Notes under the pieces: model-generated
What the model was told of the DNA's origin: nothing
Database searches by the model: none
What the model saw: the letters and a program-made list of their open reading frames with translations, nothing else
In this document: piece by piece, positions 1 to 24,000 of the stretch
Layout: each line of letters starts with the position of its first letter
How positions within the stretch are numbered: position 1 is the first letter of the stretch
Position numbers and translations under genes: made by a program
NCBI GenBank assembly: GCA_045532295.1
Contig: JAZSFP010000004.1
Coordinates: forward strand, 796 to 24,795
Reading direction: 5' to 3'
DNA from: Pumilibacteraceae bacterium
Lineage (GTDB): Bacteria > Bacillota > Clostridia > Christensenellales > Pumilibacteraceae
Length of the DNA stretch: 24,000 nt

Positions 1-932
1 CGGGTTACCGTGCCGTGAGCCGCCTCGTACTCAAATTTTCCGTCAGGTGAAACAAGAACGGAAGTCATCATTGCAAGCGAGCCGAAAGCAGAAGAAACCA
101 TATCACTCATAACGTCGCCGTCGTAATTTTTAAGCGCCCAAATAAATCCGCCGTTACTTCTGATAATACGCGCAACGGAGTCGTCGATGAGCGTGTAGTC
201 GTAGCGAATTCCTGCTTTTTCGAACTTTTCTTGATATTCGTTTTGGTAAATCTCGGCAAAAATATCCTTGAAACGATGGTCGTAGGTTTTGGATATCGTG
301 TCTTTGGTTGCAAACCACACGTCTTGCTTTACGGAAAGCGCGTAGTTAAAGCAAGAGCGCGCAAAGGAAGTAATGGACGCGTCAAGGTTGTGAATACCCT
401 GAATTACGCCTGCGCCGGTAAAGTCGGCAATCTTCTTTTTCTCTACTCTGCCGTCCTTGTAGGTTACCACGAGTTCCGCCGTAGCCTCGCCTTCAACCCT
501 AAGTTCACTGTTCTTGTAAACGTCGCCGTAAGCGTGACGGGCAATAGTAATGGGCTTAGTCCACGCAGGAACGTAGGGCTTAATGCCGTCAACGAGAATA
601 GGCGCGCGGAATACCGTTCCGTCAAGCGCCGCTCTTATCGTGCCGTTGGGGGAAAGCCACATCTTTGAAAGGTTATACTCCTCCACTCTTTGAGCGTTGG
701 GGGTAATGGTTGCGCACTTTACGCCAACCTTATATTTCTTTATAGCGTTCGCCGCGTCCACGGTAACTTGGTCTGCGGTTTTTTCGCGGTTGATAAGTCC
801 GAGGTCGTAAAACTCAGTGTTAAGTTCAACGAAAGGCTCGATTAAGATTTCCTTAATCCAGTCCCAAAGTATTCTCGTCATCTCGTCGCCTTGCATTTCT
901 ACGATAGGCGTTTTGTAAGTAATGCGTGCCAT
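1..932 (-). CDS. icd: NADP-dependent isocitrate dehydrogenase, IDH1/IDH2-like subfamily (N-terminal ~310 aa; continues off the left edge)
   Basis: Absent from the ORF track because it runs off the window. Hand translation of the minus strand from ATG (complement of 930-932) gives [28 protein letters not shown]...[11 protein letters not shown]...[10 protein letters not shown]...ARHAYGD...RFKDIF...[17 protein letters not shown]...[15 protein letters not shown]...EAAHGTVT. This is collinear with eukaryote-type NADP-IDH motifs. The track ORFs 107-313(-) and 231-668(+) are other-frame or antisense shadows. Confidence 0.9.
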
Positions 933-983
933 AATTTTGCTCCTTTTATATATCGTTAGTTAATTATATATCGTTTTGCCGTT

Positions 984-2240
984 TTAGTCAAGTTTATAGC
1001 CGTTGTTTTTTACGCTAAACTTCGCTTTAAAAAACGCGGTAAGCCCCTTTCTCATTTCGTCAATATCGCTTTTAAGCATCGTCTCAAGCGAAGAGTGCAT
1101 TGCAAGTTGGGGCGCGCCGATATCAACCGAAGGAATAGTAAGGTGTCGAAGGGAAATAGGTCCAAGCGTCGTTCCGCTCTTCATATCCGCTCGCGCGTAG
1201 TAACGCTGAACGGTAACGCCTGCCTTTTTCATAATCTCTTCAAAGAGCGAGGAAGTGAGCGCGGTAGAAGTGTACGCTCCGTTCCCGTTAAACTTAATAG
1301 CAATTCCTCCGCCCATAACCGTATTGCTTAGAGCGTCGGATAGTTCCGGGTGCGAGGGGTGAGTTGCGTGCGAGTTATCCGCGCTTACCATAAAGGATTT
1401 TGCGAGCATTTTATTAAAGTCTTCACCCTTGATTGTCAGCAAATTCGCTATACGGTATAGAGTTTTTTGCACAAAGTCGCCGTCCGCTCCGCTCGCACTC
1501 ATACTGCCAACCTCTTCGCTGTCCGCTAAAAATACGGCGTTTATTCCTTCCGCTACTTCGCTATCACATAGCGCGTAAAGAGAAGAGAAAACGCATACTC
1601 TATTGTCAAGTCCACGGCAAGAAATATACTCGTTTTCCGCGCCCGACGAGAACGCTTTTACGCCGTTTACGAGGTAAAGGTCGTAACCGAGAAGTTCACC
1701 CTCGCAAAGAGAGGCAAAATATTCTTCGCCTATTTTTTGAGAAAGTAGCGCGTTAAGGTCTTGGATTTTAATGCTCTCGCCGTCGTTTACCGAGCGATTG
1801 AGGTGGATTGCTACCGAGGGAATTACGAAGTTTTCCTTTGAACAGACGGGCTTTGAAATAATCTCGCCGTCTTTCTTGTAAACCACTCTTCCTGCTATTT
1901 TAAGAGGCGTGTCAATAAACGAACGCCAAATTCCTCCGCCGTAGTACTCGACGGCTATCTTTTTAGTATCCGTTCCGCTTACGCCGGGATTTTTAATCTT
2001 GAGCGCGCAGATATCAGTGTGCGCGGATACGATTTTGAACTTTCTCTCGCCTCCGCCCACTCTAAAGGCGATAAGCGCCGTGCCTCCGCGCGTAACGAAG
2101 TACTTTCCGCCCTCCTCGATTTTCCACTCTTCGTGTTCATAGAGGGGCGTAAAGCCTTGCTCTAATAGTATTTTTTCGCTCTCTTCCACCACTTGATACG
2201 CGGAAAACGAGCGGTCGATTGCGCTAATTATTCTTTCCAT
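984..2240 (-). CDS. M18-family metallo-aminopeptidase (aspartyl-aminopeptidase-like)
   Basis: 418 aa ORF. It has M18-like metal and catalytic motifs in the expected order: SAHTD, GLDNRVC, DSEEVGS, SADNSHATHP, LAMHS. GAGGAG lies 6 nt upstream of the ATG, and the gene directly follows the upstream gene's stop. Confidence 0.8.
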   Translation of the reverse strand: MERIISAIDRSFSAYQVVEESEKILLEQGFTPLYEHEEWKIEEGGKYFVTRGGTALIAFRVGGGERKFKIVSAHTDICALKIKNPGVSGTDTKKIAVEYYGGGIWRSFIDTPLKIAGRVVYKKDGEIISKPVCSKENFVIPSVAIHLNRSVNDGESIKIQDLNALLSQKIGEEYFASLCEGELLGYDLYLVNGVKAFSSGAENEYISCRGLDNRVCVFSSLYALCDSEVAEGINAVFLADSEEVGSMSASGADGDFVQKTLYRIANLLTIKGEDFNKMLAKSFMVSADNSHATHPSHPELSDALSNTVMGGGIAIKFNGNGAYTSTALTSSLFEEIMKKAGVTVQRYYARADMKSGTTLGPISLRHLTIPSVDIGAPQLAMHSSLETMLKSDIDEMRKGLTAFFKAKFSVKNNGYKLD

Positions 2241-2242
2241 TG

Positions 2243-3379
2243 CTAACTCCTCGTAGTCTTGATTGCTCCGCCTACCGTAAAGGCAGAGCCCTTGTCCTTG
2301 TAGCGAACGGGCGTATTCTTTTTAAGCGAACGAACGGTCTTGCCGTTGAGGTCAACAGAGGGAAGAGGCTTGCTTTCAAGTTGCTCTCTATCCCTAAAGC
2401 CAAGCAAAAGCAAGAACTCGTCCACCGTCATAAACTCAACCAAGTGGCCCTTTTTCGAGCGTTCGAGCGCTTGGCGTTGGCGCATACATTGAGGGTTTCC
2501 GCCCTTCTTTCGATAAAGAAAGATATCCGCCTCCGTCCCGTCGTTTATATATTCTCCGCCTCGATTGTAAATCTCTTTGATAATCTTGAGTAGCGAAGTA
2601 AAATTCCTGTTCTCGTAGCCAAAACTTATTGCGACTTTGCGGTTTTCGAGCGTTCTTTCATACCCCTCGTCGCCCGTAATTCGCTCTAAAACGCGCTTAA
2701 GCAGTTTGCGGTTCTTGTTGGACATATCGTTGGTGGTCAGTTTTTCGTCGCTGAGCATACGCTTGGGCTTGTCAAGTTCGACGTCGCCTCGCCTAATTCC
2801 CCCTCCGCCGTTCTGTTTTTTGAGCAGTTCCTCTACGCTAACGCCAAACTTTTCGCTCATCTTTACGAAAACCTGCTTAGTCATAAACGCGTCGGCGTCG
2901 GAGCGGTGTAAGTCCTCAACCGCCACTTCCAAGATTTCGCAAAGCCTATCAAGTCCTATATCCGTGCTTGGCGTTAAGCCTTCAACCTCGAGCGAGGGGA
3001 TAAAATGCTTGAAAAGTTGCTGGGTGTCCTTAAACTCGAAGTCGAAAACGGGCAGTTCGTAGCGAAGACAAGCGGTCTTGATAAAGCGCGCGTCGTTGTA
3101 CGCTGCGTGTCCGATATTCACTCGGTTTTTCGCGGTGAGTAAATCCTTAATCGTTTGGTAAAAATGCGGGAAGACGGGGGCTTTTTTGAAAGTTTTGGAA
3201 GGGTATGCAAGCGTAAAGCCCGCGCGTTTTTTCATAAGCGAAGACAAGATAGGCGTTTCGGGGTTTATGATAATATCTTCTCTCTTTACGAGGTTAAATT
3301 TCTCGTCGAAAAGAGTATAACCGAAAGTGCAAATATGTATGCCGTCAGAGCATTCTATGTCGAAAAACAAATATTCCAT
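2243..3379 (-). CDS. DEDDh (DnaQ-like) 3'-5' exonuclease domain protein with a C-terminal BRCT-like region
   Basis: 378 aa. The N-terminus carries FFDIECSD (ExoI D-x-E), HAAYNDARF (ExoII) and LHRSDADAF (ExoIII H-x4-D). The C-terminal ~90 aa (VAISFGYENRNF...IYNRGGEY...ADIFLY...VEFMTVDEFLLLLG) has a BRCT-like pattern; that part is inference. Confidence 0.7.
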   Translation of the reverse strand: MEYLFFDIECSDGIHICTFGYTLFDEKFNLVKREDIIINPETPILSSLMKKRAGFTLAYPSKTFKKAPVFPHFYQTIKDLLTAKNRVNIGHAAYNDARFIKTACLRYELPVFDFEFKDTQQLFKHFIPSLEVEGLTPSTDIGLDRLCEILEVAVEDLHRSDADAFMTKQVFVKMSEKFGVSVEELLKKQNGGGGIRRGDVELDKPKRMLSDEKLTTNDMSNKNRKLLKRVLERITGDEGYERTLENRKVAISFGYENRNFTSLLKIIKEIYNRGGEYINDGTEADIFLYRKKGGNPQCMRQRQALERSKKGHLVEFMTVDEFLLLLGFRDREQLESKPLPSVDLNGKTVRSLKKNTPVRYKDKGSAFTVGGAIKTTRS

Positions 3380-3391
3380 AACTTCTATTCA

Positions 3392-3420
3392 ATTATAGCA
3401 CAATTTATCTTTAATAACAA
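3392..3420 (-). promoter_or_regulatory. Sigma-70/SigA-type promoter for the exonuclease gene
   Basis: The minus strand reads TTGTTA-N17-TATAAT with TGc immediately upstream of the -10 (extended -10). Only 12 nt separate the -10 from the ATG at 3379, so the leader is very short or absent. Confidence 0.55.
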
Positions 3421-3449
3421 TCGTTTTAGGGGTAATACGCTCTTTTTAA

Positions 3450-3478
3450 TTGACAAAGATTGCGTATAATAGTAAAAT
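3450..3478 (+). promoter_or_regulatory. Sigma-70/SigA-type promoter for the RimK-like gene
   Basis: TTGACA (3450-3455), a 17 nt spacer, then TAAAAT (3473-3478). The predicted +1 at ~3485 coincides with the ATG at 3486. A second TATAAT at 3465-3470 lacks a good -35. Confidence 0.5.
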
Positions 3479-3485
3479 ATTATCT

Positions 3486-4355
3486 ATGAAAGGTTTGATA
3501 CTGACAAATGCATTTTTCAATTCGCCCGAGGCTGACTATCAACCCGCTCGGCTTTTAGAGGAGTTTTCCGCTCTCGGCGTTAGCGCTAATATAAAGCGCA
3601 ACGACTTTTTCCCTTTTTCCGTTGAGGACGGCTCGCTTAAACGCGAACTAAACTACGATTTTTGCGTGTATCTTGATAAGGACAAATATGTTTTGCGCGC
3701 TTTGGAAAAATGCCAAATCCCCACCTTTAACTGCGCCTCCGCTATCGAGGTTTGCGACGACAAAATGCTCACTGCTCTTGCTTTATCTAACGAGGGCGTG
3801 CCTATGCCCAAAACTCTCCCCGGACTTCTTTGCTACAACCAAAACGCCACCGTCACGGACGAGAGCGTAGAGAAAATTATATCGTCACTTTCCCTTCCGC
3901 TTATCGCCAAGGAAAGTTACGGAAGTCTTGGTAAATCTGTGTTCTTGGTAAAAACCAAAGCGGAACTTTTATCCGTTATGGAAAAACTAAAATGTAAGCC
4001 CCACCTTTTTCAAGAGTTTATCAAAGAGAGCAAGGGCAGGGACTTGCGCGTCATCGGTATAGGCGGAAAAGCGGTGGGCGCAATCGAGAGAAAGAACGAG
4101 GACGATTTCCGCTCTAATCTCTTCTCTGGAGGCACGGCAACGCCTATGCCCGTAACGGAAGAAATTAAGTCGCTTACAAGCAAGATTATGAGCGCGCTCT
4201 CGCTCGACTACTGCGGTATCGACCTACTCTTTTCAAAGGACGGCTATCTCGTTTGCGAAGTAAACTCCAACGCCTTTTTCGGAGGCTTTGAAAAAGCGAC
4301 TTCTATCAACGTTGCGCGTCTTTACGCCCAGCATATTTTAAGTAAATTGTCATAA
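3486..4355 (+). CDS. RimK-type ATP-grasp ligase (alpha-L-glutamate-ligase-like)
   Basis: ATP-grasp motifs are present: PLIAKESYGSLGKSVFLV, FQEFIKESKGRDLRVIGIGGKAVGAIER, YCGIDLLF...CEVNSNAFF. I moved the start from the track's TTG at 3450, which is the -35 hexamer, to ATG 3486 (MKGLILTN...). Confidence 0.75.
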   Translation: MKGLILTNAFFNSPEADYQPARLLEEFSALGVSANIKRNDFFPFSVEDGSLKRELNYDFCVYLDKDKYVLRALEKCQIPTFNCASAIEVCDDKMLTALALSNEGVPMPKTLPGLLCYNQNATVTDESVEKIISSLSLPLIAKESYGSLGKSVFLVKTKAELLSVMEKLKCKPHLFQEFIKESKGRDLRVIGIGGKAVGAIERKNEDDFRSNLFSGGTATPMPVTEEIKSLTSKIMSALSLDYCGIDLLFSKDGYLVCEVNSNAFFGGFEKATSINVARLYAQHILSKLS

Positions 4356-4362
4356 AAAAACG

Positions 4363-4397
4363 ATAACGGTTATGCTTTTTCGTAACATAGCCGTTAT
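4363..4397 (+). other. Intercistronic hairpin (12 bp stem, 11 nt loop), function unknown
   Basis: ATAACGGTTATG (4363-4374) pairs with CATAGCCGTTAT (4386-4397), including one G-U pair. No U-tract follows, and it sits 8 nt after the stop and ~20 nt before the next ATG. Confidence 0.3.
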
Positions 4398-4418
4398 GAA
4401 ATATTAGGAGGGGAAATT

Positions 4419-5225
4419 ATGTATAATCTTAGACACGGTTGTTCAATAGGTTTTAACGAATACTTTGAAGAGCGTTTAGAAGAGGCGGAAAAGGCGGGCT
4501 TTTACTCTCTTGAGTTTGGACTTTGCGCGCTTTGGTCGGACAGAGAAAAGGAAAAGGAGTTTTATAAAAACCTCCGCCCTGCTTTTGAAAAAATCAAGAA
4601 ATCTTCGCTCGTTCTCAACTCCGTGCATATATCGTTCGGGCTTGACTGGGAATTCTCTTCGCCAAACGAGGCGGTTAGGGTTAAGGCGATGAATAATCTT
4701 CGCGAAATTTTGCCCGTTATAAACGAATACGCGCCTAACTATTTGGTTATTCATCCCTCGTTCGAGCCCATCGACCCTGCTCTTCGCCAGGCGCATAAAA
4801 CCGCTCTCGTCGTATCCATTAACGAAATTAAGCAACTTACTTCGATAAAGATTGCTATTGAGAATTTGCCGAGGACTTGTTTATTTAACACCGCGGAAGA
4901 AGGACTTGAACTTCTTGAGCGCATAGGCGGAATTTACGCTTGCGTTGACGTAAATCACTTCCTCTTTGAAACTCCGCAAGAGGGCATTAGAAAACTCGGC
5001 AAGTATATAGTTACTACGCATATTTCCGACTACGATTTTATCGACGAGCGTCATCTTTTGCCCACTCGCGGTAAAATTGACTGGACGGCGGTCATTAAAG
5101 CCTTTGAAGAGGTGGGCTACGACGGAGTGTTCAACTCTGAAATCACGCTCGCACCTCGCACCGATATTACCGTTACCGCCGTTAAACGATGCTTTGAAAA
5201 CCTCTTTTTAACTGCAAACGAATAA
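4419..5225 (+). CDS. Xylose-isomerase-like TIM-barrel protein (sugar phosphate isomerase/epimerase, AP-endonuclease-2 fold)
   Basis: 268 aa with AGGAGGGG 7 nt upstream of the ATG. Family-typical strand-end residues are present (VIHP, IENL, CVDVNH, THISD, FNSEI). Confidence 0.7.
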   Translation: MYNLRHGCSIGFNEYFEERLEEAEKAGFYSLEFGLCALWSDREKEKEFYKNLRPAFEKIKKSSLVLNSVHISFGLDWEFSSPNEAVRVKAMNNLREILPVINEYAPNYLVIHPSFEPIDPALRQAHKTALVVSINEIKQLTSIKIAIENLPRTCLFNTAEEGLELLERIGGIYACVDVNHFLFETPQEGIRKLGKYIVTTHISDYDFIDERHLLPTRGKIDWTAVIKAFEEVGYDGVFNSEITLAPRTDITVTAVKRCFENLFLTANE

Positions 5226-5232
5226 ATTACGA

Positions 5233-5322
5233 CCCACGGCGCGTGTGGGCGACTTTTCGCGCCTTTGCGAAGGTTGGTTCACGAGTGTCTTTTCCGCGTA
5301 TAGGCTTTAGTAATTAAGATAC
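5233..5322. repeat. 90-bp direct repeat, copy 1
   Basis: Base-by-base comparison with 5536-5625 shows 88/90 identical. The mismatches are 5303 g vs 5606 t and 5318 g vs 5621 a, at an offset of 303 bp. Confidence 0.95.
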
Positions 5323-5535
5323 GCTCGACTGCACTCACTTCGTTCGTTCCGCTCGGTATGACGACCTTAATTTAGTAGTTGCACCAAATTGGGAGATTCT
5401 AGGCAGGCGCAAGCGCCCTTGGTCTTACGACCGCGCTCCATTGCATTTCGCTCCAGAATGACACGACCAAGCCGAGTGAAAGCACCACCCTTTACTGTCA
5501 TACCGACCGAGCCGTTAGGCGAGTGGAGTGTATCT
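5323..5535. repeat. 213-bp segment with imperfect terminal inverted repeats and internal repeats of the form tcgctc..atgac.cgacc (MITE-like or REP-like)
   Basis: The 5' end is gcactcacttcgttcgttccgctcggtatgac. The reverse complement of the 3' end is acactccactcgcctaacggctcggtcggtatgac. Related copies occur at ~5430-5475. There is no credible ORF. Confidence 0.45.
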
Positions 5536-5625
5536 CCCACGGCGCGTGTGGGCGACTTTTCGCGCCTTTGCGAAGGTTGGTTCACGAGTGTCTTTTCCGC
5601 GTATATGCTTTAGTAATTAAAATAC
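5536..5625. repeat. 90-bp direct repeat, copy 2
   Basis: See copy 1. This copy directly abuts the bidirectional terminator. Confidence 0.95.
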
Positions 5626-5630
5626 AAAAA

Positions 5631-5665
5631 AACCTCAAGTTTTTACGCTTGAGGTTTTCTTTTTA
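5631..5665. terminator. Bidirectional rho-independent terminator between convergent genes
   Basis: AACCTCAAG (5631-5639) pairs with CTTGAGGTT (5648-5656) around an 8 nt loop. An A-run precedes it and TTTTCTTTTT follows. It ends the minus-strand train after the gamma subunit gene and the plus-strand unit from the left. Confidence 0.8.
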
Positions 5666-6196
5666 TTAGTAATTATAACCGAGCATTACTGCTTTGAGGT
5701 TTATTTCGATAAGGTCGGCTTTCTTGGGGGGAACGACTTTTTTCATAGCCTCTTCTAAGCCCTCGATAGAAACGACGCCACTCTCTTTGATGACTTTGCC
5801 GAGCATAATCATATTAGCGAGGGTGGGCGCGCCCATATCCTTCGCCATTTTGGTAGCGGGAATATAGAAAGCGTTAACGTCTTCTCTTGCCACTTTTCTT
5901 TCTATAAGCGTGCTATCAACGACGATTACCGAGCCTGCAACCGCCTCGTTTTCGTATTTATCGAGCGAGGGAAGGTTCATTGCGATTAAGATATCGGGGT
6001 TAGACACGATGGGCGAGCCAACGGGTTCGTCGGAAATGATGATACTGCAGTTTGCCGTACCGCCACGCATTTCAGGACCGTAAGAGGGCAACCAACTTAC
6101 TTGCTTATCCTCGAAAAGTCCCTTGTACGCCAAGAACTTACCTGCAAAGAGTACGCCTTGACCGCCAAAGCCTGCAATTAAGATTTGTTTCGTCAT
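5666..6196 (-). CDS. 2-oxoacid:ferredoxin oxidoreductase, gamma subunit (VOR/KOR type)
   Basis: 176 aa with the N-terminal [14 protein letters not shown] motif typical of OFOR gamma subunits. It is the last gene of the delta-alpha-beta-gamma cluster. Confidence 0.85.
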
Positions 6197-6200
6197 AGTC

Positions 6201-6953
6201 TTAGTCCTCCTTCTTCGCGCTTCTGTCCTTGTAAACGCCTAAGGGATAATAGGGGAGCATTTTCTCCTCTACCCACTCAAGCGCCTTTTGAGGCGTCATA
6301 CCCCAGTTGGTAGGGCAAGAAGAAACGACTTCGATAAGCGAAAAGCCTTTGCCTTCAACTTGGTTACGGAACGCTTTAAGGATTGCCTTTTTAGCGTTCT
6401 TTACGTTTTTAACGGAGTTAACTGCAACGCGCTCAATATATTCAGGACCGTCCAAGGTTGCGAGCATTTCGCTAACTCTAATGGGGAAGCCCTGCGTTGC
6501 GGTATCACGACCGTAGGGGGAGGTTTGCGTTACCTGACCGGGAAGGGAGGTAGGCGCCATTTGTCCGCCCGTCATACCGTAGATAGCGTTGTTTACGAAG
6601 ATAATCGTGATATTCTCGCCTCTGGTTGCTGAGTGTACCGTTTCCGCCATACCGATAGAGGCAAGGTCGCCGTCGCCTTGGTAAGTAAATACGATATTTT
6701 CGGGCATACAGCGTTTAAGTCCCGTTGCAACCGCGGGCGCGCGTCCGTGAGCCGCCTCTAACATATCGCAAGTAAAGTAGTCGTAAGCCATAACCGCGCA
6801 ACCAACGGGCGCAACGCCAATGGTCTTACCTTCAATGCCAAGTTCTTCAATAGCCTCCGCTACGAGACGGTGAATAATACCGTGAGTACAGCCCGGGCAG
6901 TAATGCAAGGGCGTATCGGTGAGCGTAGAGGGTTTTTTAAATACGATAGCCAT
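6201..6953 (-). CDS. 2-oxoacid:ferredoxin oxidoreductase, beta (TPP-binding) subunit
   Basis: 250 aa with CPGCTHG and the TPP motif GDGDLASIG...NNAIYGMTGGQ. Its ATG overlaps the alpha subunit stop (TAATG), and AAGGAGG lies within the alpha 3' end. Confidence 0.9.
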   Translation of the reverse strand: MAIVFKKPSTLTDTPLHYCPGCTHGIIHRLVAEAIEELGIEGKTIGVAPVGCAVMAYDYFTCDMLEAAHGRAPAVATGLKRCMPENIVFTYQGDGDLASIGMAETVHSATRGENITIIFVNNAIYGMTGGQMAPTSLPGQVTQTSPYGRDTATQGFPIRVSEMLATLDGPEYIERVAVNSVKNVKNAKKAILKAFRNQVEGKGFSLIEVVSSCPTNWGMTPQKALEWVEEKMLPYYPLGVYKDRSAKKED

Positions 6954-8014
6954 TATTTAACCTCCTTCGACATCTTTTCGATGCTTGCAAGCACCTCGTC
7001 GGGCGAGGGCAACATACCACCCGTTCTGCTCGTGAGCCATACGGGGCGTTTGCACTCGGTCGCAAGGCGAATATCTTCAATCATTTGACCCATAGAAAGT
7101 TCTACGGAAATAAAGCCTTTAACCTGCTCTGCGGTCTTTTTCAAAACTTCGGTGGGGAAAGGCCAAAGCGTAATGGGGCGAATAAGTCCCACTTTTACGC
7201 CTTTCTTTCTCGCTGCGGTTACCGCGTTTTTGGAAATTCTTGCCGCGATACCGAACGCTACTACGCAGTACTCCGCGTCGTCCATCATATAACTTTCGTA
7301 TAAAACTTCGTCCTTATGGATTTTAGCGTACTTTTCAAAGCGTTCAATATTCGTCTTTTCCAAAATCTCGGGTTTAAGATAGAGCGAATTGATAATATTA
7401 TGCTTTCTCTCGCCCTTAGTTCCGTTAGCAGCCCAAGGCTTTTCAACGGGCGTAGAATTACTCTCGGGGATAGAAACGGGCTCCATCATTTGTCCCATAG
7501 TTCCGTCTGCAAGTAGCATTACGGGCATACGGTATTTGTCCGCTAAGTCGAACGCCTTAATCGTATAGTCCGCCATCTCTTGAACGGAGGCAGGGGCAAG
7601 CACTATAAGATGATAGTCGCCGTGTCCACCGCCCTTGGTCGCTTGGAAGTAGTCCGACTGCGAGGGCTGAATACCACCAAGACCGGGACCGCCACGCTGA
7701 ACGTTGACGATAAGCGCGGGAAGGTCTGCGCCGGCTATGTAGGAAATACCCTCTTGTTTAAGGGAAATTCCGGGGCTTGAAGAGGAAGTCATTACTCTAA
7801 AGCCTGCGCCTGCAACGCCGTAAACCATATTGATTGCGGAAACTTCGCTCTCAGCCTGCAAGAATACTCCACCGATTTTGGGCATACGCTTAGCCATATA
7901 AGCGGCAATCTCCGTTTGAGGCGTGATGGGATAACCAAAGTAGTGTCTGCAACCTGCTTTAATAGCCGCTTCCGCTATCGCCTCGTTACCTTTCATTAAA
8001 ACTTTTTCAGCCAT
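6953..8014 (-). CDS. 2-oxoacid:ferredoxin oxidoreductase, alpha subunit
   Basis: 353 aa. The N-terminus reads KGNEAIAEAAIKAGCRHYFGYPITPQTEI, followed by the internal motif VQRGGPGLGG, both typical of OFOR alpha subunits. Confidence 0.9.
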   Translation of the reverse strand: MAEKVLMKGNEAIAEAAIKAGCRHYFGYPITPQTEIAAYMAKRMPKIGGVFLQAESEVSAINMVYGVAGAGFRVMTSSSSPGISLKQEGISYIAGADLPALIVNVQRGGPGLGGIQPSQSDYFQATKGGGHGDYHLIVLAPASVQEMADYTIKAFDLADKYRMPVMLLADGTMGQMMEPVSIPESNSTPVEKPWAANGTKGERKHNIINSLYLKPEILEKTNIERFEKYAKIHKDEVLYESYMMDDAEYCVVAFGIAARISKNAVTAARKKGVKVGLIRPITLWPFPTEVLKKTAEQVKGFISVELSMGQMIEDIRLATECKRPVWLTSRTGGMLPSPDEVLASIEKMSKEVK

Positions 8015-8026
8015 AATTCGTTCTCC

Positions 8027-8233
8027 TTATCTTTCCACCGTAATCGCGCAGTCGGGACACATCGTAGCGCAGAAAGCGCAACCGATACACGCCTCTTGGT
8101 TGATAACCTCCGCAGGCGAGTGTCCTTTCGCGTTGAGGACGGTCTTGCTAAGTTCAATAATCTTCTTTGGGCAAGCGTGAACGCAAAGTCCACAACCCTT
8201 GCACACGTTTACTTCAATCGTAACTTTTGCCAT
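8027..8233 (-). CDS. 2-oxoacid:ferredoxin oxidoreductase, delta subunit (2x[4Fe-4S] ferredoxin)
   Basis: 68 aa with two CxxCxxCxxxCP motifs (CKGCGLCVHACP and CIGCAFCATMCP). Confidence 0.9.
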   Translation of the reverse strand: MAKVTIEVNVCKGCGLCVHACPKKIIELSKTVLNAKGHSPAEVINQEACIGCAFCATMCPDCAITVER

Positions 8234-8237
8234 TGTC

Positions 8238-8894
8238 TTACTCCTTAATATCGTAATATTTGCTTTGAAGGACGAGGGGGAACGCTCCCTCCATTTCCAC
8301 GGCAGAAGTCGTGAAAAGCACCTTTAGTCCCGTCAAAGCGGAAAGTCTTTCGCACTCGTCTTTAGTCGCTAAGATATCGTTTGCGGTAGTCTCGTCGCCG
8401 AGGTTAGAGTTGTTGATGATTGCGGTGAACTTGATTTTGCACGCGCTCTCAATCTCACGCATAACCTCGATAGCGTCCTCCGCCGTTCTCGTTAGCGGAC
8501 GATAAAAGTTAGCCACGAAACACATTTCGTAATTGTTTTCTTCTAAAATATAGGGGGTATATCTTCCCAGCGCGTACGCTCCTCTATCGTCGCCACCGAC
8601 GTCAATTATTGCAACCGTATTGCGATTTTGGAACATTGAGTACGCTTCGGGAGGAAGGGAAGGAAGGTCTACGTTAGTGTTAGCGAAAGCAGGAAGAATA
8701 ACTTTTACGCCCTTCTCCACTAACTCTCTTTCGCTATCCGCCGAGCGAAAATAGGGGTTGACGATATCAAGGTCAGCGAGCGTTACCGCTTTCCCCTCGC
8801 CCTTTAGCGCGAGCGCGAGGTTGACCGCAATATTCGTTTTTCCGCTACCGTAATGCCCTGCGATTATATAGACGCGCTTGTCTACGCCTTGCAT
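8238..8894 (-). CDS. P-loop NTPase of the MinD/ParA/CooC-like (SIMIBI) type, function unknown
   Basis: 218 aa with Walker A GHYGSGKT at residues 13-20, then LADLDIVNP and the Walker-B-like AIIDVGGDD. It overlaps the ilvE 3' end by 13 nt, which suggests translational coupling. Confidence 0.7.
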   Translation of the reverse strand: MQGVDKRVYIIAGHYGSGKTNIAVNLALALKGEGKAVTLADLDIVNPYFRSADSERELVEKGVKVILPAFANTNVDLPSLPPEAYSMFQNRNTVAIIDVGGDDRGAYALGRYTPYILEENNYEMCFVANFYRPLTRTAEDAIEVMREIESACKIKFTAIINNSNLGDETTANDILATKDECERLSALTGLKVLFTTSAVEMEGAFPLVLQSKYYDIKE

Positions 8895-9961
8895 ACCTTA
8901 CACATCCAGCCGTGAGTATCCTCTACCTTGCCCCACTGAATACCCGTTAAGTTGTCGTAGAGTTTTTGAGTGAGCGCGCCGATTTCGTTATTCGATACGG
9001 TGTACTCAACGCCGTCGTAGAAGAGTTTGCCGATGGGCGAAACGACTGCCGCCGTTCCCGTTCCCCAAGCCTCTTCAAGTTTGCCTTCTTTTGCCGCGGT
9101 AAAGAGTTCGTCGACGGAGAAAAGGCGTTCTTCAACCTCGTAGCCCCACTCTTTGAGAAGTTCTACGCAAGACTTTCTGGTAATACCGGGAAGAACCGAG
9201 CCGGTGAGCGCAGGCGTGATAATCTTTCCGTCCACTTTGAACATTACGTTCATACTGCCTACTTCTTCGATATACTTTCTGTCTACGCCGTCAAGCCAAA
9301 GAACTTGGGTATAACCGTTCTCTTCCGCTCTCTTGCCTGCTCTAAGGGAGGCTGCGTAGTTACCACCGCACTTAGCGTAACCCGTACCACCGCGAACCGC
9401 TCTGACGTCGCTTTGCTCGATAGCGATTTTAACGGGGTTAATGCCCTCTGCGTAGTACGCGCCAACGGGCGAGCAGATTACCACGAACATAGCCTCGTGT
9501 ACTGCGTGAACGCCAAGGTGTGGGTCGTTACCGTACATATAGGGACGAAGGTAAAGGGAAGTTCCCTCGCTGTGAGGAACCCAGTCCTTTTCCACTTCTA
9601 CGATAGTCTTTAAGATATCAAGGCAAGCCTCTTCGTCGATTTGGGGCAAGCAAAGACGCTCCGCGCTATTGTTGAGACGGCGAATATTCTCTAAAGGACG
9701 GAACATTGCAATCTCGTTTTGGGCAGTTCTATAAGCCTTCATACCCTCGAAAATCTCCGCGCCGTAGTGAAGAACGGTGGACGCTGGATGAACGGGGATA
9801 GGCGCGAAAGGTACGATTTGAGCGTCGTACCAGCCCTTGTCCTCCGACCACTTCATAATAAACATATGGTCGGTAAACACTCTACCAAAACCCAGTTTGC
9901 TCTCGTCTTGAGGTTTTTGCTTGGGACTTGTCGTCTTAGTAATTTTAATATCGAATTTCAT
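8882..9961 (-). CDS. ilvE: Branched-chain-amino-acid aminotransferase (fold-type IV)
   Basis: 359 aa with FEGMKAYR, SLYLRP, GTGYAKCGGNYAASL, LPGITR and GTAAVVSPI. AGAGAGG lies 8 nt upstream of the ATG. Only 29 nt separate it from the upstream ligase gene, and that gap has no hairpin. Confidence 0.9.
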   Translation of the reverse strand: MKFDIKITKTTSPKQKPQDESKLGFGRVFTDHMFIMKWSEDKGWYDAQIVPFAPIPVHPASTVLHYGAEIFEGMKAYRTAQNEIAMFRPLENIRRLNNSAERLCLPQIDEEACLDILKTIVEVEKDWVPHSEGTSLYLRPYMYGNDPHLGVHAVHEAMFVVICSPVGAYYAEGINPVKIAIEQSDVRAVRGGTGYAKCGGNYAASLRAGKRAEENGYTQVLWLDGVDRKYIEEVGSMNVMFKVDGKIITPALTGSVLPGITRKSCVELLKEWGYEVEERLFSVDELFTAAKEGKLEEAWGTGTAAVVSPIGKLFYDGVEYTVSNNEIGALTQKLYDNLTGIQWGKVEDTHGWMCKVCKA

Positions 9962-9990
9962 AATATATACCTCTCTAAAAATAGTATAAT

Positions 9991-12285
9991 CTATAATTTA
10001 TTTCTTTGGATTTTACCCGAAGTCGTCTTGGGAAGTTCGTCGCGGAATACGACTACTCTGGGGTACTTATAAGGCGCGGTGCGTTCTTTAACGTAGGCTT
10101 GGATTTCCTTTTTGAGTTCTTCCGTGCCCTCCGTTCCCTTAACGAGCACTATGCTCGCCTTAACTACTTGACCGCGAACCTCGTCGGGCTGAGCGGAAAC
10201 GCCACACTCAAGCACGTAGGGAAGTTCCATAATGACGTTCTCGATTTCAAAAGGTCCGATGCGGTAACCAGACGACTTAATAACGTCGTCAACGCGTCCT
10301 ACGTACCAGTAATAGCCGTCCTCGTCGCGCCAAGCGGTGTCGCCCGTATGGTAATATCCGTCGTGCCAACACTCCGCCGTCTTTTCCTCGTCGTCGTAGT
10401 AGCCCACGAACAAGCCGTTGGGTTTGCCGTGCTCGGTCTTGATACAGATTTCGCCCACTTCGCCCACCGCGGTAGGTTTGCCGTCGGCGTCGAGAAGTTT
10501 AATGTCGTATAGGGGTACGGGCTTACCCATTGAGCCAAGGCGCGAGGTCGTGCCTGCAAGGTTAGCAAGCGCAACGGTGGTTTCCGTTTGACCAAAGCCC
10601 TCCATAATCTGAAGTCCCGTTGCCTTTTCAAACTGACGGAAAACTTCGGGGTTGAGCGCCTCGCCGGCAGTTGACATATGCTCGATTGAGGAAAGGTCGA
10701 AGTTGGAAAGGTCTTGCTTTATCATCATTCTAAGCATAGTCGGGGGAGCACAGAAAGTGGTTATATGGTACTTTGCGAACATAGGCATAATGTCGTTTGC
10801 GTCGAAACGGTCAAAGTCGTAAACGAACAGTCCCGCCTCGCAAAGCCATTGTCCGTAAAGTTTACCCCACGCTGCCTTTGCCCAACCCGTGTCGGATATG
10901 GTAAGGTGTAGTCCGTCGGGGTTTACCGAGTGCCAGTACTTTGCGGTTATAAAGTGTCCTAAGGGGTACTTGTAGTTGTGCATAGCAATCTTGGGATTGC
11001 CGGTAGTACCCGAGGTAAAGTACATAAGCATTATATCGTCTCCGCAAGGAGCGTCCTCGCCTCTTTCAAGTTTGCCCGTATAGAGCGTATACTCTTCGTC
11101 GAAGGTTCTCCAGCCCTCACGCTTGCCGTTGACCATAATGATATGCTCGAGCGAGGGAGCGTTCTCTTTTGCCTTTTCCACCTCGAAAGACACTTCGCCG
11201 TCAGCGGTACAAAGGATTGCTTTTACGCCCGCTTTGTTAAGACGGTAAGTAATATCGTGCTCTTTAAGTTGGTTGGTAGCGGGGATTGCGATTGCGCCGA
11301 TCTTGTGAAGAGCGACCATAGCGAACCAGAACTGATAGTGGCGTTTGAGGATAAGCATTACCCTATCGCCTTTCTTAATTCCAAGCGCCTTGAAGTAGTT
11401 TGCGCACTGGTTAGAGGCGCGTTTAAGGTCGTGGAAAGTAATTCTTCGCTCCGTTTTGTCGTTCGATATATGCATAAGCGCGGTCTTGTCGGGGTCTTTG
11501 TCCGCAATAGCGTCCACCACGTCAAAGCCGAAGTTAAAGGTATCGTCGTTTCTAAAGGATATGGAAGTAGGTACTCCTCTCCCGTCCTCGGTAGTCGTGA
11601 TATACTTTTCCCAAACGCGTTTTCCCTCGTCCTTTTTCTTGGGAGGCGCGAACACCACGTCGGGCTCGTTGATTTTTGCGTGGGTAATGGTAGAAACGGA
11701 CTCGCGAGCAGGGTTAAGAACGAACGCGTAGAACACGCAGTCTGCGTTGTCCACCGCTATCATACCGTGAGGAACGGAACTGTCGTAGTAAATGCTGTCG
11801 CCCTCGCGGAGAATTTCGATATGATTTCCTACCTGTACTTTTAACGCGCCCGATACTACCACGTCGCACTCTTGTCCTTCGTGCGAGGTTAGTTCTATGG
11901 GCTTATTTTGTTGGAGAGGGTCGTACGAGGACACTACGAACAACGGCTCGGCAATTCTGTTCTTAAAGGCGGAGGCGAGGTTATAGTAAACCATACCGTG
12001 AGCCTTTTGAATTTCTTGACCTTCGCCCTTTCGCGTTACCGTGTATCCTGCAAGTCGAGGACCGCTACCGTCGATAATTTCGGTTACGTCAACCTTTAAA
12101 GCGGCTGCGCAACGGTACAAAAAGGCAAAGTTAAGGTCGCTACTACCGTTCTCGCAAGAGGCGTACTCTTCTTCGCTTACGCCCGTCTTTTGCGCCATTT
12201 CTTCAATCGAAAGTCCTTCGATTTCACGCAAAGTGCGAATACGCTGTGCCATCTCCATTATTTTGCTTTCTAAACTGTTAAACAT
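9991..12285 (-). CDS. Fusion protein: XRE-type HTH + cupin + AMP-forming acyl-CoA synthetase (medium-chain/ACSM-like), paralog 1 (Val T-box controlled)
   Basis: 764 aa counted from ATG 12285 (AGGAG 6 nt upstream); the track's extra 14 codons lie in the leader. The HTH is RIRTLREIEGLSIEEMAQKTGVSEEEYASCENG. The cupin is HEGQECDVVVSGALKVQVGNHIEILREGDSIYYDSSVPHGM. Ligase motifs are FTSGTTGNPK, SDTGW, GFGQTET, YHTGD, SSGYRIGPFEIE and PKTTSGKIQR. Confidence 0.85.
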   Translation of the reverse strand: MFNSLESKIMEMAQRIRTLREIEGLSIEEMAQKTGVSEEEYASCENGSSDLNFAFLYRCAAALKVDVTEIIDGSGPRLAGYTVTRKGEGQEIQKAHGMVYYNLASAFKNRIAEPLFVVSSYDPLQQNKPIELTSHEGQECDVVVSGALKVQVGNHIEILREGDSIYYDSSVPHGMIAVDNADCVFYAFVLNPARESVSTITHAKINEPDVVFAPPKKKDEGKRVWEKYITTTEDGRGVPTSISFRNDDTFNFGFDVVDAIADKDPDKTALMHISNDKTERRITFHDLKRASNQCANYFKALGIKKGDRVMLILKRHYQFWFAMVALHKIGAIAIPATNQLKEHDITYRLNKAGVKAILCTADGEVSFEVEKAKENAPSLEHIIMVNGKREGWRTFDEEYTLYTGKLERGEDAPCGDDIMLMYFTSGTTGNPKIAMHNYKYPLGHFITAKYWHSVNPDGLHLTISDTGWAKAAWGKLYGQWLCEAGLFVYDFDRFDANDIMPMFAKYHITTFCAPPTMLRMMIKQDLSNFDLSSIEHMSTAGEALNPEVFRQFEKATGLQIMEGFGQTETTVALANLAGTTSRLGSMGKPVPLYDIKLLDADGKPTAVGEVGEICIKTEHGKPNGLFVGYYDDEEKTAECWHDGYYHTGDTAWRDEDGYYWYVGRVDDVIKSSGYRIGPFEIENVIMELPYVLECGVSAQPDEVRGQVVKASIVLVKGTEGTEELKKEIQAYVKERTAPYKYPRVVVFRDELPKTTSGKIQRNKL

Positions 12286-12353
12286 AATTACTCCTATAAG
12301 TAAGCGAATAATAAGGCTATCGTTCAATAGACATAGGCTATGGAACAGAGCCT

Positions 12354-12626
12354 ACAAAAAACGCTCGTCTCAAAAAATCATCTTTGAGACGAGCATACTT
12401 TTCCGTATTACCCGCGGTACCACTCAAATTGCGCAAGCGCGCCACCTCAGGCTCAAACAAGCCGTAGACTTTTACGCAGTCGTCACGGGAAGGTTCTAAT
12501 AGGGCGAGCGCCCGTTCTTCCTTCCGACTCGGAAGTTACAGTTCTTTTCTCACTTTAACGGTTCACACCTTCGTCCGTCTCTCTGAAAAGTTACCCAAAA
12601 AGAACACTCTTCGTCACAGTCTTTAC
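12354..12626 (-). promoter_or_regulatory. T-box riboswitch leader, specifier GUA (Val)
   Basis: Read on the minus strand. GA/K-turn: GACT-GTGAC-GAAG pairs with CTTC-CGA-GTC. AG bay: AGAGAG. Distal stem ACGG/CCGT has a loop containing GGTGTGA. Specifier loop: GAAC-U-GUA-A-CUUC, with the codon at the complement of 12537-12539. T-box motif: AATTTGAGTGGTACCGCGGG (complement of 12411-12430). Terminator: GCTCGTCTCAA/TTGAGACGAGC (12363-12394) plus GTTTTTTGT. TTTGAG of the T-box can pair with CTCAAA of the terminator 5' arm to form the antiterminator. Confidence 0.9.
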
Positions 12627-12632
12627 GGGGCA

Positions 12633-12661
12633 ATTATACCATTTTTAATATGGTTTGTCAA
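12633..12661 (-). promoter_or_regulatory. Consensus SigA-type promoter of the Val T-box unit
   Basis: Minus strand: TTGACA (12661-12656), a 17 nt spacer, then TATAAT (12638-12633) preceded by TGg (extended -10). It starts 45 nt downstream of the paralog-2 stop codon. Confidence 0.85.
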
Positions 12662-12706
12662 CGATTTTTCAAAGGTTTCTTACATTATTTATACTATACT
12701 ATATAA

Positions 12707-14974
12707 TTATAATTTATTTCTTTGGATTTTACCCGAGATAGTCTTGGGCAGTTCGTCGCGGAAGACTACGATACGGGGGTACTTATAGGGCGCGGTATGG
12801 GACTTAACGTAGGCTTGGATTTCCTTTTTAAGTTCTTCCGTTCCCACCGTTCCTTTGGTTAAAACTACGCTCGCCTTAACTACCTGACCACGAATATCGT
12901 CGGGCTCGGGGGACACGGCGCACTCAAGCACGTAGGGAAGTTCCATAATAACGCTCTCGATTTCAAAAGGTCCGATGCGGTAGCCAGACGACTTGATAAC
13001 GTCGTCTTTACGGCTAACGTACCAAAAATATCCGTCCTCGTCGCGCCAAGCGGTGTCGCCCGTGTGGTAAACGCCGTCGTGCCAAGCGTCAGCGGTAAGG
13101 TCTTCCGCTCTGTAATATTCCTTGAAAAGTCCACAGGGAACGGACTCGTCGGTATGGATAACGATTTCGCCCGTCTCACCGTTGGGAAGAGAATTGCCCT
13201 CGTCGTCCACGATATCCACTCTGTACTGGGGCGACGCTTTACCCATCGAGCCGATTTTGGGCGTCGTTCCGCGGAGGTTACAGATAGTAAGCGTGGTTTC
13301 CGTTTGGCCAAAGCCCTCCATAATCTTAAGCCCCGTAGCGTGCTCGAACTGACGGTAAACCTCGGGGTTGAGCGCCTCGCCTGCCGTGGTCATATGATGA
13401 ACGGAGGAAAAATCGTACTTTCCAAGGTCGCTCTTTATGAACATTCTGAGCATAGTTGGGGGAGCGCAGAAGGTCGTGATTTGGTACTTTGCGAACATAG
13501 GAAGGATTTCCTCTGCCTTGAAGACGTCGAAGTCGTAAACGAACACCGCGCCTTCGCAAAGCCATTGACCGTACAGTTTGCCCCAGAGCGATTTGCCCCA
13601 GCCCGTATCGGAAATGGTAAAGTGTAGTCCGTCGCGCTCGCAGTTATGCCAGTATTTAGCGGTAACGTAATGTCCAAGCGCGTAGGTGTGCTTGTGAGCC
13701 GCCATTTTAGGATTGCCCGTCGTTCCAGAAGTGAAGAACATAAGCGCGGTATCCTCGCCGGCAGAGGCGTTCTCTGCGCGGTCGAACTTGCTCGAAAAAC
13801 GCGTGTACTCTTCGTTAAAGTTATGCCAGCCCTCTTTTTCGCCGTTGACGAGCAACTTAACTTCCACGGAAGGACAGTTCTTCGACGCGCGCTCGGCAAT
13901 GTCGGAAACGTCGCCGTCGGCAGTACAAACGATAGCCTTTACGCTCGCTGCGTTAAAGCGGTATTCAAAGTCGTGCTCTTTGAGTTGGTTGGTAGCAGGG
14001 ATTGCGACCGCGCCGATTTTATGAAGAGCGACCATAGCGAACCAGAACTGATAATGGCGTTTAAGCACGAGCATTACCTTATCCCCTCTCTTAATTCCAA
14101 GCGAGAGGAAGTAGTTCGCGCACTGGTTAGAGGCTTTTTTGATATCCTTAAAGGTAAATCTGCGCTCCGTTAAATCACGGCTTATATGGAGCATAGCAAG
14201 TTTATCGGGGTACTTATTCGCAATCTCGTCCACAACGTCAAAGCCGAAGTTAAAGGTGTCGGTATTCTTGAACTTAATGTCGGTAAGAGTGCCGTTCTCG
14301 TCCTCGGTGGTCTCGACGAACTTCTCGCAAATAAGTTCCTCGGACTCCTGATGCGCCACTACGCTCTTTCTTACTACCTCTTCCTTGGTGTCCTCGCCGG
14401 GAAGAACTACCGCGCAGAACACGCAGTCGCGTCCGCCGATTGCTATCATACCGTGAGGGGTGGACGAATTATAGTAAATGCTGTCGCCCTCGTTAAGAAT
14501 TTCCGTATGCTCGCCGATTTGTACTTTAAGCGAACCCTCTAAAACGAGGTCGAACTCTTGACCGCCGTGGGTGGTAAGGTGGATAGGCTTATTCTGTTGC
14601 GACGCAGAATACTCGTATCTTACCCAGTAAGGCTGAGCAATTTTATCGCGGAACTTGGGCGCAAGGTTCTTAATGTCGATGCCCTCTTCTTTAGCCGTCG
14701 ACTGTCCCTGTCCCTTTCTCGTTACCGTATAAGAAGATAGGTTCGCAGCGTTACCTTCAAGAAGTTCGGTAAGTTCTACGCCGAAAACTAACGCGCATTT
14801 ATGAATAAATGAAAAGGGAATATCTATTCGACCAGACTCGTATTTAATGTAATCGCTCTCGCTAACTTCAGCGCGATTTGCCATTTCCGATACCGAAAAT
14901 CCCATTACGTTACGCATTTCTTTGATACGCTGGGCAACTTCCGTCAGTCTGTTCATAGTGTTCTTGTCTTCCAT
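12707..14974 (-). CDS. Fusion protein: XRE-type HTH + cupin + AMP-forming acyl-CoA synthetase, paralog 2 (Ile T-box controlled)
   Basis: 755 aa counted from ATG 14974 (AAGGAG 9 nt upstream). The track's extra 43 codons run through the T-box terminator. The architecture and motifs match paralog 1 (FTSGTTGNPK, SDTGW, GFGQTET, YHTGD, SSGYRIGPFEIE, PKTISGKIQR), and both share the C-terminal end SGKIQRNKL. Confidence 0.85.
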   Translation of the reverse strand: MEDKNTMNRLTEVAQRIKEMRNVMGFSVSEMANRAEVSESDYIKYESGRIDIPFSFIHKCALVFGVELTELLEGNAANLSSYTVTRKGQGQSTAKEEGIDIKNLAPKFRDKIAQPYWVRYEYSASQQNKPIHLTTHGGQEFDLVLEGSLKVQIGEHTEILNEGDSIYYNSSTPHGMIAIGGRDCVFCAVVLPGEDTKEEVVRKSVVAHQESEELICEKFVETTEDENGTLTDIKFKNTDTFNFGFDVVDEIANKYPDKLAMLHISRDLTERRFTFKDIKKASNQCANYFLSLGIKRGDKVMLVLKRHYQFWFAMVALHKIGAVAIPATNQLKEHDFEYRFNAASVKAIVCTADGDVSDIAERASKNCPSVEVKLLVNGEKEGWHNFNEEYTRFSSKFDRAENASAGEDTALMFFTSGTTGNPKMAAHKHTYALGHYVTAKYWHNCERDGLHFTISDTGWGKSLWGKLYGQWLCEGAVFVYDFDVFKAEEILPMFAKYQITTFCAPPTMLRMFIKSDLGKYDFSSVHHMTTAGEALNPEVYRQFEHATGLKIMEGFGQTETTLTICNLRGTTPKIGSMGKASPQYRVDIVDDEGNSLPNGETGEIVIHTDESVPCGLFKEYYRAEDLTADAWHDGVYHTGDTAWRDEDGYFWYVSRKDDVIKSSGYRIGPFEIESVIMELPYVLECAVSPEPDDIRGQVVKASVVLTKGTVGTEELKKEIQAYVKSHTAPYKYPRIVVFRDELPKTISGKIQRNKL

Positions 14975-15042
14975 TTTTCTAATCTCCTTTTTATTTTTTA
15001 AGGCTGTGAGCGGAGGGGGCAAATAGTCTTTAAGGCGAAGAC

Positions 15043-15315
15043 CTAAAAAACCCATCTCAATGATTCTAACATTGAGACGGGTTAAAATAACTCGCGGTAC
15101 CACTCAACTTGCATAAAAAATTATGCCACTTATCAGGTTCAAACAAACCCTACGCACTAACGCAGCGGACTCGGAAAGCGCCTACTAAAGCAATCGCTCT
15201 TTGGGGCTTTCGGCTCGGAAGTGATAGGTCTTGCGGACTCTTCGTTTATCGGTTCTCAGCAACCCGACTCTCTGGAAAACTATTTATCCAACCGTCTTCG
15301 TCACAGCCTTTATAT
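15043..15315 (-). promoter_or_regulatory. T-box riboswitch leader, specifier AUC (Ile)
   Basis: Read on the minus strand. GA/K-turn: GGCT-GTGAC-GAAG pairs with CTTC-CGA-GCC. AG bay: AGAGAG. Distal stem TCGG/CCGA has a loop containing GCTGAGA. Specifier loop: GACC-U-AUC-A-CUUC, with the codon at the complement of 15223-15225. T-box motif: AAGTTGAGTGGTACCGCGAG (complement of 15091-15110). Terminator: ACCCGTCTCAATG/CATTGAGATGGGT (15050-15082) plus TTTTTTAGG. Confidence 0.9.
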
Positions 15316-15321
15316 GCGCCT

Positions 15322-15350
15322 ATTATAGCACTACGCTTTTTCTTTGTCAA
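15322..15350 (-). promoter_or_regulatory. Consensus SigA-type promoter of the Ile T-box unit
   Basis: Minus strand: TTGACA (15350-15345), a 17 nt spacer, then TATAAT (15327-15322) preceded by TGc. It begins 30 nt after the amidohydrolase stop. Confidence 0.85.
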
Positions 15351-15379
15351 CGATTTTACAAGGGTTTTTTAAATTTTTT

Positions 15380-16174
15380 TTACAAGTTTTTCAAGTTAAA
15401 TACCCTTATTGCGTTCTTGTAAAAAATCTGCTCTCTCTCCTCTTCGGTTAAGCCCAAAGCGTTAAAGCGCGCCATTTCCTCGTCAATCTTCCACATAGGA
15501 AAATCGGTAGCGAAAAGCACTCTTTGTGCGCCGTACTTTCTTATAACGGCGGTAGCGGTTTGAGGGGAAATCATTGCAAGCGAACTTGAACAATCCACGA
15601 AAACCTGCTTATAGGGCGCAAGTTTTTCCACCGCCTCTTCCCAAACGGAATATCCGCCGAGGTGCGCGGCAATTACCGTAAGATTTGGGAAACGCTCCAA
15701 AACGCTTATGAGGTTTTCGGGGTTAGAATAATTGTAACGGCTATCGCCTGCGTGGATAAGCAAGGGAATTTTGCCCTCGATTGCGCGGTAAATCTTGTCG
15801 CATCGTGGGTCGTCAAGCGCGATTGCTTGAATATCGGGGTGGAGTTTTACGCCGTGAAGATTGAGCGATATAATCTCTTCCACTTCGCTTTCCACCTCTT
15901 CGCTATCGGGGTGGAGCGTTCCAAGTCCGATAAAGCGGTCGGGACGGCTTTTAACCATATCCGCAATAAAGTGGTTTATGGATCGGACTTGCGAGGGCTT
16001 AGTTGCAACGGAGAAAATAACGGAGTGCGTTACGCCGTTCTTCTCACTCTCGCTTATAAGCGTTTCCACTCGTCCGTCGTAGTCCATCGGGATAGAATAG
16101 AACTTGCCTATGCTCTCCACTGCTTTTTCAACGATTTTCTCGGGGTAAATATGGCAATGACAGTCGATAATCAT
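15380..16174 (-). CDS. TIM-barrel metal-dependent hydrolase (amidohydrolase-2 / COG2159-like)
   Basis: 264 aa with N-terminal IIDCHCH (HxH metal motif), later HLGG and FATDFP. It is the last gene of the Leu T-box unit, starting 4 nt after the upstream stop. Confidence 0.7.
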   Translation of the reverse strand: MIIDCHCHIYPEKIVEKAVESIGKFYSIPMDYDGRVETLISESEKNGVTHSVIFSVATKPSQVRSINHFIADMVKSRPDRFIGLGTLHPDSEEVESEVEEIISLNLHGVKLHPDIQAIALDDPRCDKIYRAIEGKIPLLIHAGDSRYNYSNPENLISVLERFPNLTVIAAHLGGYSVWEEAVEKLAPYKQVFVDCSSSLAMISPQTATAVIRKYGAQRVLFATDFPMWKIDEEMARFNALGLTEEEREQIFYKNAIRVFNLKNL

Positions 16175-16177
16175 ACC

Positions 16178-18631
16178 TTACCCCTTTATGCCGAGCATTT
16201 CCACGCTCTGCTCTTTCATCTTATATTTAAGAATTTTGCCCGCAGCGTTCATCGGGAATTCTTTGACGAACACGAAGTAACGGGGTACTTTGTGTTTAGC
16301 CATATTAGCGTTACCGTACTCGCGCATTTCCGCCTCGTCCGCCGTTTCGCCTTTTTTAAGGATTATCCAAGCGCAACATTCTTCGCCGTATCTCTCGTCG
16401 GGAACGCCCACTACTTGCACGTCGCGAACTTTTTGGTGAGTAAGATAGAACTCTTCAATCTCGCGAGGATAGAGGTTTTCGCCACCGCGAATAATCATAT
16501 CTTTAAGTCTGCCCGTAACCTTATAGTATCCGTCCGCAGTTTTGCAACAGATATCTCCGCTATGGAGCCAGCCTTCTCTATCAATCGCCTCGCTGGTTGC
16601 TTTGGGCATTTTGTAATAGCCTTTCATTATATTATAACCGCGCGCAACGAACTCGCCGTTCTCACCGTCGGGAACTTCCTCGCCCGTTTCGGGGACGATA
16701 ACCTTACACTCAACGCCGGGGAAAGCCGAGCCTACCGTTTCCACTCTATGCTCTTCGTCCTCGTTGACTTCGCCCATAGTGCACCCGGGGCTTGCCTCGG
16801 TCTGACCGTAAACGCTGATTATCTCGCGCATATTCATTTCCGCCGACGCTCTGCGCATAAGGTCTGCCGGACAGTTCGCCCCTGCCATTATTCCCGTTCG
16901 CATATACGAAAAGTCCGTTTTAGCAAAGTCGGGGTGGTTGAACATAGCGATAAACATCGTGGGAACGCCGTTAAAGGCGGTAATATGCTCGTCGTTTACG
17001 CAAGCAAGCGAACTTTTTGGCGAGAAGTAGGGCATAGGACACATAGTTACGCCGTGCGTCATACTGTTCGTCATTGAAAGCACCATACCAAAGCAATGGA
17101 ACATAGGTACTTGTATCATCATTCTGTCCGCCGTGGACATATCCATTCTGTCGCCTATGATTTTACCGTTGTTGACGATATTGCGATGAGTGAGCATTAC
17201 GCCTTTAGGAAAGCCCGTAGTACCCGAAGTGTACTGCATATTGCACACGTCGTCGGGGCGAACGAGCGCGGCGCGTCTTCTAACCTCTTCGTCAGGAACG
17301 AGAACGCTCCTCTTCATAAAGTCTTCCCACTCTAAGCATCCGTCCATATTAAAGCCTACCGTTATTACGTTGCGAAGGAAAGGCAAGGTCTTTGAGTAAA
17401 GGGGCTGGGCGGGGGTTAAATTTTTAAGTTCGGGACAAAGTTCTTCGATTATTTCTTTATAGTTACTGTCCTTGCAACTGTCAATCATAACGAGCGTATG
17501 CGTGTCGGACTGACGGAGGAGGTACTCTGCCTCGTGGATTTTATAAGCGGTATTAACCGTAACGAGAACCGCGCCGATTTTTACCGTCGCCCAGAAGGTA
17601 AGATACCACTGAGGAATATTCGTCGCCCAAATTGCCACGTGGTGTCCGGGGCGCACGCCAAGGGATATAAGTGAGGCGGCTACTTTATCCACTTCGTCAC
17701 GGAATTCGCGATAGGTACGCGTATAATCGTGCGTGGTATACTTAAAAGCGTACTGGTCGGGATAATGCTCTACCATAGTGTCGAGAACCTCGGAAAAGGT
17801 AAGGTCGAGAACTTCGTACTTTTTCCAAGGGTGCGTTCCGCTCTTATCTCTATTATAGAAAATTTCCTTGGGTTTTGCGCTCGCCCGTTCAATCGAACTC
17901 ATAAAACTTTCAAAGTGCGTGAGCAAAATATCGGGGTTAGTAACCTCGCCGGCGGAAAGCGCGCAGATATAACCGTCGTAGTTAAGGGAACGGAGCGCGC
18001 TTATAAACTCGCCTACGGGCAGTTCGCCCTCGCCCATAAGCGTGTCTTCGCCATCAAGCATATCGCCGATTTTAACGTACTCAATGTACGCGCCCAAAGT
18101 CTGAATAGTGCGGTCGGCAGTCTCTTTCGCTCTAAAGAAGGTCTCGCGGATATTCCAGCACACCTTTACCGACGCCGAGCCCAGCATACCTATAACGCCC
18201 AAGATTTTCTCAGTGTGAGCAAGCGCGTTCGCCGTCTCTATTAAAATATCAACGCCGTACTCTTCCGCCGTCTTTATTACAGGGGTAAAGATTTCCTTGA
18301 TTTTTTCCTCCGTAATTTCGCCAAAGGTAACCACGACGCCCGGAGCAGTTACGCGTCCTGCTTGCTTAATCGTTTCGATAATATCCTGAGGGTTGGTGTT
18401 TTGGTCGATAATCTTGGGATAGCCCACTACCGCTATGGCAATTCTGCGGTTGATAAGTTTGCGCTTTTGGTCAACGGTAAGTTCCTCGCGGAAAATACTG
18501 TCCGCGTGCGCGCTAATCTGTTCTTCTATCGACGATATTTCAAAGCCCGAAAACCCGTAATGCGCCGTAGCGGTGCAAAGTTCAAGGAAACTTTTAGTGG
18601 GTACGAGCGAAGTAGAAAATGCAAGTTTCAT
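16178..18631 (-). CDS. Fusion protein: xylose-isomerase-like TIM barrel (N-terminal ~250 aa) + AMP-dependent acyl-CoA ligase (FadD/ACSF2-like)
   Basis: 817 aa. The N-terminal part (GFSGFEIS...VVVTFG...DILIETAN...VCWNIRETF...YVKIGD...GELPVGEFISALRSLNYDGYI) looks like the AP-endonuclease-2/xylose-isomerase fold. The C-terminal part has YTSGTTGFPKGVMLTH, YGQTE, LHSGD, RGGENLYPREIE and AAGKILK. The 471-aa plus-strand ORF at 15662-17077 is an antisense shadow. Confidence 0.8.
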   Translation of the reverse strand: MKLAFSTSLVPTKSFLELCTATAHYGFSGFEISSIEEQISAHADSIFREELTVDQKRKLINRRIAIAVVGYPKIIDQNTNPQDIIETIKQAGRVTAPGVVVTFGEITEEKIKEIFTPVIKTAEEYGVDILIETANALAHTEKILGVIGMLGSASVKVCWNIRETFFRAKETADRTIQTLGAYIEYVKIGDMLDGEDTLMGEGELPVGEFISALRSLNYDGYICALSAGEVTNPDILLTHFESFMSSIERASAKPKEIFYNRDKSGTHPWKKYEVLDLTFSEVLDTMVEHYPDQYAFKYTTHDYTRTYREFRDEVDKVAASLISLGVRPGHHVAIWATNIPQWYLTFWATVKIGAVLVTVNTAYKIHEAEYLLRQSDTHTLVMIDSCKDSNYKEIIEELCPELKNLTPAQPLYSKTLPFLRNVITVGFNMDGCLEWEDFMKRSVLVPDEEVRRRAALVRPDDVCNMQYTSGTTGFPKGVMLTHRNIVNNGKIIGDRMDMSTADRMMIQVPMFHCFGMVLSMTNSMTHGVTMCPMPYFSPKSSLACVNDEHITAFNGVPTMFIAMFNHPDFAKTDFSYMRTGIMAGANCPADLMRRASAEMNMREIISVYGQTEASPGCTMGEVNEDEEHRVETVGSAFPGVECKVIVPETGEEVPDGENGEFVARGYNIMKGYYKMPKATSEAIDREGWLHSGDICCKTADGYYKVTGRLKDMIIRGGENLYPREIEEFYLTHQKVRDVQVVGVPDERYGEECCAWIILKKGETADEAEMREYGNANMAKHKVPRYFVFVKEFPMNAAGKILKYKMKEQSVEMLGIKG

Positions 18632-18633
18632 AG

Positions 18634-19992
18634 TTATTTTTCCTCGTGTACGATTTTGTTAAGGGCGTTTACGTACGCGCGAACGCACGCTCCGATAATG
18701 TCGGTTGAAACGCCGTTGCCGGGGTAAAGTTTTCCGTTAGCGCGAAGTCTAATGATGGCCGAGCCTACCGCCTCTCTGCCTTTCGTGATTGCGGAAATGC
18801 GGAAGTCGTCAAGTTCGTAATGGTGTCCTACGACCTGCTCAATTGCGTGGAACACCGCGTCGATAGGACCGTCGCCCGTGCTTACTCCGCTAAAACGCTC
18901 GCCGTTCTTCTCAAGCGTTACGTTCGCAGTCGCCGAAATTATGCTACCGCTGTTTACAACGTAACTAACGAGGTGATAGGTAGAAGGCGCTTGCATAGCG
19001 GTGGAGGCGATTACTGCCTCAAGTTCACGCTTGTCAACCGACTTTTTGCGAACGGTAAGACGCTTAAATTCGTCGTAAACCTTGCCCGTGTCCTCGTCCG
19101 TAAGTTCGTATCCAAGCGATTTTATTACCGCGCTAACCTCAGAAAGCGTGCTTGAAGAGGAAAGTTTAACCGTCTTTTCCTCCTCCTCGCTCTCTTTTTC
19201 CGTTACCGCGCTTGCTTGCTCGCTAATGTTTTTAATGGAAGTGATATCAATGTTTGCGCTCGCGTTGAGCGTACCGCCCTTTGCTCTAATAACCTCGGCA
19301 AAAACCGCTGGGCGAAGGAACGCTCCGCTAATGGAAGTTACCACACCGTCCGCGCCACTCTCAATAGCCTTAATAGCGTTCGCGCTCGCTAAAGAAAGAG
19401 CGTCCGAGGGACAAGCAATGACGGAAATTTTCGATACCGTATTGATTTTTTCGAGCATTTTTGCGTAATCTTCGGGAAAAGCCTCGCCTGCCTCGTCGTA
19501 AATAATTACTCCGCTTGCGCCCTTCTCTTCTACCGCTTTAACGCACTTTTCGATAAAGCCTTCCTCCGCTCTAAAAGCGTCGGTGAGCATAACGAAAACC
19601 TCACTACATTTTGCTTTTGCGCACTCGGTAAGCAACGCTATTTTTTCAAGCATAGCCGAGGCTTTAAGATGATATTTGTACTCCATAGTCGCAGTGGAAA
19701 CGGGCATAGACACTACGAGCGCAGGGGCAACCGCTCCCTTAACGCAAGCATAGGCGCGCTCTATTCCCTTTTCGCTATCGCCTACCTCTACGGCAACTTT
19801 TGCGTTTTTAACGGACTCAGCGAGCGTTTTGTAGATTACTTCGCTCTCTTTACTAACGCCGGGGAAAGGCAAATAAATAATATCCACTCCGCTCTTGTCA
19901 AGTAGCGCGCATAGGTTTAGTCTTTCACGGAAGGTAAAGTTTTCCTTCTCAATGGTCTTGAGCGTTGCGTCTATAGTAATGATTTTTTTCAT
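18634..19992 (-). CDS. 2-isopropylmalate-synthase-like protein (DRE-TIM barrel + LeuA C-terminal regulatory domain) with non-canonical active-site residues
   Basis: 452 aa with AGGAGG 9 nt upstream of the ATG. It is collinear with LeuA, but IDATLKTIEKE replaces FDTTLRDGEQ and SVIACPSDALSLASANAIKAIESGA replaces [23 protein letters not shown]. The C-terminus (GVSTGDGPIDAVFHAIE...ISAITKGREAVGSAIIRL...GNGVSTDIIGACVRAYVNALNK) matches the LeuA dimerisation and Leu-binding domain pattern. Confidence 0.75.
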   Translation of the reverse strand: MKKIITIDATLKTIEKENFTFRERLNLCALLDKSGVDIIYLPFPGVSKESEVIYKTLAESVKNAKVAVEVGDSEKGIERAYACVKGAVAPALVVSMPVSTATMEYKYHLKASAMLEKIALLTECAKAKCSEVFVMLTDAFRAEEGFIEKCVKAVEEKGASGVIIYDEAGEAFPEDYAKMLEKINTVSKISVIACPSDALSLASANAIKAIESGADGVVTSISGAFLRPAVFAEVIRAKGGTLNASANIDITSIKNISEQASAVTEKESEEEEKTVKLSSSSTLSEVSAVIKSLGYELTDEDTGKVYDEFKRLTVRKKSVDKRELEAVIASTAMQAPSTYHLVSYVVNSGSIISATANVTLEKNGERFSGVSTGDGPIDAVFHAIEQVVGHHYELDDFRISAITKGREAVGSAIIRLRANGKLYPGNGVSTDIIGACVRAYVNALNKIVHEEK

Positions 19993-20019
19993 AATTTATT
20001 GCCTCCTAAAGTCAAATAC

Positions 20020-20292
20020 ATAAACAAAACCCGCAGATGAGAAGATTTCCTTCTCTTCTGCGGGATGATTACAAAGAACCACGGTACCACCCGTCATTGC
20101 CGTAAAATACGACCTCTTATAGAACTCCAACAAGTCCGTTCGCTATAACGGGCGCGCCCGTAATTCCTTACTATAAGTTCCGGAATTCCGCTCCGATACG
20201 AGACTGCTATCCCGTCCGCCCGTTATCTCGCACCAACCGATAACTCTCTGAAGGGTTTTTGACGACACGCATAATATCTTCACAGCGTTTAT
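20020..20292 (-). promoter_or_regulatory. T-box riboswitch leader, specifier CUC (Leu)
   Basis: Read on the minus strand. GA/K-turn: CGCT-GTGAA-GATA pairs with TATC-GGA-GCG. AG bay: AGAGAG. Distal stem TTATC/GATAA has a loop containing GGTGCGA. Specifier loop: GCAG-U-CUC-G-UAUC, with the codon at the complement of 20200-20202. T-box motif: AATGACGGGTGGTACCGTGG (complement of 20079-20098). Terminator: CCCGCAGAAGAGAAG/CTTCTCATCTGCGGG (20030-20064, one mismatch) plus TTTTGTTTAT. Confidence 0.9.
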
Positions 20293-20298
20293 GGTGGT

Positions 20299-20327
20299 AT
20301 ATTATCATTTTTGAAAAAATATGTCAA
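20299..20327 (-). promoter_or_regulatory. SigA-type promoter of the Leu T-box unit
   Basis: Minus strand: TTGACA (20327-20322), a 17 nt spacer, then TAATAT (20304-20299). Confidence 0.75.
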
Positions 20328-20410
20328 CCGTTTTCACGGGTTTTTAAATATTTTTTTACAAGGCAATGGAGCAATAGATGAGTGATTAGCAAATTCATTG
20401 CGGTTTAACG

Positions 20411-20488
20411 AGAAAAATACAAAAAAGACGAGTGTTCTCTCGAAGGCGCATACGGTTCATCGTCTGTAACTGAGAGAAACACGAAGAC
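20411..20488 (-). terminator. Probable rho-independent terminator of the transporter gene
   Basis: Minus strand: GTCTTCGTGTTTCTCTC pairs with GAGAGAACACTCGTC (arms at 20472-20488 and 20427-20441, with one bulge). The loop is unusually large at ~30 nt. TTTTTTGTATTTTT follows. Confidence 0.5.
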
Positions 20489-20542
20489 TTTTGTAGTATT
20501 TTTCCGTTAAAAATCAGTCAAATATTGCGACAGTGCCTTTAT

Positions 20543-21460
20543 CTACAAATTTGCTAAAACGCAGGCTACGATAGCAAGAACGAGTCCAACGGTGTTTTTT
20601 ACCGTTATTTTTTCTTTAAATAGTATAATATCCACTACGAACACCATAATAAGACCTACTGCGTAACTGAGCGGATAAACGATTCCCGCGTCCAAAAGTC
20701 CAGTAGCAAGCGTCATAAGAACTTGGAAAGCGTAGAGCGTAACGGAGGCTATTACGATAAGGTACCAAACCTTGCCGATAGGGAATTTTTCCTTTTCCCT
20801 ACTCTCTTCCGTTTCCGTTGCTTGAACTTTTTGCTTTTGGCTAAGCGTAATGATAAGATAGTAAATCACGAAACCTACGAACGCAAAGAGGAAAGTAAGG
20901 AAGTTGAAGTAATTGATATTCGCGCTATCGTAATTTGCGAAGAGTTTTTGGGAAAGGGACACGCCTGCCATAGAAAGAACGACGAGCGCCATAAGTATCC
21001 ACTTAACCACACCGCCCTTTTTCTCTTCGCCGTTGCCCTTGCCCGAGAAAAGCACCGCTGAAACGATAAGGAGCGCGGTCGCGAGCAGTTGCCAAATAGA
21101 AACCGTCTCGCCGGGGAAAAGCACGGGCGCAAGCAGAACGGGGATTATTACTCCGCCAAGGGTTGAGAACACTTCAATAAGCGAGACGGAGGCGTAGGAA
21201 GTCGCCATAATCCACACGAAAAGGATAAGCGCGTTAGCAATACCCGAGAGAAGTATTATAAGATAGCCTTCCGCCCCGGTCGTTACCGTTGCTCCGCCGA
21301 TAAGCCATATTAAAAGTCCGACGAGCGCGCAAATACCGCTACGGCAGAGATTAATAAGCACGCTATTCTTTGCCCCGGGGGCGTTCATAGCGCAGTATTT
21401 CATTGCAACGATTTTGCCCGTTGCCGATAGTTTTGAAAGAATAAGATATAAGTAGCCCAT
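20543..21460 (-). CDS. Polytopic membrane protein, DMT/EamA-like transporter
   Basis: 305 aa with about 10 hydrophobic segments in two halves, separated by a charged loop (GNGEEKKGG). A second charged loop is QKQKVQATETEESREKEK. The family call rests on topology and composition only. Confidence 0.55.
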   Translation of the reverse strand: MGYLYLILSKLSATGKIVAMKYCAMNAPGAKNSVLINLCRSGICALVGLLIWLIGGATVTTGAEGYLIILLSGIANALILFVWIMATSYASVSLIEVFSTLGGVIIPVLLAPVLFPGETVSIWQLLATALLIVSAVLFSGKGNGEEKKGGVVKWILMALVVLSMAGVSLSQKLFANYDSANINYFNFLTFLFAFVGFVIYYLIITLSQKQKVQATETEESREKEKFPIGKVWYLIVIASVTLYAFQVLMTLATGLLDAGIVYPLSYAVGLIMVFVVDIILFKEKITVKNTVGLVLAIVACVLANL

Positions 21461-21489
21461 AGATATACCTTCTTTATCGTAATAAAGTA

Positions 21490-21518
21490 ATTATAGCATA
21501 TACTTTCGTAAAAAACAA
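21490..21518 (-). promoter_or_regulatory. Candidate promoter for the transporter gene
   Basis: Minus strand: TTGTTT-N17-TATAAT. GAAGG lies 7 nt upstream of the ATG at 21460. Confidence 0.45.
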
Positions 21519-21540
21519 GGATTTTAGTAAGGGAAAACGC

Positions 21541-21569
21541 TTGTTTTTTTGTTTTCGTTAGTGTATAAT
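21541..21569 (+). promoter_or_regulatory. Candidate promoter for the hydrolase/glycosidase unit
   Basis: TTGTTT (21541-21546), a 17 nt spacer, then TATAAT (21564-21569). The two divergent -35 hexamers lie in the arms of a 10-bp A/T-rich inverted repeat (21510-21519 and 21540-21549). Confidence 0.45.
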
Positions 21570-21591
21570 ACTTCCAAGGAGTGTGAAACTT

Positions 21592-22257
21592 ATGGAACTT
21601 AAAAATTTCGAGGGGATGAACTACTATATTTCTATGCCGAAAAGCGCGGAAAAACCCTGTCCGCTTATTCTATTTTTACACGGAGCAGGCACGCGTGGCG
21701 AAGACCCTTCTATCATATTAGGTAACGCTTTCGTTACTATCACCAACGAGAAGGAAAACTTCCCGTTCATTAGGGTTATGCCTCACTGCAACGGGCTTAA
21801 CACTTGGTTTGACTTTGGCGAAAGGCTAAAGCGGTTCGTTCTCTATCTCGCCTCGCTATCGGCGGTTGACGAAGAGCAGATTTTCGTTATGGGCAACAGT
21901 ATGGGCGGATACGGGACTTGGGCGCTTGGCGAATCTATCCCGCATCTTTTAGCAGGTATCGTACCCATTTGCGGTGGCGGTAAGCCTTGGAATAGCGGTA
22001 TGCTCGTCTCCACTCCCGTTTGGGCTTTCCACGGCAAAGACGACGACGTAGTGGACGTAGTGGAAAGCATTAAAATGTGCGAGAGCATTAACGCTATGGG
22101 CGGACGAGCGCGTCTTACTTTGTACGATAATACTTACCACGACTCTTGGACGGCGACTTATAAGTCTGACGAAGTGTTCTCGTGGCTACTAACGCTTCGC
22201 AACGAAAAGGCTAAAAAGTTCGTAAATAATTATAACGGTAGTGAAAATTTCGGTTAA
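21592..22257 (+). CDS. Alpha/beta-hydrolase-fold esterase (carboxylesterase/dienelactone-hydrolase-like)
   Basis: Motifs are LILFLHGAG, the nucleophile elbow GNSMGG, AFHGKDDDVV and a late His (YHDSW). I moved the start from the track's GTG at 21583, which abuts the RBS, to ATG 21592, 9 nt after AAGGAG. Confidence 0.7.
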   Translation: MELKNFEGMNYYISMPKSAEKPCPLILFLHGAGTRGEDPSIILGNAFVTITNEKENFPFIRVMPHCNGLNTWFDFGERLKRFVLYLASLSAVDEEQIFVMGNSMGGYGTWALGESIPHLLAGIVPICGGGKPWNSGMLVSTPVWAFHGKDDDVVDVVESIKMCESINAMGGRARLTLYDNTYHDSWTATYKSDEVFSWLLTLRNEKAKKFVNNYNGSENFG

Positions 22258-22274
22258 ACCAACGGAGAAAATTT

Positions 22275-23624
22275 ATGGAAACTATAAATATAAACTTTAG
22301 CAAAATTACGGGCAAAGTTAAGCCTATGAACGCCGTAAACAACGGTCCAAGCGGTTCAAAGGTTCGCGCTACCAAGGGCAACTCACCTTACTACGAGGCT
22401 CTTGAGATCCCCTACGCGCGCACTCACGACTCTGCTTTTTACTCTGCTTACGGTAACAGTAGCGGTCAGTATATCGTGGATGTTCATCGCATTTTCCCCG
22501 ACTTTAGTAAGGACGAAAACGACCCCGATAGTTACCTTTTCACGCCCACCGATATCTATCTATCGGACATTAACGCGGTAGGCACGAAGGTTTTTTATCG
22601 TCTTGGCGCAAGCATTGAGCACGGCTACAAAAAAGGCACTTATCCTCCCAAGGACTTCAAAAAGTGGGCGGTAATTTGCGAAAAGATTATTCGCCACTAC
22701 ACCGAGGGGCTTTGGAACGGTTTTAACTTCGATATCGAGTACTGGGAAATTTGGAACGAACCTGACTGCCGTAACGCAGACGGCTCTAATCCCTGCTGGC
22801 AAGGAACGGTAGAACAGTTCTACGACCTTTTCGAGATTACCGCAAAACACCTTAAGTCCTGTTTCCCTCATCTTAAAATAGGCGGTCCTGCCTTTACGGG
22901 CGTTTACGACGAGGCGTGTATACCTTTTTTTAAGTTTATTAAGGAACGCCAAGTCCCCCTCGACTTTTTTTCCTACCACCACTACTCTCGCGATCCCAAA
23001 AAACTTAGGCGCGATATCGAGCGATGCGACGACTACTTAAAGCAGTTCGGCTTAGAACATATCGAAACCTCGCTAAACGAGTGGAACTACATTAGGGCTT
23101 GGCTTGGCGACGAATACGACAAGAGTATGCGCTATATTAACGACTATCACGGCTCGGCGTTCGTCTCGTCGATGATGGCGGTAGGTCAAAAATCAAGCCT
23201 TTCAATGCTTATGTACTACGAGGGTAGACCAAGCCTTTATTGCGGTCTTTTCGACGAGTTCGGCAAGCCCCAAAAACCCTATTACGCCTTTGCTTGCTTT
23301 AGGGATATCAGGGCTTTAGGTAACGCAGTAGATAGCGAGGACACCGATTTCGTTTATTCACTCGCCTCCACTAACGGAACGGATAGCGCAGTTATGCTTT
23401 CGCATTTCGAGGACAACGACGAGGATAATCTTTACCGCGATATTAAACTTTCCATTAAGGATATTCCTAACGAAAACGGAATTAAGGCGCAGTTCTATTT
23501 GGTCGATAAGGATAACGATATGGTTCTTCTTCGCGAAGAGTATATTTCAACCAAAGATTTTTCGCTCTTTATAAAAACGCGCAACTACTCAACTCTTTTA
23601 ATTAAGTTCTCCCCTATCGAGTAA
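22275..23624 (+). CDS. Clan GH-A glycoside hydrolase, GH39-like
   Basis: 449 aa. YWEIWNEPD is the typical acid/base Asn-Glu segment, and SLNEWNY is a candidate nucleophile strand. The GH family number is an inference. Confidence 0.55.
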   Translation: METININFSKITGKVKPMNAVNNGPSGSKVRATKGNSPYYEALEIPYARTHDSAFYSAYGNSSGQYIVDVHRIFPDFSKDENDPDSYLFTPTDIYLSDINAVGTKVFYRLGASIEHGYKKGTYPPKDFKKWAVICEKIIRHYTEGLWNGFNFDIEYWEIWNEPDCRNADGSNPCWQGTVEQFYDLFEITAKHLKSCFPHLKIGGPAFTGVYDEACIPFFKFIKERQVPLDFFSYHHYSRDPKKLRRDIERCDDYLKQFGLEHIETSLNEWNYIRAWLGDEYDKSMRYINDYHGSAFVSSMMAVGQKSSLSMLMYYEGRPSLYCGLFDEFGKPQKPYYAFACFRDIRALGNAVDSEDTDFVYSLASTNGTDSAVMLSHFEDNDEDNLYRDIKLSIKDIPNENGIKAQFYLVDKDNDMVLLREEYISTKDFSLFIKTRNYSTLLIKFSPIE

Positions 23625-23630
23625 ACGAAA

Positions 23631-23668
23631 AAACCTCTCTACCAAAAGAGAGGTTTTCTTGTTTTTTT
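23631..23668. terminator. Bidirectional rho-independent terminator
   Basis: AACCTCTCT (23632-23640) pairs with AGAGAGGTT (23647-23655) around a 6 nt loop. An A-run precedes it and TTTTCTTGTTTTTTT follows. It lies between convergent genes. Confidence 0.85.
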
Positions 23669-23675
23669 AATTAAA

Positions 23676-24000
23676 TTATTCTTCGTCTACCGTTTCAACT
23701 TTGTCTACGCTCTTCTCTTCCTTTTTGAAAAGTTCAAAGATGATATTGAGCGCGTAAACGGCAATCTTCGCTACTACGGTAACGGCGTTAAGCACGCGGT
23801 AGAAATCGTAGAAAACCGAACTGTAATATCCATCAAAAAGTCCGCCGACGGTACTAATAATGGTAAGGATTGCGGAAATTCCTGCAAAGATAAGCGTAGC
23901 GATAAGCACTGATTTTGCCGTTTTCTTCGAGTCCTCGTCGCCTTTAACGAGCGCATATCCGCCCACTACTGCGAACGCTACGATAGAAAGATAACCCGTA
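23676..24000 (-). CDS. Small hydrophobic membrane protein, C-terminal part (open to the right edge)
   Basis: The track starts it at GTG 23966, but the frame stays open to position 24000 (...TGYLSIVAFAVVGGYALV...). It has two to three hydrophobic helices and an acidic tail (VDKVETVDEE). Confidence 0.5.
   Translation of the reverse strand, partial: TGYLSIVAFAVVGGYALVKGDEDSKKTAKSVLIATLIFAGISAILTIISTVGGLFDGYYSSVFYDFYRVLNAVTVVAKIAVYALNIIFELFKKEEKSVDKVETVDEE

Follow-up and report, generated by a model that had tools for sequence, protein, structure and literature searches.

Gene order and T-box leaders of the cluster

In the 24,000-nucleotide stretch of DNA that was analysed (the window), 11 minus-strand genes lie between positions 5666 and 19992, and not the 13 co-directional genes counted in the original prediction. 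The contents that it had described for three units were borne out by Pfam and NCBIfam assignments; all features given below lie on the minus strand. The Leu unit begins with a LeuA-like protein of 452 aa (18634–19992), in which a degenerate HMGL-type barrel is followed by a conserved LeuA_dimer regulatory domain. It continues with an 817-aa fusion (16178–18631) of a xylose-isomerase-like TIM barrel and an AMP-forming ligase of the FadD/PRK12583 type, a candidate isovalerate-CoA ligase, and with an accessory Amidohydro_2 protein of 264 aa (15380–16174). The Ile unit is a single gene of 755 aa (12707–14974) with HTH_XRE, cupin_2 and MACS-type AMP-forming ligase domains, a candidate 2-methylbutyrate-CoA ligase. 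The Val unit opens with a protein of the same architecture (764 aa, 9991–12285), a candidate isobutyrate-CoA ligase, and runs on into IlvE, a class IV branched-chain aminotransferase (8882–9961), a P-loop NTPase of the MinD/ParA/Mrp class (218 aa, 8238–8894) and the delta (8027–8233), alpha (6953–8014), beta (6201–6953) and gamma (5666–6196) subunits of a 2-oxoisovalerate:ferredoxin oxidoreductase (VOR). From the Val ligase to VOR gamma the genes overlap or are closely spaced. The protein clusters to which the window proteins belong carry only the annotation "hypothetical protein" and come from Clostridiales/Oscillospiraceae MAGs.

Each unit is preceded by a T-box leader. The three full leaders that had been predicted with CUC, AUC and GUA specifiers all matched Rfam RF00230 over model positions 1–219: the Leu leader (CUC, 20058–20292) with 111.1 bits (E = 3.9e-24), the Ile leader (AUC, 15070–15313) with 86.7 bits (E = 1.1e-18) and the Val leader (GUA, 12382–12626) with 75.4 bits (E = 9.5e-16). 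The Leu leader exceeds the RF00230 gathering score of 93 bits; the Ile and Val leaders score below it, though far from chance, and orthologous Ile and Val leaders lie above it in loci L045, L010, L028 and L072. In the covariance-model alignments the specifier codon and the purine after it read CUC-G, AUC-A and GUA-A, the specifier sits immediately 5' of the helix closing the specifier loop, and the bulge is UGGU in all three. These elements are T-box leaders with Leu, Ile and Val specifiers.

Sigma-70-type promoters with a TG extension and 17-nucleotide spacing lie upstream of each leader: TTGACA/TAATAT for the Leu unit (20299–20327, 10/12 matches), and TTGACA/TATAAT for the Ile (15322–15350) and Val units (12633–12661), both with 12/12 matches. 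A terminator hairpin followed by a U-tract was found in the Leu (20022–20064; -33.8 kcal/mol, z = -4.89), Ile (15049–15083) and Val leaders (12361–12396), with z values from -4.1 to -4.9 across the three, and in each leader the 5' arm of the terminator overlaps the 3' arm of the antiterminator. The strong intrinsic terminator placed at 5631–5665 by the original prediction was recovered, closing the cluster at 5626–5661; apart from those of the leaders it is the only strong one. A shortage of the amino acid leaves its cognate tRNA uncharged, and in this state T-boxes activate their genes. As members of this family, the three leaders would be expected to antiterminate in response to tRNA.

In order to follow the leaders beyond the window, a covariance model was built from the window leaders without their terminators and searched against related genomes. 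It returned 188 further leaders in 80 other species-level genomes, so that the pairing of leader and ligase recurs as had been anticipated, and specifiers were tallied against genes for the 187 leaders whose downstream gene could be assigned. The amino acid called by the specifier stayed Leu, Ile or Val throughout: the tally contains six third-position changes, no amino-acid change and one misaligned codon. LeuA-like genes (n = 40) are preceded by CUC in 37 cases and CUG in 3, Ile-class ligases by AUC in 66/66, and Val-class ligases (n = 81) by GUA in 77, GUC in 2 and GUG in 1, the misaligned codon accounting for the last. Within-class identity of the leaders is just 62–72%, yet positions 1 and 2 of the specifier are conserved at 98–100%. 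The gene order ligase-(IlvE)-P-loop-VorDABG-(IlvE) is kept across loci, with IlvE and VOR beside the Val ligase in most genomes, and the Amidohydro_2 gene accompanies the Leu unit in 28 loci. In L014 and L033 the Leu unit lacks its own leader and is joined onto the Val operon. L072 also has a Met-type leader with an AUG specifier, whose downstream gene runs past the end of the locus.

The ligases, the LeuA-like protein and the oxidoreductase

The Ile- and Val-unit ligases are paralogues of each other. Their closest solved structure is 3ETC, the Macs of M. acetivorans (MacsMa), with 617 bits for the Ile and 609 bits for the Val ligase. Their best NCBIfam family is MbcS, at 441–442 bits against an equivalog cutoff of 850 that is not reached, which makes them, by sequence, relatives of MbcS and not equivalogs; an "acetate-CoA ligase" model ranks second. 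The two ligases have the core motifs TSGTTGNPK, FGQTET, YHTGD and SGKIQR, which both classes conserve. In FGQTET a Gly replaces the Trp that gates acetate in acetyl-CoA synthetase, according to the rule set out for these enzymes (PMC10455477). MacsMa prefers 2-methylbutyrate and adenylates C3–C8 acids (PMC10455477), and MbcS activates 2-methylbutyrate and isobutyrate, isovalerate being a very poor substrate (PMC10026030).

An unsupervised grouping of 149 HTH-cupin ligases into two clusters reproduced the specifier classes exactly. The residue after the Trp of SDTGW is Ala in 80/80 Val-class ligases (motif SDTGW-A-K) and Gly in 66/66 Ile-class ligases (SDTGW-G-K), and Gly in MacsMa; the Ala would fit a smaller pocket for a smaller acid. 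Together with the substrates of the relatives and the pairing with specifiers, this makes the Ile ligase a candidate for 2-methylbutyrate and the Val ligase a candidate for isobutyrate. Both thus resemble MacsMa and MbcS in their ligase domain, in the Gly at the Trp position, in the SDTGW motif and in a presumed preference for alpha-branched C4/C5 acids. They differ from them in bearing an HTH_XRE-cupin module and in forming two specialised paralogues under putative tRNA control; MbcS, moreover, supplies lipid synthesis, not amino-acid synthesis.

This N-terminal module spans about 220 residues in both MACS-type ligases, with Pfam HTH and Cupin_2 matches above their cutoffs, and 13 of the 15 residues that separate the Ile from the Val class fall within it. 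The first ~200 residues of both proteins align end to end with the HTH_3-cupin regulator 1Y9Q and share with PuuR-type regulators the order HTH then cupin_2, but here the putative DNA-binding module is fused to an enzyme. A search for operators upstream of the leaders, by upstream alignments and by inverted-repeat and k-mer counts, yielded no shared palindrome beyond low-complexity A/T runs. The latter were T-run/A-run repeats upstream of the -35 box in 23/65 Ile and 14/40 Leu promoters. The other k-mer and inverted-repeat signals were promoter hexamers and leader sequence, and a TGTGATA/TATCACA repeat in some Ile promoters overlaps the extended -10 box and the beginning of the leader, from which it is not separable.

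None of the three ligases consists of the ligase part alone: each has an additional N-terminal region, HTH-cupin in the Ile and Val units and a TIM barrel in the Leu unit, which the original prediction had not noticed. The Leu-unit ligase belongs to a family different from the MACS type, resembling feruloyl-, malonyl- and fatty-acyl-CoA synthetases, and no characterised branched-acid relative was found among its matches. Its assignment to isovalerate is that of a candidate; the Leu unit may use another ligase family because the closest MACS-type relatives handle isovalerate poorly. The fused TIM barrel was also compared with the neighbouring free AP_endonuc_2 gene (4419–5225) as a possible paralogue, and the identity of only 25% was uninformative.

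The LeuA-like protein keeps the layout of LeuA, an HMGL-type barrel followed by LeuA_dimer, and has a Leu T-box upstream as do many leuA genes, but it lacks the catalytic and metal-binding residues. In the alignment with the IPMS 3EWB, the substrate-binding Arg is replaced by Lys, the metal-binding Asp by Thr and both metal-binding His residues of HxH are lost to CxS. The RDGEQ, HxH and GERAGN motifs are gone, and these positions vary among 41 LeuA-like orthologues, in which the C-terminal LeuA_dimer domain (PF08502, 104.9 bits against 24.9) is the best-conserved part. The best IPMS HMM score is 231.7 bits against a cutoff of 532, and the protein stays far short of the cutoffs of all IPMS models. 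Judged from these replacements and scores, the LeuA-like protein is catalytically degenerate and no IPMS, a point absent from the original prediction.

Among the shared enzymes, IlvE is well supported (NF009897, 481 bits against a cutoff of 307; TIGR01123, 390 against 250), as is VOR alpha (NF005507 VorB, 567 against 399). VOR gamma passes TIGR02175 (84.2 against 81.1). Across the four subunits Pfam finds the POR_N/PFOR_II, TPP_enzyme_C, POR and 2x[4Fe-4S] domains expected of the complex, the thiamine-diphosphate site lying in beta and the two [4Fe-4S] motifs in delta. The 2-oxo-acid specificity of VOR stays a candidate assignment because all matches of beta to subunit-beta models and most matches of gamma to gamma-subunit models fall below the equivalog cutoffs. 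The operon context with ligases and IlvE and the logic of the T-boxes suggest that it works on branched substrates in the reductive direction. The P-loop NTPase gene always lies immediately 5' of vorD; a role as a NifH-like, ATP-driven donor of low-potential electrons to VOR was considered and rejected, no Cys being conserved among 74 orthologues.

A proposed T-box-gated route from branched acids to amino acids

Taken together, these data make it probable that the cluster is a starvation-induced pathway, gated by T-boxes, in which ligase, reductive VOR and IlvE convert exogenous branched short-chain fatty acids to branched-chain amino acids (BCAAs). The three transcription-attenuating leaders would read uncharged tRNA-Leu (CUC), tRNA-Ile (AUC) and tRNA-Val (GUA), and each would release an AMP-forming ligase activating the matching acid: 2-methylbutyrate for the MACS-type ligase behind the Ile leader, isobutyrate for its sister paralogue behind the Val leader, and isovalerate for the ligase of the other family behind the Leu leader. 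The four-subunit VOR encoded on the Val transcript would then carboxylate the acyl-CoAs reductively to 2-oxo acids at the expense of reduced ferredoxin, and IlvE, from the same transcript, would transaminate these to Val, Ile and Leu. Because no terminator separates the units, upstream transcripts must also pass the downstream leaders. The common VOR and IlvE lie behind the Val leader only; therefore, a response to starvation for Ile or Leu alone would need either basal read-through or additional copies at other sites in the genome.

It is unlikely that the ligases instead spare BCAAs for lipids, scavenging branched acids as acyl-CoA primers for membrane fatty acids so that scarce amino acids need not be degraded for primers and BCAAs are not the product. 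The nearest named family, MbcS, does so in S. aureus (PMC10026030), and four loci (L020, L052, L071 and L080) have an isolated Val leader and ligase, lacking a VOR in the vicinity. Against it, most genomes place IlvE and VOR on the transcript of the Val ligase, where their oxidative use would consume Val just when tRNA-Val is uncharged, and classical labelling, as cited in PMC7356843, puts the carbon of the acids in amino acids. The two uses of the acids are not exclusive.

Also unlikely is that the same wiring and amino-acid supply serve other substrates, such as hydroxy acids, keto-acid derivatives or straight-chain acids, or a general 2-oxoacid oxidoreductase. The sub-cutoff ligase scores with an "acetate-CoA ligase" model in second place, the C3–C8 range of MacsMa (PMC10455477) and the likeness of the Leu-unit ligase to feruloyl-, malonyl- and fatty-acyl-CoA synthetases would all be compatible with this, but the strict one-to-one link between paralogue class and specifier demands one substrate each for Leu, Ile and Val, for which the branched acids are the obvious set, and the acetate-gating Trp is replaced by Gly. 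A catabolic, energy-yielding operon running from amino acid through 2-oxo acid and acyl-CoA to acid, with the T-boxes serving some other regulation, is highly improbable: IlvE and VOR do run from amino acid to acyl-CoA in amino-acid fermenters, but it is amino-acid shortage that switches T-boxes on, AMP-forming ligases conserve no ATP in the acid-forming direction, and by Pfam domains and gene content the cluster contains neither an ADP-forming synthetase nor a phosphotransacylase/kinase pair.

The salvage route of ligase, VOR and IlvE gives no role to the dead LeuA-like protein, the TIM barrel, the amidohydrolase, the P-loop protein or the HTH-cupin modules. Tentatively, and with less than even confidence, some of these might add sensing by proteins to that by the T-boxes, with a ligand-sensing module paired with each ligase. 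Either the end product or the acid would be the ligand of the HTH-cupin modules and of the regulatory domain of the dead LeuA-like protein, and its binding could feed back on ligase activity or, via the HTH, on transcription initiation. If so, the cluster would combine tRNA charging with acid availability in the manner of an AND gate, and an enzyme-derived pseudo-enzyme would have been reused as an allosteric sensor that keeps its Leu-binding regulatory domain.

Relation to known systems and significance

In the Bacillus subtilis ilv-leu operon, a single Leu T-box gates enzymes common to all three BCAAs. The present cluster resembles such T-box BCAA operons in leader architecture, in transcription attenuation and in a specifier that names the pathway product, and resembles ilv-leu in placing the shared enzymes of all three amino acids under one specifier, here Val. 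It differs in its targets, which are acyl-CoA ligases and a ferredoxin oxidoreductase and not de novo ilv/leu enzymes, an aminoacyl-tRNA synthetase or a transporter, and in having three specifiers in series within one cluster, each with its own ligase. In Geobacter a T-box lies upstream of leuA (PMC2494555); targets of the acyl-CoA ligase or oxidoreductase kind were not found mentioned in Wels 2008 or Sun 2013. In the literature searched, acyl-CoA ligases or VOR were not described as targets of T-boxes, though an earlier mention may exist.

The need of rumen and gut anaerobes for branched volatile fatty acids has been known since the 1960s and is exploited in ruminant feeding, and an anabolic VOR of Methanothermobacter was reportedly described by Tersteegen et al. 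in 1997. Ruminococci carboxylate isovalerate to Leu (Allison 1962, as cited in PMC7356843), and in methanogens 2-methylbutyrate and isovalerate serve as sources of Ile and Leu (PMC10658910). The proposed route shares with this rumen and methanogen reductive carboxylation the sequence acid, acyl-CoA, 2-oxo acid, amino acid, and its alpha subunit falls in the VorB family. That work concerns physiology and enzymes, whereas here genes, regulation and a specificity label for each branch are read from sequence. No paper on bacterial genes or regulation for the carboxylation of branched volatile fatty acids was found in the literature searched.

That rumen bacteria make BCAAs from branched short-chain fatty acids was observed sixty years ago, and the cluster would supply candidate genes for it that are labelled by amino acid. 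It offers a complete gene set, widespread among uncultured Oscillospirales from the guts of ruminants and humans. The specifier codons act as the cell's own specificity label on each branch; ligase specificity, reductive use of VOR and metagenome-based prediction of auxotrophy become directly testable. A salvage route would join synthetases, de novo biosynthesis genes and transporters in the T-box regulon. The regulator-ligase fusion, the dead LeuA and the P-loop partner of VOR are uncharacterised conserved parts of the cluster.

T-box leaders and gene content of the cluster

Three T-box leaders had been predicted on the minus strand of the window, and an Rfam scan of the window confirmed all of them, each match covering model positions 1-219 of RF00230. 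The Leu leader (20292-20058) scored 111.1 bits (E 3.9e-24) and exceeded the gathering score of 93. The Ile leader (15313-15070; 86.7 bits, E 1.1e-18) and the Val leader (12626-12382; 75.4 bits, E 9.5e-16) fall below this score, yet are far from chance. The gathering score is passed by orthologous Ile leaders (L045 and L028) and Val leaders (L045, L010 and L072) in loci from related species-level genomes. The predicted specifiers CUC, AUC and GUA were borne out in the covariance-model alignments of the window leaders, where the triplet abuts the 5' side of the specifier-loop closing helix and is followed by G, A and A respectively (CUC-G, AUC-A, GUA-A). All three leaders have UGGU as the T-box bulge, which fits the A73 discriminator usual in tRNA-Leu, tRNA-Ile and tRNA-Val.

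Each leader has its own promoter. Those of the Ile leader (15350-15322, minus strand) and the Val leader (12661-12633, minus strand) consist of TTGACA-17-TATAAT with a TG extension and match at 12 of 12 positions; that of the Leu leader (20327-20299, minus strand) matches at 10 of 12. Each leader also carries a terminator hairpin with a U-tract (z-scores -4.1 to -4.9), and the 5' arm of the hairpin shares sequence with the antiterminator's 3' arm. Outside the leaders, the sole strong terminator lies at the cluster end (5661-5626). Since no terminator other than the leaders' own was found between the Leu, Ile and Val units of the window, transcripts initiated upstream must also pass the downstream leaders.

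Genes were annotated by Pfam, NCBIfam and PDB sequence searches. The content of the cluster is as originally described, but it comprises 11 genes and not 13. The Leu unit encodes a LeuA-like protein of 452 aa (18634-19992), in which an HMGL-like barrel is combined with a LeuA_dimer domain; a fusion protein of 817 aa (16178-18631), whose N-terminal xylose-isomerase-like TIM barrel precedes an AMP-forming ligase; and an Amidohydro_2 protein (15380-16174) for which no NCBIfam family match was obtained. The only protein of the Ile unit is a 755-aa ligase (12707-14974) built of HTH_XRE, cupin_2 and a MACS-type AMP-forming ligase. Its paralogue of the same build, a 764-aa ligase (9991-12285), opens the Val unit. 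The genes behind it encode IlvE, which scores above the curated BCAT cutoff; a P-loop NTPase of 218 aa (8238-8894) from the MinD/ParA/Mrp class; and a 2-oxoacid:ferredoxin oxidoreductase (VOR) with delta, alpha, beta and gamma subunits, of which alpha scored 567 bits against the NCBIfam VorB cutoff of 399. From the Val ligase to VOR gamma, neighbouring genes either overlap or are separated by no more than 29 nt. The Val leader is joined in one operon to IlvE and a VOR-family enzyme. The usual catalytic and cofactor motifs are present in the translated ligases, VOR subunits and IlvE. The Amidohydro_2 gene accompanies the Leu unit in 28 loci, with variable presence and place (in L001 it precedes the Leu leader, in L047 it follows vorG).

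The flanks (window 1-5600 and 20500-24000) have a gene content unrelated to the cluster: an M18 aminopeptidase (984-2240, minus strand), a RimK-like ATP-grasp protein (3450-4355) and a free AP_endonuc_2 TIM barrel (4419-5225) on one side, an EamA transporter (20543-21460, minus strand), an alpha/beta hydrolase (21583-22257) and a GH39-like protein (22275-23624) on the other. No tRNA genes were found in the window.

Pairing of specifiers with ligase genes in related genomes

Species-representative genomes were searched with the Val-unit ligase, and the best 80 of at least 591 related stretches were analysed. All 80 loci belong to uncultured Oscillospirales-type MAGs of ruminant and human gut (Acutalibacteraceae, Oscillospiraceae, Ruminococcaceae and "Eubacteriales"). 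A covariance model built from the three window leaders detected 188 further leaders in them. The specifier column was taken from the model alignment, and tblastn searches that used the window proteins as queries gave the downstream gene. The pairing of leader and ligase with branched-chain amino acid specifiers that the original prediction proposed to look for in relatives proved exact: the LeuA-like gene follows CUC (37) or CUG (3), the Ile-class ligase follows AUC (66) and the Val-class ligase follows GUA (77), GUC (2) or GUG (1), with one leader misaligned. Four leaders outside these counts are cut by contig ends or part of an unrelated Met unit. Identity of the leaders within a class is only 62-72%, and only 19-46% of columns are at least 95% conserved; specifier positions 1 and 2 are conserved at 98-100% within a class, and changes at position 3 are synonymous only. 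Together, these data demonstrate that the three leaders are genuine T-boxes, with Leu, Ile and Val specifiers whose link to particular ligase genes has been fixed in evolution.

The conserved gene order is T[Ile]-ligase-T[Val]-ligase-(IlvE)-P-loop-VorDABG-(IlvE). The position of the Leu unit varies (upstream, downstream or divergent), and its specifier is for Leu whenever a leader is present. In L014 (16676-16788) and L033 (16634-16769), the unit follows ilvE by about 110-135 nt without a T-box of its own and thus belongs to the operon governed by the Val leader. L020 (9689-12280), L052 (9698-12274), L071 and L080 contain a solitary Val leader and ligase in unrelated surroundings, with neither VOR nor IlvE within 10 kb. 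A further T-box with a Met specifier (AUG) adjoins the cluster in L072 (1333-1554, minus strand); its downstream gene leaves the locus.

Two-group average-linkage clustering of 149 HTH-cupin ligases reproduced the specifier classes exactly, with mean identities of 73-77% within and 64% between classes, indicating that the Ile and Val ligases are old paralogues, each assigned to one tRNA. Among solved structures, the nearest to them is the Macs of M. acetivorans, MacsMa (3ETC; 609 and 617 bits), which prefers 2-methylbutyrate (PMC10455477). Of the NCBIfam families they match MbcS best, the S. aureus short branched-chain acyl-CoA synthetase, with 441 bits, short of the equivalog cutoff of 850. 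The purified enzyme is selective for 2-methylbutyrate and isobutyrate and uses isovalerate very poorly (PMC10026030), an independent reason for MACS-type paralogues to serve the alpha-branched acids of Ile and Val and for another ligase family to serve Leu. The ligase part of the Leu-unit fusion is FadD/PRK12583-like, with fatty-acyl-, feruloyl- and malonyl-CoA synthetases as best solved relatives. We infer that the Ile and Val ligases would act on alpha-branched acids, the candidate substrates being 2-methylbutyrate for the Ile ligase, isobutyrate for the Val ligase and, behind the Leu leader, isovalerate for the 817-aa protein. Both classes have an FGQTET motif with, if the WWQTETG register of acetyl-CoA synthetase is assumed, Gly at the position of the Trp that restricts that enzyme to acetate (PMC10455477). 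Of 15 class-specific residues, the ligase domain holds only two. One of these, directly after the Trp of SDTGW (a Trp which we assume to be pocket residue Trp259 of MacsMa), is Ala in 80/80 Val-class and Gly in 66/66 Ile-class ligases; MacsMa has Gly, like the Ile class. It would be logical for the pocket that takes the smaller acid to carry the bulkier Ala.

Fused and accessory modules

The original prediction had named the ligases and the LeuA-like gene, and had missed the fused regulator module, the fused barrel and the loss of isopropylmalate synthase (IPMS) function. Both MACS-type ligases carry a complete N-terminal PuuR-like HTH_XRE and cupin_2 module (residues about 10-200), which can be aligned over its full length with the HTH_3-cupin regulator 1Y9Q and contains 13 of the 15 residues separating the classes, the presumed recognition helix included. 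No conserved operator for this HTH was found in the upstream regions compared among the loci. An A/T palindrome (T5-6 run, 1-5 nt, A5-6 run) precedes the -35 box of 23/65 Ile, 14/40 Leu and only 6/81 Val promoters (for example in L037, L039 and L032), and may serve as a binding site or UP element.

A function of the LeuA-like protein, annotated in databases as "hypothetical protein", as isopropylmalate synthase was rejected because catalytic and metal residues are lost and all IPMS models score far below cutoff. Even so, the protein resembles IPMS models (E 1e-68, the best stretch being C-terminal) far more than Ile-regulated citramalate synthase (E 2e-10). Neither the substrate Arg nor the metal-binding Asp nor either His of IPMS 3EWB is retained: DTTLRDGEQ has become DATLKTIEKE, HxH has become CxS, and the counterpart of GERAGN, read by eye in the translation, is GAFLRP. 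The former catalytic positions vary among 41 orthologues, in which the LeuA_dimer domain is the best-conserved part (column entropy 0.55-1.2 bits versus 1.3-2.3 in the barrel). The gene adjoins that of the 817-aa ligase in all loci compared. As a pseudo-enzyme, its product may have been turned into a Leu sensor, and it is perhaps left over from an ancestral T-box-leuA operon.

Of 40 complete orthologues, 38 retain the TIM barrel fused to the Leu-unit ligase (17840-18631), which evolves much faster than the ligase domain; in a weak alignment with the free TIM-barrel gene nearby, the fused barrel appears to lack several metal ligands. The P-loop gene, also a database "hypothetical protein", lies directly 5' of vorD in all 74 loci, and its product has an invariant Walker A motif (GHYGSGKT) and no conserved cysteine among them.

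A proposed tRNA-gated route from branched-chain acids to amino acids

From what is known of these families, uncharged tRNA would stabilise the antiterminator and allow read-through, AMP-forming ligases would run toward the thioester and 2-oxoacid:ferredoxin oxidoreductases would be reversible. The gene context then points to three steps: acid, ATP and CoA would give acyl-CoA; acyl-CoA, CO2 and reduced ferredoxin would give the 2-oxo acid; and 2-oxo acid and glutamate would give the amino acid. The same pathway is known physiologically in ruminococci (Allison 1962, as cited in PMC7356843) and in methanogens (PMC10658910).

It is possible that the ligases supply primers for branched-chain lipids, as MbcS does, a role compatible with salvage; that IlvE and VOR are transcribed together in response to starvation favours amino-acid synthesis. 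Conceivably, the ligases act on other substrates. The T-box logic contradicts a catabolic role of the cluster, as does the AMP-forming chemistry.

The weak point of the salvage route is that only the Val leader gates VOR and IlvE. The ilv-leu operon of B. subtilis, under one Leu T-box, is a precedent for shared enzymes gated by a single amino acid.

A full-text literature search found no T-boxes linked to acyl-CoA ligases or VOR, an earlier mention being possible; acyl-CoA, oxidoreductase and ferredoxin are unmentioned in the T-box survey of Wels et al., as are acyl-CoA, ferredoxin oxidoreductase and vor in the regulon survey of Sun et al. The parts of the cluster are of known kinds and, as far as can be told, the wiring is new in its tRNA-gated salvage by reductive carboxylation, its three specifiers in series with paralogue-specific ligases and its fused sensor-like modules. 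Every computational test run favoured the salvage interpretation of the original prediction, and this sequence evidence supports a cluster that would provide a tRNA-gated reductive-carboxylation salvage route for branched-chain acids.

Follow-up and report, generated by a model that had tools for sequence, protein, structure and literature searches.

Two genes in the window (the whole 24,000-nucleotide stretch of DNA that was analysed), here called par1 and par2, each encode a protein in which a Cro/C1-type helix-turn-helix (HTH) and a Cupin_2 barrel are followed by a linker of 35-45 residues and a complete AMP-forming acyl-CoA ligase. The HTH-cupin-ligase fusion is not rare, and the free-standing form of the HTH-cupin module is, wherever this could be checked, an obligate partner of a ligase of the same clade. 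Judging from its sequence, the module is unlikely to bind DNA as such domains usually do. We tentatively propose, with a confidence just short of even, that it would bind a ligand or a metal and act on the enzyme as a regulatory and dimerisation module; how the module works is the uncertain, inferred step of this explanation. The features of the locus are given below in positions of the window, with the minus strand marked (-) and the evidence in parentheses.

9991..12285 (-), par1, a 764-residue HTH-cupin-linker-ligase of the Val T-box group, predicted isobutyrate-CoA ligase (ORF, Pfam, MbcS NCBIfam, 3ETC, specifiers)
12073..12273 (-), par1 Cro/C1-type HTH, residues 5-71, five helices, net charge -7 over 66 residues (Pfam HTH_19/HTH_31/HTH_3, AlphaFold2)
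11716..12018 (-), par1 cupin barrel, residues 90-190, with the family-invariant H135, E139 and H173 (Cupin_2, model strands, alignment)
11581..11715 (-), par1 linker, residues 191-235, poorly conserved, low model confidence (pLDDT, paralog alignment)
9994..11580 (-), par1 ligase domains AMP-binding and AMP-binding_C (Pfam, motifs, 3ETC match)
12382..12626 (-), par1 T-box leader, GUA (Val), with terminator and antiterminator (Rfam RF00230, model positions 1-219)
12633..12661 (-), par1 leader promoter, TTGACA-17 nt-TATAAT, with an A-tract ahead (sequence, 115-promoter profile)
12707..14974 (-), par2, a 755-residue HTH-cupin-linker-ligase of the Ile T-box group, predicted 2-methylbutyrate-CoA ligase (ORF, Pfam, NCBIfam, specifiers)
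14759..14959 (-), par2 HTH, residues 6-72, net charge -4 (Pfam, charge count)
14402..14704 (-), par2 cupin barrel, residues 91-191, with H136, E140 and H174 (Pfam, invariant columns)
12710..14296 (-), par2 ligase domains (Pfam, paralog alignment)
15070..15313 (-), par2 T-box leader, AUC (Ile) (Rfam, specifier parse)
15322..15350 (-), par2 leader promoter, TTGACA-17 nt-TATAAT (sequence, 115-promoter profile)
5666..9961 (-), downstream block co-directional with par1 (Pfam, NCBIfam, ORF list)
8882-9961 (-), ilvE (Pfam/NCBIfam)
8238-8894 (-), CbiA-like ATPase (Pfam/NCBIfam)
8027-8233 (-), 2x[4Fe-4S] ferredoxin (Pfam/NCBIfam)
5666-8014 (-), 2-oxoacid:ferredoxin oxidoreductase (VOR) alpha, beta and gamma subunits (Pfam/NCBIfam)

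Both genes are uninterrupted ORFs of the window that encode single polypeptides of 764 and 755 residues. Their starts are supported by AGGAG ahead of ATG 12285 (par1) and AAGGAG ahead of ATG 14974 (par2), and the two proteins are 62% identical over their full length. The Pfam matches all exceed the gathering scores in both paralogs: HTH_19 (par1 residues 14-75, E 3.7e-9; par2 E 1.1e-9), Cupin_2 (par1 residues 131-187, E 8e-11; par2 E 3.6e-11), AMP-binding (par1 residues 260-630, E 5e-70; par2 E 5.7e-68) and AMP-binding_C (par1 E 3e-21; par2 E 7e-22). The HTH families over the cut-off are HTH_19, HTH_31 and HTH_3 in par1 and HTH_19 and HTH_3 in par2. The best 120 database homologues have 752-795 residues and the same four domains, and residues 1-764 are matched by 79 genome loci. 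A preliminary description of this DNA had placed an HTH-cupin unit at the N-terminus of the ligase in both paralogs; the ORFs, the Pfam matches and the homologue lengths concur with this, the cupin motif that it quoted is found in both proteins, and the HTH, cupin and AMP-binding profiles that it named as a check on the domain boundaries match significantly in par1 and par2. The suspicion that an overlooked frameshift or stop conceals two separate genes is excluded by the continuous ORFs, the four-domain homologues of similar length and the 79 loci.

AlphaFold2 modelling of par1 residues 1-200 (pLDDT 88) gave five helices at residues 5-71 and the cupin strands at residues 90-190, and because of this the boundaries claimed earlier for N-terminal extensions of ~200 residues (11640-12285 and 14359-14974) are about right. 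The full-length AlphaFold2 model, built on an alignment of 9 sequences, is poor (pLDDT 61, pTM 0.46), and its residues 190-220 have a pLDDT below 50. What had been called a short acidic linker is indeed present, poorly conserved and gapped or divergent between par1 and par2, but it is acidic in par2 only. A long unconserved linker speaks against a rigid docked arrangement.

At least 596 species genomes contain relatives of the fused proteins. Of these relatives, the best 79 are full-length fusions without exception, with module loss at none of their loci, and the hosts of the relatives are, by record titles, gut and rumen anaerobes/Clostridia. Among free-standing proteins, the closest relatives of the N-terminal module have ~184 residues. 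When these were inspected individually, all nine with a readable downstream gene were found to sit 11-130 nt upstream of, or to overlap, a gene for a ligase of ~550 residues, and at the metagenome loci that extend 300 nt or more downstream the free-standing module lies directly upstream of a same-clade ligase in 67 of 67 cases. The window therefore has an obligate two-gene cassette in its fused form. Short database matches (190-390 residues) were considered as free-standing forms; most end at contig edges, P0046 has a frameshifted tail, and there is no genuine split form among them. In P0284, a fused paralog that is catalytically dead, the module is kept and helix 3 is more polar (TSQEYQ).

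Branched short-chain acids are major metabolites of the gut and rumen. To our knowledge, a classical pathway makes Val, Ile and Leu from these acids by reductive carboxylation, and its genes are poorly defined; a search of the literature on the HTH-cupin-ligase fusion and on the pathway genes found nothing specific. The ligases of par1 and par2 belong to the same clade as S. aureus MbcS and M. acetivorans 3ETC. MbcS is the closest NCBIfam family (442 and 441 bits), and since its equivalog cut-off of 850 bits is not reached, it is the nearest family and par1 and par2 are not equivalogs of it. The best solved structure is PDB 3ETC (610 bits), whose chain, unlike the fused proteins, has only 580 residues. 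The ligase motifs are intact in par1 (the P-loop TSGTTGNPK, and PKTTSGKIQR with the C-terminal catalytic Lys). Purified MbcS is selective for 2-methylbutyrate and isobutyrate and poor on isovalerate (PMC10026030), and this preference matches the Ile and Val T-boxes on par2 and par1; the Leu T-box operon holds a ligase of another clade. From the specifier codons and the MbcS specificity we infer that par1 would activate isobutyrate and par2 2-methylbutyrate, the substrates that were measured for MbcS, although the role of MbcS is in fatty-acid priming and the role here would be in amino-acid synthesis. A module-free ligase of this clade is active, as MbcS was purified alone (PMC10026030), and the MbcS papers do not mention an HTH or a cupin.

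Each gene has its own T-box leader, Val GUA for par1 and Ile AUC for par2, at a locus that also has ilvE and VOR. The earlier suggestion of a protein-level sensor layered on a T-box is borne out as far as the RNA is concerned, with Rfam RF00230 matching the par1 leader (75.4 bits, E 9e-16) and the par2 leader (86.7 bits, E 1e-18); these two of the three T-boxes in the window score under the Rfam gathering score of 93, yet they are full-length matches. Among par1-like orthologues (51 leaders in all) the specifier is GUA or GUC in 39 of the 45 that could be parsed, and among par2-like orthologues (50 leaders in all) it is AUC in 46 of 49, and the full-length T-box with specifier and terminator is kept in the orthologous loci. 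Transcription of par1 and of par2 starts in each case from a strong sigma-A promoter of the gene's own and runs through its own T-box. The leaders resemble those of T-box amino-acid operons in having a specifier codon, a terminator and an antiterminator, and the codon fits the pathway product; unlike in the usual operons, the target here is a ligase that activates acids for a salvage route and that carries an extra sensor-like module. In the pathway that we propose, isobutyrate (par1) or 2-methylbutyrate (par2) would be converted to the acyl-CoA, the acyl-CoA would be reductively carboxylated to the 2-oxo acid by the adjacent ferredoxin oxidoreductase, and IlvE would transaminate the 2-oxo acid to Val or Ile. 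Uncharged cognate tRNA would turn the respective ligase on through the T-box.

Beneath this slower layer, the HTH-cupin pair would act at the protein level and not as a promoter-binding repressor. The cupin pocket, on the invariant His, Glu and His, would take up a metal, a small metabolite of the carboxylate type, or both. Like its counterpart in HppE, the helical domain would be a structural and subunit-contact element, and the whole module would dimerise the enzyme and dock on it. In this way the entry step, which consumes ATP, would come under rapid control after translation. Conserved group-specific differences between the paralogs number eight in the 190-residue module and one in the 529-residue ligase, the latter being Ala469 of par1, which is Gly in the Ile group. 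This concentration in the module would suit paralog-specific ligand recognition or insulation of the dimer interface.

The main alternative, possible though to us doubtful, is that the proteins are trigger enzymes or tethered local repressors. A dimer would sit on a palindromic operator in its own or other BCAA promoters, and a cupin ligand (acid, acyl-CoA or amino acid) would release it or tighten its hold, giving two-input control together with the T-box. The domains are those expected, HTH_3/HTH_19 and Cupin_2, and the nearest solved regulator, 1Y9Q, is matched both in fold (E 1e-14) and in profile (E 1e-10). The module has the domain order of the XRE-cupin regulators (E. coli PuuR and SutR, V. 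cholerae 1Y9Q, and P. aeruginosa ErfA, PsdR and PauR), with a Cro/C1-type HTH at the N-terminus and a Cupin_2 barrel behind it. Its free-standing relatives, of ~184 residues, likewise have a gene adjoining that of a metabolic enzyme, and it has the motifs H-x-G-x-E and P-H in common with PuuR. The free-standing XRE-cupins that have been characterised by experiment all bind DNA and repress metabolic genes in their own neighbourhood (PMC7901475), and the regulator-then-ligase cassette looks like a local unit of this kind. This layout of a regulator next to an enzyme fits the local-repressor pattern too and is counted against a protein-level reading. The differences from the XRE-cupin regulators are that the module is either fused to the enzyme or encoded immediately upstream of it, always on the same strand; that its HTH is net acidic, with many Glu in the recognition helix; that the searches turned up no palindromic operator; and that T-boxes drive expression.

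BirA, PutA and NadR are trigger enzymes, and par1 and par2 resemble them in having an enzyme and a DNA-binding-type domain on one polypeptide; like BirA, ANL ligases also form an acyl-adenylate. Regulation of transcription by an enzyme of this kind has a precedent in P. aeruginosa FadD1, an acyl-CoA ligase that binds promoters (PMC12754631) and that, unlike par1 and par2, has no HTH. That the dead P0284 keeps its module suggests that a purely regulatory use is possible. In contrast to the trigger enzymes, the sequence features of par1 and par2 speak against DNA binding, and the sensor would be a separate cupin and not the active site.

The HTH is acidic throughout the family, with a mean net charge of -4.2 in 120 free-standing and -4.6 in 120 fused members, compared with +2 in PuuR and +5 in SutR. 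The recognition helix is S-x-E-E-Y-x-x-Y/C-E-x-G, with a face that is acidic and variable among close orthologues, and the positions aligned to the K and Q of the regulator-type recognition helix of 1Y9Q are Glu or variable. The HTH residues that are most conserved and paralog-specific lie in helices 1 and 4 and not in helix 3. Charge and helix composition bear on DNA binding only indirectly, and some DNA-binding HTH domains are non-basic. In 115 orthologous promoters of the fused genes only the A-tract, TTGACAA and TGTGnTATAAT are conserved, with no conserved position outside the A-tract, the -35 and the extended -10 and no positional palindromy. A shared palindrome was sought in 70 non-redundant upstream regions of the cassettes, with arms of 5 or 6 nt matched exactly or of 6 nt with one mismatch allowed, and a spacer of 0-16 nt between them, and none was found above shuffled sequence; the operator searches cover exact or one-mismatch inverted repeats near the genes, and degenerate, distant or lineage-specific sites would escape them. 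Two candidate operators were rejected: the block AAACCnnTGnAAAAnnGTTGACA, common to three promoters of the window, corresponds to generic promoter elements in the 115 orthologues and its positional palindromy is negligible, and the recurrent TAnnTTTG-like block upstream of the cassettes is a Bacteroidota-type promoter element. The T-boxes, moreover, gate expression already. Because the HTH is acidic, its helix is Glu-rich or variable, no palindrome was found and the common block is generic, the trigger-enzyme reading is weakened and weight shifts from DNA binding toward an allosteric sensor.

It is unlikely that the cupin is catalytic, in which case the module would be an HppE-like domain holding a metal on His/Glu/His and carrying out a chemical step on the acid, acyl-adenylate or acyl-CoA, coupled to the ligase. 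The triad (H135, E139 and H173) is invariant in 147 sequences and falls on HppE H138, E142 and H180 in a profile alignment over the whole module (E 2e-7). The module matches HppE by Foldseek with E 2e-14 and a TM of about 0.5 at ~21% identity, and the HTH-like-plus-cupin enzymes HppE, Psf4, HEPD and MPnS, which are among the closest folds, are as close as the regulator 1Y9Q. HppE and the module thus share a two-domain fold, coincident His/Glu/His residues and a helix 3 without basic residues, and HppE is not known to bind DNA through its helical domain. The strict coupling of the module gene to an enzyme gene also favours a catalytic step. However, the triad does not discriminate between an enzyme and a regulator, because the repressor PuuR retains it as well. 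HppE-type reactions are oxygen-dependent, whereas the hosts here are gut and rumen anaerobes; HppE, Psf4, HEPD and MPnS are oxygen-using enzymes of phosphonate pathways, and par1 and par2 stand in a context of anaerobic branched-chain acid salvage with an ANL ligase as the partner. No phosphonate or oxygenase genes were found around par1 and par2, the neighbours being ilvE, VOR, ligases and T-boxes. The inferred pathway has no need for an extra step, and MbcS-type ligases are complete enzymes on their own.

Very improbable, and disfavoured, is an evolutionary leftover, in which the module would be what remains of a fused regulator gene, with no present function in T-box-controlled genes: the T-boxes alone could explain regulation and the linker is unconserved, but conservation reaches at least 90% at 46 of the 190 module positions, with the same residue in both paralog groups (51 sequences each), and the module is retained in both paralogs, in the relatives from the species genomes counted above and at every one of the best 79 loci.

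The reading of the module as a regulator of the enzyme may extend to the family. The members of a large subfamily annotated as "XRE family transcriptional regulator" would then not be transcription factors but would serve short-chain acyl-CoA synthetases as their dedicated regulatory or assembly subunits, fused to them in gut Clostridia. Through a helical domain like that of HppE and a cupin pocket for a metal or a carboxylate, they would control adenylate-forming enzymes post-translationally; we hold this wider claim at clearly less than even confidence. The locus allots one T-box-specified ligase to each amino acid, and the constant presence of a sensor-like module, within the ligase or beside it, implies a conserved, uncharacterised layer of control on adenylate-forming enzymes. 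If the module does bind DNA, the fusions would be abundant new trigger enzymes that join sensing at the RNA level to sensing at the protein level. If it does not, thousands of "XRE family regulator" annotations would be wrong, and if these proteins are indeed regulatory subunits, they would represent a mode of ANL-enzyme control that is separate from lysine acetylation.

The two acyl-CoA ligase genes that carry the N-terminal helix-turn-helix (HTH) and cupin module, par1 and par2, each have a separate promoter, and good ribosome-binding sites precede both start codons. The genes, their leaders and a third T-box are located as follows.

9991-12285, minus strand: par1, uninterrupted open reading frame, 764 aa, ATG at 12285
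12382-12626, minus strand: T-box leader of par1, full-length, specifier read as GUA (Val)
12707-14974, minus strand: par2, uninterrupted open reading frame, 755 aa, ATG at 14974
15070-15313, minus strand: T-box leader of par2, full-length, specifier read as AUC (Ile)
20058-20292, minus strand: third T-box, specifier CUC (Leu)

The preliminary description placed an HTH and a cupin N-terminal to the ligase in both paralogs, and Pfam agrees: the domain order in both is HTH_19/HTH_3, Cupin_2, AMP-binding, AMP-binding_C, all above the gathering scores, and the proteins are 62% identical end to end. The overlooked frameshift or stop that it allowed for is not present in either reading frame. The best 120 database homologues are equally long (752-795 aa) with the same domains, and residues 1-764 are matched at 79 genome loci; therefore the fusion is real and not a frameshift artefact. 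The T-box side of the dual control that it proposed was also borne out by the full-length leaders of both fusion genes. A short, imperfect inverted repeat (TAGGCT-N9-AGCCTA or AGGTCTT-N7-AAGACT) lies directly past the T-box terminator and 5' of the start codon in both paralogs (12330-12356 and 15025-15055, minus strand). A model of residues 1-200 (147 sequences) gave a pLDDT of 88, with five helices at aa 5-71 and a cupin barrel at aa 90-190; the full-length model was of poor quality.

The NCBIfam closest to the ligase part is MbcS (442 bits, below the equivalog cut-off of 850), and the closest solved structure is 3ETC, an acyl-CoA synthetase from Methanosarcina acetivorans (610 bits). Purified MbcS is selective for 2-methylbutyrate and isobutyrate, and isovalerate is a poor substrate (PMC10026030). 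In 79 related loci a T-box precedes nearly every fused gene, and two orthologue groups are arranged in tandem: a par2-like group with an AUC specifier in 46 of 49 parsed leaders and a par1-like group with GUA or GUC in 39 of 45. Lying 3' of par1 are ilvE and genes for a CbiA-like ATPase, a ferredoxin and a three-subunit 2-oxoacid:ferredoxin oxidoreductase, the arrangement that established rumen microbiology would lead us to expect where branched-chain acids are converted to branched-chain amino acids by reductive carboxylation. We infer both this pathway and the substrates of par1 and par2 (isobutyrate and 2-methylbutyrate, respectively). The CbiA/ParA-like P-loop ATPase (8238-8894, minus strand), between ilvE and the ferredoxin/oxidoreductase genes, may act in Fe-S maturation or assembly of the oxidoreductase; in another locus, L080, where the ATPase gene is at 707-1378, an equivalent arrangement adjoins an unfused HTH-cupin and ligase gene pair.

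The Leu, Ile and Val T-boxes (CUC, AUC and GUA) each serve a different acyl-CoA ligase, all within 10 kb, and this layout of one riboswitch per acid is kept in dozens of metagenome-assembled gut and rumen genomes. The Leu T-box drives a leuA-like gene, a TIM barrel-ligase fusion and an amidohydrolase gene. The first of these (18634-19992, minus strand) encodes a short protein of 452 aa with HMGL-like and LeuA_dimer domains. Its isopropylmalate-synthase match is split into two stretches and, at 232 bits, falls far short of the cut-off of 532. Either a divergent synthase or a leucine-sensing paralog is possible, and similar genes come after Leu T-boxes in related loci. The ligase gene (16178-18631, minus strand) fuses an AP_endonuc_2 domain, a xylose-isomerase-like TIM barrel, to an AMP-binding ligase whose PRK12583-like clade is distinct from that of par1 and par2, and the Amidohydro_2 gene comes next. 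A second, free-standing AP_endonuc_2 gene of the same family as this N-terminal domain adjoins the oxidoreductase genes (4419-5225, plus strand). In another locus (L094/L095, 7371-9872) the TIM barrel, ligase and Amidohydro_2 are three unfused genes beside a free-standing HTH-cupin gene with its own ligase.

At least 596 species-level genomes contain relatives, and the 79 best matches are fused without exception; these come from uncultured Clostridia of the gut and rumen (Oscillospiraceae, Acutalibacteraceae, Christensenellaceae, Ruminococcus). Databases name them only "AMP-binding protein", "cupin domain-containing protein" or "acetyl-CoA synthetase", and a literature search on the HTH-cupin-ligase fusion found no paper. 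When the N-terminal 225 aa were searched exhaustively, HTH-cupin proteins of 183-195 aa (35-43% identity) emerged as the nearest relatives that are not fused. A module profile gave 2325 matches with E ≤ 1e-5, a total that does not separate fused from free-standing proteins; the best 120 are all free-standing (182-227 aa), from sources including Clostridium thermosuccinogenes, Petroclostridium, Ignavibacteriales and Deltaproteobacteria, and where named they are called transcriptional regulators (often XRE family) or cupin-domain proteins. Wherever the gene directly 3' of an individually inspected free-standing relative was readable, it encodes an AMP-binding ligase (~550 aa) on the same strand, overlapping or 11-130 nt away. 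Among 80 metagenome loci, the ligase follows in all 67 having at least 300 nt downstream, and it is 44-57% identical to the par1 ligase. The module is thus an obligate partner of this ligase clade, and par1 and par2 represent a strict two-gene cassette whose members have become fused. Genes for a CbiA-like ATPase, a ferredoxin and an oxidoreductase already adjoin that of P0281, a close free-standing relative. Many free-standing HTH-cupin genes (L110-L149 and others) carry TAnnTTTG-like blocks, e.g. GTAATATTGAAA, ~20-30 nt 5' of the start codon; read as Bacteroidota-type -7 promoter elements, these suggest that Firmicutes are not the only bacteria in which the cassette is common. The component parts (XRE-cupin module, ANL ligase, T-box) are all of known kinds; what appears to be undescribed is that an XRE-cupin subfamily is strictly coupled to a ligase clade, that it is fused to the enzyme across a large gut-Clostridia clade, and that its HTH is acidic.

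T-box control, the fusion itself, the cassette, the clade of the ligases and the unusual HTH are all established here; the function of the module is the most uncertain point of the analysis. It is possible, if doubtful, that the module belongs to a trigger enzyme or a tethered local repressor: characterised XRE-cupin proteins are all local repressors (PMC7901475), the cassette looks like a local-repressor unit, and FadD1 is an acyl-CoA ligase that binds DNA (PMC12754631). Par1 and par2 have the domain-level features of the XRE-cupin family but depart from it in two indirect DNA-related comparisons. The mean net charge of the 66-residue HTH is -4.2 for 120 free-standing members, which span -10 to -1, and -4.6 for 120 fused ones (par1 -7, par2 -4), versus +2 in PuuR and +5 in SutR, which are proven repressors. 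The third helix has the pattern S-x-E-E-Y-x-x-(Y/C)-E-x-G, whose Glu residues align, by profile, with K, A, M and Q of helix VSKAMLGQIERG in 1Y9Q, an XRE-cupin regulator. In 102 fused orthologues the exposed positions of the third helix are highly variable (2-3 bits entropy), and those that do not vary (Y, C/Y, E, G) have a core or structural role; helices 1 and 4 carry the best-conserved and paralog-specific HTH surfaces (RIxELR; DLNFAFIYRC vs DFPFSFIHKC). In 115 fused-gene promoters aligned on the -35 box, conservation is limited to an A-tract, TTGACAA and TGTGnTATAAT, with no positional palindromy in this crude operator test, and an equally crude search of 70 non-redundant cassette upstream regions found no common inverted repeat above shuffled controls. 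A block common to the three window promoters was rejected as an operator and is ordinary promoter sequence, since neither orthologous nor cassette promoters conserve an operator. Charge, recognition helix and operators, three indirect tests, together argue against DNA reading by the HTH.

By Foldseek, the module is equally close to 1Y9Q (E 1e-14) and to hydroxypropylphosphonate epoxidase (HppE; E 2e-14), followed by Psf4, HEPD and MPnS, enzymes that consist of an HTH-like helical domain and a cupin. The family profile aligns with HppE in one stretch spanning the entire module; the HppE helix aligned to the third helix, ETPETVAAWENG, likewise lacks basic residues, and the family-invariant His/Glu/His (par1 135, 139, 173) align with HppE 138, 142 and 180, which we take to be its iron ligands. 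HppE, whose helical domain is not known to bind DNA, is a precedent for an HTH-like and cupin fold that functions in another way. Because PuuR also keeps His/Glu/His, the triad marks a conserved pocket and does not discriminate between sensor and enzyme. A catalytic metallo-cupin, which the shared fold and triad favour, is improbable, as the pathway needs no extra step and an HppE-type context was not found here. A vestigial relic is contradicted by the strong conservation of the module and is the least probable reading.

We tentatively favour a ligand- or metal-binding regulatory and dimerisation module that would act on the ligase, because the partnership is obligate and then fused, is kept under T-box control in hundreds of species, involves an HTH that looks unsuited to DNA, and uses a fold that in HppE can serve without DNA binding. 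It is also favoured because MbcS is active without such a module (PMC10026030).

Val and Ile groups (51 sequences each) were compared for positions conserved within groups and differing between them. The 529-aa ligase has only one, in DTGW[A/G]K.

About 10879-10881, minus strand: par1 Ala469 codon; the equivalent par2 residue is Gly

Ala469 suits the smaller acyl group expected for the Val group and Gly the larger one for the Ile group, making this position a candidate determinant of acyl-pocket size. Elsewhere, a fused paralog (P0284; L179 4493-6769) has lost its P-loop (FLQSYSYGMAKP) and C-terminal catalytic Lys (DANGVV), retains the HTH-cupin module including His, Glu and His, and is probably a pseudo-enzyme; its gene lies 72 nt 3' of an intact fused ligase under an Ile T-box, with an aminotransferase gene next. 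The 190-aa module has eight group-specific positions (57, 58, 71, 95, 98, 100, 110, 115), none in helices 2 or 3, and to judge from these its divergence fits paralog-specific ligand recognition or dimer-interface insulation better than operator divergence.

What the first reader, a model, noticed from the sequence alone, without database searches (positions are those of the whole stretch)
9991..15350. Tandem duplication of a whole promoter + T-box + ligase module in which the specifier codon switched (GUA vs AUC)
The units 9991-12661 and 12707-15350 are collinear. They share the -35 context (AAAATCGTTGACAAA), the leader length, the same domain order and an identical C-terminal SGKIQRNKL followed by TAAATTATA. 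By eye, the gene 3' ends (for example 9991-10300 versus 12707-13020) align without gaps and most bases are identical. The leaders have diverged much more than the genes but keep the same fold through compensatory changes. The specifier codon differs, which suggests coupled neofunctionalisation of riboswitch specificity and, presumably, enzyme substrate pocket.
Basis: seen in the sequence. Interest (0 to 1): 0.62.

Follow-up and report, generated by a model that had tools for sequence, protein, structure and literature searches.

The report
Paired tRNA-gated branched-acid ligase genes
Two neighbouring copies of a promoter, a tRNA-sensing RNA switch and a fatty-acid-activating enzyme gene, one set for isoleucine and one for valine, are an old duplication conserved across gut and rumen Clostridia. 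They most likely let a bacterium that lacks the normal pathway rebuild these amino acids from branched fermentation acids.

Summary
Two collinear minus-strand units each hold a perfect promoter, a complete T-box leader and an HTH-cupin-acyl-CoA synthetase gene. The upstream unit carries specifier AUC (Ile) and the downstream unit GUA (Val).

The duplication is ancient, not recent. The proteins are 62% identical and dS is about 1. The same tandem, with the same specifiers in the same order, occurs in at least 7 families of the order.

Across 111 homologues the specifier tracks the enzyme clade, and Val is derived from an Ile-type ancestor. Only one catalytic-domain residue separates the two clades completely: Ala469 (Val copy) versus Gly460 (Ile copy). 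It lies four residues before the pocket Trp259 of MacsMa. Most clade-specific residues (14 of 16) lie in the HTH-cupin module.

Downstream are the genome's only BCAT and a VorB-type 2-oxoacid:ferredoxin oxidoreductase. ilvB, ilvC, ilvD and leuC were not found.

Best reading: isobutyrate and 2-methylbutyrate are activated under cognate tRNA control, reductively carboxylated and transaminated to Val and Ile.

The near-identical 3' ends probably reflect gene conversion.

This scan has already noted the arrangement on other DNA (83 notes, at least 71 genomes). I found no paper on it. Substrates remain untested.

The parts
15322..15350 (-). Promoter of the Ile unit (TTGACA-17-TGcTATAAT)
   Evidence: 12/12 consensus match with TG extension. 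Sequence read.
15070..15313 (-). T-box leader with specifier AUC (Ile) at 15225-15223. Stem I is 15312-15209 and the T-box motif is 15105-15093.
   Evidence: Rfam RF00230 at 86.7 bits, E 1.1e-18, model 1-219. Own Stem I model R1 at 78 bits. Specifier column read.
15049..15083 (-). Intrinsic terminator of the Ile leader (14-bp stem plus T run)
   Evidence: It overlaps the 3' helix of the Rfam match.
12707..14974 (-). LigI (P0002, 755 aa): HTH_XRE + cupin_2 + Macs/MbcS-type acyl-CoA synthetase. Pocket Gly460 is encoded at 13597-13595.
12633..12661 (-). Promoter of the Val unit (TTGACA-17-TGgTATAAT). There is no terminator between the LigI stop and this promoter.
   Evidence: 12/12 consensus match with TG extension, and no terminator-like site at 12662-12706.
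12382..12626 (-). T-box leader with specifier GUA (Val) at 12539-12537. Stem I is 12625-12523 and the T-box motif is 12425-12413.
   Evidence: Rfam RF00230 at 75.4 bits, E 8.7e-16, model 1-219. R1 at 81 bits. Specifier read.
12361..12396 (-). Intrinsic terminator of the Val leader (16-bp stem plus T run)
9991..12285 (-). LigV (P0001, 764 aa): same three-part architecture. Pocket Ala469 is encoded at 10881-10879. The best solved relative is 3ETC.
8882..9961 (-). Branched-chain amino acid aminotransferase (class IV), the only copy in the genome
   Evidence: NF009897 at 481 bits, above the 307 cut-off. Single tblastn hit in the genome.
8238..8894 (-). ParA/Mrp-like P-loop NTPase, conserved between the ligase and the oxidoreductase in nearly all related loci
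5666..8233 (-). Four-subunit 2-oxoacid:ferredoxin oxidoreductase: delta 8027-8233, alpha 6953-8014, beta 6201-6953, gamma 5666-6196
   Evidence: The alpha subunit matches NF005507 (VorB) at 567 bits, above the 399 cut-off. The delta ORF was read. Pfam hits.
5626..5661 (-). Terminator ending the Val-unit operon
   Evidence: 14-bp stem plus T run immediately after the gamma subunit.
15380..20292 (-). Upstream third unit: Leu T-box (CUC, 20058-20292), LeuA-like gene (18634-19992), TIM-barrel::acyl-CoA ligase fusion (16178-18631) and amidohydrolase_2 (15380-16174)
   Evidence: Rfam at 111 bits. Pfam and NCBIfam hits. The same order recurs in L001-L008, L016, L017 and L019.

Best explanation
The two units are old paralogues of one regulatory-plus-coding module. 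Each has a constitutive sigma-70 promoter, a transcription-terminating T-box leader, and a gene for an HTH-cupin module fused to a Macs/MbcS-type short branched-chain acyl-CoA synthetase.

Shown. The upstream leader carries AUC and the downstream leader GUA. These match the genome's single tRNA-Ile(GAU) and single tRNA-Val(UAC).

Inferred mechanism. When the cognate tRNA is uncharged it stabilises the antiterminator, and the ligase gene is transcribed. LigI activates 2-methylbutyrate and LigV activates isobutyrate to the CoA thioesters. The VorB-type ferredoxin oxidoreductase encoded downstream carboxylates these reductively to the 2-oxo acids. The adjacent aminotransferase then makes Ile and Val.

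Evolution. The module began as an Ile-type unit. After a tandem duplication early in the order, one copy changed its specifier. AUC to GUC needs one transition, and GUC forms still exist. The same copy changed a pocket glycine to alanine (GGC to GCA here) and acquired a set of fixed changes in the cupin and HTH domains. Both copies have since been kept under purifying selection. Their 3' ends are probably homogenised by occasional gene conversion.
For: T-boxes. The leaders give full-length Rfam matches at E 1e-16 to 1e-18. Both have perfect promoters and strong terminators. Stem I is supported by covariation across 88 related leaders: 91.7% of cells paired, 22 of 23 pairs with double changes, 0 of 500 shuffles as high. 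The cognate tRNAs have A73-CCA ends that fit the UGGU of the T-box motif.

Enzymes. The best solved relative is 3ETC at 609 bits. That enzyme, MacsMa, prefers 2-methylbutyrate (PMC10455477). The best NCBIfam model is MbcS, an enzyme that activates 2-methylbutyrate and isobutyrate (PMC10026030).

Pathway context. The oxidoreductase alpha subunit scores above the VorB cut-off and the aminotransferase above the BCAT cut-off. Both are single-copy in the genome. ilvD, ilvC and ilvB were not found, and the only leuC-like match is an aconitase-sized ORF, in a genome that is 95.6% complete. Rumen bacteria are known to make Val, Ile and Leu from isobutyrate, 2-methylbutyrate and isovalerate (PMC7356843, citing Allison and co-workers).

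Age. dS is 1.06 and dN/dS 0.28. The same tandem occurs in at least 7 families.

Coupling of specifier and enzyme. The Val clade (36 rows, SH-aLRT 99) and the Ile clade (40 rows, SH-aLRT 97) are separate. The tally of specifier against pocket residue is AUC with Gly 50 and Ala 1, GUN with Ala 28 and Gly 0, and CUC with Gly 2. L056, nested in the Ile clade, shows a second, independent GUC-plus-Ala case.

Polarity. Deeper lineages, including split and stand-alone ligases, carry AUC with Gly.

Fixed differences. Of 16 strictly clade-specific positions, 14 lie in residues 1-190 and one in the ligase domain, Ala469/Gly460. Fisher p is 2e-7.
Against: - There is no biochemical or expression evidence.
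- MbcS accepts both isobutyrate and 2-methylbutyrate, so one enzyme could serve both amino acids. The paralogues might then differ only in regulation.
- The pocket assignment rests on sequence alignment to MacsMa and on my recollection of the Acs pocket residues (Val310 in Salmonella Acs, Ile312 in AcsMt). The AlphaFold model was poor (pLDDT 63, and below 50 at residues 464-473).
- One outgroup gene (L049) pairs AUC with Ala.
- The specifier-residue association rests on only about two independent evolutionary events.
- The shared oxidoreductase and aminotransferase lie behind the Val T-box only. It is unclear how Ile starvation alone would raise them.
- Both leaders score below Rfam's curated threshold.
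Confidence: 0.66

Rival explanations
1. Regulatory subfunctionalisation only. Both ligases keep the same broad specificity for branched short-chain acids. The duplication merely places one copy under Ile-tRNA control and the other under Val-tRNA control.
For: The characterised relative MbcS uses both isobutyrate and 2-methylbutyrate (PMC10026030). Only one or two catalytic-domain positions are fixed differently. In genus g71 a single Ile T-box drives both genes, which lie 12-36 nt apart.
Against: Ala469/Gly460 is invariant in 36 versus 36 sequences and lies four residues before the pocket Trp. An independent GUC lineage also carries Ala. Both paralogues have been retained for a long time, even where they share one leader, which argues for non-redundant enzymes.
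Confidence: 0.2
2. The ligases mainly supply branched acyl-CoA primers for membrane branched-chain fatty acids, as MbcS does in Staphylococcus aureus, rather than feeding amino-acid synthesis.
For: The closest named family is MbcS, whose shown role is lipid-primer salvage (PMC10026030, PMC11167679). BCAA shortage would also deplete primers derived from BCAAs.
Against: The ligase genes are co-transcribed with the genome's only BCAT and a VorB-type oxidoreductase. The genome lacks ilvB, ilvC and ilvD, so it needs another source of the 2-oxo acids. The two roles are not mutually exclusive.
Confidence: 0.09
3. A recent tandem duplication in this genome whose copies have only begun to diverge, as the near-identical 3' ends and the identical -35 context suggested.
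For: The last 300 nt are 85% identical, and closer to each other than to any orthologue. The promoters share an identical 15-mer and identical promoter-to-ATG spacing.
Against: Overall dS is 1.06 and protein identity 62%. Each copy has orthologues at 75-85% identity in other families. The two copies fall in separate, well-supported clades. The A-tract plus TTGACA context recurs in orthologous promoters of other genomes.
Confidence: 0.02
4. Catabolic direction. The locus degrades BCAAs by transamination and oxidative decarboxylation, and the ligases play an accessory role.
For: BCAT and VOR reactions are reversible, and VOR is usually annotated as a dehydrogenase.
Against: T-boxes switch genes on when the cognate tRNA is uncharged, that is, when the amino acid is scarce. 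AMP-forming ligases activate acids and do not release them. No de novo BCAA pathway was found.
Confidence: 0.03

Closest known systems
T-box leaders duplicated together with paralogous genes and then changed in specifier (for example the NSS-family transporter in-paralogues of the Bacillus cereus group under Leu, Phe and Trp T-boxes; Wels et al. 2008, PMC2494555; also noted in PMC3766115, citing Vitreschak et al. 2008)
   Same: A transcriptional T-box and its gene are copied together. A change in the specifier codon re-tunes one copy to another amino acid, and the protein diverges in parallel.
   Different: Here the controlled genes are acyl-CoA synthetases fused to an HTH-cupin module, not transporters, aaRS or classical biosynthetic genes. 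The two units are chained in one locus with a third (Leu) unit and shared downstream enzymes.
MacsMa, the medium-chain acyl-CoA synthetase of Methanosarcina acetivorans (PDB 3ETC)
   Same: It is the best solved relative of the ligase part (609 bits, residues 247-762). The Gly that replaces the Acs pocket Trp (FGQTE) and the alternative pocket Trp259 are both conserved. MacsMa prefers 2-methylbutyrate (PMC10455477).
   Different: MacsMa has no HTH-cupin module and no T-box. It has Gly at the position where LigV has Ala469, so it resembles LigI.
Staphylococcus aureus MbcS (methylbutyryl-CoA synthetase)
   Same: It is the best NCBIfam model for both proteins. It activates isobutyrate and 2-methylbutyrate and handles isovalerate poorly (PMC10026030).
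   Different: The score is 442 bits against the 850-bit equivalog cut-off, so these are not MbcS orthologues. MbcS feeds lipid primers. It is a single gene with no known T-box and no N-terminal module.
Bacillus subtilis ilv-leu operon under a Leu T-box (own knowledge)
   Same: tRNA-sensed transcription attenuation controls the supply of branched-chain amino acids.
   Different: That operon encodes the de novo pathway from pyruvate. This locus has none of those enzymes except a divergent LeuA-like gene, and it uses three separate specifiers.
Stand-alone XRE-HTH + cupin regulators (for example PDB 1Y9Q, a Vibrio HTH_3 family regulator)
   Same: The N-terminal 195 residues align end to end with this 192-aa protein (E 9e-8).
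   Different: Here the module is fused to an enzyme. In some relatives it is a separate gene directly upstream of the ligase. DNA binding is untested.

Membership tests
T-box leader (Rfam RF00230) | Score at or above the curated gathering threshold (93 bits) | tested here: inconclusive
   The scores are 86.7 and 75.4 bits, below the cut-off. The E-values are 1e-18 and 9e-16, and the matches cover model positions 1-219. The threshold is a curation convention and not a structural feature.
T-box leader (Rfam RF00230) | Stem I with a K-turn (UGA...GAG), an AGAGA motif, a distal loop and a specifier loop holding a codon just before the closing helix | tested here: met
   All elements are seen. The structure is supported by covariation in 88 homologous leaders. 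The codons are AUC followed by A, and GUA followed by A.
T-box leader (Rfam RF00230) | Conserved T-box sequence with UGGN, able to pair with the tRNA NCCA end, and mutually exclusive with an intrinsic terminator | tested here: met
   GAGUGGUACCGCG is present in both leaders. The terminators are 12396-12361 and 15083-15049. tRNA-Val(UAC) and tRNA-Ile(GAU) end in ACCA.
T-box leader (Rfam RF00230) | Read-through dependent on the uncharged cognate tRNA | not testable with these tools
   This needs in vitro transcription or reporter assays.
ANL superfamily, Macs/MbcS-type short or medium-chain acyl-CoA synthetase | AMP-binding and AMP-binding_C domains with the core motifs (TSGTTGxPK, GQTE, YHTGD, catalytic Lys in SGKIxR) | tested here: met
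   Pfam gives 237 and 77 bits. The motifs are visible.
ANL superfamily, Macs/MbcS-type short or medium-chain acyl-CoA synthetase | Gly in place of the Acs pocket Trp (xGQTE), plus the alternative pocket Trp (MacsMa Trp259) | tested here: met
   FGQTE and GW[A/G]KxxW are invariant in 90 homologues. The numbering comes and PMC10455477.
MbcS equivalog (NF047394) | Score above the equivalog cut-off (850 bits) | tested here: not met
   The scores are 442 and 441 bits. The proteins are related but not MbcS orthologues.
2-oxoisovalerate:ferredoxin oxidoreductase (VorB, NF005507) | Alpha subunit above the curated cut-off, with beta, gamma and delta subunits adjacent | tested here: met
   567 bits, above 399. 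The delta, beta and gamma subunits are present. Substrate range and direction were not tested.
Branched-chain aminotransferase (NF009897 / TIGR01123) | Score above the curated cut-off | tested here: met
   481 bits, above 307, and 390 bits, above 250.
XRE-HTH + cupin transcription regulators | Both domains above the Pfam gathering scores | tested here: met
   HTH_19 gives 36.8 bits against 30.2. Cupin_2 gives 41.9 bits against 27.2.
XRE-HTH + cupin transcription regulators | Sequence-specific DNA binding and ligand response | not testable with these tools
   No operator was identified. The shared -35 context is an A-tract plus consensus -35 that also occurs in orthologous promoters.

The most novel reading that the evidence does not exclude
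The fused HTH-cupin module is a paralogue-specific ligand sensor. Its cupin pocket would read free Val versus Ile, or the matching acid or acyl-AMP, and either gate the ligase allosterically or bind DNA in the manner of BirA. Each branch of the salvage pathway would then be controlled twice: by tRNA charging through the T-box, and by a small molecule through the enzyme's own sensor. The duplication would have had to re-tune three specificities together: specifier codon, acyl pocket and sensor.
Probability: 0.3. Interest if true: 0.75.

Novelty: new variant of a known kind. Interest (0 to 1): 0.6.

Why it matters
Rumen and gut anaerobes have been known since the 1960s to need branched short-chain acids and to carboxylate them into Val, Ile and Leu. 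I found no paper that assigns the genes or their regulation.

This locus offers candidate genes for every step, and the tRNA specifiers label the intended product of each branch.

The paralogue pair is a natural experiment. A one-codon change in an RNA switch and a Gly/Ala change in an acyl pocket appear to have moved together, so substrate specificity can be tested directly by residue and specifier swaps.

The concentration of clade-specific residues in the fused HTH-cupin module points to a further, unstudied layer of control.

In practice, the locus could serve as a genomic marker for dependence on branched-chain volatile fatty acids in uncultured Oscillospiraceae- and Ruminococcaceae-type bacteria.

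Tried and rejected
- Default Rfam scan. At gathering thresholds it missed both leaders. An E-value scan was needed.
- Specifier caller. My first regex-based caller gave false motif hits inside coding regions and failed on several leaders. I replaced it with a Stem I covariance model.
- Recent duplication. Rejected on dS, orthologue identities and the tree.
- The shared 15-mer AAAATCGTTGACAAA as an operator for the HTH domain. Rejected as unsupported. Orthologous promoters show only an A-rich tract plus TTGACA with variable bases.
- Independent recruitment of a Val T-box from elsewhere. Disfavoured. The Val leader's nearest in-genome relative is the adjacent Ile leader, and this genome has no other Val T-box.
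- Window ORF 3-932 as LeuB. It is an NADP isocitrate dehydrogenase.
- Structure. The AlphaFold2 model from a shallow alignment was too poor to map the pocket (pLDDT 63). I therefore ran no fold search.
- Papers. The papers on the MacsMa structure and pocket mutants, the Acs structure and Vitreschak 2008 were not held.
- Expression.
- Literature. Searches for T-box together with acyl-CoA ligase or VOR found nothing relevant.


Full report
**What is there.** Everything lies on the minus strand.
- An E-value Rfam scan finds two further full-length T-box leaders besides the one that passes the gathering score. They are 15313-15070 (86.7 bits, E 1e-18) and 12626-12382 (75.4 bits, E 9e-16).
- Each leader is preceded by a 12/12 TTGACA-17-TATAAT promoter with a TG extension (15350-15322 and 12661-12633). 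Each ends in a strong intrinsic terminator (15083-15049 and 12396-12361).
- The distance from the -35 to the ATG is 376 nt in both units.
- The genes are 14974-12707 (P0002, 755 aa) and 12285-9991 (P0001, 764 aa). Both encode XRE-HTH + cupin_2 + AMP-binding + AMP-binding_C.
- The specifier loops read U-AUC-A and U-GUA-A directly before the closing CUUC helix.
- The genome has a single tRNA-Ile(GAU) and a single tRNA-Val(UAC). Both end in ACCA, which fits the UGGU of the T-box motif.

One statement is wrong: the leaders are not more diverged than the genes. Leader identity is 66-71%. The whole CDS is 68% identical and the ligase part 72%. Four of 23 Stem I pairs differ between the two leaders by compensatory double changes.

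**How old is the duplication?** The proteins are 62% identical. Nei-Gojobori dS is 1.06 and dN/dS is 0.28. Amino-acid identity by domain is HTH 36%, cupin 58%, linker 24%, ligase N-domain 67% and ligase C-domain 86%. A protein search returned at least 8000 relatives. The top 120 are all 75-85% identical to P0001 with the same architecture, so they are far closer than the in-genome paralogue. Their public names are only 'AMP-binding protein', 'cupin domain-containing protein' or 'acetyl-CoA synthetase', from Oscillospiraceae, Ruminococcaceae and Clostridia MAGs. In 401 genomes of the same order, 153 have a match at E 1e-200 or better. Tandem pairs occur in at least seven families.

**Does the specifier follow the enzyme?** I fetched 60 loci, built a Stem I covariance model and aligned 89 Stem I hits.
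- The structure is strongly supported. 91.7% of cells are paired, 22 of 23 pairs show double changes, and 0 of 500 shuffles reach the observed values.
- Every orthologue of the downstream gene that has its own leader reads GUA (25), GUG (1) or GUC (1).
- Every orthologue of the upstream gene that has its own leader reads AUC (33). The exception is a nested four-gene sub-clade with CUC twice, GUC once and one gene without a leader.
- A maximum-likelihood tree of 90 proteins separates a Val clade (36 rows, SH-aLRT 99) from an Ile clade (40 rows, SH-aLRT 97). An outgroup clade carries AUC or no leader.
- Twenty more distant relatives include split HTH-cupin plus ligase gene pairs and stand-alone ligases. 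Eleven have AUC leaders and none has a GUN leader.

The ancestral state is therefore Ile. The Val unit is derived. AUC to GUC is a single transition, and GUC forms still exist (L030, L056).

The whole locus order recurs in many genomes: Leu T-box(CUC), LeuA-like, TIM::ligase, [amidohydrolase], Ile T-box, LigI, Val T-box, LigV, BCAT, P-loop protein, oxidoreductase. In one genus a single Ile leader drives both ligase genes, which lie 12-36 nt apart.

**Where do the paralogues differ?** I looked for positions at least 80% conserved within each clade and with at most 10% cross-occurrence. There are 16. Five are in the HTH, nine in the cupin, one in the linker and one in the 519-residue ligase part. 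Within-clade conservation is the same in the cupin and the ligase N-domain (0.78-0.80), so the excess is not simply faster drift. Fisher p is 2e-7.

The single catalytic-domain position is Ala469 in LigV (36 of 36) against Gly460 in LigI (36 of 36), in the motif D-T-G-W-[A/G]-K-x-x-W. By the alignment to 3ETC, with a chain-numbering offset of +23 derived from YHTGD 431-435, it corresponds to MacsMa Gly255. [quoted passage not shown]

From my own knowledge it also aligns with Val310 of Salmonella Acs and Ile312 of AcsMt. That is one of the four acetate-pocket residues, and changing it broadens chain length (the role of Ile312 is cited in PMC3477478). I could not check the alignment to Acs with the tools.

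The neighbouring position 472/463 is Leu in all Ile-clade members and variable (A, M, L, G) in the Val clade. A smaller pocket (Ala) for isobutyrate and a larger one (Gly, as in the 2-methylbutyrate enzyme MacsMa) is chemically sensible, but it is an inference.

Over all genes with a called leader the tally is AUC with Gly 50 and Ala 1, GUN with Ala 28 and Gly 0, and CUC with Gly 2. These counts are not independent. They reflect roughly two events: the origin of the Val clade, and L056, a GUC-plus-Ala lineage nested in the Ile clade (T-box at 56 bits). There is one exception (L049).

**What is the pathway?** The Val unit continues without a terminator into four further elements and ends at a terminator at 5661-5626:
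- a class IV branched-chain aminotransferase (481 bits, cut-off 307);
- a conserved ParA/Mrp-like P-loop protein;
- a delta-alpha-beta-gamma 2-oxoacid:ferredoxin oxidoreductase whose alpha subunit passes the VorB model (567 bits, cut-off 399).

The BCAT and this oxidoreductase are single-copy in the 1.86-Mb, 95.6%-complete genome. Searches for IlvD, IlvC and acetolactate synthase found nothing. The only LeuC-like match is an aconitase-sized ORF.

T-boxes turn genes on when the amino acid is short, and AMP-forming ligases activate acids. The closest characterised enzymes use 2-methylbutyrate and isobutyrate (PMC10455477, PMC10026030). Conversion of these acids to Ile and Val by rumen bacteria is classical physiology (PMC7356843, citing Allison and co-workers).

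The best reading is a tRNA-gated salvage route: acid to acyl-CoA, then reductive carboxylation to the 2-oxo acid, then transamination to the amino acid. One point stays open. The shared enzymes sit only behind the Val leader, so Ile starvation alone would depend on read-through or basal expression.

**The very similar 3' ends.** The last 300 nt of LigV are closer to the same-genome LigI (85%) than to any orthologue (80% or less). A middle segment is closest to orthologues. The same pattern appears in L008, L014, L015, L018, L019 and L030. In the last 50 or so codons, paralogue identity is 0.82-0.91 against 0.70-0.79 for orthologues, and C-terminal dS is half that of the N-domain. This suggests recurrent gene conversion confined to the C-terminal domain, which carries no clade-specific residues. 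It explains why the units looked young by eye.

**Comparison with what is known.** Duplication of T-boxes with a change of specificity is an established mode of regulon evolution (PMC3766115, citing Vitreschak 2008). Paralogous transporters under differently specified T-boxes have been described (PMC2494555). The components here (T-box, Macs/MbcS-type ligase, VOR, BCAT) are all known families.

In the held literature I did not find T-box control of acyl-CoA ligases, a gene-level description of the branched-acid carboxylation route, or the HTH-cupin fusion.

The scan itself has noted the arrangement many times on other DNA: 83 notes in at least 71 genomes. It has also noted it on this window. 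Those notes agree with my reading. The residue-level analysis, the polarity and the gene-conversion signal are my own tests.

**Limits.**
- No usable 3D model was obtained.
- The trees used a quick search with SH-aLRT support only.

Noticed in passing
window 15380-20292 (-): A third unit lies upstream. A Leu T-box (CUC, 111 bits) controls three genes. The first is a LeuA-like protein that scores far below the LeuA cut-off (232 against 532 bits). The second is a xylose-isomerase-like TIM barrel fused to a FadD-type ligase that is only about 24% identical to LigV and LigI. The third is an amidohydrolase_2. No leuCD or leuB was found in the genome, so the LeuA-like gene is not part of a normal Leu pathway. 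In other loci, LeuA-like and TIM-barrel genes follow the BCAT instead.
   Followed up: partly
window 8238-8894 (-): A 218-aa ParA/Mrp/NUBPL-like P-loop NTPase sits between the ligase or BCAT and the oxidoreductase in almost every related locus. It may be an Fe-S cluster carrier for the oxidoreductase. It matches no curated family.
   Followed up: no
G000 genome-wide (tRNA set); window 20058-20292: The Leu leader's specifier is CUC, but aragorn finds tRNA-Leu(AAG) and no tRNA-Leu(GAG) among 40 tRNAs. Reading CUC would need A34-to-I editing or a missing tRNA gene. The genome is a 27-contig draft.
   Followed up: no
G000:C25:53220-55034 (outside the window): Another Ile (AUC) T-box, 69% identical to the Ile leader of this locus, precedes a 479-aa protein with an ACT domain and a metallo-beta-lactamase fold. 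Its function is unknown.
   Followed up: partly
window 5666-20292 as a whole: None of the five sampled genomes of the same genus has either ligase. The closest orthologues are in other genera and families. This suggests lateral transfer of the locus or patchy loss.
   Followed up: partly
window 12638-12654 (-): A perfect inverted repeat, ACCAT-N7-ATGGT, lies between the -35 and the -10 of the Val-unit promoter and overlaps the extended -10. Orthologous Val promoters show inverted repeats of different sequence around the -10 (for example TGAGA...TCTCA in L001-L003 and L007). It could be an operator, or a hairpin in read-through RNA.
   Followed up: no
L014, L023, L024, L026, L027, L037, L041, L042, L046 and others (Stem I): Many Ile leaders of this family have C instead of the usual purine directly after the specifier codon (AUC-C).
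   Followed up: no
L029 (G429:C56), L057 (G021:C6), L021-L027: Three architectural variants were seen. In L029 a LigI copy is truncated or hybrid, and its C-terminal piece is 89% LigV-like. In L057 a Leu T-box sits between the P-loop gene and the oxidoreductase. In genus g71 a single Ile leader drives LigI and LigV.
   Followed up: partly
G069, G074, G100, G279, G065, G089, G119 (L061-L068): In more distant relatives the HTH-cupin module is a separate ORF directly upstream of the ligase, with one stop codon between them. Other relatives lack the module altogether. The fusion is therefore a Rosetta-stone link between a regulator-like protein and the enzyme.
   Followed up: partly

Follow-up and report, generated by a model that had tools for sequence, protein, structure and literature searches.

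A T-box leader with a valine specifier precedes a predicted isobutyrate-to-valine operon in a Pumilibacteraceae bacterium

The minus strand of the window, a 24,000-nucleotide stretch of DNA from a Pumilibacteraceae bacterium analysed here as a whole, contains a complete and genuine T-box leader (12626..12354; Table 1). The evidence supports a predicted specificity of this leader for tRNA-Val, and the products of the operon behind it most likely convert isobutyrate to valine. Taken as a whole, a valine T-box controlling an isobutyrate-to-valine operon is, in our estimate, the best explanation of the locus with a probability of roughly 0.7.

Table 1. Features of the T-box leader and of the operon behind it (window coordinates).
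Feature	Position	Strand	Basis
Sigma-70-type promoter: TTGACA (12661..12656), 17-nt spacer, TGgTATAAT (extended -10)	12633..12661	-	promoter scan
T-box leader RNA (Stem I, Stem II, IIA/B region, extra helix, Stem III, antiterminator/terminator)	12354..12626	-	full-length RF00230 match
Stem I: K-turn, specifier loop, AG bay, distal loop	12526..12621	-	covariance-model and comparative alignment
K-turn UGA...GA; base helix 12621..12619 paired with 12528..12526		-	covariance model, alignment
Stem I helix: GAAG 12612..12609 paired with CUUC 12535..12532		-	covariance model, alignment
AG bay CAGAGAG	12585..12579	-	motif
Distal loop GGUGUGA	12569..12563	-	motif
Specifier codon GUA (Val), then purine A12536 and helix CUUC 12535..12532	12537..12539	-	covariance-model alignment
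Stem II with S-turn-like GAAGAA / UAGAA motifs	12486..12525	-	helix 6 covariation
Extra hairpin GGCUUG...GAGCCU between IIA/B region and Stem III	12449..12463	-	helix 8 covariation
T-box sequence AAUUUGAGUGGUACCGCGGG with UGGU bulge 12422..12419 (predicted to pair with tRNA 3' end NCCA)	12411..12430	-	invariant in 49 leaders
Antiterminator: UUGAG/CUCAA and GCGGG/CUCGU flanking a 7-nt bulge	12384..12427	-	helices 9 and 10
Intrinsic terminator: 12-bp core stem 12394..12383 with 12374..12363, then U6 12361..12356	12356..12394	-	terminator scan
HTH(XRE)-cupin-acyl-CoA synthetase, 764 aa; ATG 12285 behind AGGAG; putative isobutyrate-CoA ligase	9991..12285	-	Pfam, NCBIfam
Branched-chain amino acid aminotransferase IlvE	8882..9961	-	NF009897
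P-loop ATPase (ParA/Mrp-like), always next to the oxidoreductase genes	8238..8894	-	Pfam/NCBIfam, synteny
2x[4Fe-4S] ferredoxin-like delta subunit	8027..8233	-	Pfam/NCBIfam
Predicted 2-oxoisovalerate:ferredoxin oxidoreductase: VorB-type alpha 8014..6953, TPP-binding beta 6953..6201, gamma 6196..5666	5666..8014	-	NF005507, Pfam
Operon-closing intrinsic terminator, 5 nt past the last stop codon	5626..5661	-	terminator scan

When searched with the Rfam covariance model RF00230, as an earlier note on this DNA had suggested, the leader aligned over its full length (model positions 1–219) with 75.4 bits, corresponding to an E-value of 1.7e-16 when the search space is a 651-nt region and of 6.3e-15 when it is the entire window. 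Formally this is a miss, as the curated gathering score is 93: a default Rfam scan of the whole window at the gathering threshold listed only the Leu leader (20292..20058), and the Val leader was recovered by applying E-value thresholds instead. Despite that, the resemblance to RF00230 is far above chance, and the modest score can be put down to the long loops of the leader and to a helix that the model lacks. As an RNA, the leader is unremarkable within the known T-box class. The promoter, K-turn, AG bay, distal loop, T-box motif, terminator and antiterminator described in the earlier note were all found in their places on the minus strand. The promoter, with its -10 hexamer at 12638..12633 (minus strand), scores 12/12 plus TG. 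Only two perfect 12/12 promoters occur in 15.4 kb, the second of which precedes the neighboring Ile T-box, and a TTGACAA...TGnTATAAT promoter is also found upstream of orthologous leaders.

The leader architecture is strongly conserved. In an alignment of 49 leaders, AGAGA and GGUG are invariant (49/49), the Stem I helices are 78–99.5% paired, and the inner helices of this stem display compensatory changes at every pair. Helix 6 of Stem II is 99.3% paired with compensatory changes in all six of its pairs; for the extra hairpin (helix 8), which is not part of the Rfam consensus, the corresponding values are 96.9% and five of six. Overall, 93.9% of cells in the tested structure are paired, compared with 34–55% in controls with slid partners, and none of 500 shuffles reached the observed value; compensatory changes support 34 of the 47 pairs. 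The consensus fold computed with RNAalifold recovers Stem I, Stem II and the terminator, with compensatory changes in 38 of 60 pairs. Folding of the single sequence, also suggested earlier, was less successful in this part of the leader: the MFE structure did not yield the canonical Stem I, either for Stem I or for the whole leader, and the Stem I structure therefore rests on comparative analysis. Two further RNAalifold proposals were dropped as invariant or weak: a long-range pairing of CUGCG (alignment columns 215–219) with CGCGG (301–305), and a small hairpin within the T-box sequence. A degenerate T-box relic was rejected on account of the invariant motifs and covarying helices in 49 species.

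In folding, the 3′ domain has -29.2 kcal/mol when the terminator is formed, against -13.3 kcal/mol for the antiterminator alone. The leader terminator is the top match in the terminator scan, and its upper three pairs covary. The antiterminator 3′ arm is contained in the terminator 5′ arm (12394..12383), so that the two structures are mutually exclusive. In the 49-leader alignment, both antiterminator helices (9 and 10) show 100% pairing and hardly any sequence variation; because of this invariance, covariation neither supports nor contradicts the antiterminator.

These features suggest a transcription-attenuating riboswitch for tRNA-Val. Transcription would start at the strong, constitutive promoter, and the nascent Stem I would dock the tRNA elbow on the platform of AG bay and distal loop, with the specifier GUA reading the anticodon UAC. 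The free NCCA end of an uncharged tRNA would pair with the UGGU bulge and steady the weak antiterminator, allowing read-through into a single, tightly packed operon (12285..5666). With valine-charged tRNA, the much more stable terminator would form and transcription would end at about 12356. This model assumes that the host has a tRNA-Val(UAC) with A73; no tRNA genes were found within the window. An A73 discriminator had been predicted from the UGGU bulge, and the bulge, which is invariant in 49 leaders, fits it. However, the bulge does not discriminate between Val, Ile and Leu, as UGGU is present in all three leaders of the window.

Which tRNA is sensed depends on the register of the specifier. 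The window letters C-U-G-U-A-A permit several triplets, among which a single sequence cannot choose, and the leader might in principle sense another tRNA in another register (e.g. UGU for Cys or CUG for Leu). We find this scarcely credible. The covariance-model alignment sets GUA, the triplet favored by the earlier note, in the specifier columns, rather than CUG or UGU. The register is fixed by the closing helix directly below the specifier loop, in which pairing reaches 99.5% and three of four pairs show compensatory changes. Moreover, 81 orthologous leaders at species level, all from uncultured Oscillospiraceae/Acutalibacteraceae, carry only valine codons as specifier: GUA in 78 cases, GUC in two and GUG in one. 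Changes within the triplet thus affect only the third position and keep valine. The base 5′ of the specifier may be U, G, A or C among these orthologues, a variation incompatible with the registers UGU and CUG. The 3′ base is always a purine (G or A). Shifting the triplet to UAG or UAA would produce a stop codon.

Pfam and NCBIfam profiles confirmed the gene content described earlier, i.e. a synthetase fusion, ilvE and an oxidoreductase. Intergenic gaps in the operon do not exceed 30 nt, and the only strong terminators are that of the leader and the one following the last gene. The synthetase combines the Pfam domains HTH_19, Cupin_2, AMP-binding and AMP-binding_C. Its best NCBIfam match is MbcS, with 442 bits against an equivalog cutoff of 850, and because of this difference we file it, from its sequence, as a probable MbcS-like branched short-chain acyl-CoA synthetase rather than as MbcS. 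The enzyme domain matches PDB 3ETC over its whole length (609 bits), which we take to be the Methanosarcina acetivorans acyl-CoA synthetase preferring 2-methylbutyrate. IlvE scores above both equivalog cutoffs (NF009897, 481 bits vs 307; TIGR01123, 390 bits vs 250), and VorB scores above its own (NF005507, 567 bits vs 399). The four-subunit complement of the oxidoreductase is encoded together and has the Pfam domains POR_N, PFOR_II, TPP_enzyme_C, POR and Fer4. Since the beta, gamma and delta subunits fall below their equivalog cutoffs, the predicted substrate specificity of the complex is derived from VorB and genomic context.

In the proposed pathway, the synthetase domain would turn exogenous isobutyrate into isobutyryl-CoA, which the ferredoxin oxidoreductase would reductively carboxylate to 2-oxoisovalerate, the substrate for transamination to valine by IlvE. 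What the synthetase acts on and that the oxidoreductase runs anabolically are inferred, as is the dependence of the switch on tRNA. Induction by uncharged tRNA signals a shortage of the amino acid, which suits synthesis and not breakdown. AMP-forming synthetases activate acids and do not release them, and the synthetase of the operon belongs to this type, which also argues for the anabolic direction. As for the oxidoreductase, the reaction is reversible in principle; the reductive direction, the candidate here, would need a low-potential electron donor.

Could the same enzymes serve a different purpose? With the T-box real and valine-specific, the operon might supply branched acyl-CoA primers for membrane fatty acids instead of valine. 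The synthetase, acting on isobutyrate, and IlvE together with an oxidatively working oxidoreductase, acting on valine, would then converge on isobutyryl-CoA, like MbcS and Bkd in Staphylococcus aureus. It is generally known that 2-oxoacid:ferredoxin oxidoreductases run oxidatively in amino-acid-fermenting Clostridia. Moreover, MbcS, the nearest named family, has a documented role in providing primers for branched-chain fatty acids (PMC10026030, PMC11167679). However, IlvE and an oxidative oxidoreductase induced under uncharged tRNA-Val would destroy the scarce amino acid, and three T-boxes specific for Val, Ile and Leu follow the demand for amino acids, not lipids. In addition, no fatty-acid synthesis genes were found in the cluster by Pfam/NCBIfam annotation. 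Primer supply thus seems distinctly unlikely.

Lower still is the probability we assign to a catabolic operon, one that would lead from valine through 2-oxoisovalerate and isobutyryl-CoA to isobutyrate (the oxidative Stickland branch) behind a relic or unconventional leader. Catabolic routes gain ATP via phosphotransacylase/kinase or ADP-forming enzymes, whereas the AMP-forming synthetase would spend ATP on acid activation. It is true that IlvE with such an oxidoreductase constitutes the standard route to branched short-chain acids in gut Clostridia (e.g. bioRxiv 10.1101/401489) and that the leader scores below the gathering cutoff. Nonetheless, all functional motifs of the leader are invariant and its helices covary over 49 species, so the leader is not degenerate. 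Catabolism of an amino acid under starvation for that same amino acid would make no regulatory sense either, and we regard a catabolic role as very improbable.

The isobutyrate-to-valine reading has precedents in physiology. An anabolic role for 2-oxoisovalerate:ferredoxin oxidoreductase in methanogens was reportedly described by Tersteegen et al. in 1997. For rumen anaerobes, the classical findings of Allison and co-workers (1966–1971; cited in PMC7356843) are that carboxylation turns isobutyrate into valine, 2-methylbutyrate into isoleucine and isovalerate into leucine. The chemistry and habitat predicted here are the same as for this carboxylation of branched acids in rumen anaerobes and methanogens. 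In contrast to that physiological and biochemical work, here the pathway takes the form of a defined, conserved operon with demand-side regulation, in which amino-acid-specific T-boxes assign a particular amino acid to every synthetase paralog.

Compared with class I T-boxes of Firmicutes (RF00230), such as the Bacillus subtilis valS and ilv-leu leaders, the Val leader has the same full architecture, a purine after the specifier, and an antiterminator with a UGGN bulge and a competing intrinsic terminator. GUA is also the specifier of the B. subtilis valS leader. The differences from class I T-boxes in Rfam are the additional covarying hairpin before Stem III and the score below the gathering cutoff. 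The target differs as well: instead of an aminoacyl-tRNA synthetase, de novo ilv/leu genes or a transporter, it comprises an acid-activating synthetase, a ferredoxin oxidoreductase and IlvE. The earlier note had called these targets unusual without giving a rationale; they fit a salvage route from branched-chain acids to amino acids. T-box control of branched-chain amino-acid supply is documented in Clostridia and Bacillales, and a 2008 catalogue of T-box-regulated genes mentions neither CoA ligases nor oxidoreductases (PMC2494555). In the literature searched, which did not extend to the main 2008 comparative T-box survey (PMC2271356), we found nothing linking T-boxes with acyl-CoA synthetases, 2-oxoisovalerate:ferredoxin oxidoreductase or branched-acid carboxylation, and the regulon appears to be undescribed there. 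A Geobacter paper met in this literature concerns a leuA T-box only.

The T-box core is present at 80 of 80 orthologous genes. The arrangement ACS-ACS-ATPase-VorDBAC plus IlvE is conserved in nearly all sufficiently long loci among these 80; the position of IlvE shifts between loci, yet it remains within the cluster. Two sister T-box leaders, with the specifiers AUC (Ile) and CUC (Leu), lie upstream, each ahead of its own synthetase. The Ile-linked synthetase (755 aa) is 62% identical to the Val-linked one, its T-box has AUC in 65 out of 65 leaders, and this paralog fits a conversion of 2-methylbutyrate to isoleucine. The synthetase behind the Leu switch comes from a different family.

This distribution of paralogs mirrors the preferences of MbcS from S. 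aureus, an enzyme selective for isobutyrate and 2-methylbutyrate and poor at activating isovalerate (PMC10026030). The Val-linked synthetase is of the same AMP-forming short-chain type as MbcS and 3ETC. Judging by its score far below the equivalog cutoff, it is a relative of MbcS and not an ortholog, and its N-terminal HTH-cupin module of ~245 residues is lacking in both MbcS and 3ETC. Moreover, MbcS feeds lipid synthesis, whereas the genomic context of the Val-linked synthetase points to amino-acid synthesis.

The N-terminal 200 residues of the synthetase match an HTH_3-cupin transcriptional regulator (PDB 1Y9Q type) end to end. The module, a putative DNA-binding one, resembles HTH-cupin regulators (PDB 1Y9Q type, PuuR-like). 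In the enzyme-repressor BirA, a DNA-binding domain is fused to an enzyme that forms adenylates; the synthetase has the same combination, and by analogy it may have a regulatory role. In such a two-input system, the three tandem T-boxes (Leu, Ile, Val) would be demand sensors, and the HTH-cupin module on the Ile- and Val-linked synthetases would be a supply sensor for the acid, its acyl-adenylate or acyl-CoA. We put this forward tentatively, considering it rather doubtful. In a search of the promoters of ~55 orthologous leaders for a conserved palindrome that might be the operator of the HTH domain, the -35/-10 elements were all that these regions had in common. In this the synthetase differs from HTH-cupin and BirA-type regulators, and the search therefore lends no support to autoregulation at these promoters. 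If the two-input idea is true, the amino acid of the T-box would be a key to the specificity of synthetase paralogs across hundreds of uncultured gut species.

It has been known for sixty years that gut and rumen anaerobes, some of them cellulolytic, need or use isobutyrate, 2-methylbutyrate and isovalerate, in part for valine, isoleucine and leucine. In the operon described here, an RNA sensor of known logic would label such a pathway: a Val codon precedes a synthetase, IlvE and an oxidoreductase, an Ile codon precedes a paralogous synthetase, and a Leu codon a third one. This may offer a testable, gene-level handle on biochemistry known since the 1960s, as well as cheap and testable predictions of substrate specificity for the carriers, which number at least 591 species-level genomes. 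At present, such genes in Firmicutes bear generic annotations, 'AMP-binding protein' or 'cupin domain-containing protein'. Relatives of the locus stem from metagenomes of the ruminant and human gut. Its identification as probably anabolic would bear on how gut metabolomics data for branched short-chain acids are interpreted and on branched-acid supplementation in ruminant feeding. It would also add salvage from fermentation acids to a T-box regulon known to cover de novo synthesis, charging and transport.

The oxidoreductase and IlvE, which would be expected to serve all three amino acids, are located only behind the Val switch. Control of common enzymes by Val alone would be an awkward design if only isoleucine were limiting. 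On the Ile side, no terminator was found between 12707 and the Val promoter at 12661, and transcripts from the Ile leader therefore appear to run into the Val terminator.

The minus-strand RNA in front of the operon at 12285..5666 has the anatomy of a T-box leader, and inspection of the sequence found every motif named in the earlier note in its place. The promoter of this leader (the Val leader) matches the consensus at 12 of 12 positions with an extended -10 element; there are only two perfect matches in the 15.4 kb scanned, and the second fronts the neighboring T-box at about 15.3 kb. The default Rfam scan, which applies the gathering score (curated as 93 for RF00230, the class I T-box model), missed the Val leader and reported a sole T-box, the Leu leader at 20292..20058, the only one of the three in the window above this score. 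With E-value thresholds, the covariance-model search proposed in the earlier note aligned all 219 positions of RF00230 to 12626..12382. The score of 75.4 bits leaves the Val leader formally sub-threshold, but the match is far beyond chance, with an E-value of 1.7e-16 in the local region and of 6.3e-15 when the whole window is taken.

Features of the Val operon and of its Ile and Leu neighbors (window positions)
Feature	Position	Strand	Basis
Leu T-box leader, specifier CUC then G	20292..20058	minus	RF00230, 111 bits
Divergent LeuA-like protein, HMGL-like + LeuA_dimer	within 19992..15380	minus	below all isopropylmalate synthase cutoffs
817-aa fusion, xylose-isomerase-like TIM barrel + FadD-type acyl-CoA synthetase	within 19992..15380	minus	domain search
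264-aa protein	within 19992..15380	minus	no NCBIfam match
Ile promoter, perfect, extended -10	15350..15322	minus	promoter scan
Ile T-box leader	15313..15070	minus	RF00230, 86.7 bits, below gathering score
Ile leader terminator	15083..15049	minus	terminator scan
Ile-type HTH-cupin-synthetase, 62% identical to Val-type	14974..12707	minus	protein comparison
Val promoter, TTGACA, 17 nt, TGgTATAAT	starts 12661	minus	promoter scan
Val promoter, then complete T-box leader	12661 to 12354	minus	motif order and RF00230
K-turn UGA/GA, Val leader Stem I		minus	motif inspection
Helix GAAG with CUUC	12612..12609 with 12535..12532	minus	motif inspection
AG bay	12585..12579	minus	motif inspection
Distal loop GGUGUGA	12569..12563	minus	motif inspection
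Extra hairpin, between Stem IIA/B region and Stem III	12463..12449 (alignment columns 231-254)	minus	covariation in 49 leaders
T-box sequence; UGGU bulge inside	12430..12411; bulge 12422..12419	minus	motif inspection
Terminator with U6; antiterminator 3' arm inside terminator 5' arm	12394..12363	minus	motif inspection
AGGAG, then ATG	ATG 12285	minus	after leader terminator
764-aa Val-type fusion, XRE-type HTH + cupin + AMP-forming acyl-CoA synthetase	from 12285	minus	domain search
XRE-HTH + cupin module, residues 1-245 of the 764-aa protein	11550..12285	minus	domain match
IlvE	Val operon	minus	passes equivalog cutoff
218-aa ParA/Mrp-like P-loop ATPase	8238..8894	minus	domain search
2x[4Fe-4S] delta subunit	Val operon	minus	domain search
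VorB-type alpha subunit	Val operon	minus	'3-methyl-2-oxobutanoate dehydrogenase subunit VorB' model, 567 vs cutoff 399
TPP-binding beta subunit; gamma subunit	Val operon	minus	domain search
Strong terminator closing the operon	5661..5626	minus	terminator scan

In the covariance-model alignment, GUA at 12539..12537 occupies the specifier columns, with A12536 next and the closing helix after it; this is the register of the earlier note, and neither CUG nor UGU was placed there instead. Since a single sequence cannot fix a register, we collected relatives of the downstream protein. They occur in at least 591 species-level genomes, of which the best 80, all metagenome-assembled Oscillospiraceae, Acutalibacteraceae and 'Clostridia' from ruminant and human guts, were used. 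A T-box core precedes the orthologous gene in all 80. Of 81 leaders aligned with MAFFT, 78 have GUA as specifier, two GUC and one GUG, all valine codons that differ only at the third position. The 5' neighbor may be any of the four bases, and the 3' neighbor is a purine in every leader. This variation of the flanking bases rules out the UGU and CUG registers, and the +1 register would yield a stop codon. Moreover, in 49 aligned leaders pairing reaches 99.5% in the four-pair helix just below the specifier loop, and three of its pairs have compensatory changes (variants GAAG/CUUC, GGAG/CUCC, GGGG/CCCC and AAAG/UUUC), which fixes the register without reliance on the model.

The same 49 leaders served for RNAalifold and for counts of pairing. 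RNAalifold recovered Stem I, Stem II, an additional hairpin and the terminator, with compensatory double changes at 38 of 60 pairs. An architecture specified by hand (Stem I, Stem II, extra hairpin and antiterminator) had 93.9% of its cells paired, compared with 34-55% when the 3' partners were slid by 1-3 columns, and showed compensatory changes at 34 of 47 pairs. For four of five measures none of 500 column shuffles reached the observed value, and for the fifth one of 500 did. The antiterminator helices are 100% paired yet invariant, so that covariation is uninformative about them. The extra hairpin, in which five of six pairs covary, is absent from the RF00230 consensus and is a clade-specific elaboration; it and the long loops account for the low bit score. 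As an RNA, the Val leader is an ordinary class I T-box, save for this one hairpin. A long-range helix was also proposed by RNAalifold, in which CUGCG of the IIA/B region pairs with CGCGG from the 3' half of the T-box sequence (about 12479..12475 with 12415..12411; alignment columns 215-219 and 301-305). Its two strands are almost invariant and so give no means of judging it; the helix may be either spurious or part of an alternative conformer.

The terminator and antiterminator are mutually exclusive, as the earlier note had proposed: their arms overlap, and the 3' domain folds at -29.2 kcal/mol as terminator versus -13.3 kcal/mol for the antiterminator alone. This is the usual asymmetry of T-boxes, and it makes stabilization by tRNA necessary. 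Uncharged tRNA-Val(UAC) would dock on Stem I through anticodon-specifier pairing and the elbow platform, and its NCCA end would pair with the UGGU bulge, stabilizing the antiterminator and allowing read-through; charged tRNA-Val would be unable to do so, and the terminator would form. Established T-box biology and the leader anatomy make such tRNA-Val-dependent switching most likely. A scan of the 24-kb window found no tRNA genes in it. Overall, the observation of a Val T-box is confirmed and the interpretation given in the earlier note is supported; we put the probability that the leader is a functional valine-specific T-box at about 0.9.

Family searches found behind the leader the targets expected in the earlier note, namely the synthetase fusion, ilvE and the oxidoreductase. 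The genes of the operon lie close together, no gap exceeding 30 nt. Wherever the contig is long enough, nearly every one of 80 related loci has the Ile-type synthetase first, then the Val-type synthetase, the ATPase and VorD-B-A-C (delta, alpha, beta and gamma subunits of 2-oxoisovalerate:ferredoxin oxidoreductase). IlvE either directly follows the Val-type synthetase (the window and its closest relatives) or follows VorC (most others). That it shifts place yet remains within the cluster speaks for a functional link. Where IlvE follows VorC, a LeuA homolog is often next. The P-loop ATPase gene, generically annotated, lies directly upstream of the delta subunit in all related loci, and in the window it begins before ilvE has ended. 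The ATPase may serve the oxidoreductase as an Fe-S cluster or assembly factor.

In databases the fusion protein bears generic names ('AMP-binding protein', 'cupin domain-containing protein', 'acetyl-CoA synthetase'). The best curated family for its synthetase domain is MbcS, at 442 bits; as this is under the cutoff of 850, the protein is not an MbcS ortholog. The best solved relative, with 609 bits across the whole domain, is 3ETC, which we take to be a Methanosarcina acetivorans enzyme preferring 2-methylbutyrate. MbcS, an ATP-dependent synthetase, is selective for isobutyrate and 2-methylbutyrate; isovalerate is a poor substrate, and with acetate the enzyme is inactive (PMC10026030). What the synthetase activates and which way the oxidoreductase runs are both inferred: isobutyrate, ATP and CoA would give isobutyryl-CoA, which with reduced ferredoxin and CO2 would give 2-oxoisovalerate, to be transaminated to valine. 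The anabolic direction is preferred because the switch answers amino-acid shortage and because synthetases of the AMP-forming kind work to activate acids, not to release them. This chemistry is the classical branched-acid carboxylation of rumen anaerobes, in which isobutyrate yields valine, 2-methylbutyrate isoleucine and isovalerate leucine (Allison and co-workers, as cited in PMC7356843), and the habitat of the relatives agrees. That the leader is a functional valine-specific T-box and the operon also makes valine from isobutyrate we consider likely.

T-box control of branched-chain amino-acid biosynthesis is documented in Clostridia and Bacillales (PMC2494555); CoA ligases and oxidoreductases are not mentioned among the T-box targets in that catalogue. 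A full-text literature search, with one large 2008 catalogue beyond its reach, found no paper tying T-boxes to this pathway, apparently an undescribed and useful extension of the standard mechanism. Read as labels, the three specifier codons give each synthetase paralog an anabolic role and a likely substrate. The operon so labelled is widespread in uncultured gut Firmicutes, where it has been annotated generically, and an old physiological question becomes testable at the gene level.

AUC is the specifier of the Ile leader in the window, and 65 of 65 orthologous leaders share it. The MbcS-like paralogs behind the Val and Ile switches thus match the two preferred substrates of MbcS. For isovalerate, we conjecture that a different activating enzyme is needed, the FadD-type synthetase behind the Leu switch. 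The Leu T-box region spans 20058..20327, and its TIM-barrel-synthetase operon lies upstream only in the closest relatives among the 80 loci. A weakness of the isobutyrate-to-valine reading is that the oxidoreductase and IlvE, needed by all three routes, stand only behind the Val switch. An explanation for this placement may lie in basal read-through, in co-limitation of all three amino acids, or in additional copies elsewhere. The terminator scan found no terminator between the Ile-type stop (12707) and the Val promoter (12661), so transcription begun at the Ile leader probably meets the Val T-box terminator.

Residues 11-198 of the Val-type fusion match the HTH_3-cupin transcriptional regulator 1Y9Q end to end, and the Ile-type protein carries the same N-terminal region. 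Mean pairwise identity among orthologs in the Val and Ile clades, respectively, is 72% and 62% for the HTH, 75% and 72% for the cupin, and 81% and 78% for the enzyme domain, whereas the linker (residues 201-245) is only 45% identical. The HTH and cupin are thus almost as conserved as the enzyme, which indicates that the module is under selection. The regulator match and this pattern of conservation suggest that the enzyme fusion has a sensing or DNA-binding role, and an enzyme-repressor resembling BirA is an attractive though speculative idea; the promoter regions of the orthologs yielded no conserved operator. Beyond the -35 hexamer, the Val and Ile promoters are alike (AAAATCGTTGACAA at 12656..12675 and 15345..15364, minus strand). 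This likeness, not kept in more distant orthologs, is probably the trace of a tandem duplication that yielded the two leader-synthetase units.

Follow-up and report, generated by a model that had tools for sequence, protein, structure and literature searches.

Organization of the locus

The genes and leaders described here lie on the minus strand of a 24-kb stretch of DNA, which, taken as a whole, is called the window. Two paralogous genes encoding acyl-CoA synthetases fused to HTH and cupin domains follow one another, each behind its own promoter and T-box leader. The second is the first gene of a cluster (5666..12285) that also encodes the transaminase IlvE and a ketoisovalerate:ferredoxin oxidoreductase (VOR). 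The features are as follows.

15043..15350, minus strand: promoter and T-box leader with the specifier AUC (Ile), detailed below
12707..14987, minus strand: regulated HTH-cupin-acyl-CoA synthetase gene (ribosome-binding site GGAG at 14987-14984, ATG at 14974, stop at 12707)
12355..12661, minus strand: Val (GUA) T-box leader of the paralogous gene, including a promoter of its own, immediately downstream of the regulated gene (T-box at 12626..12382)
12285-9991, minus strand: second HTH-cupin-acyl-CoA synthetase gene
9961-8882, minus strand: IlvE (481 bits; cut-off, 307)
8894-8238, minus strand: P-loop NTPase
8233-8027, minus strand: VorD-like ferredoxin
8014-6953, 6953-6201 and 6196-5666, minus strand: VOR alpha, beta and gamma subunits (VorB, 567 bits; cut-off, 399)

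With a Leu (CUC) T-box at 20292..20058, the top-scoring T-box in the window, three T-boxes are arranged in series: Leu-CUC (20292-20058), Ile-AUC (15313-15070) and Val-GUA (12626-12382). The last of these is the leader that the original prediction called the Val leader. No terminator was found between the regulated gene and the Val T-box leader. A GTG-started 798-aa reading of the regulated gene and an 87-aa ORF on the plus strand (15109-15372) are artefacts produced by listing ORFs mechanically.

The Ile and Val leaders are alike in architecture, and their downstream proteins are 63% identical, with equal domain architecture. The claim that the distance from promoter to ATG is the same in both was also correct: it is 376 nt from the first base of the -35 hexamer in each case (15350 to 14974 and 12661 to 12285), and this equals the 341 nt originally given, provided that transcription starts 7 nt after the -10 hexamer. 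The two leaders differ in the specifier (GUA rather than AUC in the Val leader), in the lengths of upper Stem I and Stem III, and in the extent of the operon, as that of the Val leader runs on into IlvE, the P-loop protein and VOR. Gene conversion between the tandem leaders was considered on account of their 77% column identity in the pairwise comparison, but was not borne out by the alignment of 121 homologous sequences: the Ile-Val leader identity within a genome (0.66 in the window; mean, 0.65) was not above the within-class identity across genomes.

The order synthetase, paralogous synthetase, (IlvE), P-loop protein, VOR recurs in about 40 loci. In the locus L040, the genes for the synthetase, IlvE, the P-loop protein and VorDABG lie no more than 22 nt apart in one operon headed by the Ile T-box, and the loci L039, L073, L078 and L080 resemble this arrangement. 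The locus occurs widely among uncultured Clostridia of the gut and rumen, with at least 569 confirmed matches in species-representative genomes.

Structure of the leader

Sequence and comparison with homologues show that the segment 15350..15043 of the minus strand consists of a promoter and, behind it, a complete T-box leader of class I, of the transcription-attenuating type, with AUC as its specifier. Every element originally listed for this leader was present on that strand. The parts are as follows.

15322..15350, minus strand: sigma-70-type promoter (-35 TTGACA at 15350-15345, 17-nt spacer, -10 TATAAT at 15327-15322)
near 15315, minus strand: presumed transcription start
15212..15308, minus strand: Stem I (covariance-model alignment and pair counts)
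15223..15225, minus strand: specifier triplet AUC (Ile), followed by A at 15222 and the helix strand CUUC
15174..15211, minus strand: Stem II, GAAAGC/GCUUUC, with the conserved GAAA...AGUAG S-turn region (covariance model and pairing counts)
15151..15173, minus strand: Stem IIA/B region with the F-box-like GCUGCGUUAG at 15166-15157 (covariance-model alignment; near-invariant columns)
15135..15150, minus strand: extra 5-bp linker hairpin, GGGUU/AACCU, an insertion relative to the Rfam model
15111..15126, minus strand: Stem III, GCAUAA/UUAUGC (covariance-model alignment and pairing counts)
15072..15110, minus strand: T-box sequence and antiterminator (outer helix UUGAG/CUCAA, bulge UGGUACC, inner helix GCGAG/CCCGU)
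15043..15083, minus strand: intrinsic terminator (14-bp stem at 15083-15049 and a U run to about 15043)

The promoter matches the consensus at 12 of 12 positions and carries an extended -10 TG at 15330-15329, the spacer ending in TGc. Among the 74 orthologous leaders, 71 have a promoter score of at least 10 of 12. When the alignments were anchored on the -35 hexamer, the upstream sequence was only A-rich, with no conserved motif, and the idea that the fused HTH domain has an operator close to the promoters was dropped.

In Stem I, a basal helix GGCU/AGCC is followed by a K-turn GA motif (UGAC...CGAG) flanking the helix GAAG/CUUC, an AG bulge CAGAGAG (15274-15268), a distal helix GUCGG/CCGAU and the distal loop GGGUUGCUGAGAACC (15265-15251). 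The AG bulge and the distal loop align to the RF00230 model, and in 40 aligned leaders their columns were mostly invariant or at least 90% conserved. In the part with Stem II, the Stem IIA/B F-box and Stem III, the AGUA and CGU columns were nearly invariant in the aligned leaders. The columns of the T-box sequence UUGAGUGGUACC were invariant in all 40 aligned leaders, and the T-box sequence UUGAGUGGUACCGCG, likewise invariant across the orthologues, is present in the leader of the window. The UGGU of the antiterminator bulge is at 15102-15099. The 5' strand of the terminator is the 3' strand of the antiterminator, so the two structures overlap and are mutually exclusive, and the fold energy of the terminator-containing segment was -25.9 kcal/mol versus -6.9 kcal/mol for the antiterminator alone. 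A match to HgcE at 15278-15320 (12.5 bits; E = 9.2) was regarded as chance.

The RF00230 covariance model matched positions 15313..15070 of the minus strand with 86.7 bits (E = 7.6e-18 over the 24-kb window), and the match was full-length (model positions 1-219) and not truncated. It falls 6 bits below the gathering score of 93, which is an annotation cut-off and not a structural feature, and is missed by a default scan. Only two of 10 orthologous leaders sampled passed this score. Because most of its members score just under it, the leader subfamily is missed by routine annotation. The specifier loop of Stem I departs from the consensus: its 5' strand reads ACGG, as opposed to AGUA, and the posterior probability of the model alignment was low there. 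The GG of ACGG is paired to the pyrimidines that immediately precede the codon, and the AGUA/GAA consensus motif is absent. The next pair covaries (AU in 34, UA in 26 and CG in six of 74 leaders). The loop is compact, with 2 nt on the 5' side and 1 nt, the codon and 1 nt on the 3' side.

Covariation among homologous leaders

Homologous leaders were gathered from 80 species-level genomes of Clostridia from gut and rumen, 121 in all (74 Ile-class and 47 Val-class). Covariation was assessed on a MAFFT alignment not fitted to the structure, with slid pairing partners and 500 shuffles as controls. Pairing was retained in 87.7% of cells, compared with 37-56% when the partners were slid, and double changes occurred in 23 of 42 pairs. 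The covariation score was 0.353, compared with at most 0.154 with slid partners, and was reached by none of the 500 shuffles.

The individual helices behaved in the same way. The GAAG/CUUC helix was paired in 100% of cells, the basal helix in 94%, with double changes, and the distal helix of Stem I in 98%, with UA, CG and AU variants in the 74-leader alignment. Stem II (91.7%; double changes in four of six pairs) and Stem III (91.1%; five of six pairs) were similarly well paired, as were the outer (100%) and inner (89.5%) helices of the antiterminator. The terminator was paired in 91.1% of cells versus 32-51% with slid partners, with six double-change pairs. The linker hairpin at 15150-15135 was paired in 96% of cells (32-58% when slid), by GC, AU, GU, CG and UA pairs.

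The covariation supports the predicted fold of the leader. The original prediction had pointed to compensatory changes between the Ile and Val leaders in the distal stem (UCGG/CCGA versus ACGG/CCGU) and the basal stem (GGCU/AGCC versus GACU/AGUC), and both are real. Alignment of the two leaders revealed eight compensatory and two one-sided changes over a 58-pair model. Loss of this pattern among further homologues had been named as a possible refutation; when homologues were added, it became stronger.

Predicted specificity for isoleucine

Covariance-model alignment placed the specifier exactly where it had been proposed, as U-AUC-A before CUUC (AUC at 15225-15223, A at 15222). In all 74 leaders preceding this type of gene, the specifier position was AUC, whereas the homologous position was GUA or GUC (Val) in all 47 leaders of the paralogous gene, and the specifier class and the gene class agreed in 121 of 121 leaders. 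These counts bear out the Ile specifier of the original prediction. The flanking bases vary among the 74 leaders: the base 5' of AUC is U or C, and the base 3' of it is A, C or G, being other than A in 17 leaders (C in 16 and G in one). The +1 frame reads UAG or UAA in the Val-class leaders and the -1 frame is not conserved, so that AUC is the only conserved sense triplet. The other possible frames (UAU/CAU and UCN) were rejected on grounds of conservation and of these stop triplets in the Val-class homologues. The assignment of the predicted specifier to Ile is supported by comparison. There were no tRNA genes in the 24-kb window and no tRNA-Ile genes in the 40 related loci scanned. Bacterial tRNA-Ile(GAU) carries the discriminator A73, which would match the UGGU bulge.

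The regulated enzyme

The regulated gene encodes a protein of 755 aa with an XRE-type HTH domain (residues 15-75), a Cupin_2 domain (135-189), an AMP-binding domain (249-621; 229.9 bits) and an AMP-binding_C domain (78.5 bits), according to Pfam. No identical protein was on record, and its closest protein match was 93% identical. The top NCBIfam model for the synthetase was MbcS, with 440.7 bits, and because the equivalog cut-off of 850 was not reached, the protein was not filed as MbcS, which was taken only as its nearest characterized relative. The top PDB match was 3ETC (617 bits, covering residues 218-753; the next match scored 345), and the N-terminal HTH-cupin module had only weak PDB matches, to SinR and MBF.

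The structure 3ETC is that of MacsMa of Methanosarcina acetivorans, the preferred substrate of which is 2-methylbutyrate (PMC10455477). The acids selectively activated by MbcS, an enzyme of Staphylococcus aureus, are 2-methylbutyrate and isobutyrate (PMC10026030). All three proteins have the AMP-forming acyl-CoA synthetase domain, at about residues 218-755 in the protein of the window. In contrast, the N-terminal XRE-HTH and cupin module of about 220 residues is absent from MacsMa and MbcS. Both of these enzymes prefer 2-methylbutyrate, and a preference for this acid is predicted for the protein in the window.

Proposed physiological role and alternative explanations

The best explanation of the locus, and one that we consider quite likely, is that the Ile (AUC) T-box controls the salvage of 2-methylbutyrate into isoleucine via the synthetase, VOR and IlvE, so that this salvage would be induced when the cell is starved of Ile. 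We infer the tRNA-switch steps for this leader because they are those of the established T-box mechanism. RNA polymerase would start near 15315, and Stem I would bind tRNA-Ile(GAU), AUC pairing with the anticodon and the platform formed by the AG bulge and the distal loop touching the tRNA elbow. With an uncharged tRNA, the free 3' end ACCA would pair with UGGU at 15102-15099 and stabilize the weak antiterminator (15107-15072), and transcription would then run on into the gene at 14974. With a charged tRNA, the far more stable terminator (15083-15049) would form and transcription would stop at the U run. The induced short branched-chain acyl-CoA synthetase would convert 2-methylbutyrate to 2-methylbutyryl-CoA, VOR would convert this by reductive carboxylation to 2-oxo-3-methylvalerate, and IlvE would transaminate the latter to isoleucine, as in the "isoacid" route of the rumen. 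The Val (GUA) T-box would play a parallel role for IlvE, VOR and the paralogous synthetase, in the conversion of isobutyrate to Val, and the upstream Leu (CUC) T-box would control a third acyl-CoA synthetase. In the window, Ile starvation alone would not obviously induce IlvE and VOR, because both sit behind the Val T-box.

The synthesis of Ile from 2-methylbutyrate and of Val from isobutyrate in rumen anaerobes was described by Robinson & Allison 1969 and Allison & Peel 1971, as cited in PMC7356843, and the isoacid route to branched-chain amino acids is also documented in PMC2812497. As in the route of rumen anaerobes and methanogens, all three activities (acid activation, a VOR-type oxidoreductase and IlvE) are encoded at the locus. 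The classical evidence for the route is physiological and comes from labelling; at this locus the route is predicted from the genes, under Ile and Val T-boxes.

A different role for the same enzyme would leave the T-box and its Ile specificity standing: the 2-methylbutyryl-CoA made by the synthetase would prime the synthesis of anteiso branched-chain fatty acids, with Ile starvation as a proxy for primer shortage. MbcS, the top NCBIfam family for the synthetase, has such a role in S. aureus, where it uses 2-methylbutyrate and isobutyrate of exogenous origin to prime the synthesis of branched-chain fatty acids (PMC10026030). However, linkage of the synthetase to IlvE and a complete VOR recurs in about 40 genomes, all of them lying in a single operon under an Ile T-box in L040 and similar loci, and the induction of a transaminase and a 2-oxoacid oxidoreductase on starvation fits only the anabolic direction; we regard a fatty-acid primer function as improbable. 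Roles in fatty-acid priming and in Ile synthesis can coexist.

It is slightly less probable again that the T-box stands but the synthetase activates propionate, VOR then converting propionyl-CoA to 2-oxobutyrate, which would enter the ordinary ilv pathway to Ile. Anaerobes such as Clostridium sporogenes are said, in work attributed to Monticello et al. 1984, to make Ile from either propionate or 2-methylbutyrate, and the substrate is not readable from similarity of this kind, the MbcS cut-off having been missed. Nevertheless, the closest characterized relatives, MbcS and MacsMa, both favour branched C4 and C5 acids; the synthetase, VOR and IlvE constitute a self-sufficient three-step route only for 2-methylbutyrate; and ilvBN, ilvC and ilvD were not seen in the operons examined.

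That the T-box is decayed or differently specified, for example a non-switching relic or one with a frame shifted to UCN (UCA, UCC and UCG, given by the A, C or G after AUC, are all Ser codons), is very improbable: the Rfam score lies under the gathering threshold and the Stem I S-turn consensus is missing, but the promoter, K-turn, AG bulge, T-box sequence, antiterminator and terminator are conserved, the helices covary across 74 species-level genomes, the shifted frame reads UAG or UAA in the homologous Val-class leaders, and specifier and gene class match throughout.

Relation to known T-boxes and significance

Compared with the AUC-reading Ile T-boxes of ileS and ilv operons in Firmicutes (RF00230), the leader has the same Stem I, with K-turn, specifier loop, AG bulge and distal loop, and shares Stem II, the Stem IIA/B F-box, Stem III, the antiterminator with its UGGU bulge and the overlapping terminator. 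Its specifier, AUC followed by A, obeys the third-position "C rule" for T-box specifiers (described in PMC7778990). It differs from RF00230 in the compact specifier loop without AGUA/GAA and in the extra covarying hairpin at 15150-15135. The gene under its control is neither a standard biosynthetic gene nor one for a tRNA synthetase or transporter, but encodes an HTH-cupin-acyl-CoA synthetase. The leader RNA is of an ordinary, known kind, and the unusual part is the regulated gene and its regulon. Full-text literature searches found no T-box linked to an acyl-CoA synthetase or VOR, although an earlier mention is possible, and no paper connecting the isoacid route with T-box control or with this synthetase family was found. 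Wels 2008 and Sun 2013 make no mention of acyl-CoA synthetase or VOR targets, and neither "CoA" nor "AMP-binding" occurs in the TBDB paper.

The specifier of a T-box is an unusually direct pointer to the amino acid served by the downstream gene. Here, the specifiers assign an otherwise unannotated "AMP-binding protein" to isoleucine and its paralogue to valine, and both adjoin IlvE and VOR. In a wider reading, each of the three T-boxes would gate its own acyl-CoA synthetase, the specifiers would label the substrates (isovalerate, 2-methylbutyrate and isobutyrate), a second sensor, at the protein level, could be provided by the HTH-cupin module, and the cluster would be the genetic basis of a route leading from branched-chain volatile fatty acids to branched-chain amino acids; we put the chances of this at about even. 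For isoleucine itself, the genes and leaders suggest that the controlled enzyme probably lets an uncultured gut bacterium make this amino acid from the fermentation acid 2-methylbutyrate. The old observation that anaerobes of the rumen and gut make branched-chain amino acids from isoacids, which they need or use for this purpose, would thereby lead to specific gene assignments and, if this is true, the rumen physiology of the 1960s would gain a genetic basis. Such assignments bear on ruminant nutrition, in which isoacids serve as supplements, and on metabolic models of gut Clostridia.

Architecture of the Ile leader

The Ile leader, placed by the original prediction at 15043–15350, extends precisely from the –35 hexamer through the terminator U run, and all of the relevant elements of its locus lie on the minus strand. 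At the Rfam gathering threshold (a score of 93 for RF00230), the only T-box reported in the window was the Leu T-box, and an E-value threshold added the Ile T-box and its paralogue, the Val T-box. The Ile match is real and falls slightly under the curated cut-off.

Features of the Ile leader and the Val T-box
15350–15345 and 15327–15322, minus: promoter TTGACA and TATAAT, 17-nt spacer ending TGc (consensus scan, perfect)
15313–15070, minus: Ile T-box (Rfam, 86.7 bits, E = 7.6e-18, model positions 1–219 complete)
15308–15212, minus: Stem I, with basal helix GGCU/AGCC, K-turn GA motif UGAC...CGAG, and helix GAAG/CUUC
15225–15223, minus: specifier AUC; U-AUC-A closes the 3' strand of the specifier loop
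15211–15174, minus: Stem II, containing the AGUAG S-turn region
15150–15135, minus: extra hairpin (5 bp, GGGUU/AACCU) lying 3' of the F-box and 5' of Stem III (insertion according to Rfam)
15126–15111, minus: Stem III
15107–15072, minus: antiterminator, formed by the T-box sequence UUGAGUGGUACCGCGAG
15083–15049, minus: 14-bp terminator followed by a U run (consensus scan)
14987–14984, minus: ribosome-binding site GGAG, 5' of the ATG at 14974
12626–12382, minus: Val T-box (Rfam, 75.4 bits)

Stem I also contains an AG bulge (CAGAGAG), a distal helix (GUCGG/CCGAU), and a distal loop, and an F-box-like GCUGCGUUAG follows Stem II. The UGGU bulge of the antiterminator can pair with the tRNA ACCA end, and the antiterminator and terminator share one strand, 3' in the former and 5' in the latter. 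Such an energy imbalance in favor of the terminator is usual for T-box switches: the terminator-containing segment folded at –25.9 kcal/mol versus –6.9 kcal/mol for the antiterminator alone, which makes the switch dependent on tRNA.

On the basis of its sequence, the Ile leader is a member of RF00230 that would work like the ileS-type Ile T-boxes, although its target gene is different. It differs from RF00230 in its score below the gathering value, its extra hairpin, and its compact Stem I specifier loop, which lacks the AGUA/GAA consensus. In the 74 homologous leaders preceding the first synthetase type (Ile class), this loop (15295–15290 and 15229–15222, minus strand) has only A-C on its 5' strand, and the following G-G-N pairs with N-Y-Y just 5' of the codon, with covariation at the N:N pair (AU 34, UA 26, CG 6). 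The absence of the AGUA/GAA S-turn consensus from Stem I of the Ile-class leaders, together with this compactness, probably accounts for the low posterior probabilities that Rfam gives to this region and for the sub-threshold scores. The gathering score was reached by two of 10 sampled Ile-class leaders, by two of nine leaders preceding the second synthetase type (Val class) in the same sample, which included L002, L051, and L052, and by all nine detected Leu-class leaders.

Specifier identity among homologous leaders

One genome per species was scanned using the two aligned paralogous synthetases as query, confirming at least 569 relatives among the 600 matches listed, and the best 80 of these were kept for the leader search. 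All 80 loci were from metagenome-assembled genomes of animal gut or rumen, labeled as Clostridia, Acutalibacteraceae, Christensenellaceae, Oscillospiraceae, and, in one case, Sphaerochaetaceae. Searching these loci with a profile built from the two window leaders gave 121 full-length leaders, almost always one immediately 5' of the matched gene and another right after it. Leaders were classed by whether the downstream ORF was closer to the first or second synthetase of the window, and the column aligned with AUC was then read.

Specifiers by leader class
First-synthetase leaders (n = 74): AUC in 74/74; next base A in 57, C in 16, G in 1
Second-synthetase (paralogue) leaders (n = 47): GUA in 43, GUC in 4; next base always a purine

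The predicted U-AUC-A loop is present in the window, and its reading as Ile is borne out by AUC in 74/74 orthologous leaders versus GUA or GUC in 47/47 paralogue leaders. The base 5' of AUC was U or C in the Ile class; C replaced the usual purine after it in 16 leaders (e.g., L008:122–400, L010:1703–1969, and L034:395–684), and the sole leader with G was that of L061. Read in the +1 frame, the Val-class specifiers would become stop triplets; the –1 frame showed no conservation. With specifiers matched to class and this evidence on frame, the Ile assignment rests on comparison and not on position alone. No tRNA gene was found in the window.

At L044:8493–8761, the leader profile matched weakly and only in part (43.7 bits, profile positions 104–283) between the synthetase and the branched-chain aminotransferase (IlvE), in a locus without the paralogous synthetase; this may be a remnant of the Val unit.

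Covariation supporting the fold

The compensatory changes predicted between the Ile and Val leaders of the window were present in both the distal (UCGG/CCGA versus ACGG/CCGU) and basal (GGCU/AGCC versus GACU/AGUC) stems, and in a 58-pair model the two leaders differed by eight compensatory and two one-sided changes. The promoter-to-ATG distances were also equal, at 376 nt from the –35 hexamer in both leaders, corresponding to the predicted 341 nt with the transcription start placed 7 nt beyond the –10 hexamer.

In the Ile-class leaders of the 121-sequence MAFFT alignment, paired cells amounted to 93% in the basal helix, 100% in the helix below the specifier, 98% in the distal helix, 93% in Stem II, 83% in Stem III, 99.7% in the outer and 88% in the inner antiterminator, and 94% in the terminator, against 23–75% in slid controls. 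When 40 diverse Ile-class leaders were aligned with MAFFT and recounted with a dedicated tool, 87.7% of the cells in Stems I, II, and III and the antiterminator were paired (slid, 37.4–55.7%), with double changes at 23 of 42 pairs (228 cells); the structure was taken from the window sequence, which somewhat favors the paired-cell measure, whereas the double-change counts are free of this bias. The covariation score was 0.353 (slid, ≤0.154), and in four of the five measures none of 500 shuffles matched the observed value. The terminator (91.1%; slid, 31.8–51.4%) and the extra hairpin (96%; slid, 32–58%, with clear covariation) were also paired in these 40 leaders. The compensatory pattern persisted when more homologues were aligned.

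Regulated gene and neighborhood

The regulated 755-amino-acid product combines an XRE-type HTH, Cupin_2, and an AMP-forming acyl-CoA synthetase, an architecture found in thousands of proteins. Its top NCBIfam model was MbcS (441 bits, below the cut-off of 850), and its top solved structure, by a wide margin, was 3ETC (617 bits; next match, 345). MbcS selectively activates 2-methylbutyrate and isobutyrate (PMC10026030), and 2-methylbutyrate is the preferred substrate of MacsMa, the 3ETC protein (PMC10455477). The HTH and cupin are N-terminal in both synthetases (residues 1–220, 14974–14320; likewise 12285–11630; minus strand) and had only weak PDB matches (SinR, MBF). This module could be a second sensor or autoregulator. 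The regions 5' of the promoters showed no conserved operator.

The Val leader is followed by genes for the paralogue (63% identical), IlvE, a ParA/Mrp-like P-loop protein, a VorD-like ferredoxin, and the alpha, beta, and gamma subunits of ketoisovalerate:ferredoxin oxidoreductase (VOR).

Small genes preceding VOR
8238–8894, minus: ParA/Mrp-like P-loop NTPase, adjoining the VorD ORF
8027–8233, minus: VorD-like two-cluster ferredoxin ORF (68 amino acids, two CxxCxxCxxxCP motifs)

The P-loop NTPase, which may be an iron–sulfur maturation factor for VOR, keeps its position between IlvE and VOR in 42/80 loci, and the order synthetase, paralogue, (IlvE), P-loop, VOR occurs in about 40. Five loci (L039, L040, L073, L078, and L080) lack the paralogue; in these, IlvE and/or the P-loop gene and VOR come immediately after the gene under the Ile T-box. 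In L040, the leader (5696–5967) precedes ORFs at 6001–8271, 8293–9372, 9365–10024, 10042–10248, 10258–11319, 11319–12071, and 12075–12611 on a single strand with gaps of ≤22 nt, and the leader-profile search found no further leader among them. The L080 contig (JAEDOD010000052.1), binned as Sphaerochaetaceae (Spirochaetota), carries this same T-box, synthetase, IlvE, and VOR locus with 70% protein identity, reflecting either mis-binning or horizontal transfer.

The Leu T-box is the best-scoring in the window (20058–20292, minus strand, 111.1 bits). Its CUC specifier was kept in 10/10 homologous Leu leaders, and in that of L063 the helix below the specifier had changed from GAUA/UAUC to GUGG/CCAC. 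Its genes (19992–15380, minus strand) encode a divergent LeuA-like protein, an 817-amino-acid fusion of a xylose-isomerase-like TIM barrel to an acyl-CoA synthetase, and an Amidohydro_2 protein; the unit may correspond, for isovalerate or Leu, to the Ile and Val units. No terminator was found between the Leu operon and the Ile promoter (15380–15350; 30 nt from stop codon to –35 hexamer) or between the Ile-controlled gene and the Val promoter (12707–12661; 46 nt), so the three T-box units stand in series, and each next T-box would be a checkpoint for transcripts coming from upstream.

Proposed mechanism and physiological role

The comparison establishes the sequence elements with their conservation and covariation, the match of specifier class to gene class, and the gene linkage. 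By analogy with the established T-box mechanism, uncharged tRNA-Ile(GAU) would bind AUC and the UGGU bulge, stabilizing the antiterminator and allowing transcription to read through. Homology and gene context, with the MbcS score below its cut-off, suggest that the enzyme activates 2-methylbutyrate for Ile synthesis via 2-methylbutyryl-CoA and 2-oxo-3-methylvalerate. An Ile-starvation switch before a synthetase, transaminase, and VOR would be sensible only in the anabolic direction, and this route has been documented for rumen bacteria and suggested to operate in a rumen methanogen (PMC7356843, PMC2812497). In the window, the Val T-box precedes IlvE and VOR; Ile starvation alone would thus raise only the synthetase, unless basal expression or additional copies of VOR and IlvE are sufficient. 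Alternatively, the synthetase may supply anteiso fatty-acid priming, like MbcS, or may activate propionate for 2-oxobutyrate synthesis; either would change only the physiology. The comparative data contradict a third reading, that of a decayed or mis-framed T-box.

No paper tying a T-box to an acyl-CoA synthetase or VOR was found in the literature searched, which included Wels 2008, Sun 2013, and the TBDB paper; this is absence of evidence only. The interest of the Ile leader, a proposed 2-methylbutyrate-to-Ile switch, lies mainly in its regulon, and standard annotation will systematically overlook the Ile/Val-class T-box subfamily to which it belongs.

Follow-up and report, generated by a model that had tools for sequence, protein, structure and literature searches.

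A LeuA-derived pseudoenzyme as a possible leucine-sensing partner of an acyl-CoA ligase in gut and rumen Clostridia

Rumen and gut anaerobes need isovalerate, 2-methylbutyrate and isobutyrate, which they reductively carboxylate to leucine, isoleucine and valine, as has been known since the 1960s; in our literature searches no paper turned up that identifies the activating ligases of this route from branched-chain fatty acids (BCFA) to branched-chain amino acids (BCAA), or that describes how these ligases are regulated. Sensing of an amino acid by a dedicated protein or domain is familiar from other pathways: HisZ, a catalytically dead HisRS paralogue, is the allosteric histidine-sensing subunit of the short-form ATP phosphoribosyltransferase, and LeuA_dimer domains bind leucine in LeuA and isoleucine in CimA. 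In acetohydroxyacid synthase, an enzyme at the entry of a BCAA pathway, the regulatory domain that binds BCAA is found on a polypeptide of its own, the small subunit IlvH/IlvN (IlvH is described as a regulatory subunit in PMC13381585). Methylthioalkylmalate synthase and the plant enzymes derived from 2-isopropylmalate synthase (IPMS), such as 6E1J, descended from IPMS by module loss, having lost the regulatory domain and kept catalysis.

The window analysed here, by which we mean the whole 24,000-nucleotide stretch of Pumilibacteraceae DNA, holds three promoter/T-box units (Leu, Ile and Val) with one acyl-CoA ligase each, beside a 2-oxoacid:ferredoxin oxidoreductase (VOR) and a branched-chain aminotransferase. 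Our main finding concerns the Leu unit, where a 452-aa LeuA-like pseudoenzyme is encoded at 18634..19992 on the minus strand, from an ATG start preceded by an AGGAGG ribosome-binding site. Like type I LeuA, this protein has an HMGL-like TIM barrel, the helices of accessory subdomain II and a LeuA_dimer domain with its G-[DN]-G-P loop and hydrophobic pocket, and, as in leuA and ilv-leu operons, a Leu-specific T-box lies upstream of the gene. Unlike LeuA, it is without the metal ligands, the DRE residues, the GIGER loop and subdomain I, is about 50 aa shorter, has a regulatory domain more conserved than its barrel, and is encoded with an acyl-CoA ligase, not with leuBCD. The likeness to HisZ is one of concept, a pseudoenzyme paralogue from an amino-acid pathway kept as the sensing subunit of the first committed enzyme of the route; the folds, however, are unrelated, the partner here is an ANL-family ligase, and regulation by HisZ has been shown experimentally whereas that by the LeuA-like protein is our proposal. 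IlvH and IlvN differ in having an ACT-type fold, not LeuA_dimer, and no origin from a catalytic paralogue, while methylthioalkylmalate synthase, although 6E1J is the top Foldseek match, is the mirror image of the LeuA-like family.

Solved LeuA references are the barrels 3EWB, 3RMJ and 3EEG and the full-length M. tuberculosis (Mt) enzyme (1SR9, 3FIG). Pfam matched the HMGL-like model PF00682 at residues 15-224 (81 bits, E=1.1e-22) and the LeuA_dimer model PF08502 at residues 319-447 (18652..19038, minus strand; 104.9 bits against a gathering score of 24.9, E=3.8e-30), the latter over model positions 2-130 of 131. From alignments, AF2, Foldseek and dN/dS, residues 1-262 (19207..19992, minus strand) form a degenerate DRE-TIM (HMGL-like) barrel: the AF2 model has a mean pLDDT of 90.5, with the barrel mostly above 90, and Foldseek superposes it on 3EWB with a TM of 0.92 and an rmsd of 1.6 Å, so that the HMGL-like (beta/alpha)8 fold is retained. 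The sole stretch of low pLDDT is an acidic low-complexity linker at aa ~262-286 (19135..19206, minus strand), which replaces accessory subdomain I; the deletion spans ~42 residues and appears both as a gap in the LeuA alignment and as unmatched positions 277-324 of the NF002086 model.

In phmmer alignments to 3EWB and 3RMJ, the RDGEQ position reads K12-T-I-E-K16, (P/C)EDA(T/L)R reads L-T137-D-A-F-R141, PDTVGY reads Y165-D-E-A-G-E, and HCH reads C194-P-S196, both metal His being gone. Hence T13, C194 and S196 stand where an active DRE-TIM metallolyase has the Asp of RDGEQ and HxH, while K12 and T137, the latter in place of the EDA Glu, stand at the Arg and Glu positions R80 and E218 (Mt numbering). 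The GIGER(A)GN loop carries a five-residue deletion relative to canonical LeuA. The activity of Mt IPMS is destroyed by each of R80K, R80A and E218A (PMC10464499), and IPMS cannot catalyse its reaction without the accessory domain (PMC9860122). Every element needed for the Claisen condensation has been lost, that is the DRE residues, both metal His, the GIGER loop and subdomain I; on the best reading, the protein is a pseudoenzyme that evolved from the 2-isopropylmalate synthase of bacteria.

A first-pass annotation had described the protein as collinear with IPMS, with RDGEQ replaced by KTIEK, HxH by CxS, PDTVGY by YDEAGE and CEDAGR by LTDAFR, with a well-preserved C-terminal LeuA_dimer domain and with an adjacent 817-aa ligase fusion. 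The replaced motifs were recovered in the phmmer alignments to 3EWB and 3RMJ, the preserved domain in the Pfam match, and the fusion gene indeed lies downstream. The HMM search which that annotation had proposed matched HMGL-like and LeuA_dimer, and the NCBIfam models for LeuA, CimA and NifV all scored far under their cut-offs (best 231.7 bits vs 532). The GIGER loop loss, the deletion of subdomain I, the T-boxes, the BCFA-to-BCAA cluster and the ligase fusions that lack a partner were observed beyond it.

The LeuA-like family is large, with ~106 clusters at 50% identity, and its members come from gut and rumen Clostridia; we found no curated model for it and, in literature searches on the family or the operon, no paper. 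None of the 106 representatives has His at the first metal-His position, most have Ser at the second, and just 25 keep Glu at the E218-equivalent. Seven residues occur at the H285-equivalent (E, Q, C, S, R, A or K), as they do at the D81-equivalent (E, Q, N, K, D, S or T). The losses do not stem from faulty sequencing, since they recur in 106 family clusters and the ORF is under purifying selection. A leuA pseudogene in decay, or an artefact of annotation, would account for the loss of all catalytic motifs, and we give this reading practically no credence: it is refuted by the breadth of the family, more than 100 clusters at 50% identity and at least 80 species genomes having an intact ORF of 450-490 aa, and by dN/dS, which is well below 1 in both domains (0.05-0.13 in the barrel; 0.006-0.04 in the regulatory domain). 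A ribosome-binding site, a promoter and a T-box of its own also accompany the gene. The low dN/dS, together with the confidently modelled, LeuA-matching fold, suggests that the protein is still functional.

The two domains have been conserved to different degrees, with a mean pairwise identity of 0.69 for the regulatory domain vs 0.39 for the barrel and a higher value for the regulatory domain in all 3160 pairs compared; six longer representatives of the LeuA type, by contrast, show about equal conservation of both domains. Even so, about a dozen barrel residues are near-invariant (D8, T10, F21, P97, S99, E104, Y105, K110, D138, R141, D166), and these, with the purifying selection, indicate that the barrel still does something. 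That something could be an altered, metal-independent chemistry, maybe with the acyl-adenylate or acyl-CoA product of the ligase as substrate, and a barrel that is under purifying selection, is confidently modelled and keeps a few near-invariant residues is what an active enzyme would show. We nevertheless hold this to be very unlikely: the former active-site positions vary from member to member, and among the 106 representatives no new set of conserved polar residues takes their place; the cap over the active site, subdomain I, without which IPMS has no activity, is deleted; no part of the protein is less conserved than the barrel; and the pathway inferred for the cluster requires no additional step.

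The conservation of the regulatory domain extends to its ligand pocket. A phmmer search of the PDB with the C-terminal 175 aa matched subdomain II only, and a 20-sequence profile was needed to reach 3F6G and 1SR9. For the leucine pocket of the Mt enzyme we used what we take to be the residue list of Koon et al. 2004 and Zhang et al. 2009, the letters of which agree with the aligned PDB sequences (1SR9). The corresponding residues of the LeuA-like protein are G373, D374, G375, P376, I377, D378, L394, F397, A401, A408 and I432, which include both the G-x-G-P loop and the hydrophobic positions of a LeuA_dimer domain. Over the 106 representatives, the equivalents of Mt G531, G533, P534, L535, V551, Y554, A565 and I627 are 85-100% conserved, the N532-equivalent is 81% Asp, and the A558-equivalent (A401) is Ala or Ser. 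At the selectivity positions the protein has the LeuA-like I377, A401 and I432, where the isoleucine-specific CimA has Y, I and Q, and the pocket positions agree with the canonical LeuA representatives in the set, not with CimA. The regulatory domain is thus, as far as its residues tell, an intact putative leucine-binding domain.

Two nucleotides after the LeuA-like stop codon begins the gene for the 817-aa TIM-barrel/acyl-CoA-ligase fusion (16178..18631, minus strand), which has a xylose-isomerase-like TIM barrel at its N-terminus (aa 1-265), with N160, K187 and L225 at the putative metal positions in the window copy, and an AMP-forming acyl-CoA ligase at its C-terminus (aa ~270-817). The final gene of the Leu unit encodes a 264-aa protein assigned to Amidohydro_2 by Pfam (15380..16174, minus strand), which is present in 36 of 82 related loci. 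The genomic context is drawn from 20-kb homologous loci, of which roughly 140 were collected, no contig having been found that encodes the exact window protein. The fusion follows the LeuA-like gene in 78/78 loci, directly downstream on the same strand in 77 of them, with a median gap of 6 bp, the lone exception being a frameshifted copy; from this arrangement the LeuA-like gene is predicted to be translationally coupled to the fusion. The ligase part is 66-87% identical across the species carrying both genes. The substrate of this ligase gets no pointer from its PDB matches, which are generic ANL enzymes only; against the curated NCBIfam models it scores under every cut-off, and a word-indexed search with the fusion TIM domain brought back, besides a single weak outsider, only pieces of these fusions, giving no functional lead.

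Such strict adjacency and coupling would also be expected of a structural partner that senses nothing, a scaffold, assembly factor or channel that stabilizes the ligase fusion or links it to VOR, with the regulatory domain serving as a dimerization or docking surface only. Both TIM barrels, that of the LeuA-like protein and that of the fusion, are fast-evolving while conservation is high in the regulatory and ligase domains, a pattern compatible with a conserved interface, and the catalytic-site residues of the fusion TIM domain are degenerate mainly where the LeuA-like partner is present; in the fusions without the partner, this TIM domain retains a complete E-D-H-H-H-D-E set. Docking alone, however, needs no amino-acid pocket, and here the pocket, including the G-D-G-P loop, is near-invariant and unchanged from canonical LeuA. 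In addition, 20 of the 66 fusions found in metagenomes, forming one clade that is still under a Leu T-box (CUC), are without the partner, which makes the LeuA-like protein dispensable for ligase function. We therefore consider a purely structural role unlikely. The same 20 partner-less fusions rule out that the LeuA-like protein is an obligate catalytic subunit of the ligase.

The Leu unit is preceded by a sigma-70-type promoter (20299..20327, minus strand; TTGACA-17-TAATAT with an extended TG) and by a T-box leader (20058..20292, minus strand) that matches Rfam RF00230 with 111.1 bits, above the gathering score of 93. The specifier loop of this leader carries CUC (Leu) followed by G, the T-box sequence is GGGUGGUACCG with its UGGN, and a terminator hairpin, CCCGCAGA...TCTGCGGG, is followed by a TTTTGTTT tract (20022..20064, minus strand); the terminator was read directly from the sequence, having been missed by a simple terminator scanner. 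CTC is invariant in a 12-sequence Stem I alignment (A3), and CUC is found in 12 of 12 Rfam-detected relatives. Among related leaders obtained as profile hits the specifier is CTC/CTG in 60 of 61, a count to be read knowing that the nhmmer specifier column misread ATC-A leaders as CTC and that the specifier regex is noisy where loop spacing differs; non-Leu specifiers rest on cmscan alignments and on regex matches with 4/4 helix pairs. About one fifth of the loci have no T-box upstream of the LeuA-like gene, and Rfam in E-value mode detected no RNA element in seven such loci. A survey found that, in every case verified by experiment, the specifier of the T-box agreed with what the downstream gene does (PMC2494555). 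We predict that the LeuA-like/ligase operon, of which the LeuA-like gene is the first, is switched on by a Leu-specific T-box.

The other two units are built in the same way, and they and the genes that follow them all lie on the minus strand. In the Ile unit, a consensus sigma-70 promoter (15322..15350) precedes a T-box leader (15070..15313; terminator 15083-15049) with the specifier AUC (Ile) followed by A, which scores 86.7 bits in Rfam (E=7.6e-18), below the gathering score of 93, and then a gene for an HTH_19, Cupin_2 and MbcS-like short-chain acyl-CoA ligase protein (12707..14974; the likely start is M44 of the listed ORF). In the Val unit, a consensus sigma-70 promoter (12633..12661) is followed by a leader (12382..12626; terminator 12396-12361) with the specifier GUA (Val) then A, at 75.4 bits (E=6.3e-15), also below gathering, a matching GUA leader being present at the homologous position in three loci (L024, L065, L073), and by the gene for a second HTH_19, Cupin_2 and MbcS-like acyl-CoA ligase protein (9991..12327). 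Downstream are genes for a branched-chain amino acid aminotransferase (8882..9961; NF009897, 481 bits vs a cut-off of 307), a CbiA/ParA-like P-loop protein conserved beside VOR (8238..8894), a 68-aa 2x[4Fe-4S] ferredoxin resembling VOR delta (8027..8233), with a Fer4 gene at the same place in another locus (L001), and the 2-oxoisovalerate-type VOR itself (5666..8014), made up of alpha (VorB, 6953-8014), beta (6201-6953) and gamma (5666-6196). VorB scores 567 bits against NF005507 (cut-off 399), and VOR TIGR02175 gives 84.2 bits vs 81.1.

MbcS is the best NCBIfam match of the two neighbouring ligases, at ~440 bits, which is under the cut-off of 850, and they differ from it in their N-terminal HTH and cupin module and in that they appear to feed amino-acid, not fatty-acid, synthesis. 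S. aureus MbcS uses 2-methylbutyrate and isobutyrate, and isovalerate poorly (PMC10026030), a preference that matches the Ile and Val T-boxes. The fusion ligase falls into another subfamily, with PRK12583 as the nearest model. Most likely, the cluster converts isovalerate, 2-methylbutyrate and isobutyrate to leucine, isoleucine and valine, which would proceed by CoA activation, reductive carboxylation and transamination.

The presence of VOR and the aminotransferase raises the question of what is sensed and on whose behalf. The ligand might be 2-oxoisocaproate, isovalerate, isovaleryl-CoA, isoleucine or valine in place of leucine, and the target VOR, the aminotransferase or gene expression in place of the ligase. 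In favour of such a sensor, the VOR and aminotransferase genes directly follow in the same operon in several loci, the difference between LeuA and CimA means that the specificity of a LeuA_dimer domain can shift, and the barrel retains the substrate-region motifs DAxR and D-x-x-G. Another ligand or another target is, in our estimation, quite unlikely, given that the selectivity positions are those of LeuA and not of CimA, that the Leu T-box fits leucine, and that the ligase is the only invariant neighbour, VOR and the aminotransferase often being elsewhere.

Taking into consideration that a dead LeuA copy with an intact putative leucine domain is found next to a ligase and under a Leu T-box, the LeuA-like protein is a probable leucine sensor of that ligase. 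The first-pass annotation had seen in the protein either a leucine-sensing pseudoenzyme that works with the neighbouring ligase or an enzyme of altered chemistry; every computational line, from the lost catalysis and the kept pocket to the ligase adjacency and the Leu T-box, favours the former, and it is from these lines that we infer the mechanism. The fusion ligase would be the isovalerate-activating entry enzyme of the leucine branch, and the LeuA-like protein would dimerize via its regulatory domains, where free leucine would bind; the signal would be passed to the ligase, halting the ATP-costly activation when leucine is sufficient. Control would then have two layers, with the T-box sensing uncharged tRNA-Leu at the level of transcription and the LeuA-derived subunit sensing free leucine at the level of enzyme activity. 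That the pseudoenzyme gives the isovalerate-activating ligase leucine feedback control has, in our judgement, an even chance of being right. Slightly short of even is the fuller proposal that it is an in-trans leucine-sensing allosteric subunit of an isovalerate-CoA ligase, which would make it the first LeuA regulatory domain to control a non-homologous enzyme and would define the genes and the two-layer control of the reductive-carboxylation route from BCFA to leucine, isoleucine and valine in gut and rumen Clostridia, a route long known though poorly defined in genetic terms.

LeuA-like proteins of this family match LeuA models at 1e-40 to 1e-69, yet far under the cut-offs, and such matches ought not to be taken for evidence of a de novo leucine pathway. 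The locus itself is a complete and testable gene set, with one ligase per amino acid behind the matching T-box and a shared VOR and aminotransferase. If the proposed role is true, the LeuA-like protein would be a new example of a pseudoenzyme as an allosteric module and a natural stand-alone leucine-binding LeuA domain, useful for biosensors. It would also be a marker of 'isoacid'-dependent amino-acid synthesis in Christensenellaceae, Oscillospiraceae, Acutalibacteraceae, Ruminococcaceae and Lachnospiraceae, relevant to isoacid feeding of ruminants and to the balance of BCAA and BCFA in the gut.

The LeuA-like gene (18634-19992, minus strand) has an ATG start with an AGGAGG ribosome-binding site and encodes 452 amino acids, in which Pfam places an HMGL-like barrel at residues 15-224 (E=1.1e-22) and a full-length LeuA_dimer domain at residues 319-447 (E=3.8e-30). 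The NCBIfam LeuA equivalogs matched the protein at 1e-49 to 1e-69, each over two separate stretches and all far under their cut-offs (best score 232 bits, cut-off 532), and none of the NCBIfam curated models was at or above cut-off. The first-pass annotation had described the replacement of four LeuA motifs, and phmmer alignments to the solved barrels 3EWB and 3RMJ bear it out in each case: RDGEQ is KTIEK, (P/C)EDAxR is LTDAFR, PDTVGY is YDEAGE and HCH is CPS. Two further losses, absent from that annotation, emerged when the protein was aligned with canonical LeuA-type representatives: it has lost the GIGER(A)GN loop that follows strand 8, and accessory subdomain I (~42 residues) is missing, an acidic low-complexity linker standing in its place. 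This linker is the sole low-confidence stretch of the AlphaFold model (mean pLDDT 90.5), in which the barrel fits that of Listeria LeuA with a TM of 0.92 and an rmsd of 1.6 A; the model also retrieved full-length M. tuberculosis LeuA (E ~2e-20). These results confirm the earlier observation of a LeuA-like protein that lacks the canonical metal site. It has fold and descent in common with LeuA; however, it lacks four of the defining catalytic features and falls below the curated score cut-offs, and classing it as an isopropylmalate synthase (IPMS) would therefore be wrong.

An exhaustive representative search recovered ~110 full-length clusters at 50% identity, of 450-490 aa and 32-55% identical to the query, which rank above the first canonical LeuA-type proteins (~500 aa, E ~1e-47). 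A word-indexed search found more than 120 closer clusters, with source records unnamed or labelled 'hypothetical protein'. Among 106 representatives, the first metal-histidine position is His in none (E, Q, C, S, R, A or K instead), Ser predominates at the second, the region of the metal Asp is variable and unalignable, and the E218 equivalent is Glu in 25 only. LeuA structural motifs are kept in the barrel (D8, T10, P97, S99, E104, Y105, K110, D138-A-x-R141 and D166-x-x-G169). In M. tuberculosis IPMS, R80K, R80A and E218A each destroy activity on their own (PMC10464499), and IPMS catalysis requires the accessory domain (PMC9860122); from this it is close to certain that the family has lost Claisen-condensation activity. 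For IPMS chemistry, the LeuA-like protein is a pseudoenzyme. Whether it could be an enzyme with new chemistry was also considered; where the active site used to be, the 106 representatives show no new set of conserved polar residues, and we regard this as improbable. Despite the motif losses the protein is under strong purifying selection, with dN/dS of 0.05-0.13 in the barrel and 0.006-0.04 in the regulatory domain, and the idea that the gene is a pseudogene is hardly credible. Partial degeneration was observed elsewhere too: four LeuA-type representatives of ~500 aa (P0256, P0260, P0263 and P0268) keep subdomain I and have partly degenerate catalytic motifs (DSTLCEGER with HSQ, RDGAES, RDGGRA, RDGVFS with CCR), and LeuA may have degenerated on more than one occasion.

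In 3160/3160 pairs from 80 orthologues, conservation is higher in the regulatory domain than in the barrel (mean identity 0.69 vs 0.39); in six longer LeuA-type representatives, a small control set chosen by similarity to the query, the two are about equally conserved (0.32-0.47). The LeuA regulatory domain is intact and unusually constrained. With a profile of this C-terminal domain, alignments were obtained to 3F6G, the regulatory domain of CimA with isoleucine bound (E=5e-9), and to the M. tuberculosis LeuA structures 1SR9 and 3FIG. The ligand contacts, which we take to be G531, N532, G533, P534, L535, A536, V551, Y554, A558, A565 and I627 in M. tuberculosis LeuA and Y430, D431, L451, Y454, I458, T464, V468, P493 and Q495 in L. 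interrogans CimA, agree in residue letter with the aligned PDB sequences at every position. In the LeuA-like protein the putative pocket comprises G373, D374, G375, P376, I377, D378, L394, F397, A401, A408 and I432; these positions are mostly 85-100% conserved in the family (D374 is Asp in 81%, A401 is Ala or Ser) and carry the same residues as the canonical LeuA representatives of the set. Where CimA departs (Y430, I458, Q495), the family is LeuA-like, with I, A/S and I. Since the pocket positions are near-invariant and LeuA-like, the regulatory domain looks to hold an intact amino-acid site of the leucine type. A sensor with a different ligand or target is unlikely.

In 83 loci from species-representative genomes, the LeuA-like gene is followed on the same strand by an 812-844-aa fusion of a xylose-isomerase-like TIM barrel with an AMP-forming acyl-CoA ligase (817 aa in the window, 16178-18631, minus strand), at a median gap of 6 bp (2 nt in the window). 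The arrangement is found in 77 of the 78 loci with room downstream, the exception (L030) being a frameshifted copy. The MAGs are labelled Christensenellaceae, Acutalibacteraceae, Oscillospiraceae, Ruminococcaceae, Lachnospiraceae, Monoglobales and others, and the samples are mostly ruminant, hindgut and human gut. Identity to the window copies is 66-87% in the ligase part, 38-63% in the LeuA-like protein and 25-58% in the fused TIM domain. In this lineage the operon partnership with the ligase is obligatory. Full pairs in bins labelled Coriobacteriaceae (L036), Synergistaceae (L068) and Eggerthellaceae (L078) could reflect horizontal transfer or mis-binning.

Immediately upstream of the LeuA-like gene lies a Leu T-box leader (20058-20292, minus strand; Rfam, 111 bits vs a gathering score of 93), with a near-consensus promoter before it, a terminator hairpin with T-tract after it and, in the cmscan alignment, the specifier CUC then G, i.e. 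leucine. Two leaders detected at a relaxed threshold, Ile (15070-15313, minus strand; E=8e-18, AUC-A) and Val (12382-12626, minus strand; E=6e-15, GUA-A), stand before the first and second HTH-cupin-MbcS-like ligases respectively, each with a perfect TTGACA-17-TATAAT sigma-70 promoter and a terminator. The second of these ligases is followed by an aminotransferase, a CbiA-like protein, a ferredoxin and a 2-oxoisovalerate-type 2-oxoacid:ferredoxin oxidoreductase (VOR). The window cluster has one acyl-CoA ligase behind a T-box per branched-chain amino acid, a pattern repeated in other genomes; the Val leader (GUA) is at the corresponding place in L024, L044, L065 and L073, and the Ile leader (AUC-A) also occurs in L036, L043, L064, L066 and L078. 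An Rfam-level T-box precedes the LeuA-like gene in 11/17 short loci, CTC is invariant in a 12-sequence Stem I alignment of Leu leaders, and a profile search found the leader in 61 loci, of which 59 read CTC and one CTG. In the survey of Wels et al., specifier and gene function agreed in all experimentally verified cases (PMC2494555). In L001 and L005 a complete Leu T-box lies ~480-560 nt upstream of the LeuA-like gene and is followed, in a tandem arrangement, by another promoter and a T-box-like antiterminator/terminator copy; no Stem I was seen by eye in this copy. L025, L033, L037, L049, L031 and L082 have no T-box upstream of the gene. The first four have in common a short leader and, upstream of the promoter, a conserved AAAGTTGTTGCAGTATACGATTTT box; a leader ORF is present in L031 (Leu-rich, MIRKLALLLLALLSLYLYTGSVSRGIH) and in L082 (Ile-rich, MRHAFDELHIIIGNAIIILPLIIIR...). 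Such elements could serve as alternative attenuators or regulator sites.

In a reciprocal test, metagenome contigs were scanned with the N-terminus of the ligase fusion, which yielded 66 fusions whose upstream sequence extends for at least 1.5 kb. The LeuA-like gene was directly upstream in 46 and absent in 20, which form one clade of stand-alone TIM-ligase fusions of ~850 aa (L122-L159, e.g. L137 3980-6532) from digester and bioreactor samples, with a median TIM identity of 0.73. Of the 19 tabulated (L142 excluded), none had a VOR, aminotransferase or amidohydrolase gene within 4 kb. T-box leaders preceded 7/7 of those scanned (Rfam, 71-96 bits), and the specifier was CUC in the four alignments in which it was read. 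As partner-less fusions still stand behind CUC T-boxes, the ligase fusion is a leucine-regulon gene in its own right, and the LeuA-like protein is an accessory inserted between leader and ligase by one large lineage. The 20 partner-less fusions argue against the LeuA-like protein as an obligate catalytic subunit of the ligase and for a modulatory one.

The fused TIM domain (17837-18631, minus strand) has putative metal/catalytic residues E132, D160, H162, H163, H187, D190 and E225, which are conserved in 20/20 partner-less fusions, a single clade, and degenerate in most partnered ones, in a comparison that included loci L084-L163. The partnered fusions keep the E-D-H-E set in only 44/122; D160 is N in 59/118, H187 is R in 38 and E225 is lost in more than half. 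The window fusion has N160, K187 and L225. A non-sensing scaffold is the foremost alternative role for the LeuA-like protein, itself unlikely.

Frequent further neighbours are an Amidohydro_2 protein, one or two HTH-cupin-MbcS-like ligases, a CbiA-like P-loop protein, a small ferredoxin, a three-subunit 2-oxoacid:ferredoxin oxidoreductase and a class IV aminotransferase. Among the window's copies, the alpha subunit of the oxidoreductase scores above the VorB model cut-off (567 bits vs 399) and the aminotransferase above that of the branched-chain aminotransferase equivalog (481 bits vs 307). The two MbcS-like ligases (12707-14974 and 9991-12327, minus strand) carry an N-terminal XRE-type DNA-binding domain (HTH_19) and a small-molecule-binding cupin (Cupin_2), an unusual regulator-enzyme fusion that might play, in the Ile and Val branches, the part proposed for the LeuA-like sensor in the Leu branch. 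The Amidohydro_2 protein (15380-16174, minus strand), encoded by the last gene of the Leu unit, belongs to PF04909, a family of metal-dependent hydrolases and decarboxylases; its gene is near the ligase in 36/82 loci, upstream or downstream, and it is assigned no step in the inferred branched-chain amino acid pathway. The CbiA/ParA-like P-loop protein (8238-8894, minus strand), with a conserved place between aminotransferase or ligase and the ferredoxin/VOR genes and no NCBIfam match, may be an Fe-S maturation factor for VOR. Just past the VOR genes, on the opposite strand, are a RimK-like ATP-grasp ligase (3450-4355, plus strand) and a stand-alone xylose-isomerase-like TIM barrel (4419-5225, plus strand).

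The LeuA-like gene is predicted to be under Leu-T-box control, in a cluster with the genes for three acyl-CoA ligases, VOR and a branched-chain aminotransferase. We propose that this cluster would follow the classical rumen route, from branched-chain fatty acid to acyl-CoA, by reductive carboxylation to 2-oxoacid and on to amino acid; the AMP-forming ligases and starvation-induced leaders argue for the anabolic direction. The fusion ligase would activate isovalerate; this acid is activated very poorly by S. aureus MbcS, which does act on 2-methylbutyrate and isobutyrate (PMC10026030), and that difference would explain a ligase of another subfamily in the leucine branch. The LeuA-like protein would bind free leucine in its regulatory-domain dimer and, when leucine-bound, restrain the ligase, giving the entry step of an ATP-costly route an end-product feedback like that of LeuA on the de novo route. 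We give this proposal, pathway, substrate and leucine-binding restraint together, an even chance.

For the proposed role, the nearest functional analogue is HisZ, the histidine-sensing subunit of ATP phosphoribosyltransferase and itself a dead paralogue of an aminoacyl-tRNA synthetase, and the IlvH/IlvN regulatory subunits are a further one; methylthioalkylmalate synthase is the mirror image, still catalytic but without the regulatory domain, which it has lost. Literature searches, including 'pseudoenzyme' with 'isopropylmalate synthase', found no description of the family or operon; the protein family is undescribed, yet assembled from known domains. The gene cluster around the LeuA-like protein makes an old physiological question directly testable.

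Follow-up and report, generated by a model that had tools for sequence, protein, structure and literature searches.

What does a leucine T-box control when the leuA-like gene behind it lacks the residues of catalysis and is followed by an acyl-CoA ligase? The question is raised by a locus of a Pumilibacteraceae bacterium (contig JAZSFP010000004.1), analysed here in a stretch of 24,000 nt (the window). An earlier note on this DNA had placed at 20020-20327 a complete Leu-specific T-box with a leader of about 300 nt, and had read the regulon behind it as repurposed. The elements of this leader, T-box 1, are the following:

20299..20327, minus strand: promoter P1, TTGACA-17 nt-TAATAT with TG before the -10 (10/12 matches; sequence read)
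20058..20292, minus strand: T-box 1 leader, full length (RF00230)
20188..20291, minus strand: Stem I of T-box 1, with K-turn, lower helix GAUA/UAUC, specifier loop, AG bulge and distal loop (Stem I covariance model R1, 50.4 bits, E 2.8e-9)
20200..20202, minus strand: specifier codon CUC (Leu), then G20199 and the helix strand UAUC (model match, sequence read, Stem I alignment)
20086..20089, minus strand: UGGU of the T-box bulge, within GGGUGGUACCGUGG
20022..20064, minus strand: intrinsic terminator of T-box 1, hairpin 20064..20030 plus U-tract (folding against shuffles)

With Rfam cmscan, one match to RF00230 exceeded the gathering score (cutoff 93): the minus-strand segment 20292..20058, with 111.1 bits and E 3.9e-24. 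This match spans the full model, positions 1-219 of 219, which bears out the completeness of the T-box, and the claimed length is accounted for, since 20020-20327 runs from the -35 hexamer of P1 to the terminator U-tract. The motifs that had been named were all found by reading the minus strand: the conserved T-box sequence ACGGGUGGUACCGUGG (20095..20080), the AG bulge CAGAGAG (20250..20244) and the distal loop of Stem I, GGUUGGUGCGA. What had been described as a 15-bp terminator is the hairpin 20064..20030, made of 8+6 pairs with one 1x1 mismatch between them and followed directly by the U-tract UUUUGUUU at 20029..20022. The 93-nt terminator region folds at -35.1 kcal/mol (z = -5.3), and none of 200 shuffles folded equally well. 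The segment CCCG (20064..20061) is common to the 5' arm of the terminator and the 3' strand of the antiterminator, an overlap that meets the T-box requirement of competing hairpins. In T-boxes, UGGU pairs with a tRNA 3' end NCCA that carries discriminator A. Downstream of the terminator lie AGGAGG (20007..20002) and then an ATG at 19992. The riboswitch itself is ordinary, of the standard transcription-attenuating type, and from its sequence it has a sigma-70 promoter of its own.

The identity of the sensed tRNA depends on the register of the specifier loop, which reads GCAG-U-CUC-G before the lower-helix strand UAUC. Taken alone, GUCUCGU of the window holds several overlapping triplets, and the codon is followed by G, not the usual A; T-box 1 could thus be read as sensing another tRNA (UCU or UCG, Ser; GUC, Val). 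The register was set by a structure-aware alignment of 114 Stem I matches obtained with a hand-structured covariance model. Across these 114 elements 91.8% of cells are paired, against 66.9% in shuffles (0/500 reach the observed value), and sliding the partners as a control lowers pairing to 26-47%. Compensatory changes were seen at 20 of 21 Stem I pairs. In the lower helix, which fixes the register, pairing reaches 99.8% and each of the four pairs covaries. The alignment was fitted to its model and these statistics therefore lean towards it, yet the slid controls remain clearly apart.

The specifiers of homologous leaders agree with this register. Before leuA-like genes, 63 of 65 leaders carry CUC, the others being CUG (1) and CCC (1, locus L062), and CUC also precedes P-loop-vor-ilvE in locus L023; before the HTH-cupin-ligases described below, the Stem I alignment gives AUC in 27 cases and GUA in 16. 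The flanks of the codon differ among clades (GU-CUC-G, GAA-CUC-A in the canonical S-turn context, CCU-CUC-A and UUA-CUC-A), so that CUC is the sole triplet common to all. The G 3' of the codon is a feature of the T-box 1 clade, and either A or G fits the conserved purine. Against this evidence we give hardly any credence to a different register. CUC had been proposed in the register found here, and T-box 1 is, on these comparisons, a genuine Leu T-box that would read CUC.

Several simpler procedures were set aside. RNAalifold, run on a MAFFT alignment of 60 leaders, assigned the lower helix of Stem I to different columns in two clades and gave the invariant CUC a spurious pairing with GAG; it was replaced by the covariance model. 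A heuristic specifier finder gave the right pattern with many misses and some false registers (TCA for TTC in the Phe class), and the covariance-model alignment was preferred. The strict T-box core pattern GGxTGGxACC misses the two further T-boxes of the window as well as most distant loci, and a looser pattern was used.

T-box 1 precedes three genes:

18634..19992, minus strand: LeuA-like protein, 452 aa, an HMGL-like barrel without catalytic residues plus an intact LeuA_dimer allosteric domain (Pfam, NCBIfam, residue tables)
16178..18631, minus strand: TIM::ligase, 817 aa, an AP_endonuc_2 TIM barrel fused to an AMP-dependent acyl-CoA ligase (domain and NCBIfam searches)
15380..16174, minus strand: Amidohydro_2 family protein, 264 aa, translationally coupled (Pfam; locus comparison)

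The LeuA-like protein might be a working, divergent 2-isopropylmalate (or related) synthase, and T-box 1 an ordinary Leu T-box on a gene of de novo leucine synthesis. Both LeuA Pfam domains are present (PF00682 at 1.1e-22; PF08502 at 3.8e-30, positions 2-130 of 131), IPMS models top the NCBIfam list and Leu T-boxes 5' of leuA are known (PMC2494555). The catalytic positions, however, oppose this. We checked the DRE triad and the HxH motif (Arg80, Asp81, Glu218, His285 and His287 in M. tuberculosis numbering). In the window, DTTLRDGEQ has become DATLKTIEK and HxH has become CPS, and among 73 orthologs the metal-ligand Asp (replaced by K/A/V/T/E/R), the catalytic Glu (mostly L) and both His (Q/E/C and S) are absent without exception (0/73 in each case), the Arg position being K in 59 and R in 7. 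The absence of catalytic metal ligands noticed earlier is thus a property of the family. Substitutions of R80 and E218 abolish the activity of M. tuberculosis IPMS (PMC10464499). Moreover, the best model, NF002086, scores 231.7 bits and does not reach its cutoff of 532, leuBCD is adjacent in no locus examined and sources that name the product at all call it 'hypothetical protein'. An active synthase is therefore very improbable. The regulatory domain, with an invariant GDGPID loop, is the best-conserved part of the protein. A dead barrel joined to a conserved Leu-binding domain would suit a leucine-sensing regulatory partner of the ligase, an inferred role that we hold tentatively and at somewhat less than an even chance.

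The fusion of a TIM barrel with a ligase and the amidohydrolase that follows it also match what had been described from the letters. In the window the three genes follow one another in the order leuA-like, TIM::ligase, amidohydrolase, with overlapping stop and start codons. The best NCBIfam model for TIM::ligase is the generic 'fatty acid CoA ligase family' (676 bits, cutoff 832), and the enzyme has no close relative of known substrate; we propose that it is an isovalerate-CoA ligase, the substrate being inferred. The place of the amidohydrolase varies by locus: downstream, upstream outside T-box control, or absent. Roles for this protein, the TIM domain and the LeuA-like protein can only be inferred, and the pathway proposed below assigns none to them.

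T-box 1, which the earlier note took by itself, is one of three branched-chain amino acid T-boxes (Leu, Ile and Val) that share one cluster with IlvE and a four-subunit 2-oxoisovalerate:ferredoxin oxidoreductase (VOR).

The remaining features of the cluster are as follows:

15322..15350, minus strand: promoter P2, TTGACA-17-TATAAT, TG (12/12 matches)
15049..15313, minus strand: T-box 2 leader with terminator (15083..15049), specifier AUC (Ile) at 15225..15223 (86.7 bits, E about 1e-18)
12707..14974, minus strand: HTH-cupin-ligase 1, 755 aa, MbcS/MacsMa-type (domain and NCBIfam searches)
12633..12661, minus strand: promoter P3, TTGACA-17-TATAAT, TG (12/12 matches)
12361..12626, minus strand: T-box 3 leader with terminator (12396..12361), specifier GUA (Val) at 12539..12537 (75.4 bits, E about 1e-15)
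9991..12285, minus strand: HTH-cupin-ligase 2, 764 aa, 62% identical to ligase 1 (PDB 3ETC, NCBIfam)
8882..9961, minus strand: branched-chain amino acid aminotransferase IlvE (NF009897, 481 bits against a cutoff of 307)
8238..8894, minus strand: P-loop NTPase, Mrp/ParA/CbiA type (adjoins the vor genes wherever vor is present in related loci)
8027..8233, minus strand: 68-aa 2x[4Fe-4S] ferredoxin, VOR delta subunit (two CxxCxxCxxxCP motifs in the translation)
5666..8014, minus strand: VOR alpha (8014..6953), beta (6953..6201) and gamma (6196..5666) (VorB NF005507, 567 bits against a cutoff of 399)
5626..5661, minus strand: terminator closing the cluster (14-bp stem and T-run)

This three-T-box context gives the Leu operon its meaning. 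T-boxes 2 and 3 score below the RF00230 cutoff of 93 (86.7 and 75.4 bits). The adenylate-forming part of the HTH-cupin-ligases resembles MacsMa (PDB 3ETC, E 1.1e-181, residues 236-751), and their best NCBIfam model is MbcS, at about 441 bits with a cutoff of 850. MacsMa prefers 2-methylbutyrate (PMC10455477), and MbcS activates 2-methylbutyrate and isobutyrate but isovalerate very poorly (PMC10026030), which fits a separate ligase lineage for the leucine arm. Combining T-box and homologs, we propose that ligase 1 is a 2-methylbutyrate-CoA ligase and ligase 2 an isobutyrate-CoA ligase; both substrates are inferred. In genomes with one HTH-cupin-ligase, best-hit orthology cannot separate the Ile type from the Val type and the table is cluttered by TIM::ligase matches of 25% identity, so we relied only on loci with two tandem copies.

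The gap between ligase 2 and ilvE is 29 nt, and a scan of the window revealed no above-chance terminator between ligase 2 and 5661; the HTH-cupin-ligases are probably co-transcribed with ilvE and vor. The VOR domains POR_N, PFOR_II, TPP_enzyme_C and POR were found. In the window IlvE and VOR sit behind the Val T-box, not the Leu T-box. A shortage of leucine by itself would therefore switch on nothing but the ligase arm, leaving the pathway dependent on basal or Val-driven expression of VOR and IlvE.

The best 80 relatives are metagenome-assembled genomes (MAGs) of ruminant-gut Clostridia. The leuA-like gene lies directly 5' of the TIM::ligase gene in all loci with sufficient flank. Many loci continue directly with ilvE, the P-loop gene and vorABG; eight of these have the whole set under a CUC T-box. 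The L003-type loci also contain proximal T-box copies that lack Stem I. A Phe (UUC) T-box stands before a PaaK-like phenylacetate-CoA ligase in L025, L033, L037, L055, L034 and L067. Against T-box control as a general rule, the genes of the leucine operon occur with no T-box in one subclade of seven loci.

Taken together, the anatomy of the T-boxes and the specifiers they carry, the conservation of both, the genes present and their synteny, the catalytic loss in the LeuA-like protein and the kinship of the Ile and Val ligases make it probable that the Leu T-box operon belongs to a T-box-controlled salvage of branched-chain fatty acids into branched-chain amino acids by reductive carboxylation, a judgement reached without enzyme activity, tRNA-binding or expression data. 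When uncharged tRNA-Leu accumulates, its anticodon would pair with CUC in the specifier loop of Stem I, and the UGGU of the T-box bulge would bind the free NCCA end; the antiterminator would be stabilised, and RNA polymerase would pass the hairpin 20064..20030 into leuA-like, TIM::ligase and amidohydrolase. The operon would then serve as the leucine arm of a cluster rebuilding branched-chain amino acids from the branched-chain fatty acids that are abundant in the ruminant gut. AMP-forming ligases would activate isovalerate (for Leu), 2-methylbutyrate (Ile) and isobutyrate (Val), the four-subunit VOR would reductively carboxylate the acyl-CoA to the 2-oxo acid and IlvE would aminate this to Leu, Ile or Val. 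As each ligase has its own promoter and cognate T-box, an arm would be induced only when its own amino acid is short. The tRNA-induced readthrough and the flux are inferred. The genes themselves (acid ligases, 2-oxoacid:ferredoxin oxidoreductase and branched-chain aminotransferase) are all present and clustered, and rumen physiology knows the conversion by carboxylation of isovalerate to Leu, 2-methylbutyrate to Ile, isobutyrate to Val and phenylacetate to Phe (PMC7356843; PMC2812497). As for the supposed repurposing, the genes are indeed non-canonical, but this should not be taken to mean that the regulon has left leucine behind: the evidence points to leucine supply through isovalerate salvage.

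The anabolic direction is itself inferred, from T-box logic and from the AMP-forming ligases. Both VOR and IlvE catalyse reversible reactions, and comparable genes work in the fermentation of amino acids by other Clostridia; a catabolic cluster would use IlvE and VOR to gain energy by oxidising branched-chain amino acids to acyl-CoAs, leaving the products to the ligases. T-boxes, however, turn genes on in response to the cognate uncharged tRNA and thus under scarcity of the amino acid, the very moment at which its degradation would be counterproductive. AMP-forming ligases, moreover, push the reaction towards acyl-CoA at a cost of two ATP equivalents, whereas catabolism that conserves energy relies on a phosphotransacylase and kinase or on ADP-forming synthetases. 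We consider the catabolic direction highly unlikely.

A further alternative keeps the ligases but changes the fate of their products. Branched acyl-CoAs could prime the branched-chain fatty acids of the membrane, precisely the role of MbcS in Staphylococcus aureus (PMC10026030); a shortage of branched-chain amino acids would leave the cell short of primers, and scavenging of external acids would be induced through the T-boxes. The Ile and Val ligases are of the MbcS/MacsMa type, and the same acyl-CoAs could feed both fates. Nevertheless, no fab genes are linked, and the ligase genes form a tight cluster with ilvE and vor and probably share a transcript with them. A Leu T-box directly drives ilvE and vor in L003-type loci and in L023, an arrangement that is sensible only if a 2-oxo acid and an amino acid are the products. 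Primer supply as the function of the cluster is thus unlikely, though less remote than catabolism, and amino acid salvage remains the reading that we prefer.

Extended to all its parts, the salvage reading would describe an organic acid-to-amino acid regulon, in which Leu, Ile and Val T-boxes (and Phe in relatives) each gate their own acid-CoA ligase into a shared ferredoxin-dependent carboxylase and aminotransferase, and in which, on the leucine side, LeuA has given up catalysis and, by way of its leucine-binding domain, has been exapted as an allosteric leucine sensor that docks on the degenerate TIM barrel of the isovalerate-CoA ligase. In this full form the proposal is speculative, and we would rather bet against it than for it. 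If true, the end product would exert control twice over, on the RNA through tRNA charging and on the protein through free leucine.

Isovalerate, 2-methylbutyrate and isobutyrate are required by many fibre-degrading bacteria of the rumen and hindgut, and ruminant diets are supplemented with branched-chain VFA. In this cluster the specifier codons serve as intrinsic labels: they indicate a probable substrate for three generic 'AMP-binding proteins', four with the Phe-linked ligase of relatives, and mark VOR and IlvE as shared downstream steps. An old physiological pathway thereby becomes testable at the gene level, and the cluster genes form a marker set for predicting the dependence of uncultured gut Clostridia on branched-chain fatty acids. 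The T-box regulon is extended past synthetases, transporters and de novo pathways. The LeuA-derived pseudoenzyme, kept in hundreds of genomes, is a candidate for the study of a regulatory domain that outlives its catalytic partner.

In a full-text literature search over about 8 million papers, which did not cover the main T-box regulon survey (Vitreschak et al. 2008), we found no gene-level account or regulation of the commitment of branched-chain fatty acids to amino acids, and none of the cluster targets is mentioned in the T-box papers Wels 2008 and Sun 2013. The T-box/ligase/VOR regulon is thus without prior report in the literature searched, while the physiology of the pathway has long been known.

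Several known systems invite comparison. Reductive carboxylation in the rumen and in methanogens, with the VOR of archaea, shares the habitat and the inferred chemistry, from acid through acyl-CoA and 2-oxo acid to Leu, Ile, Val or Phe; the earlier work, as far as the literature searched goes, lacks dedicated ligase genes, VOR/IlvE clustering and riboswitch control. Allison and co-workers reportedly established in the 1960s-70s, by physiology and enzymology, that rumen anaerobes carboxylate branched-chain and aryl acids to amino acids. MbcS of S. aureus and MacsMa of Methanosarcina acetivorans (3ETC) are close homologs of the adenylate-forming domains of the HTH-cupin-ligases, and these characterised enzymes favour 2-methylbutyrate and isobutyrate, the acids that match Ile and Val. 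Unlike them, the HTH-cupin-ligases carry an N-terminal XRE-type HTH and a cupin, do not reach the equivalog score of MbcS and stand under T-box control, and their genes are linked with those of VOR and IlvE, not with lipid synthesis.

With LeuA (2-isopropylmalate synthase) the LeuA-like protein shares the order of HMGL-like barrel, linker and LeuA_dimer and a well-conserved regulatory domain including the G-x-G-P-x-D loop, but its catalytic residues are replaced family-wide, its scores are far under the NCBIfam equivalog cutoffs and its gene is partnered by that of TIM::ligase instead of leuBCD. The Leu T-boxes of Bacillus subtilis leuS and ilv-leu (RF00230) resemble T-box 1 in the full Stem I, Stem II/IIA-B and Stem III, the UGGN T-box sequence, the competition of antiterminator and terminator and the CUC codon. 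The T-box 1 clade differs in the G after the codon, where A is usual, and the targets of T-box 1 differ altogether: not a synthetase, a transporter or the de novo ilv-leu genes, but a dead LeuA paralog, a TIM-barrel::acyl-CoA ligase and an amidohydrolase.

In the window a single T-box scores above the Rfam gathering threshold; it lies at 20292..20058 on the minus strand (111.1 bits versus a cutoff of 93, E 3.9e-24), and the match covers 219 of 219 positions of the covariance model. The motifs listed in the earlier note were all found on reading the minus strand 5' to 3', and the interval that it assigned, 20020-20327, is the complete leader from promoter to terminator. The bulge, loops and T-box sequence of this leader, T-box 1, were read from the sequence.

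20327..20299, minus: promoter P1, extended -10, TTGACA-17-TAATAT
20250..20244, minus: AG bulge, CAGAGAG
Distal loop, minus: GGUUGGUGCGA
20202..20200, minus: CUC of the specifier loop GCAG-U-CUC-G, then the lower-helix strand UAUC
20089..20086, minus: UGGU of the T-box sequence ACGGGUGGUACCGUGG
20064..20030, minus: terminator hairpin, 8+6 pairs round one mismatch, then UUUUGUUU

The position of P1 sets the start of transcription at the first nucleotide of T-box 1. In folding, the terminator region reached -35.1 kcal/mol (z = -5.3 versus shuffles). Terminator and antiterminator are mutually exclusive, since the 5' arm of the former shares sequence with the 3' strand of the latter. AGGAGG and an ATG at 19992 follow the terminator. 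Directly upstream of P1, on the same strand, lies an EamA-family (DMT) membrane transporter (21460..20543, minus); none was found beside the cluster in the 80 related loci.

Since GUCUCGU in T-box 1 allows several registers from the window alone, the specifier register was tested comparatively. The GTDB species representatives contain more than 490 relatives of TIM::ligase, the product of the second gene behind T-box 1. The 80 best of these, at 68-76% identity, were used, all of them from uncultured Clostridia MAGs, mostly from the hindgut of yak, goat, sheep, cattle, buffalo and deer. From 29 well-aligned leaders and a structure drawn up on the Rfam architecture, a covariance model of Stem I was built; a search with it of the window and all 80 loci gave 114 matches in one structural alignment. 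Standard pairs occupy 91.8% of cells. Shuffling of columns gave 66.9%, and none of 500 shuffles reached 91.8%; sliding the partners by one to three columns gave 26-47%. Compensatory changes occur at 20 of 21 pairs. The four-pair lower helix abutting the specifier is 99.8% paired and all four pairs covary (variants GAUA/UAUC, GCGG/CCGC, GUGG/CCAC, GAAG/CUUC and GGAA/UUCC). These pairing figures are somewhat inflated because the alignment was fitted to the model; the slid controls nonetheless remain clearly apart.

Of the 65 leaders preceding leuA-like, the first gene of the operon, 63 have CUC as the triplet immediately before the closing purine; the other two carry CUG, which is still Leu, and CCC. 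The flanks of the triplet vary by clade (GU-CUC-G, GAA-CUC-A, CCU-CUC-A and UUA-CUC-A), leaving CUC as the sole triplet common to the clades, and the Leu specifier is thereby supported in the register originally proposed. The CUG leader is at L055:8284-8386 and the CCC (Pro) leader at L062:8301-8404 (L numbers denote the related loci). UGGU fits the discriminator A73 of tRNA-Leu and does not tell Leu, Ile, Val and Phe apart. In L010 (~8237) and L012 (~8299) the bulge reads UGGC, which would pair with a discriminator G.

Three genes follow T-box 1.

19992..18634, minus: gene 1, leuA-like, 452 aa; HMGL-like barrel and full LeuA_dimer domain
18631..16178, minus: gene 2, TIM::ligase, 817 aa; N-terminal AP_endonuc_2 TIM barrel joined to a complete AMP-dependent ligase; four-base overlap with gene 1
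16174..15380, minus: gene 3, Amidohydro_2 protein, coupled to gene 2

When leuA-like was aligned with Listeria IPMS, DTTLRDGEQ was replaced by DATLKTIEK and HCHDD by ACPSD. All 73 orthologs lack the metal-ligand Asp, both His residues of HxH and the Glu equivalent to E218, and the Arg position is Lys in 59 of them; the loss of the catalytic metal ligands noticed in the earlier note thus extends to the whole family sampled. Substitutions of R80 and E218 abolish the activity of M. tuberculosis IPMS (PMC10464499). Against the best NCBIfam IPMS model the protein reaches 232 bits (cutoff 532), and sources that name it call it 'hypothetical protein'. Its most conserved part is the C-terminal domain (mean column identity 0.82 versus 0.67 in the barrel), with an invariant G-D-G-P-I-D loop; in true IPMS the leucine site lies within this domain (PMC9860122). 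The gene stands directly upstream of TIM::ligase in every locus with enough upstream sequence. The combination of an inactive barrel, a well-kept leucine-binding domain and strict linkage to the ligase raises the possibility of a leucine-sensing regulatory subunit, a suggestion that we regard as tentative and give less than even weight.

The ligase half of TIM::ligase is extremely conserved (0.92), the TIM half less so (0.71), and the translation of the ligase half keeps the SGTTGxPKG and C-terminal GK motifs. A weak alignment of the TIM half with D-tagatose 3-epimerase (E 0.03) retains the first metal Glu, while an invariant Asn and a Lys replace the Asp and His ligands. The three-domain architecture is common to 120 of the 120 best homologs, which, where named, are only 'AMP-binding protein' or 'AMP-dependent synthetase'. 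The Amidohydro_2 gene is elsewhere downstream, upstream of the T-box or missing, depending on the locus. A stand-alone AP_endonuc_2 (xylose isomerase-like) TIM-barrel protein (4419..5225, plus), whose gene converges on the end of the vor operon, shares its Pfam family with the N-terminal domain of TIM::ligase but keeps the IENLP motif.

Two further T-boxes, found by Rfam E-value threshold and both below the gathering score, precede HTH-cupin-ligases.

15313..15070, minus: T-box 2, full-length, 86.7 bits (Rfam); AUC-A specifier (Ile), then helix strand CUUC
14974..12707, minus: HTH(XRE)-cupin-ligase behind T-box 2
12626..12382, minus: T-box 3, full-length, 75.4 bits (Rfam); GUA-A specifier (Val), then helix strand CUUC
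12285..9991, minus: HTH(XRE)-cupin-ligase behind T-box 3

Each leader is preceded by its own perfect promoter (TTGACA-17-TATAAT, with TG) and has a separate, clean terminator. The two ligases are 62% identical over their full length, leaders 2 and 3 are more alike than either is to T-box 1, and the modules look like a promoter-T-box-ligase duplication followed by a specifier switch. In every related locus with HTH-cupin-ligases in tandem, AUC stands before the first and GUA before the second. The ligase domains of both proteins match PDB 3ETC (E 1e-181), an enzyme of Methanosarcina acetivorans that prefers 2-methylbutyrate (PMC10455477). The best NCBIfam model for both is MbcS, the S. aureus methylbutyryl-CoA synthetase, which activates 2-methylbutyrate and isobutyrate and for which isovalerate is a very poor substrate (PMC10026030). 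Both carry an N-terminal XRE-type HTH and cupin (14974..~14300 and 12285..~11600, minus); such a DNA-binding, ligand-sensing module would be a possible second, protein-level layer of control atop the T-box.

Five further products are encoded directly downstream of the HTH-cupin-ligases, and no terminator above chance was found downstream of these ligases before the one at 5661..5626. The region encodes IlvE, the branched-chain amino acid aminotransferase, and VOR, 2-oxoisovalerate:ferredoxin oxidoreductase.

Downstream of the HTH-cupin-ligases: IlvE, 481 bits versus a cutoff of 307
8894..8238, minus: P-loop NTPase, Mrp/ParA type; weak matches to Mrp/ApbC iron-sulfur carrier, ParA and CbiA families
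8233..8027, minus: 68-aa two-cluster, ferredoxin-like VOR delta subunit, two CxxCxxCxxxCP motifs, between the P-loop gene and vorA
VorB: 567 bits versus a cutoff of 399
Downstream of the HTH-cupin-ligases: oxidoreductase beta and gamma subunits

The ferredoxin ORF was missing from the first ORF listing, which used an 80-aa cutoff. The P-loop NTPase gene adjoins the vor genes in every related locus that has them, and its product may serve VOR in maturation or in Fe-S delivery.

In eight related loci without HTH-cupin-ligases, leuA-like, TIM::ligase, ilvE, the P-loop gene and vorABG form one unit under a CUC T-box. In L023 a CUC T-box stands immediately before the P-loop gene, vorABG and ilvE. 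Six loci have GAA-UUC-A (Phe) T-boxes, with UUC-C instead of UUC-A in L055, before a PaaK-like phenylacetate-CoA ligase (534-555 bits against TIGR02155, cutoff 646; L025 and L067 proteins only).

L025:6103-7726
L033:6088-
L037:6126-
L055:6055-
L034:16283-, minus
L067:~2585-4448

These units adjoin the leuA-like operon and fit a phenylacetate-to-phenylalanine salvage.

Tandem T-boxes lie ~80 nt upstream of leuA-like in L003, L005, L006, L007, L010, L012, L039 and L072. Of the two copies, the distal is complete and has CUC as its specifier; the proximal one (60-64 bits) can be aligned only if 82-86 positions of the model are deleted, and hence lacks Stem I and the specifier. A TTGACA-N17-TATAAT-like sequence stands just upstream of this proximal copy. 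No T-box was detected in the subclade of L011, L026, L027, L036, L044, L045 and L071 (core-motif search in 7 of 7; Rfam at E<=0.01 in L011, L027 and L045 only). Its gene order is unchanged (leuA-like, TIM::ligase, ilvE, P-loop, vor), the 628-nt gap before leuA-like in L027 holds no ORF of >=100 aa, and another form of control may operate.

T-boxes switch genes on with uncharged cognate tRNA, and the controlled genes must therefore make more of the amino acid available. Ligases of the AMP-forming type push acyl-CoA formation; VOR is reversible, and its enzyme class is credited with anabolic carboxylation. In the proposed route, acid-CoA ligases would form acyl-CoA from branched acids, VOR would carboxylate it reductively in the anabolic direction and IlvE would complete the conversion; isovalerate, 2-methylbutyrate and isobutyrate would thus be salvaged to Leu, Ile and Val under T-box control. 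Specifier and ligase lineage match: the MbcS/Macs type goes with 2-methyl-branched acids, a different lineage with 3-methyl-branched isovalerate and PaaK with phenylacetate. Isovalerate is the substrate we lean towards for TIM::ligase. With the T-box logic, the ligases, VOR, IlvE, this match and the ruminant-gut habitat taken together, reductive carboxylation that salvages branched acids to give Leu, Ile and Val is the simplest reading of the cluster, and we consider it likely. One weakness is that in the window VOR and IlvE stand behind the Val T-box, so that induction by Leu shortage alone would need basal or Val-driven expression of both; the other loci do not have this problem. The reductive carboxylation route to the three amino acids is physiologically established in rumen bacteria and methanogens (PMC7356843, citing Allison; PMC2812497).

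Searches of full-text literature and two T-box regulon surveys yielded no account of acyl-CoA ligases, VOR or a LeuA-like pseudoenzyme under T-box control, nor any gene-level account of the isovalerate-to-leucine route, although earlier mention is not excluded. As an RNA, T-box 1 is an ordinary RF00230 member of the Leu class; unlike the RNA itself, the targets under its control are not ordinary, and this pairing of a standard riboswitch with a new regulon allows functions to be assigned to several unannotated gene families.
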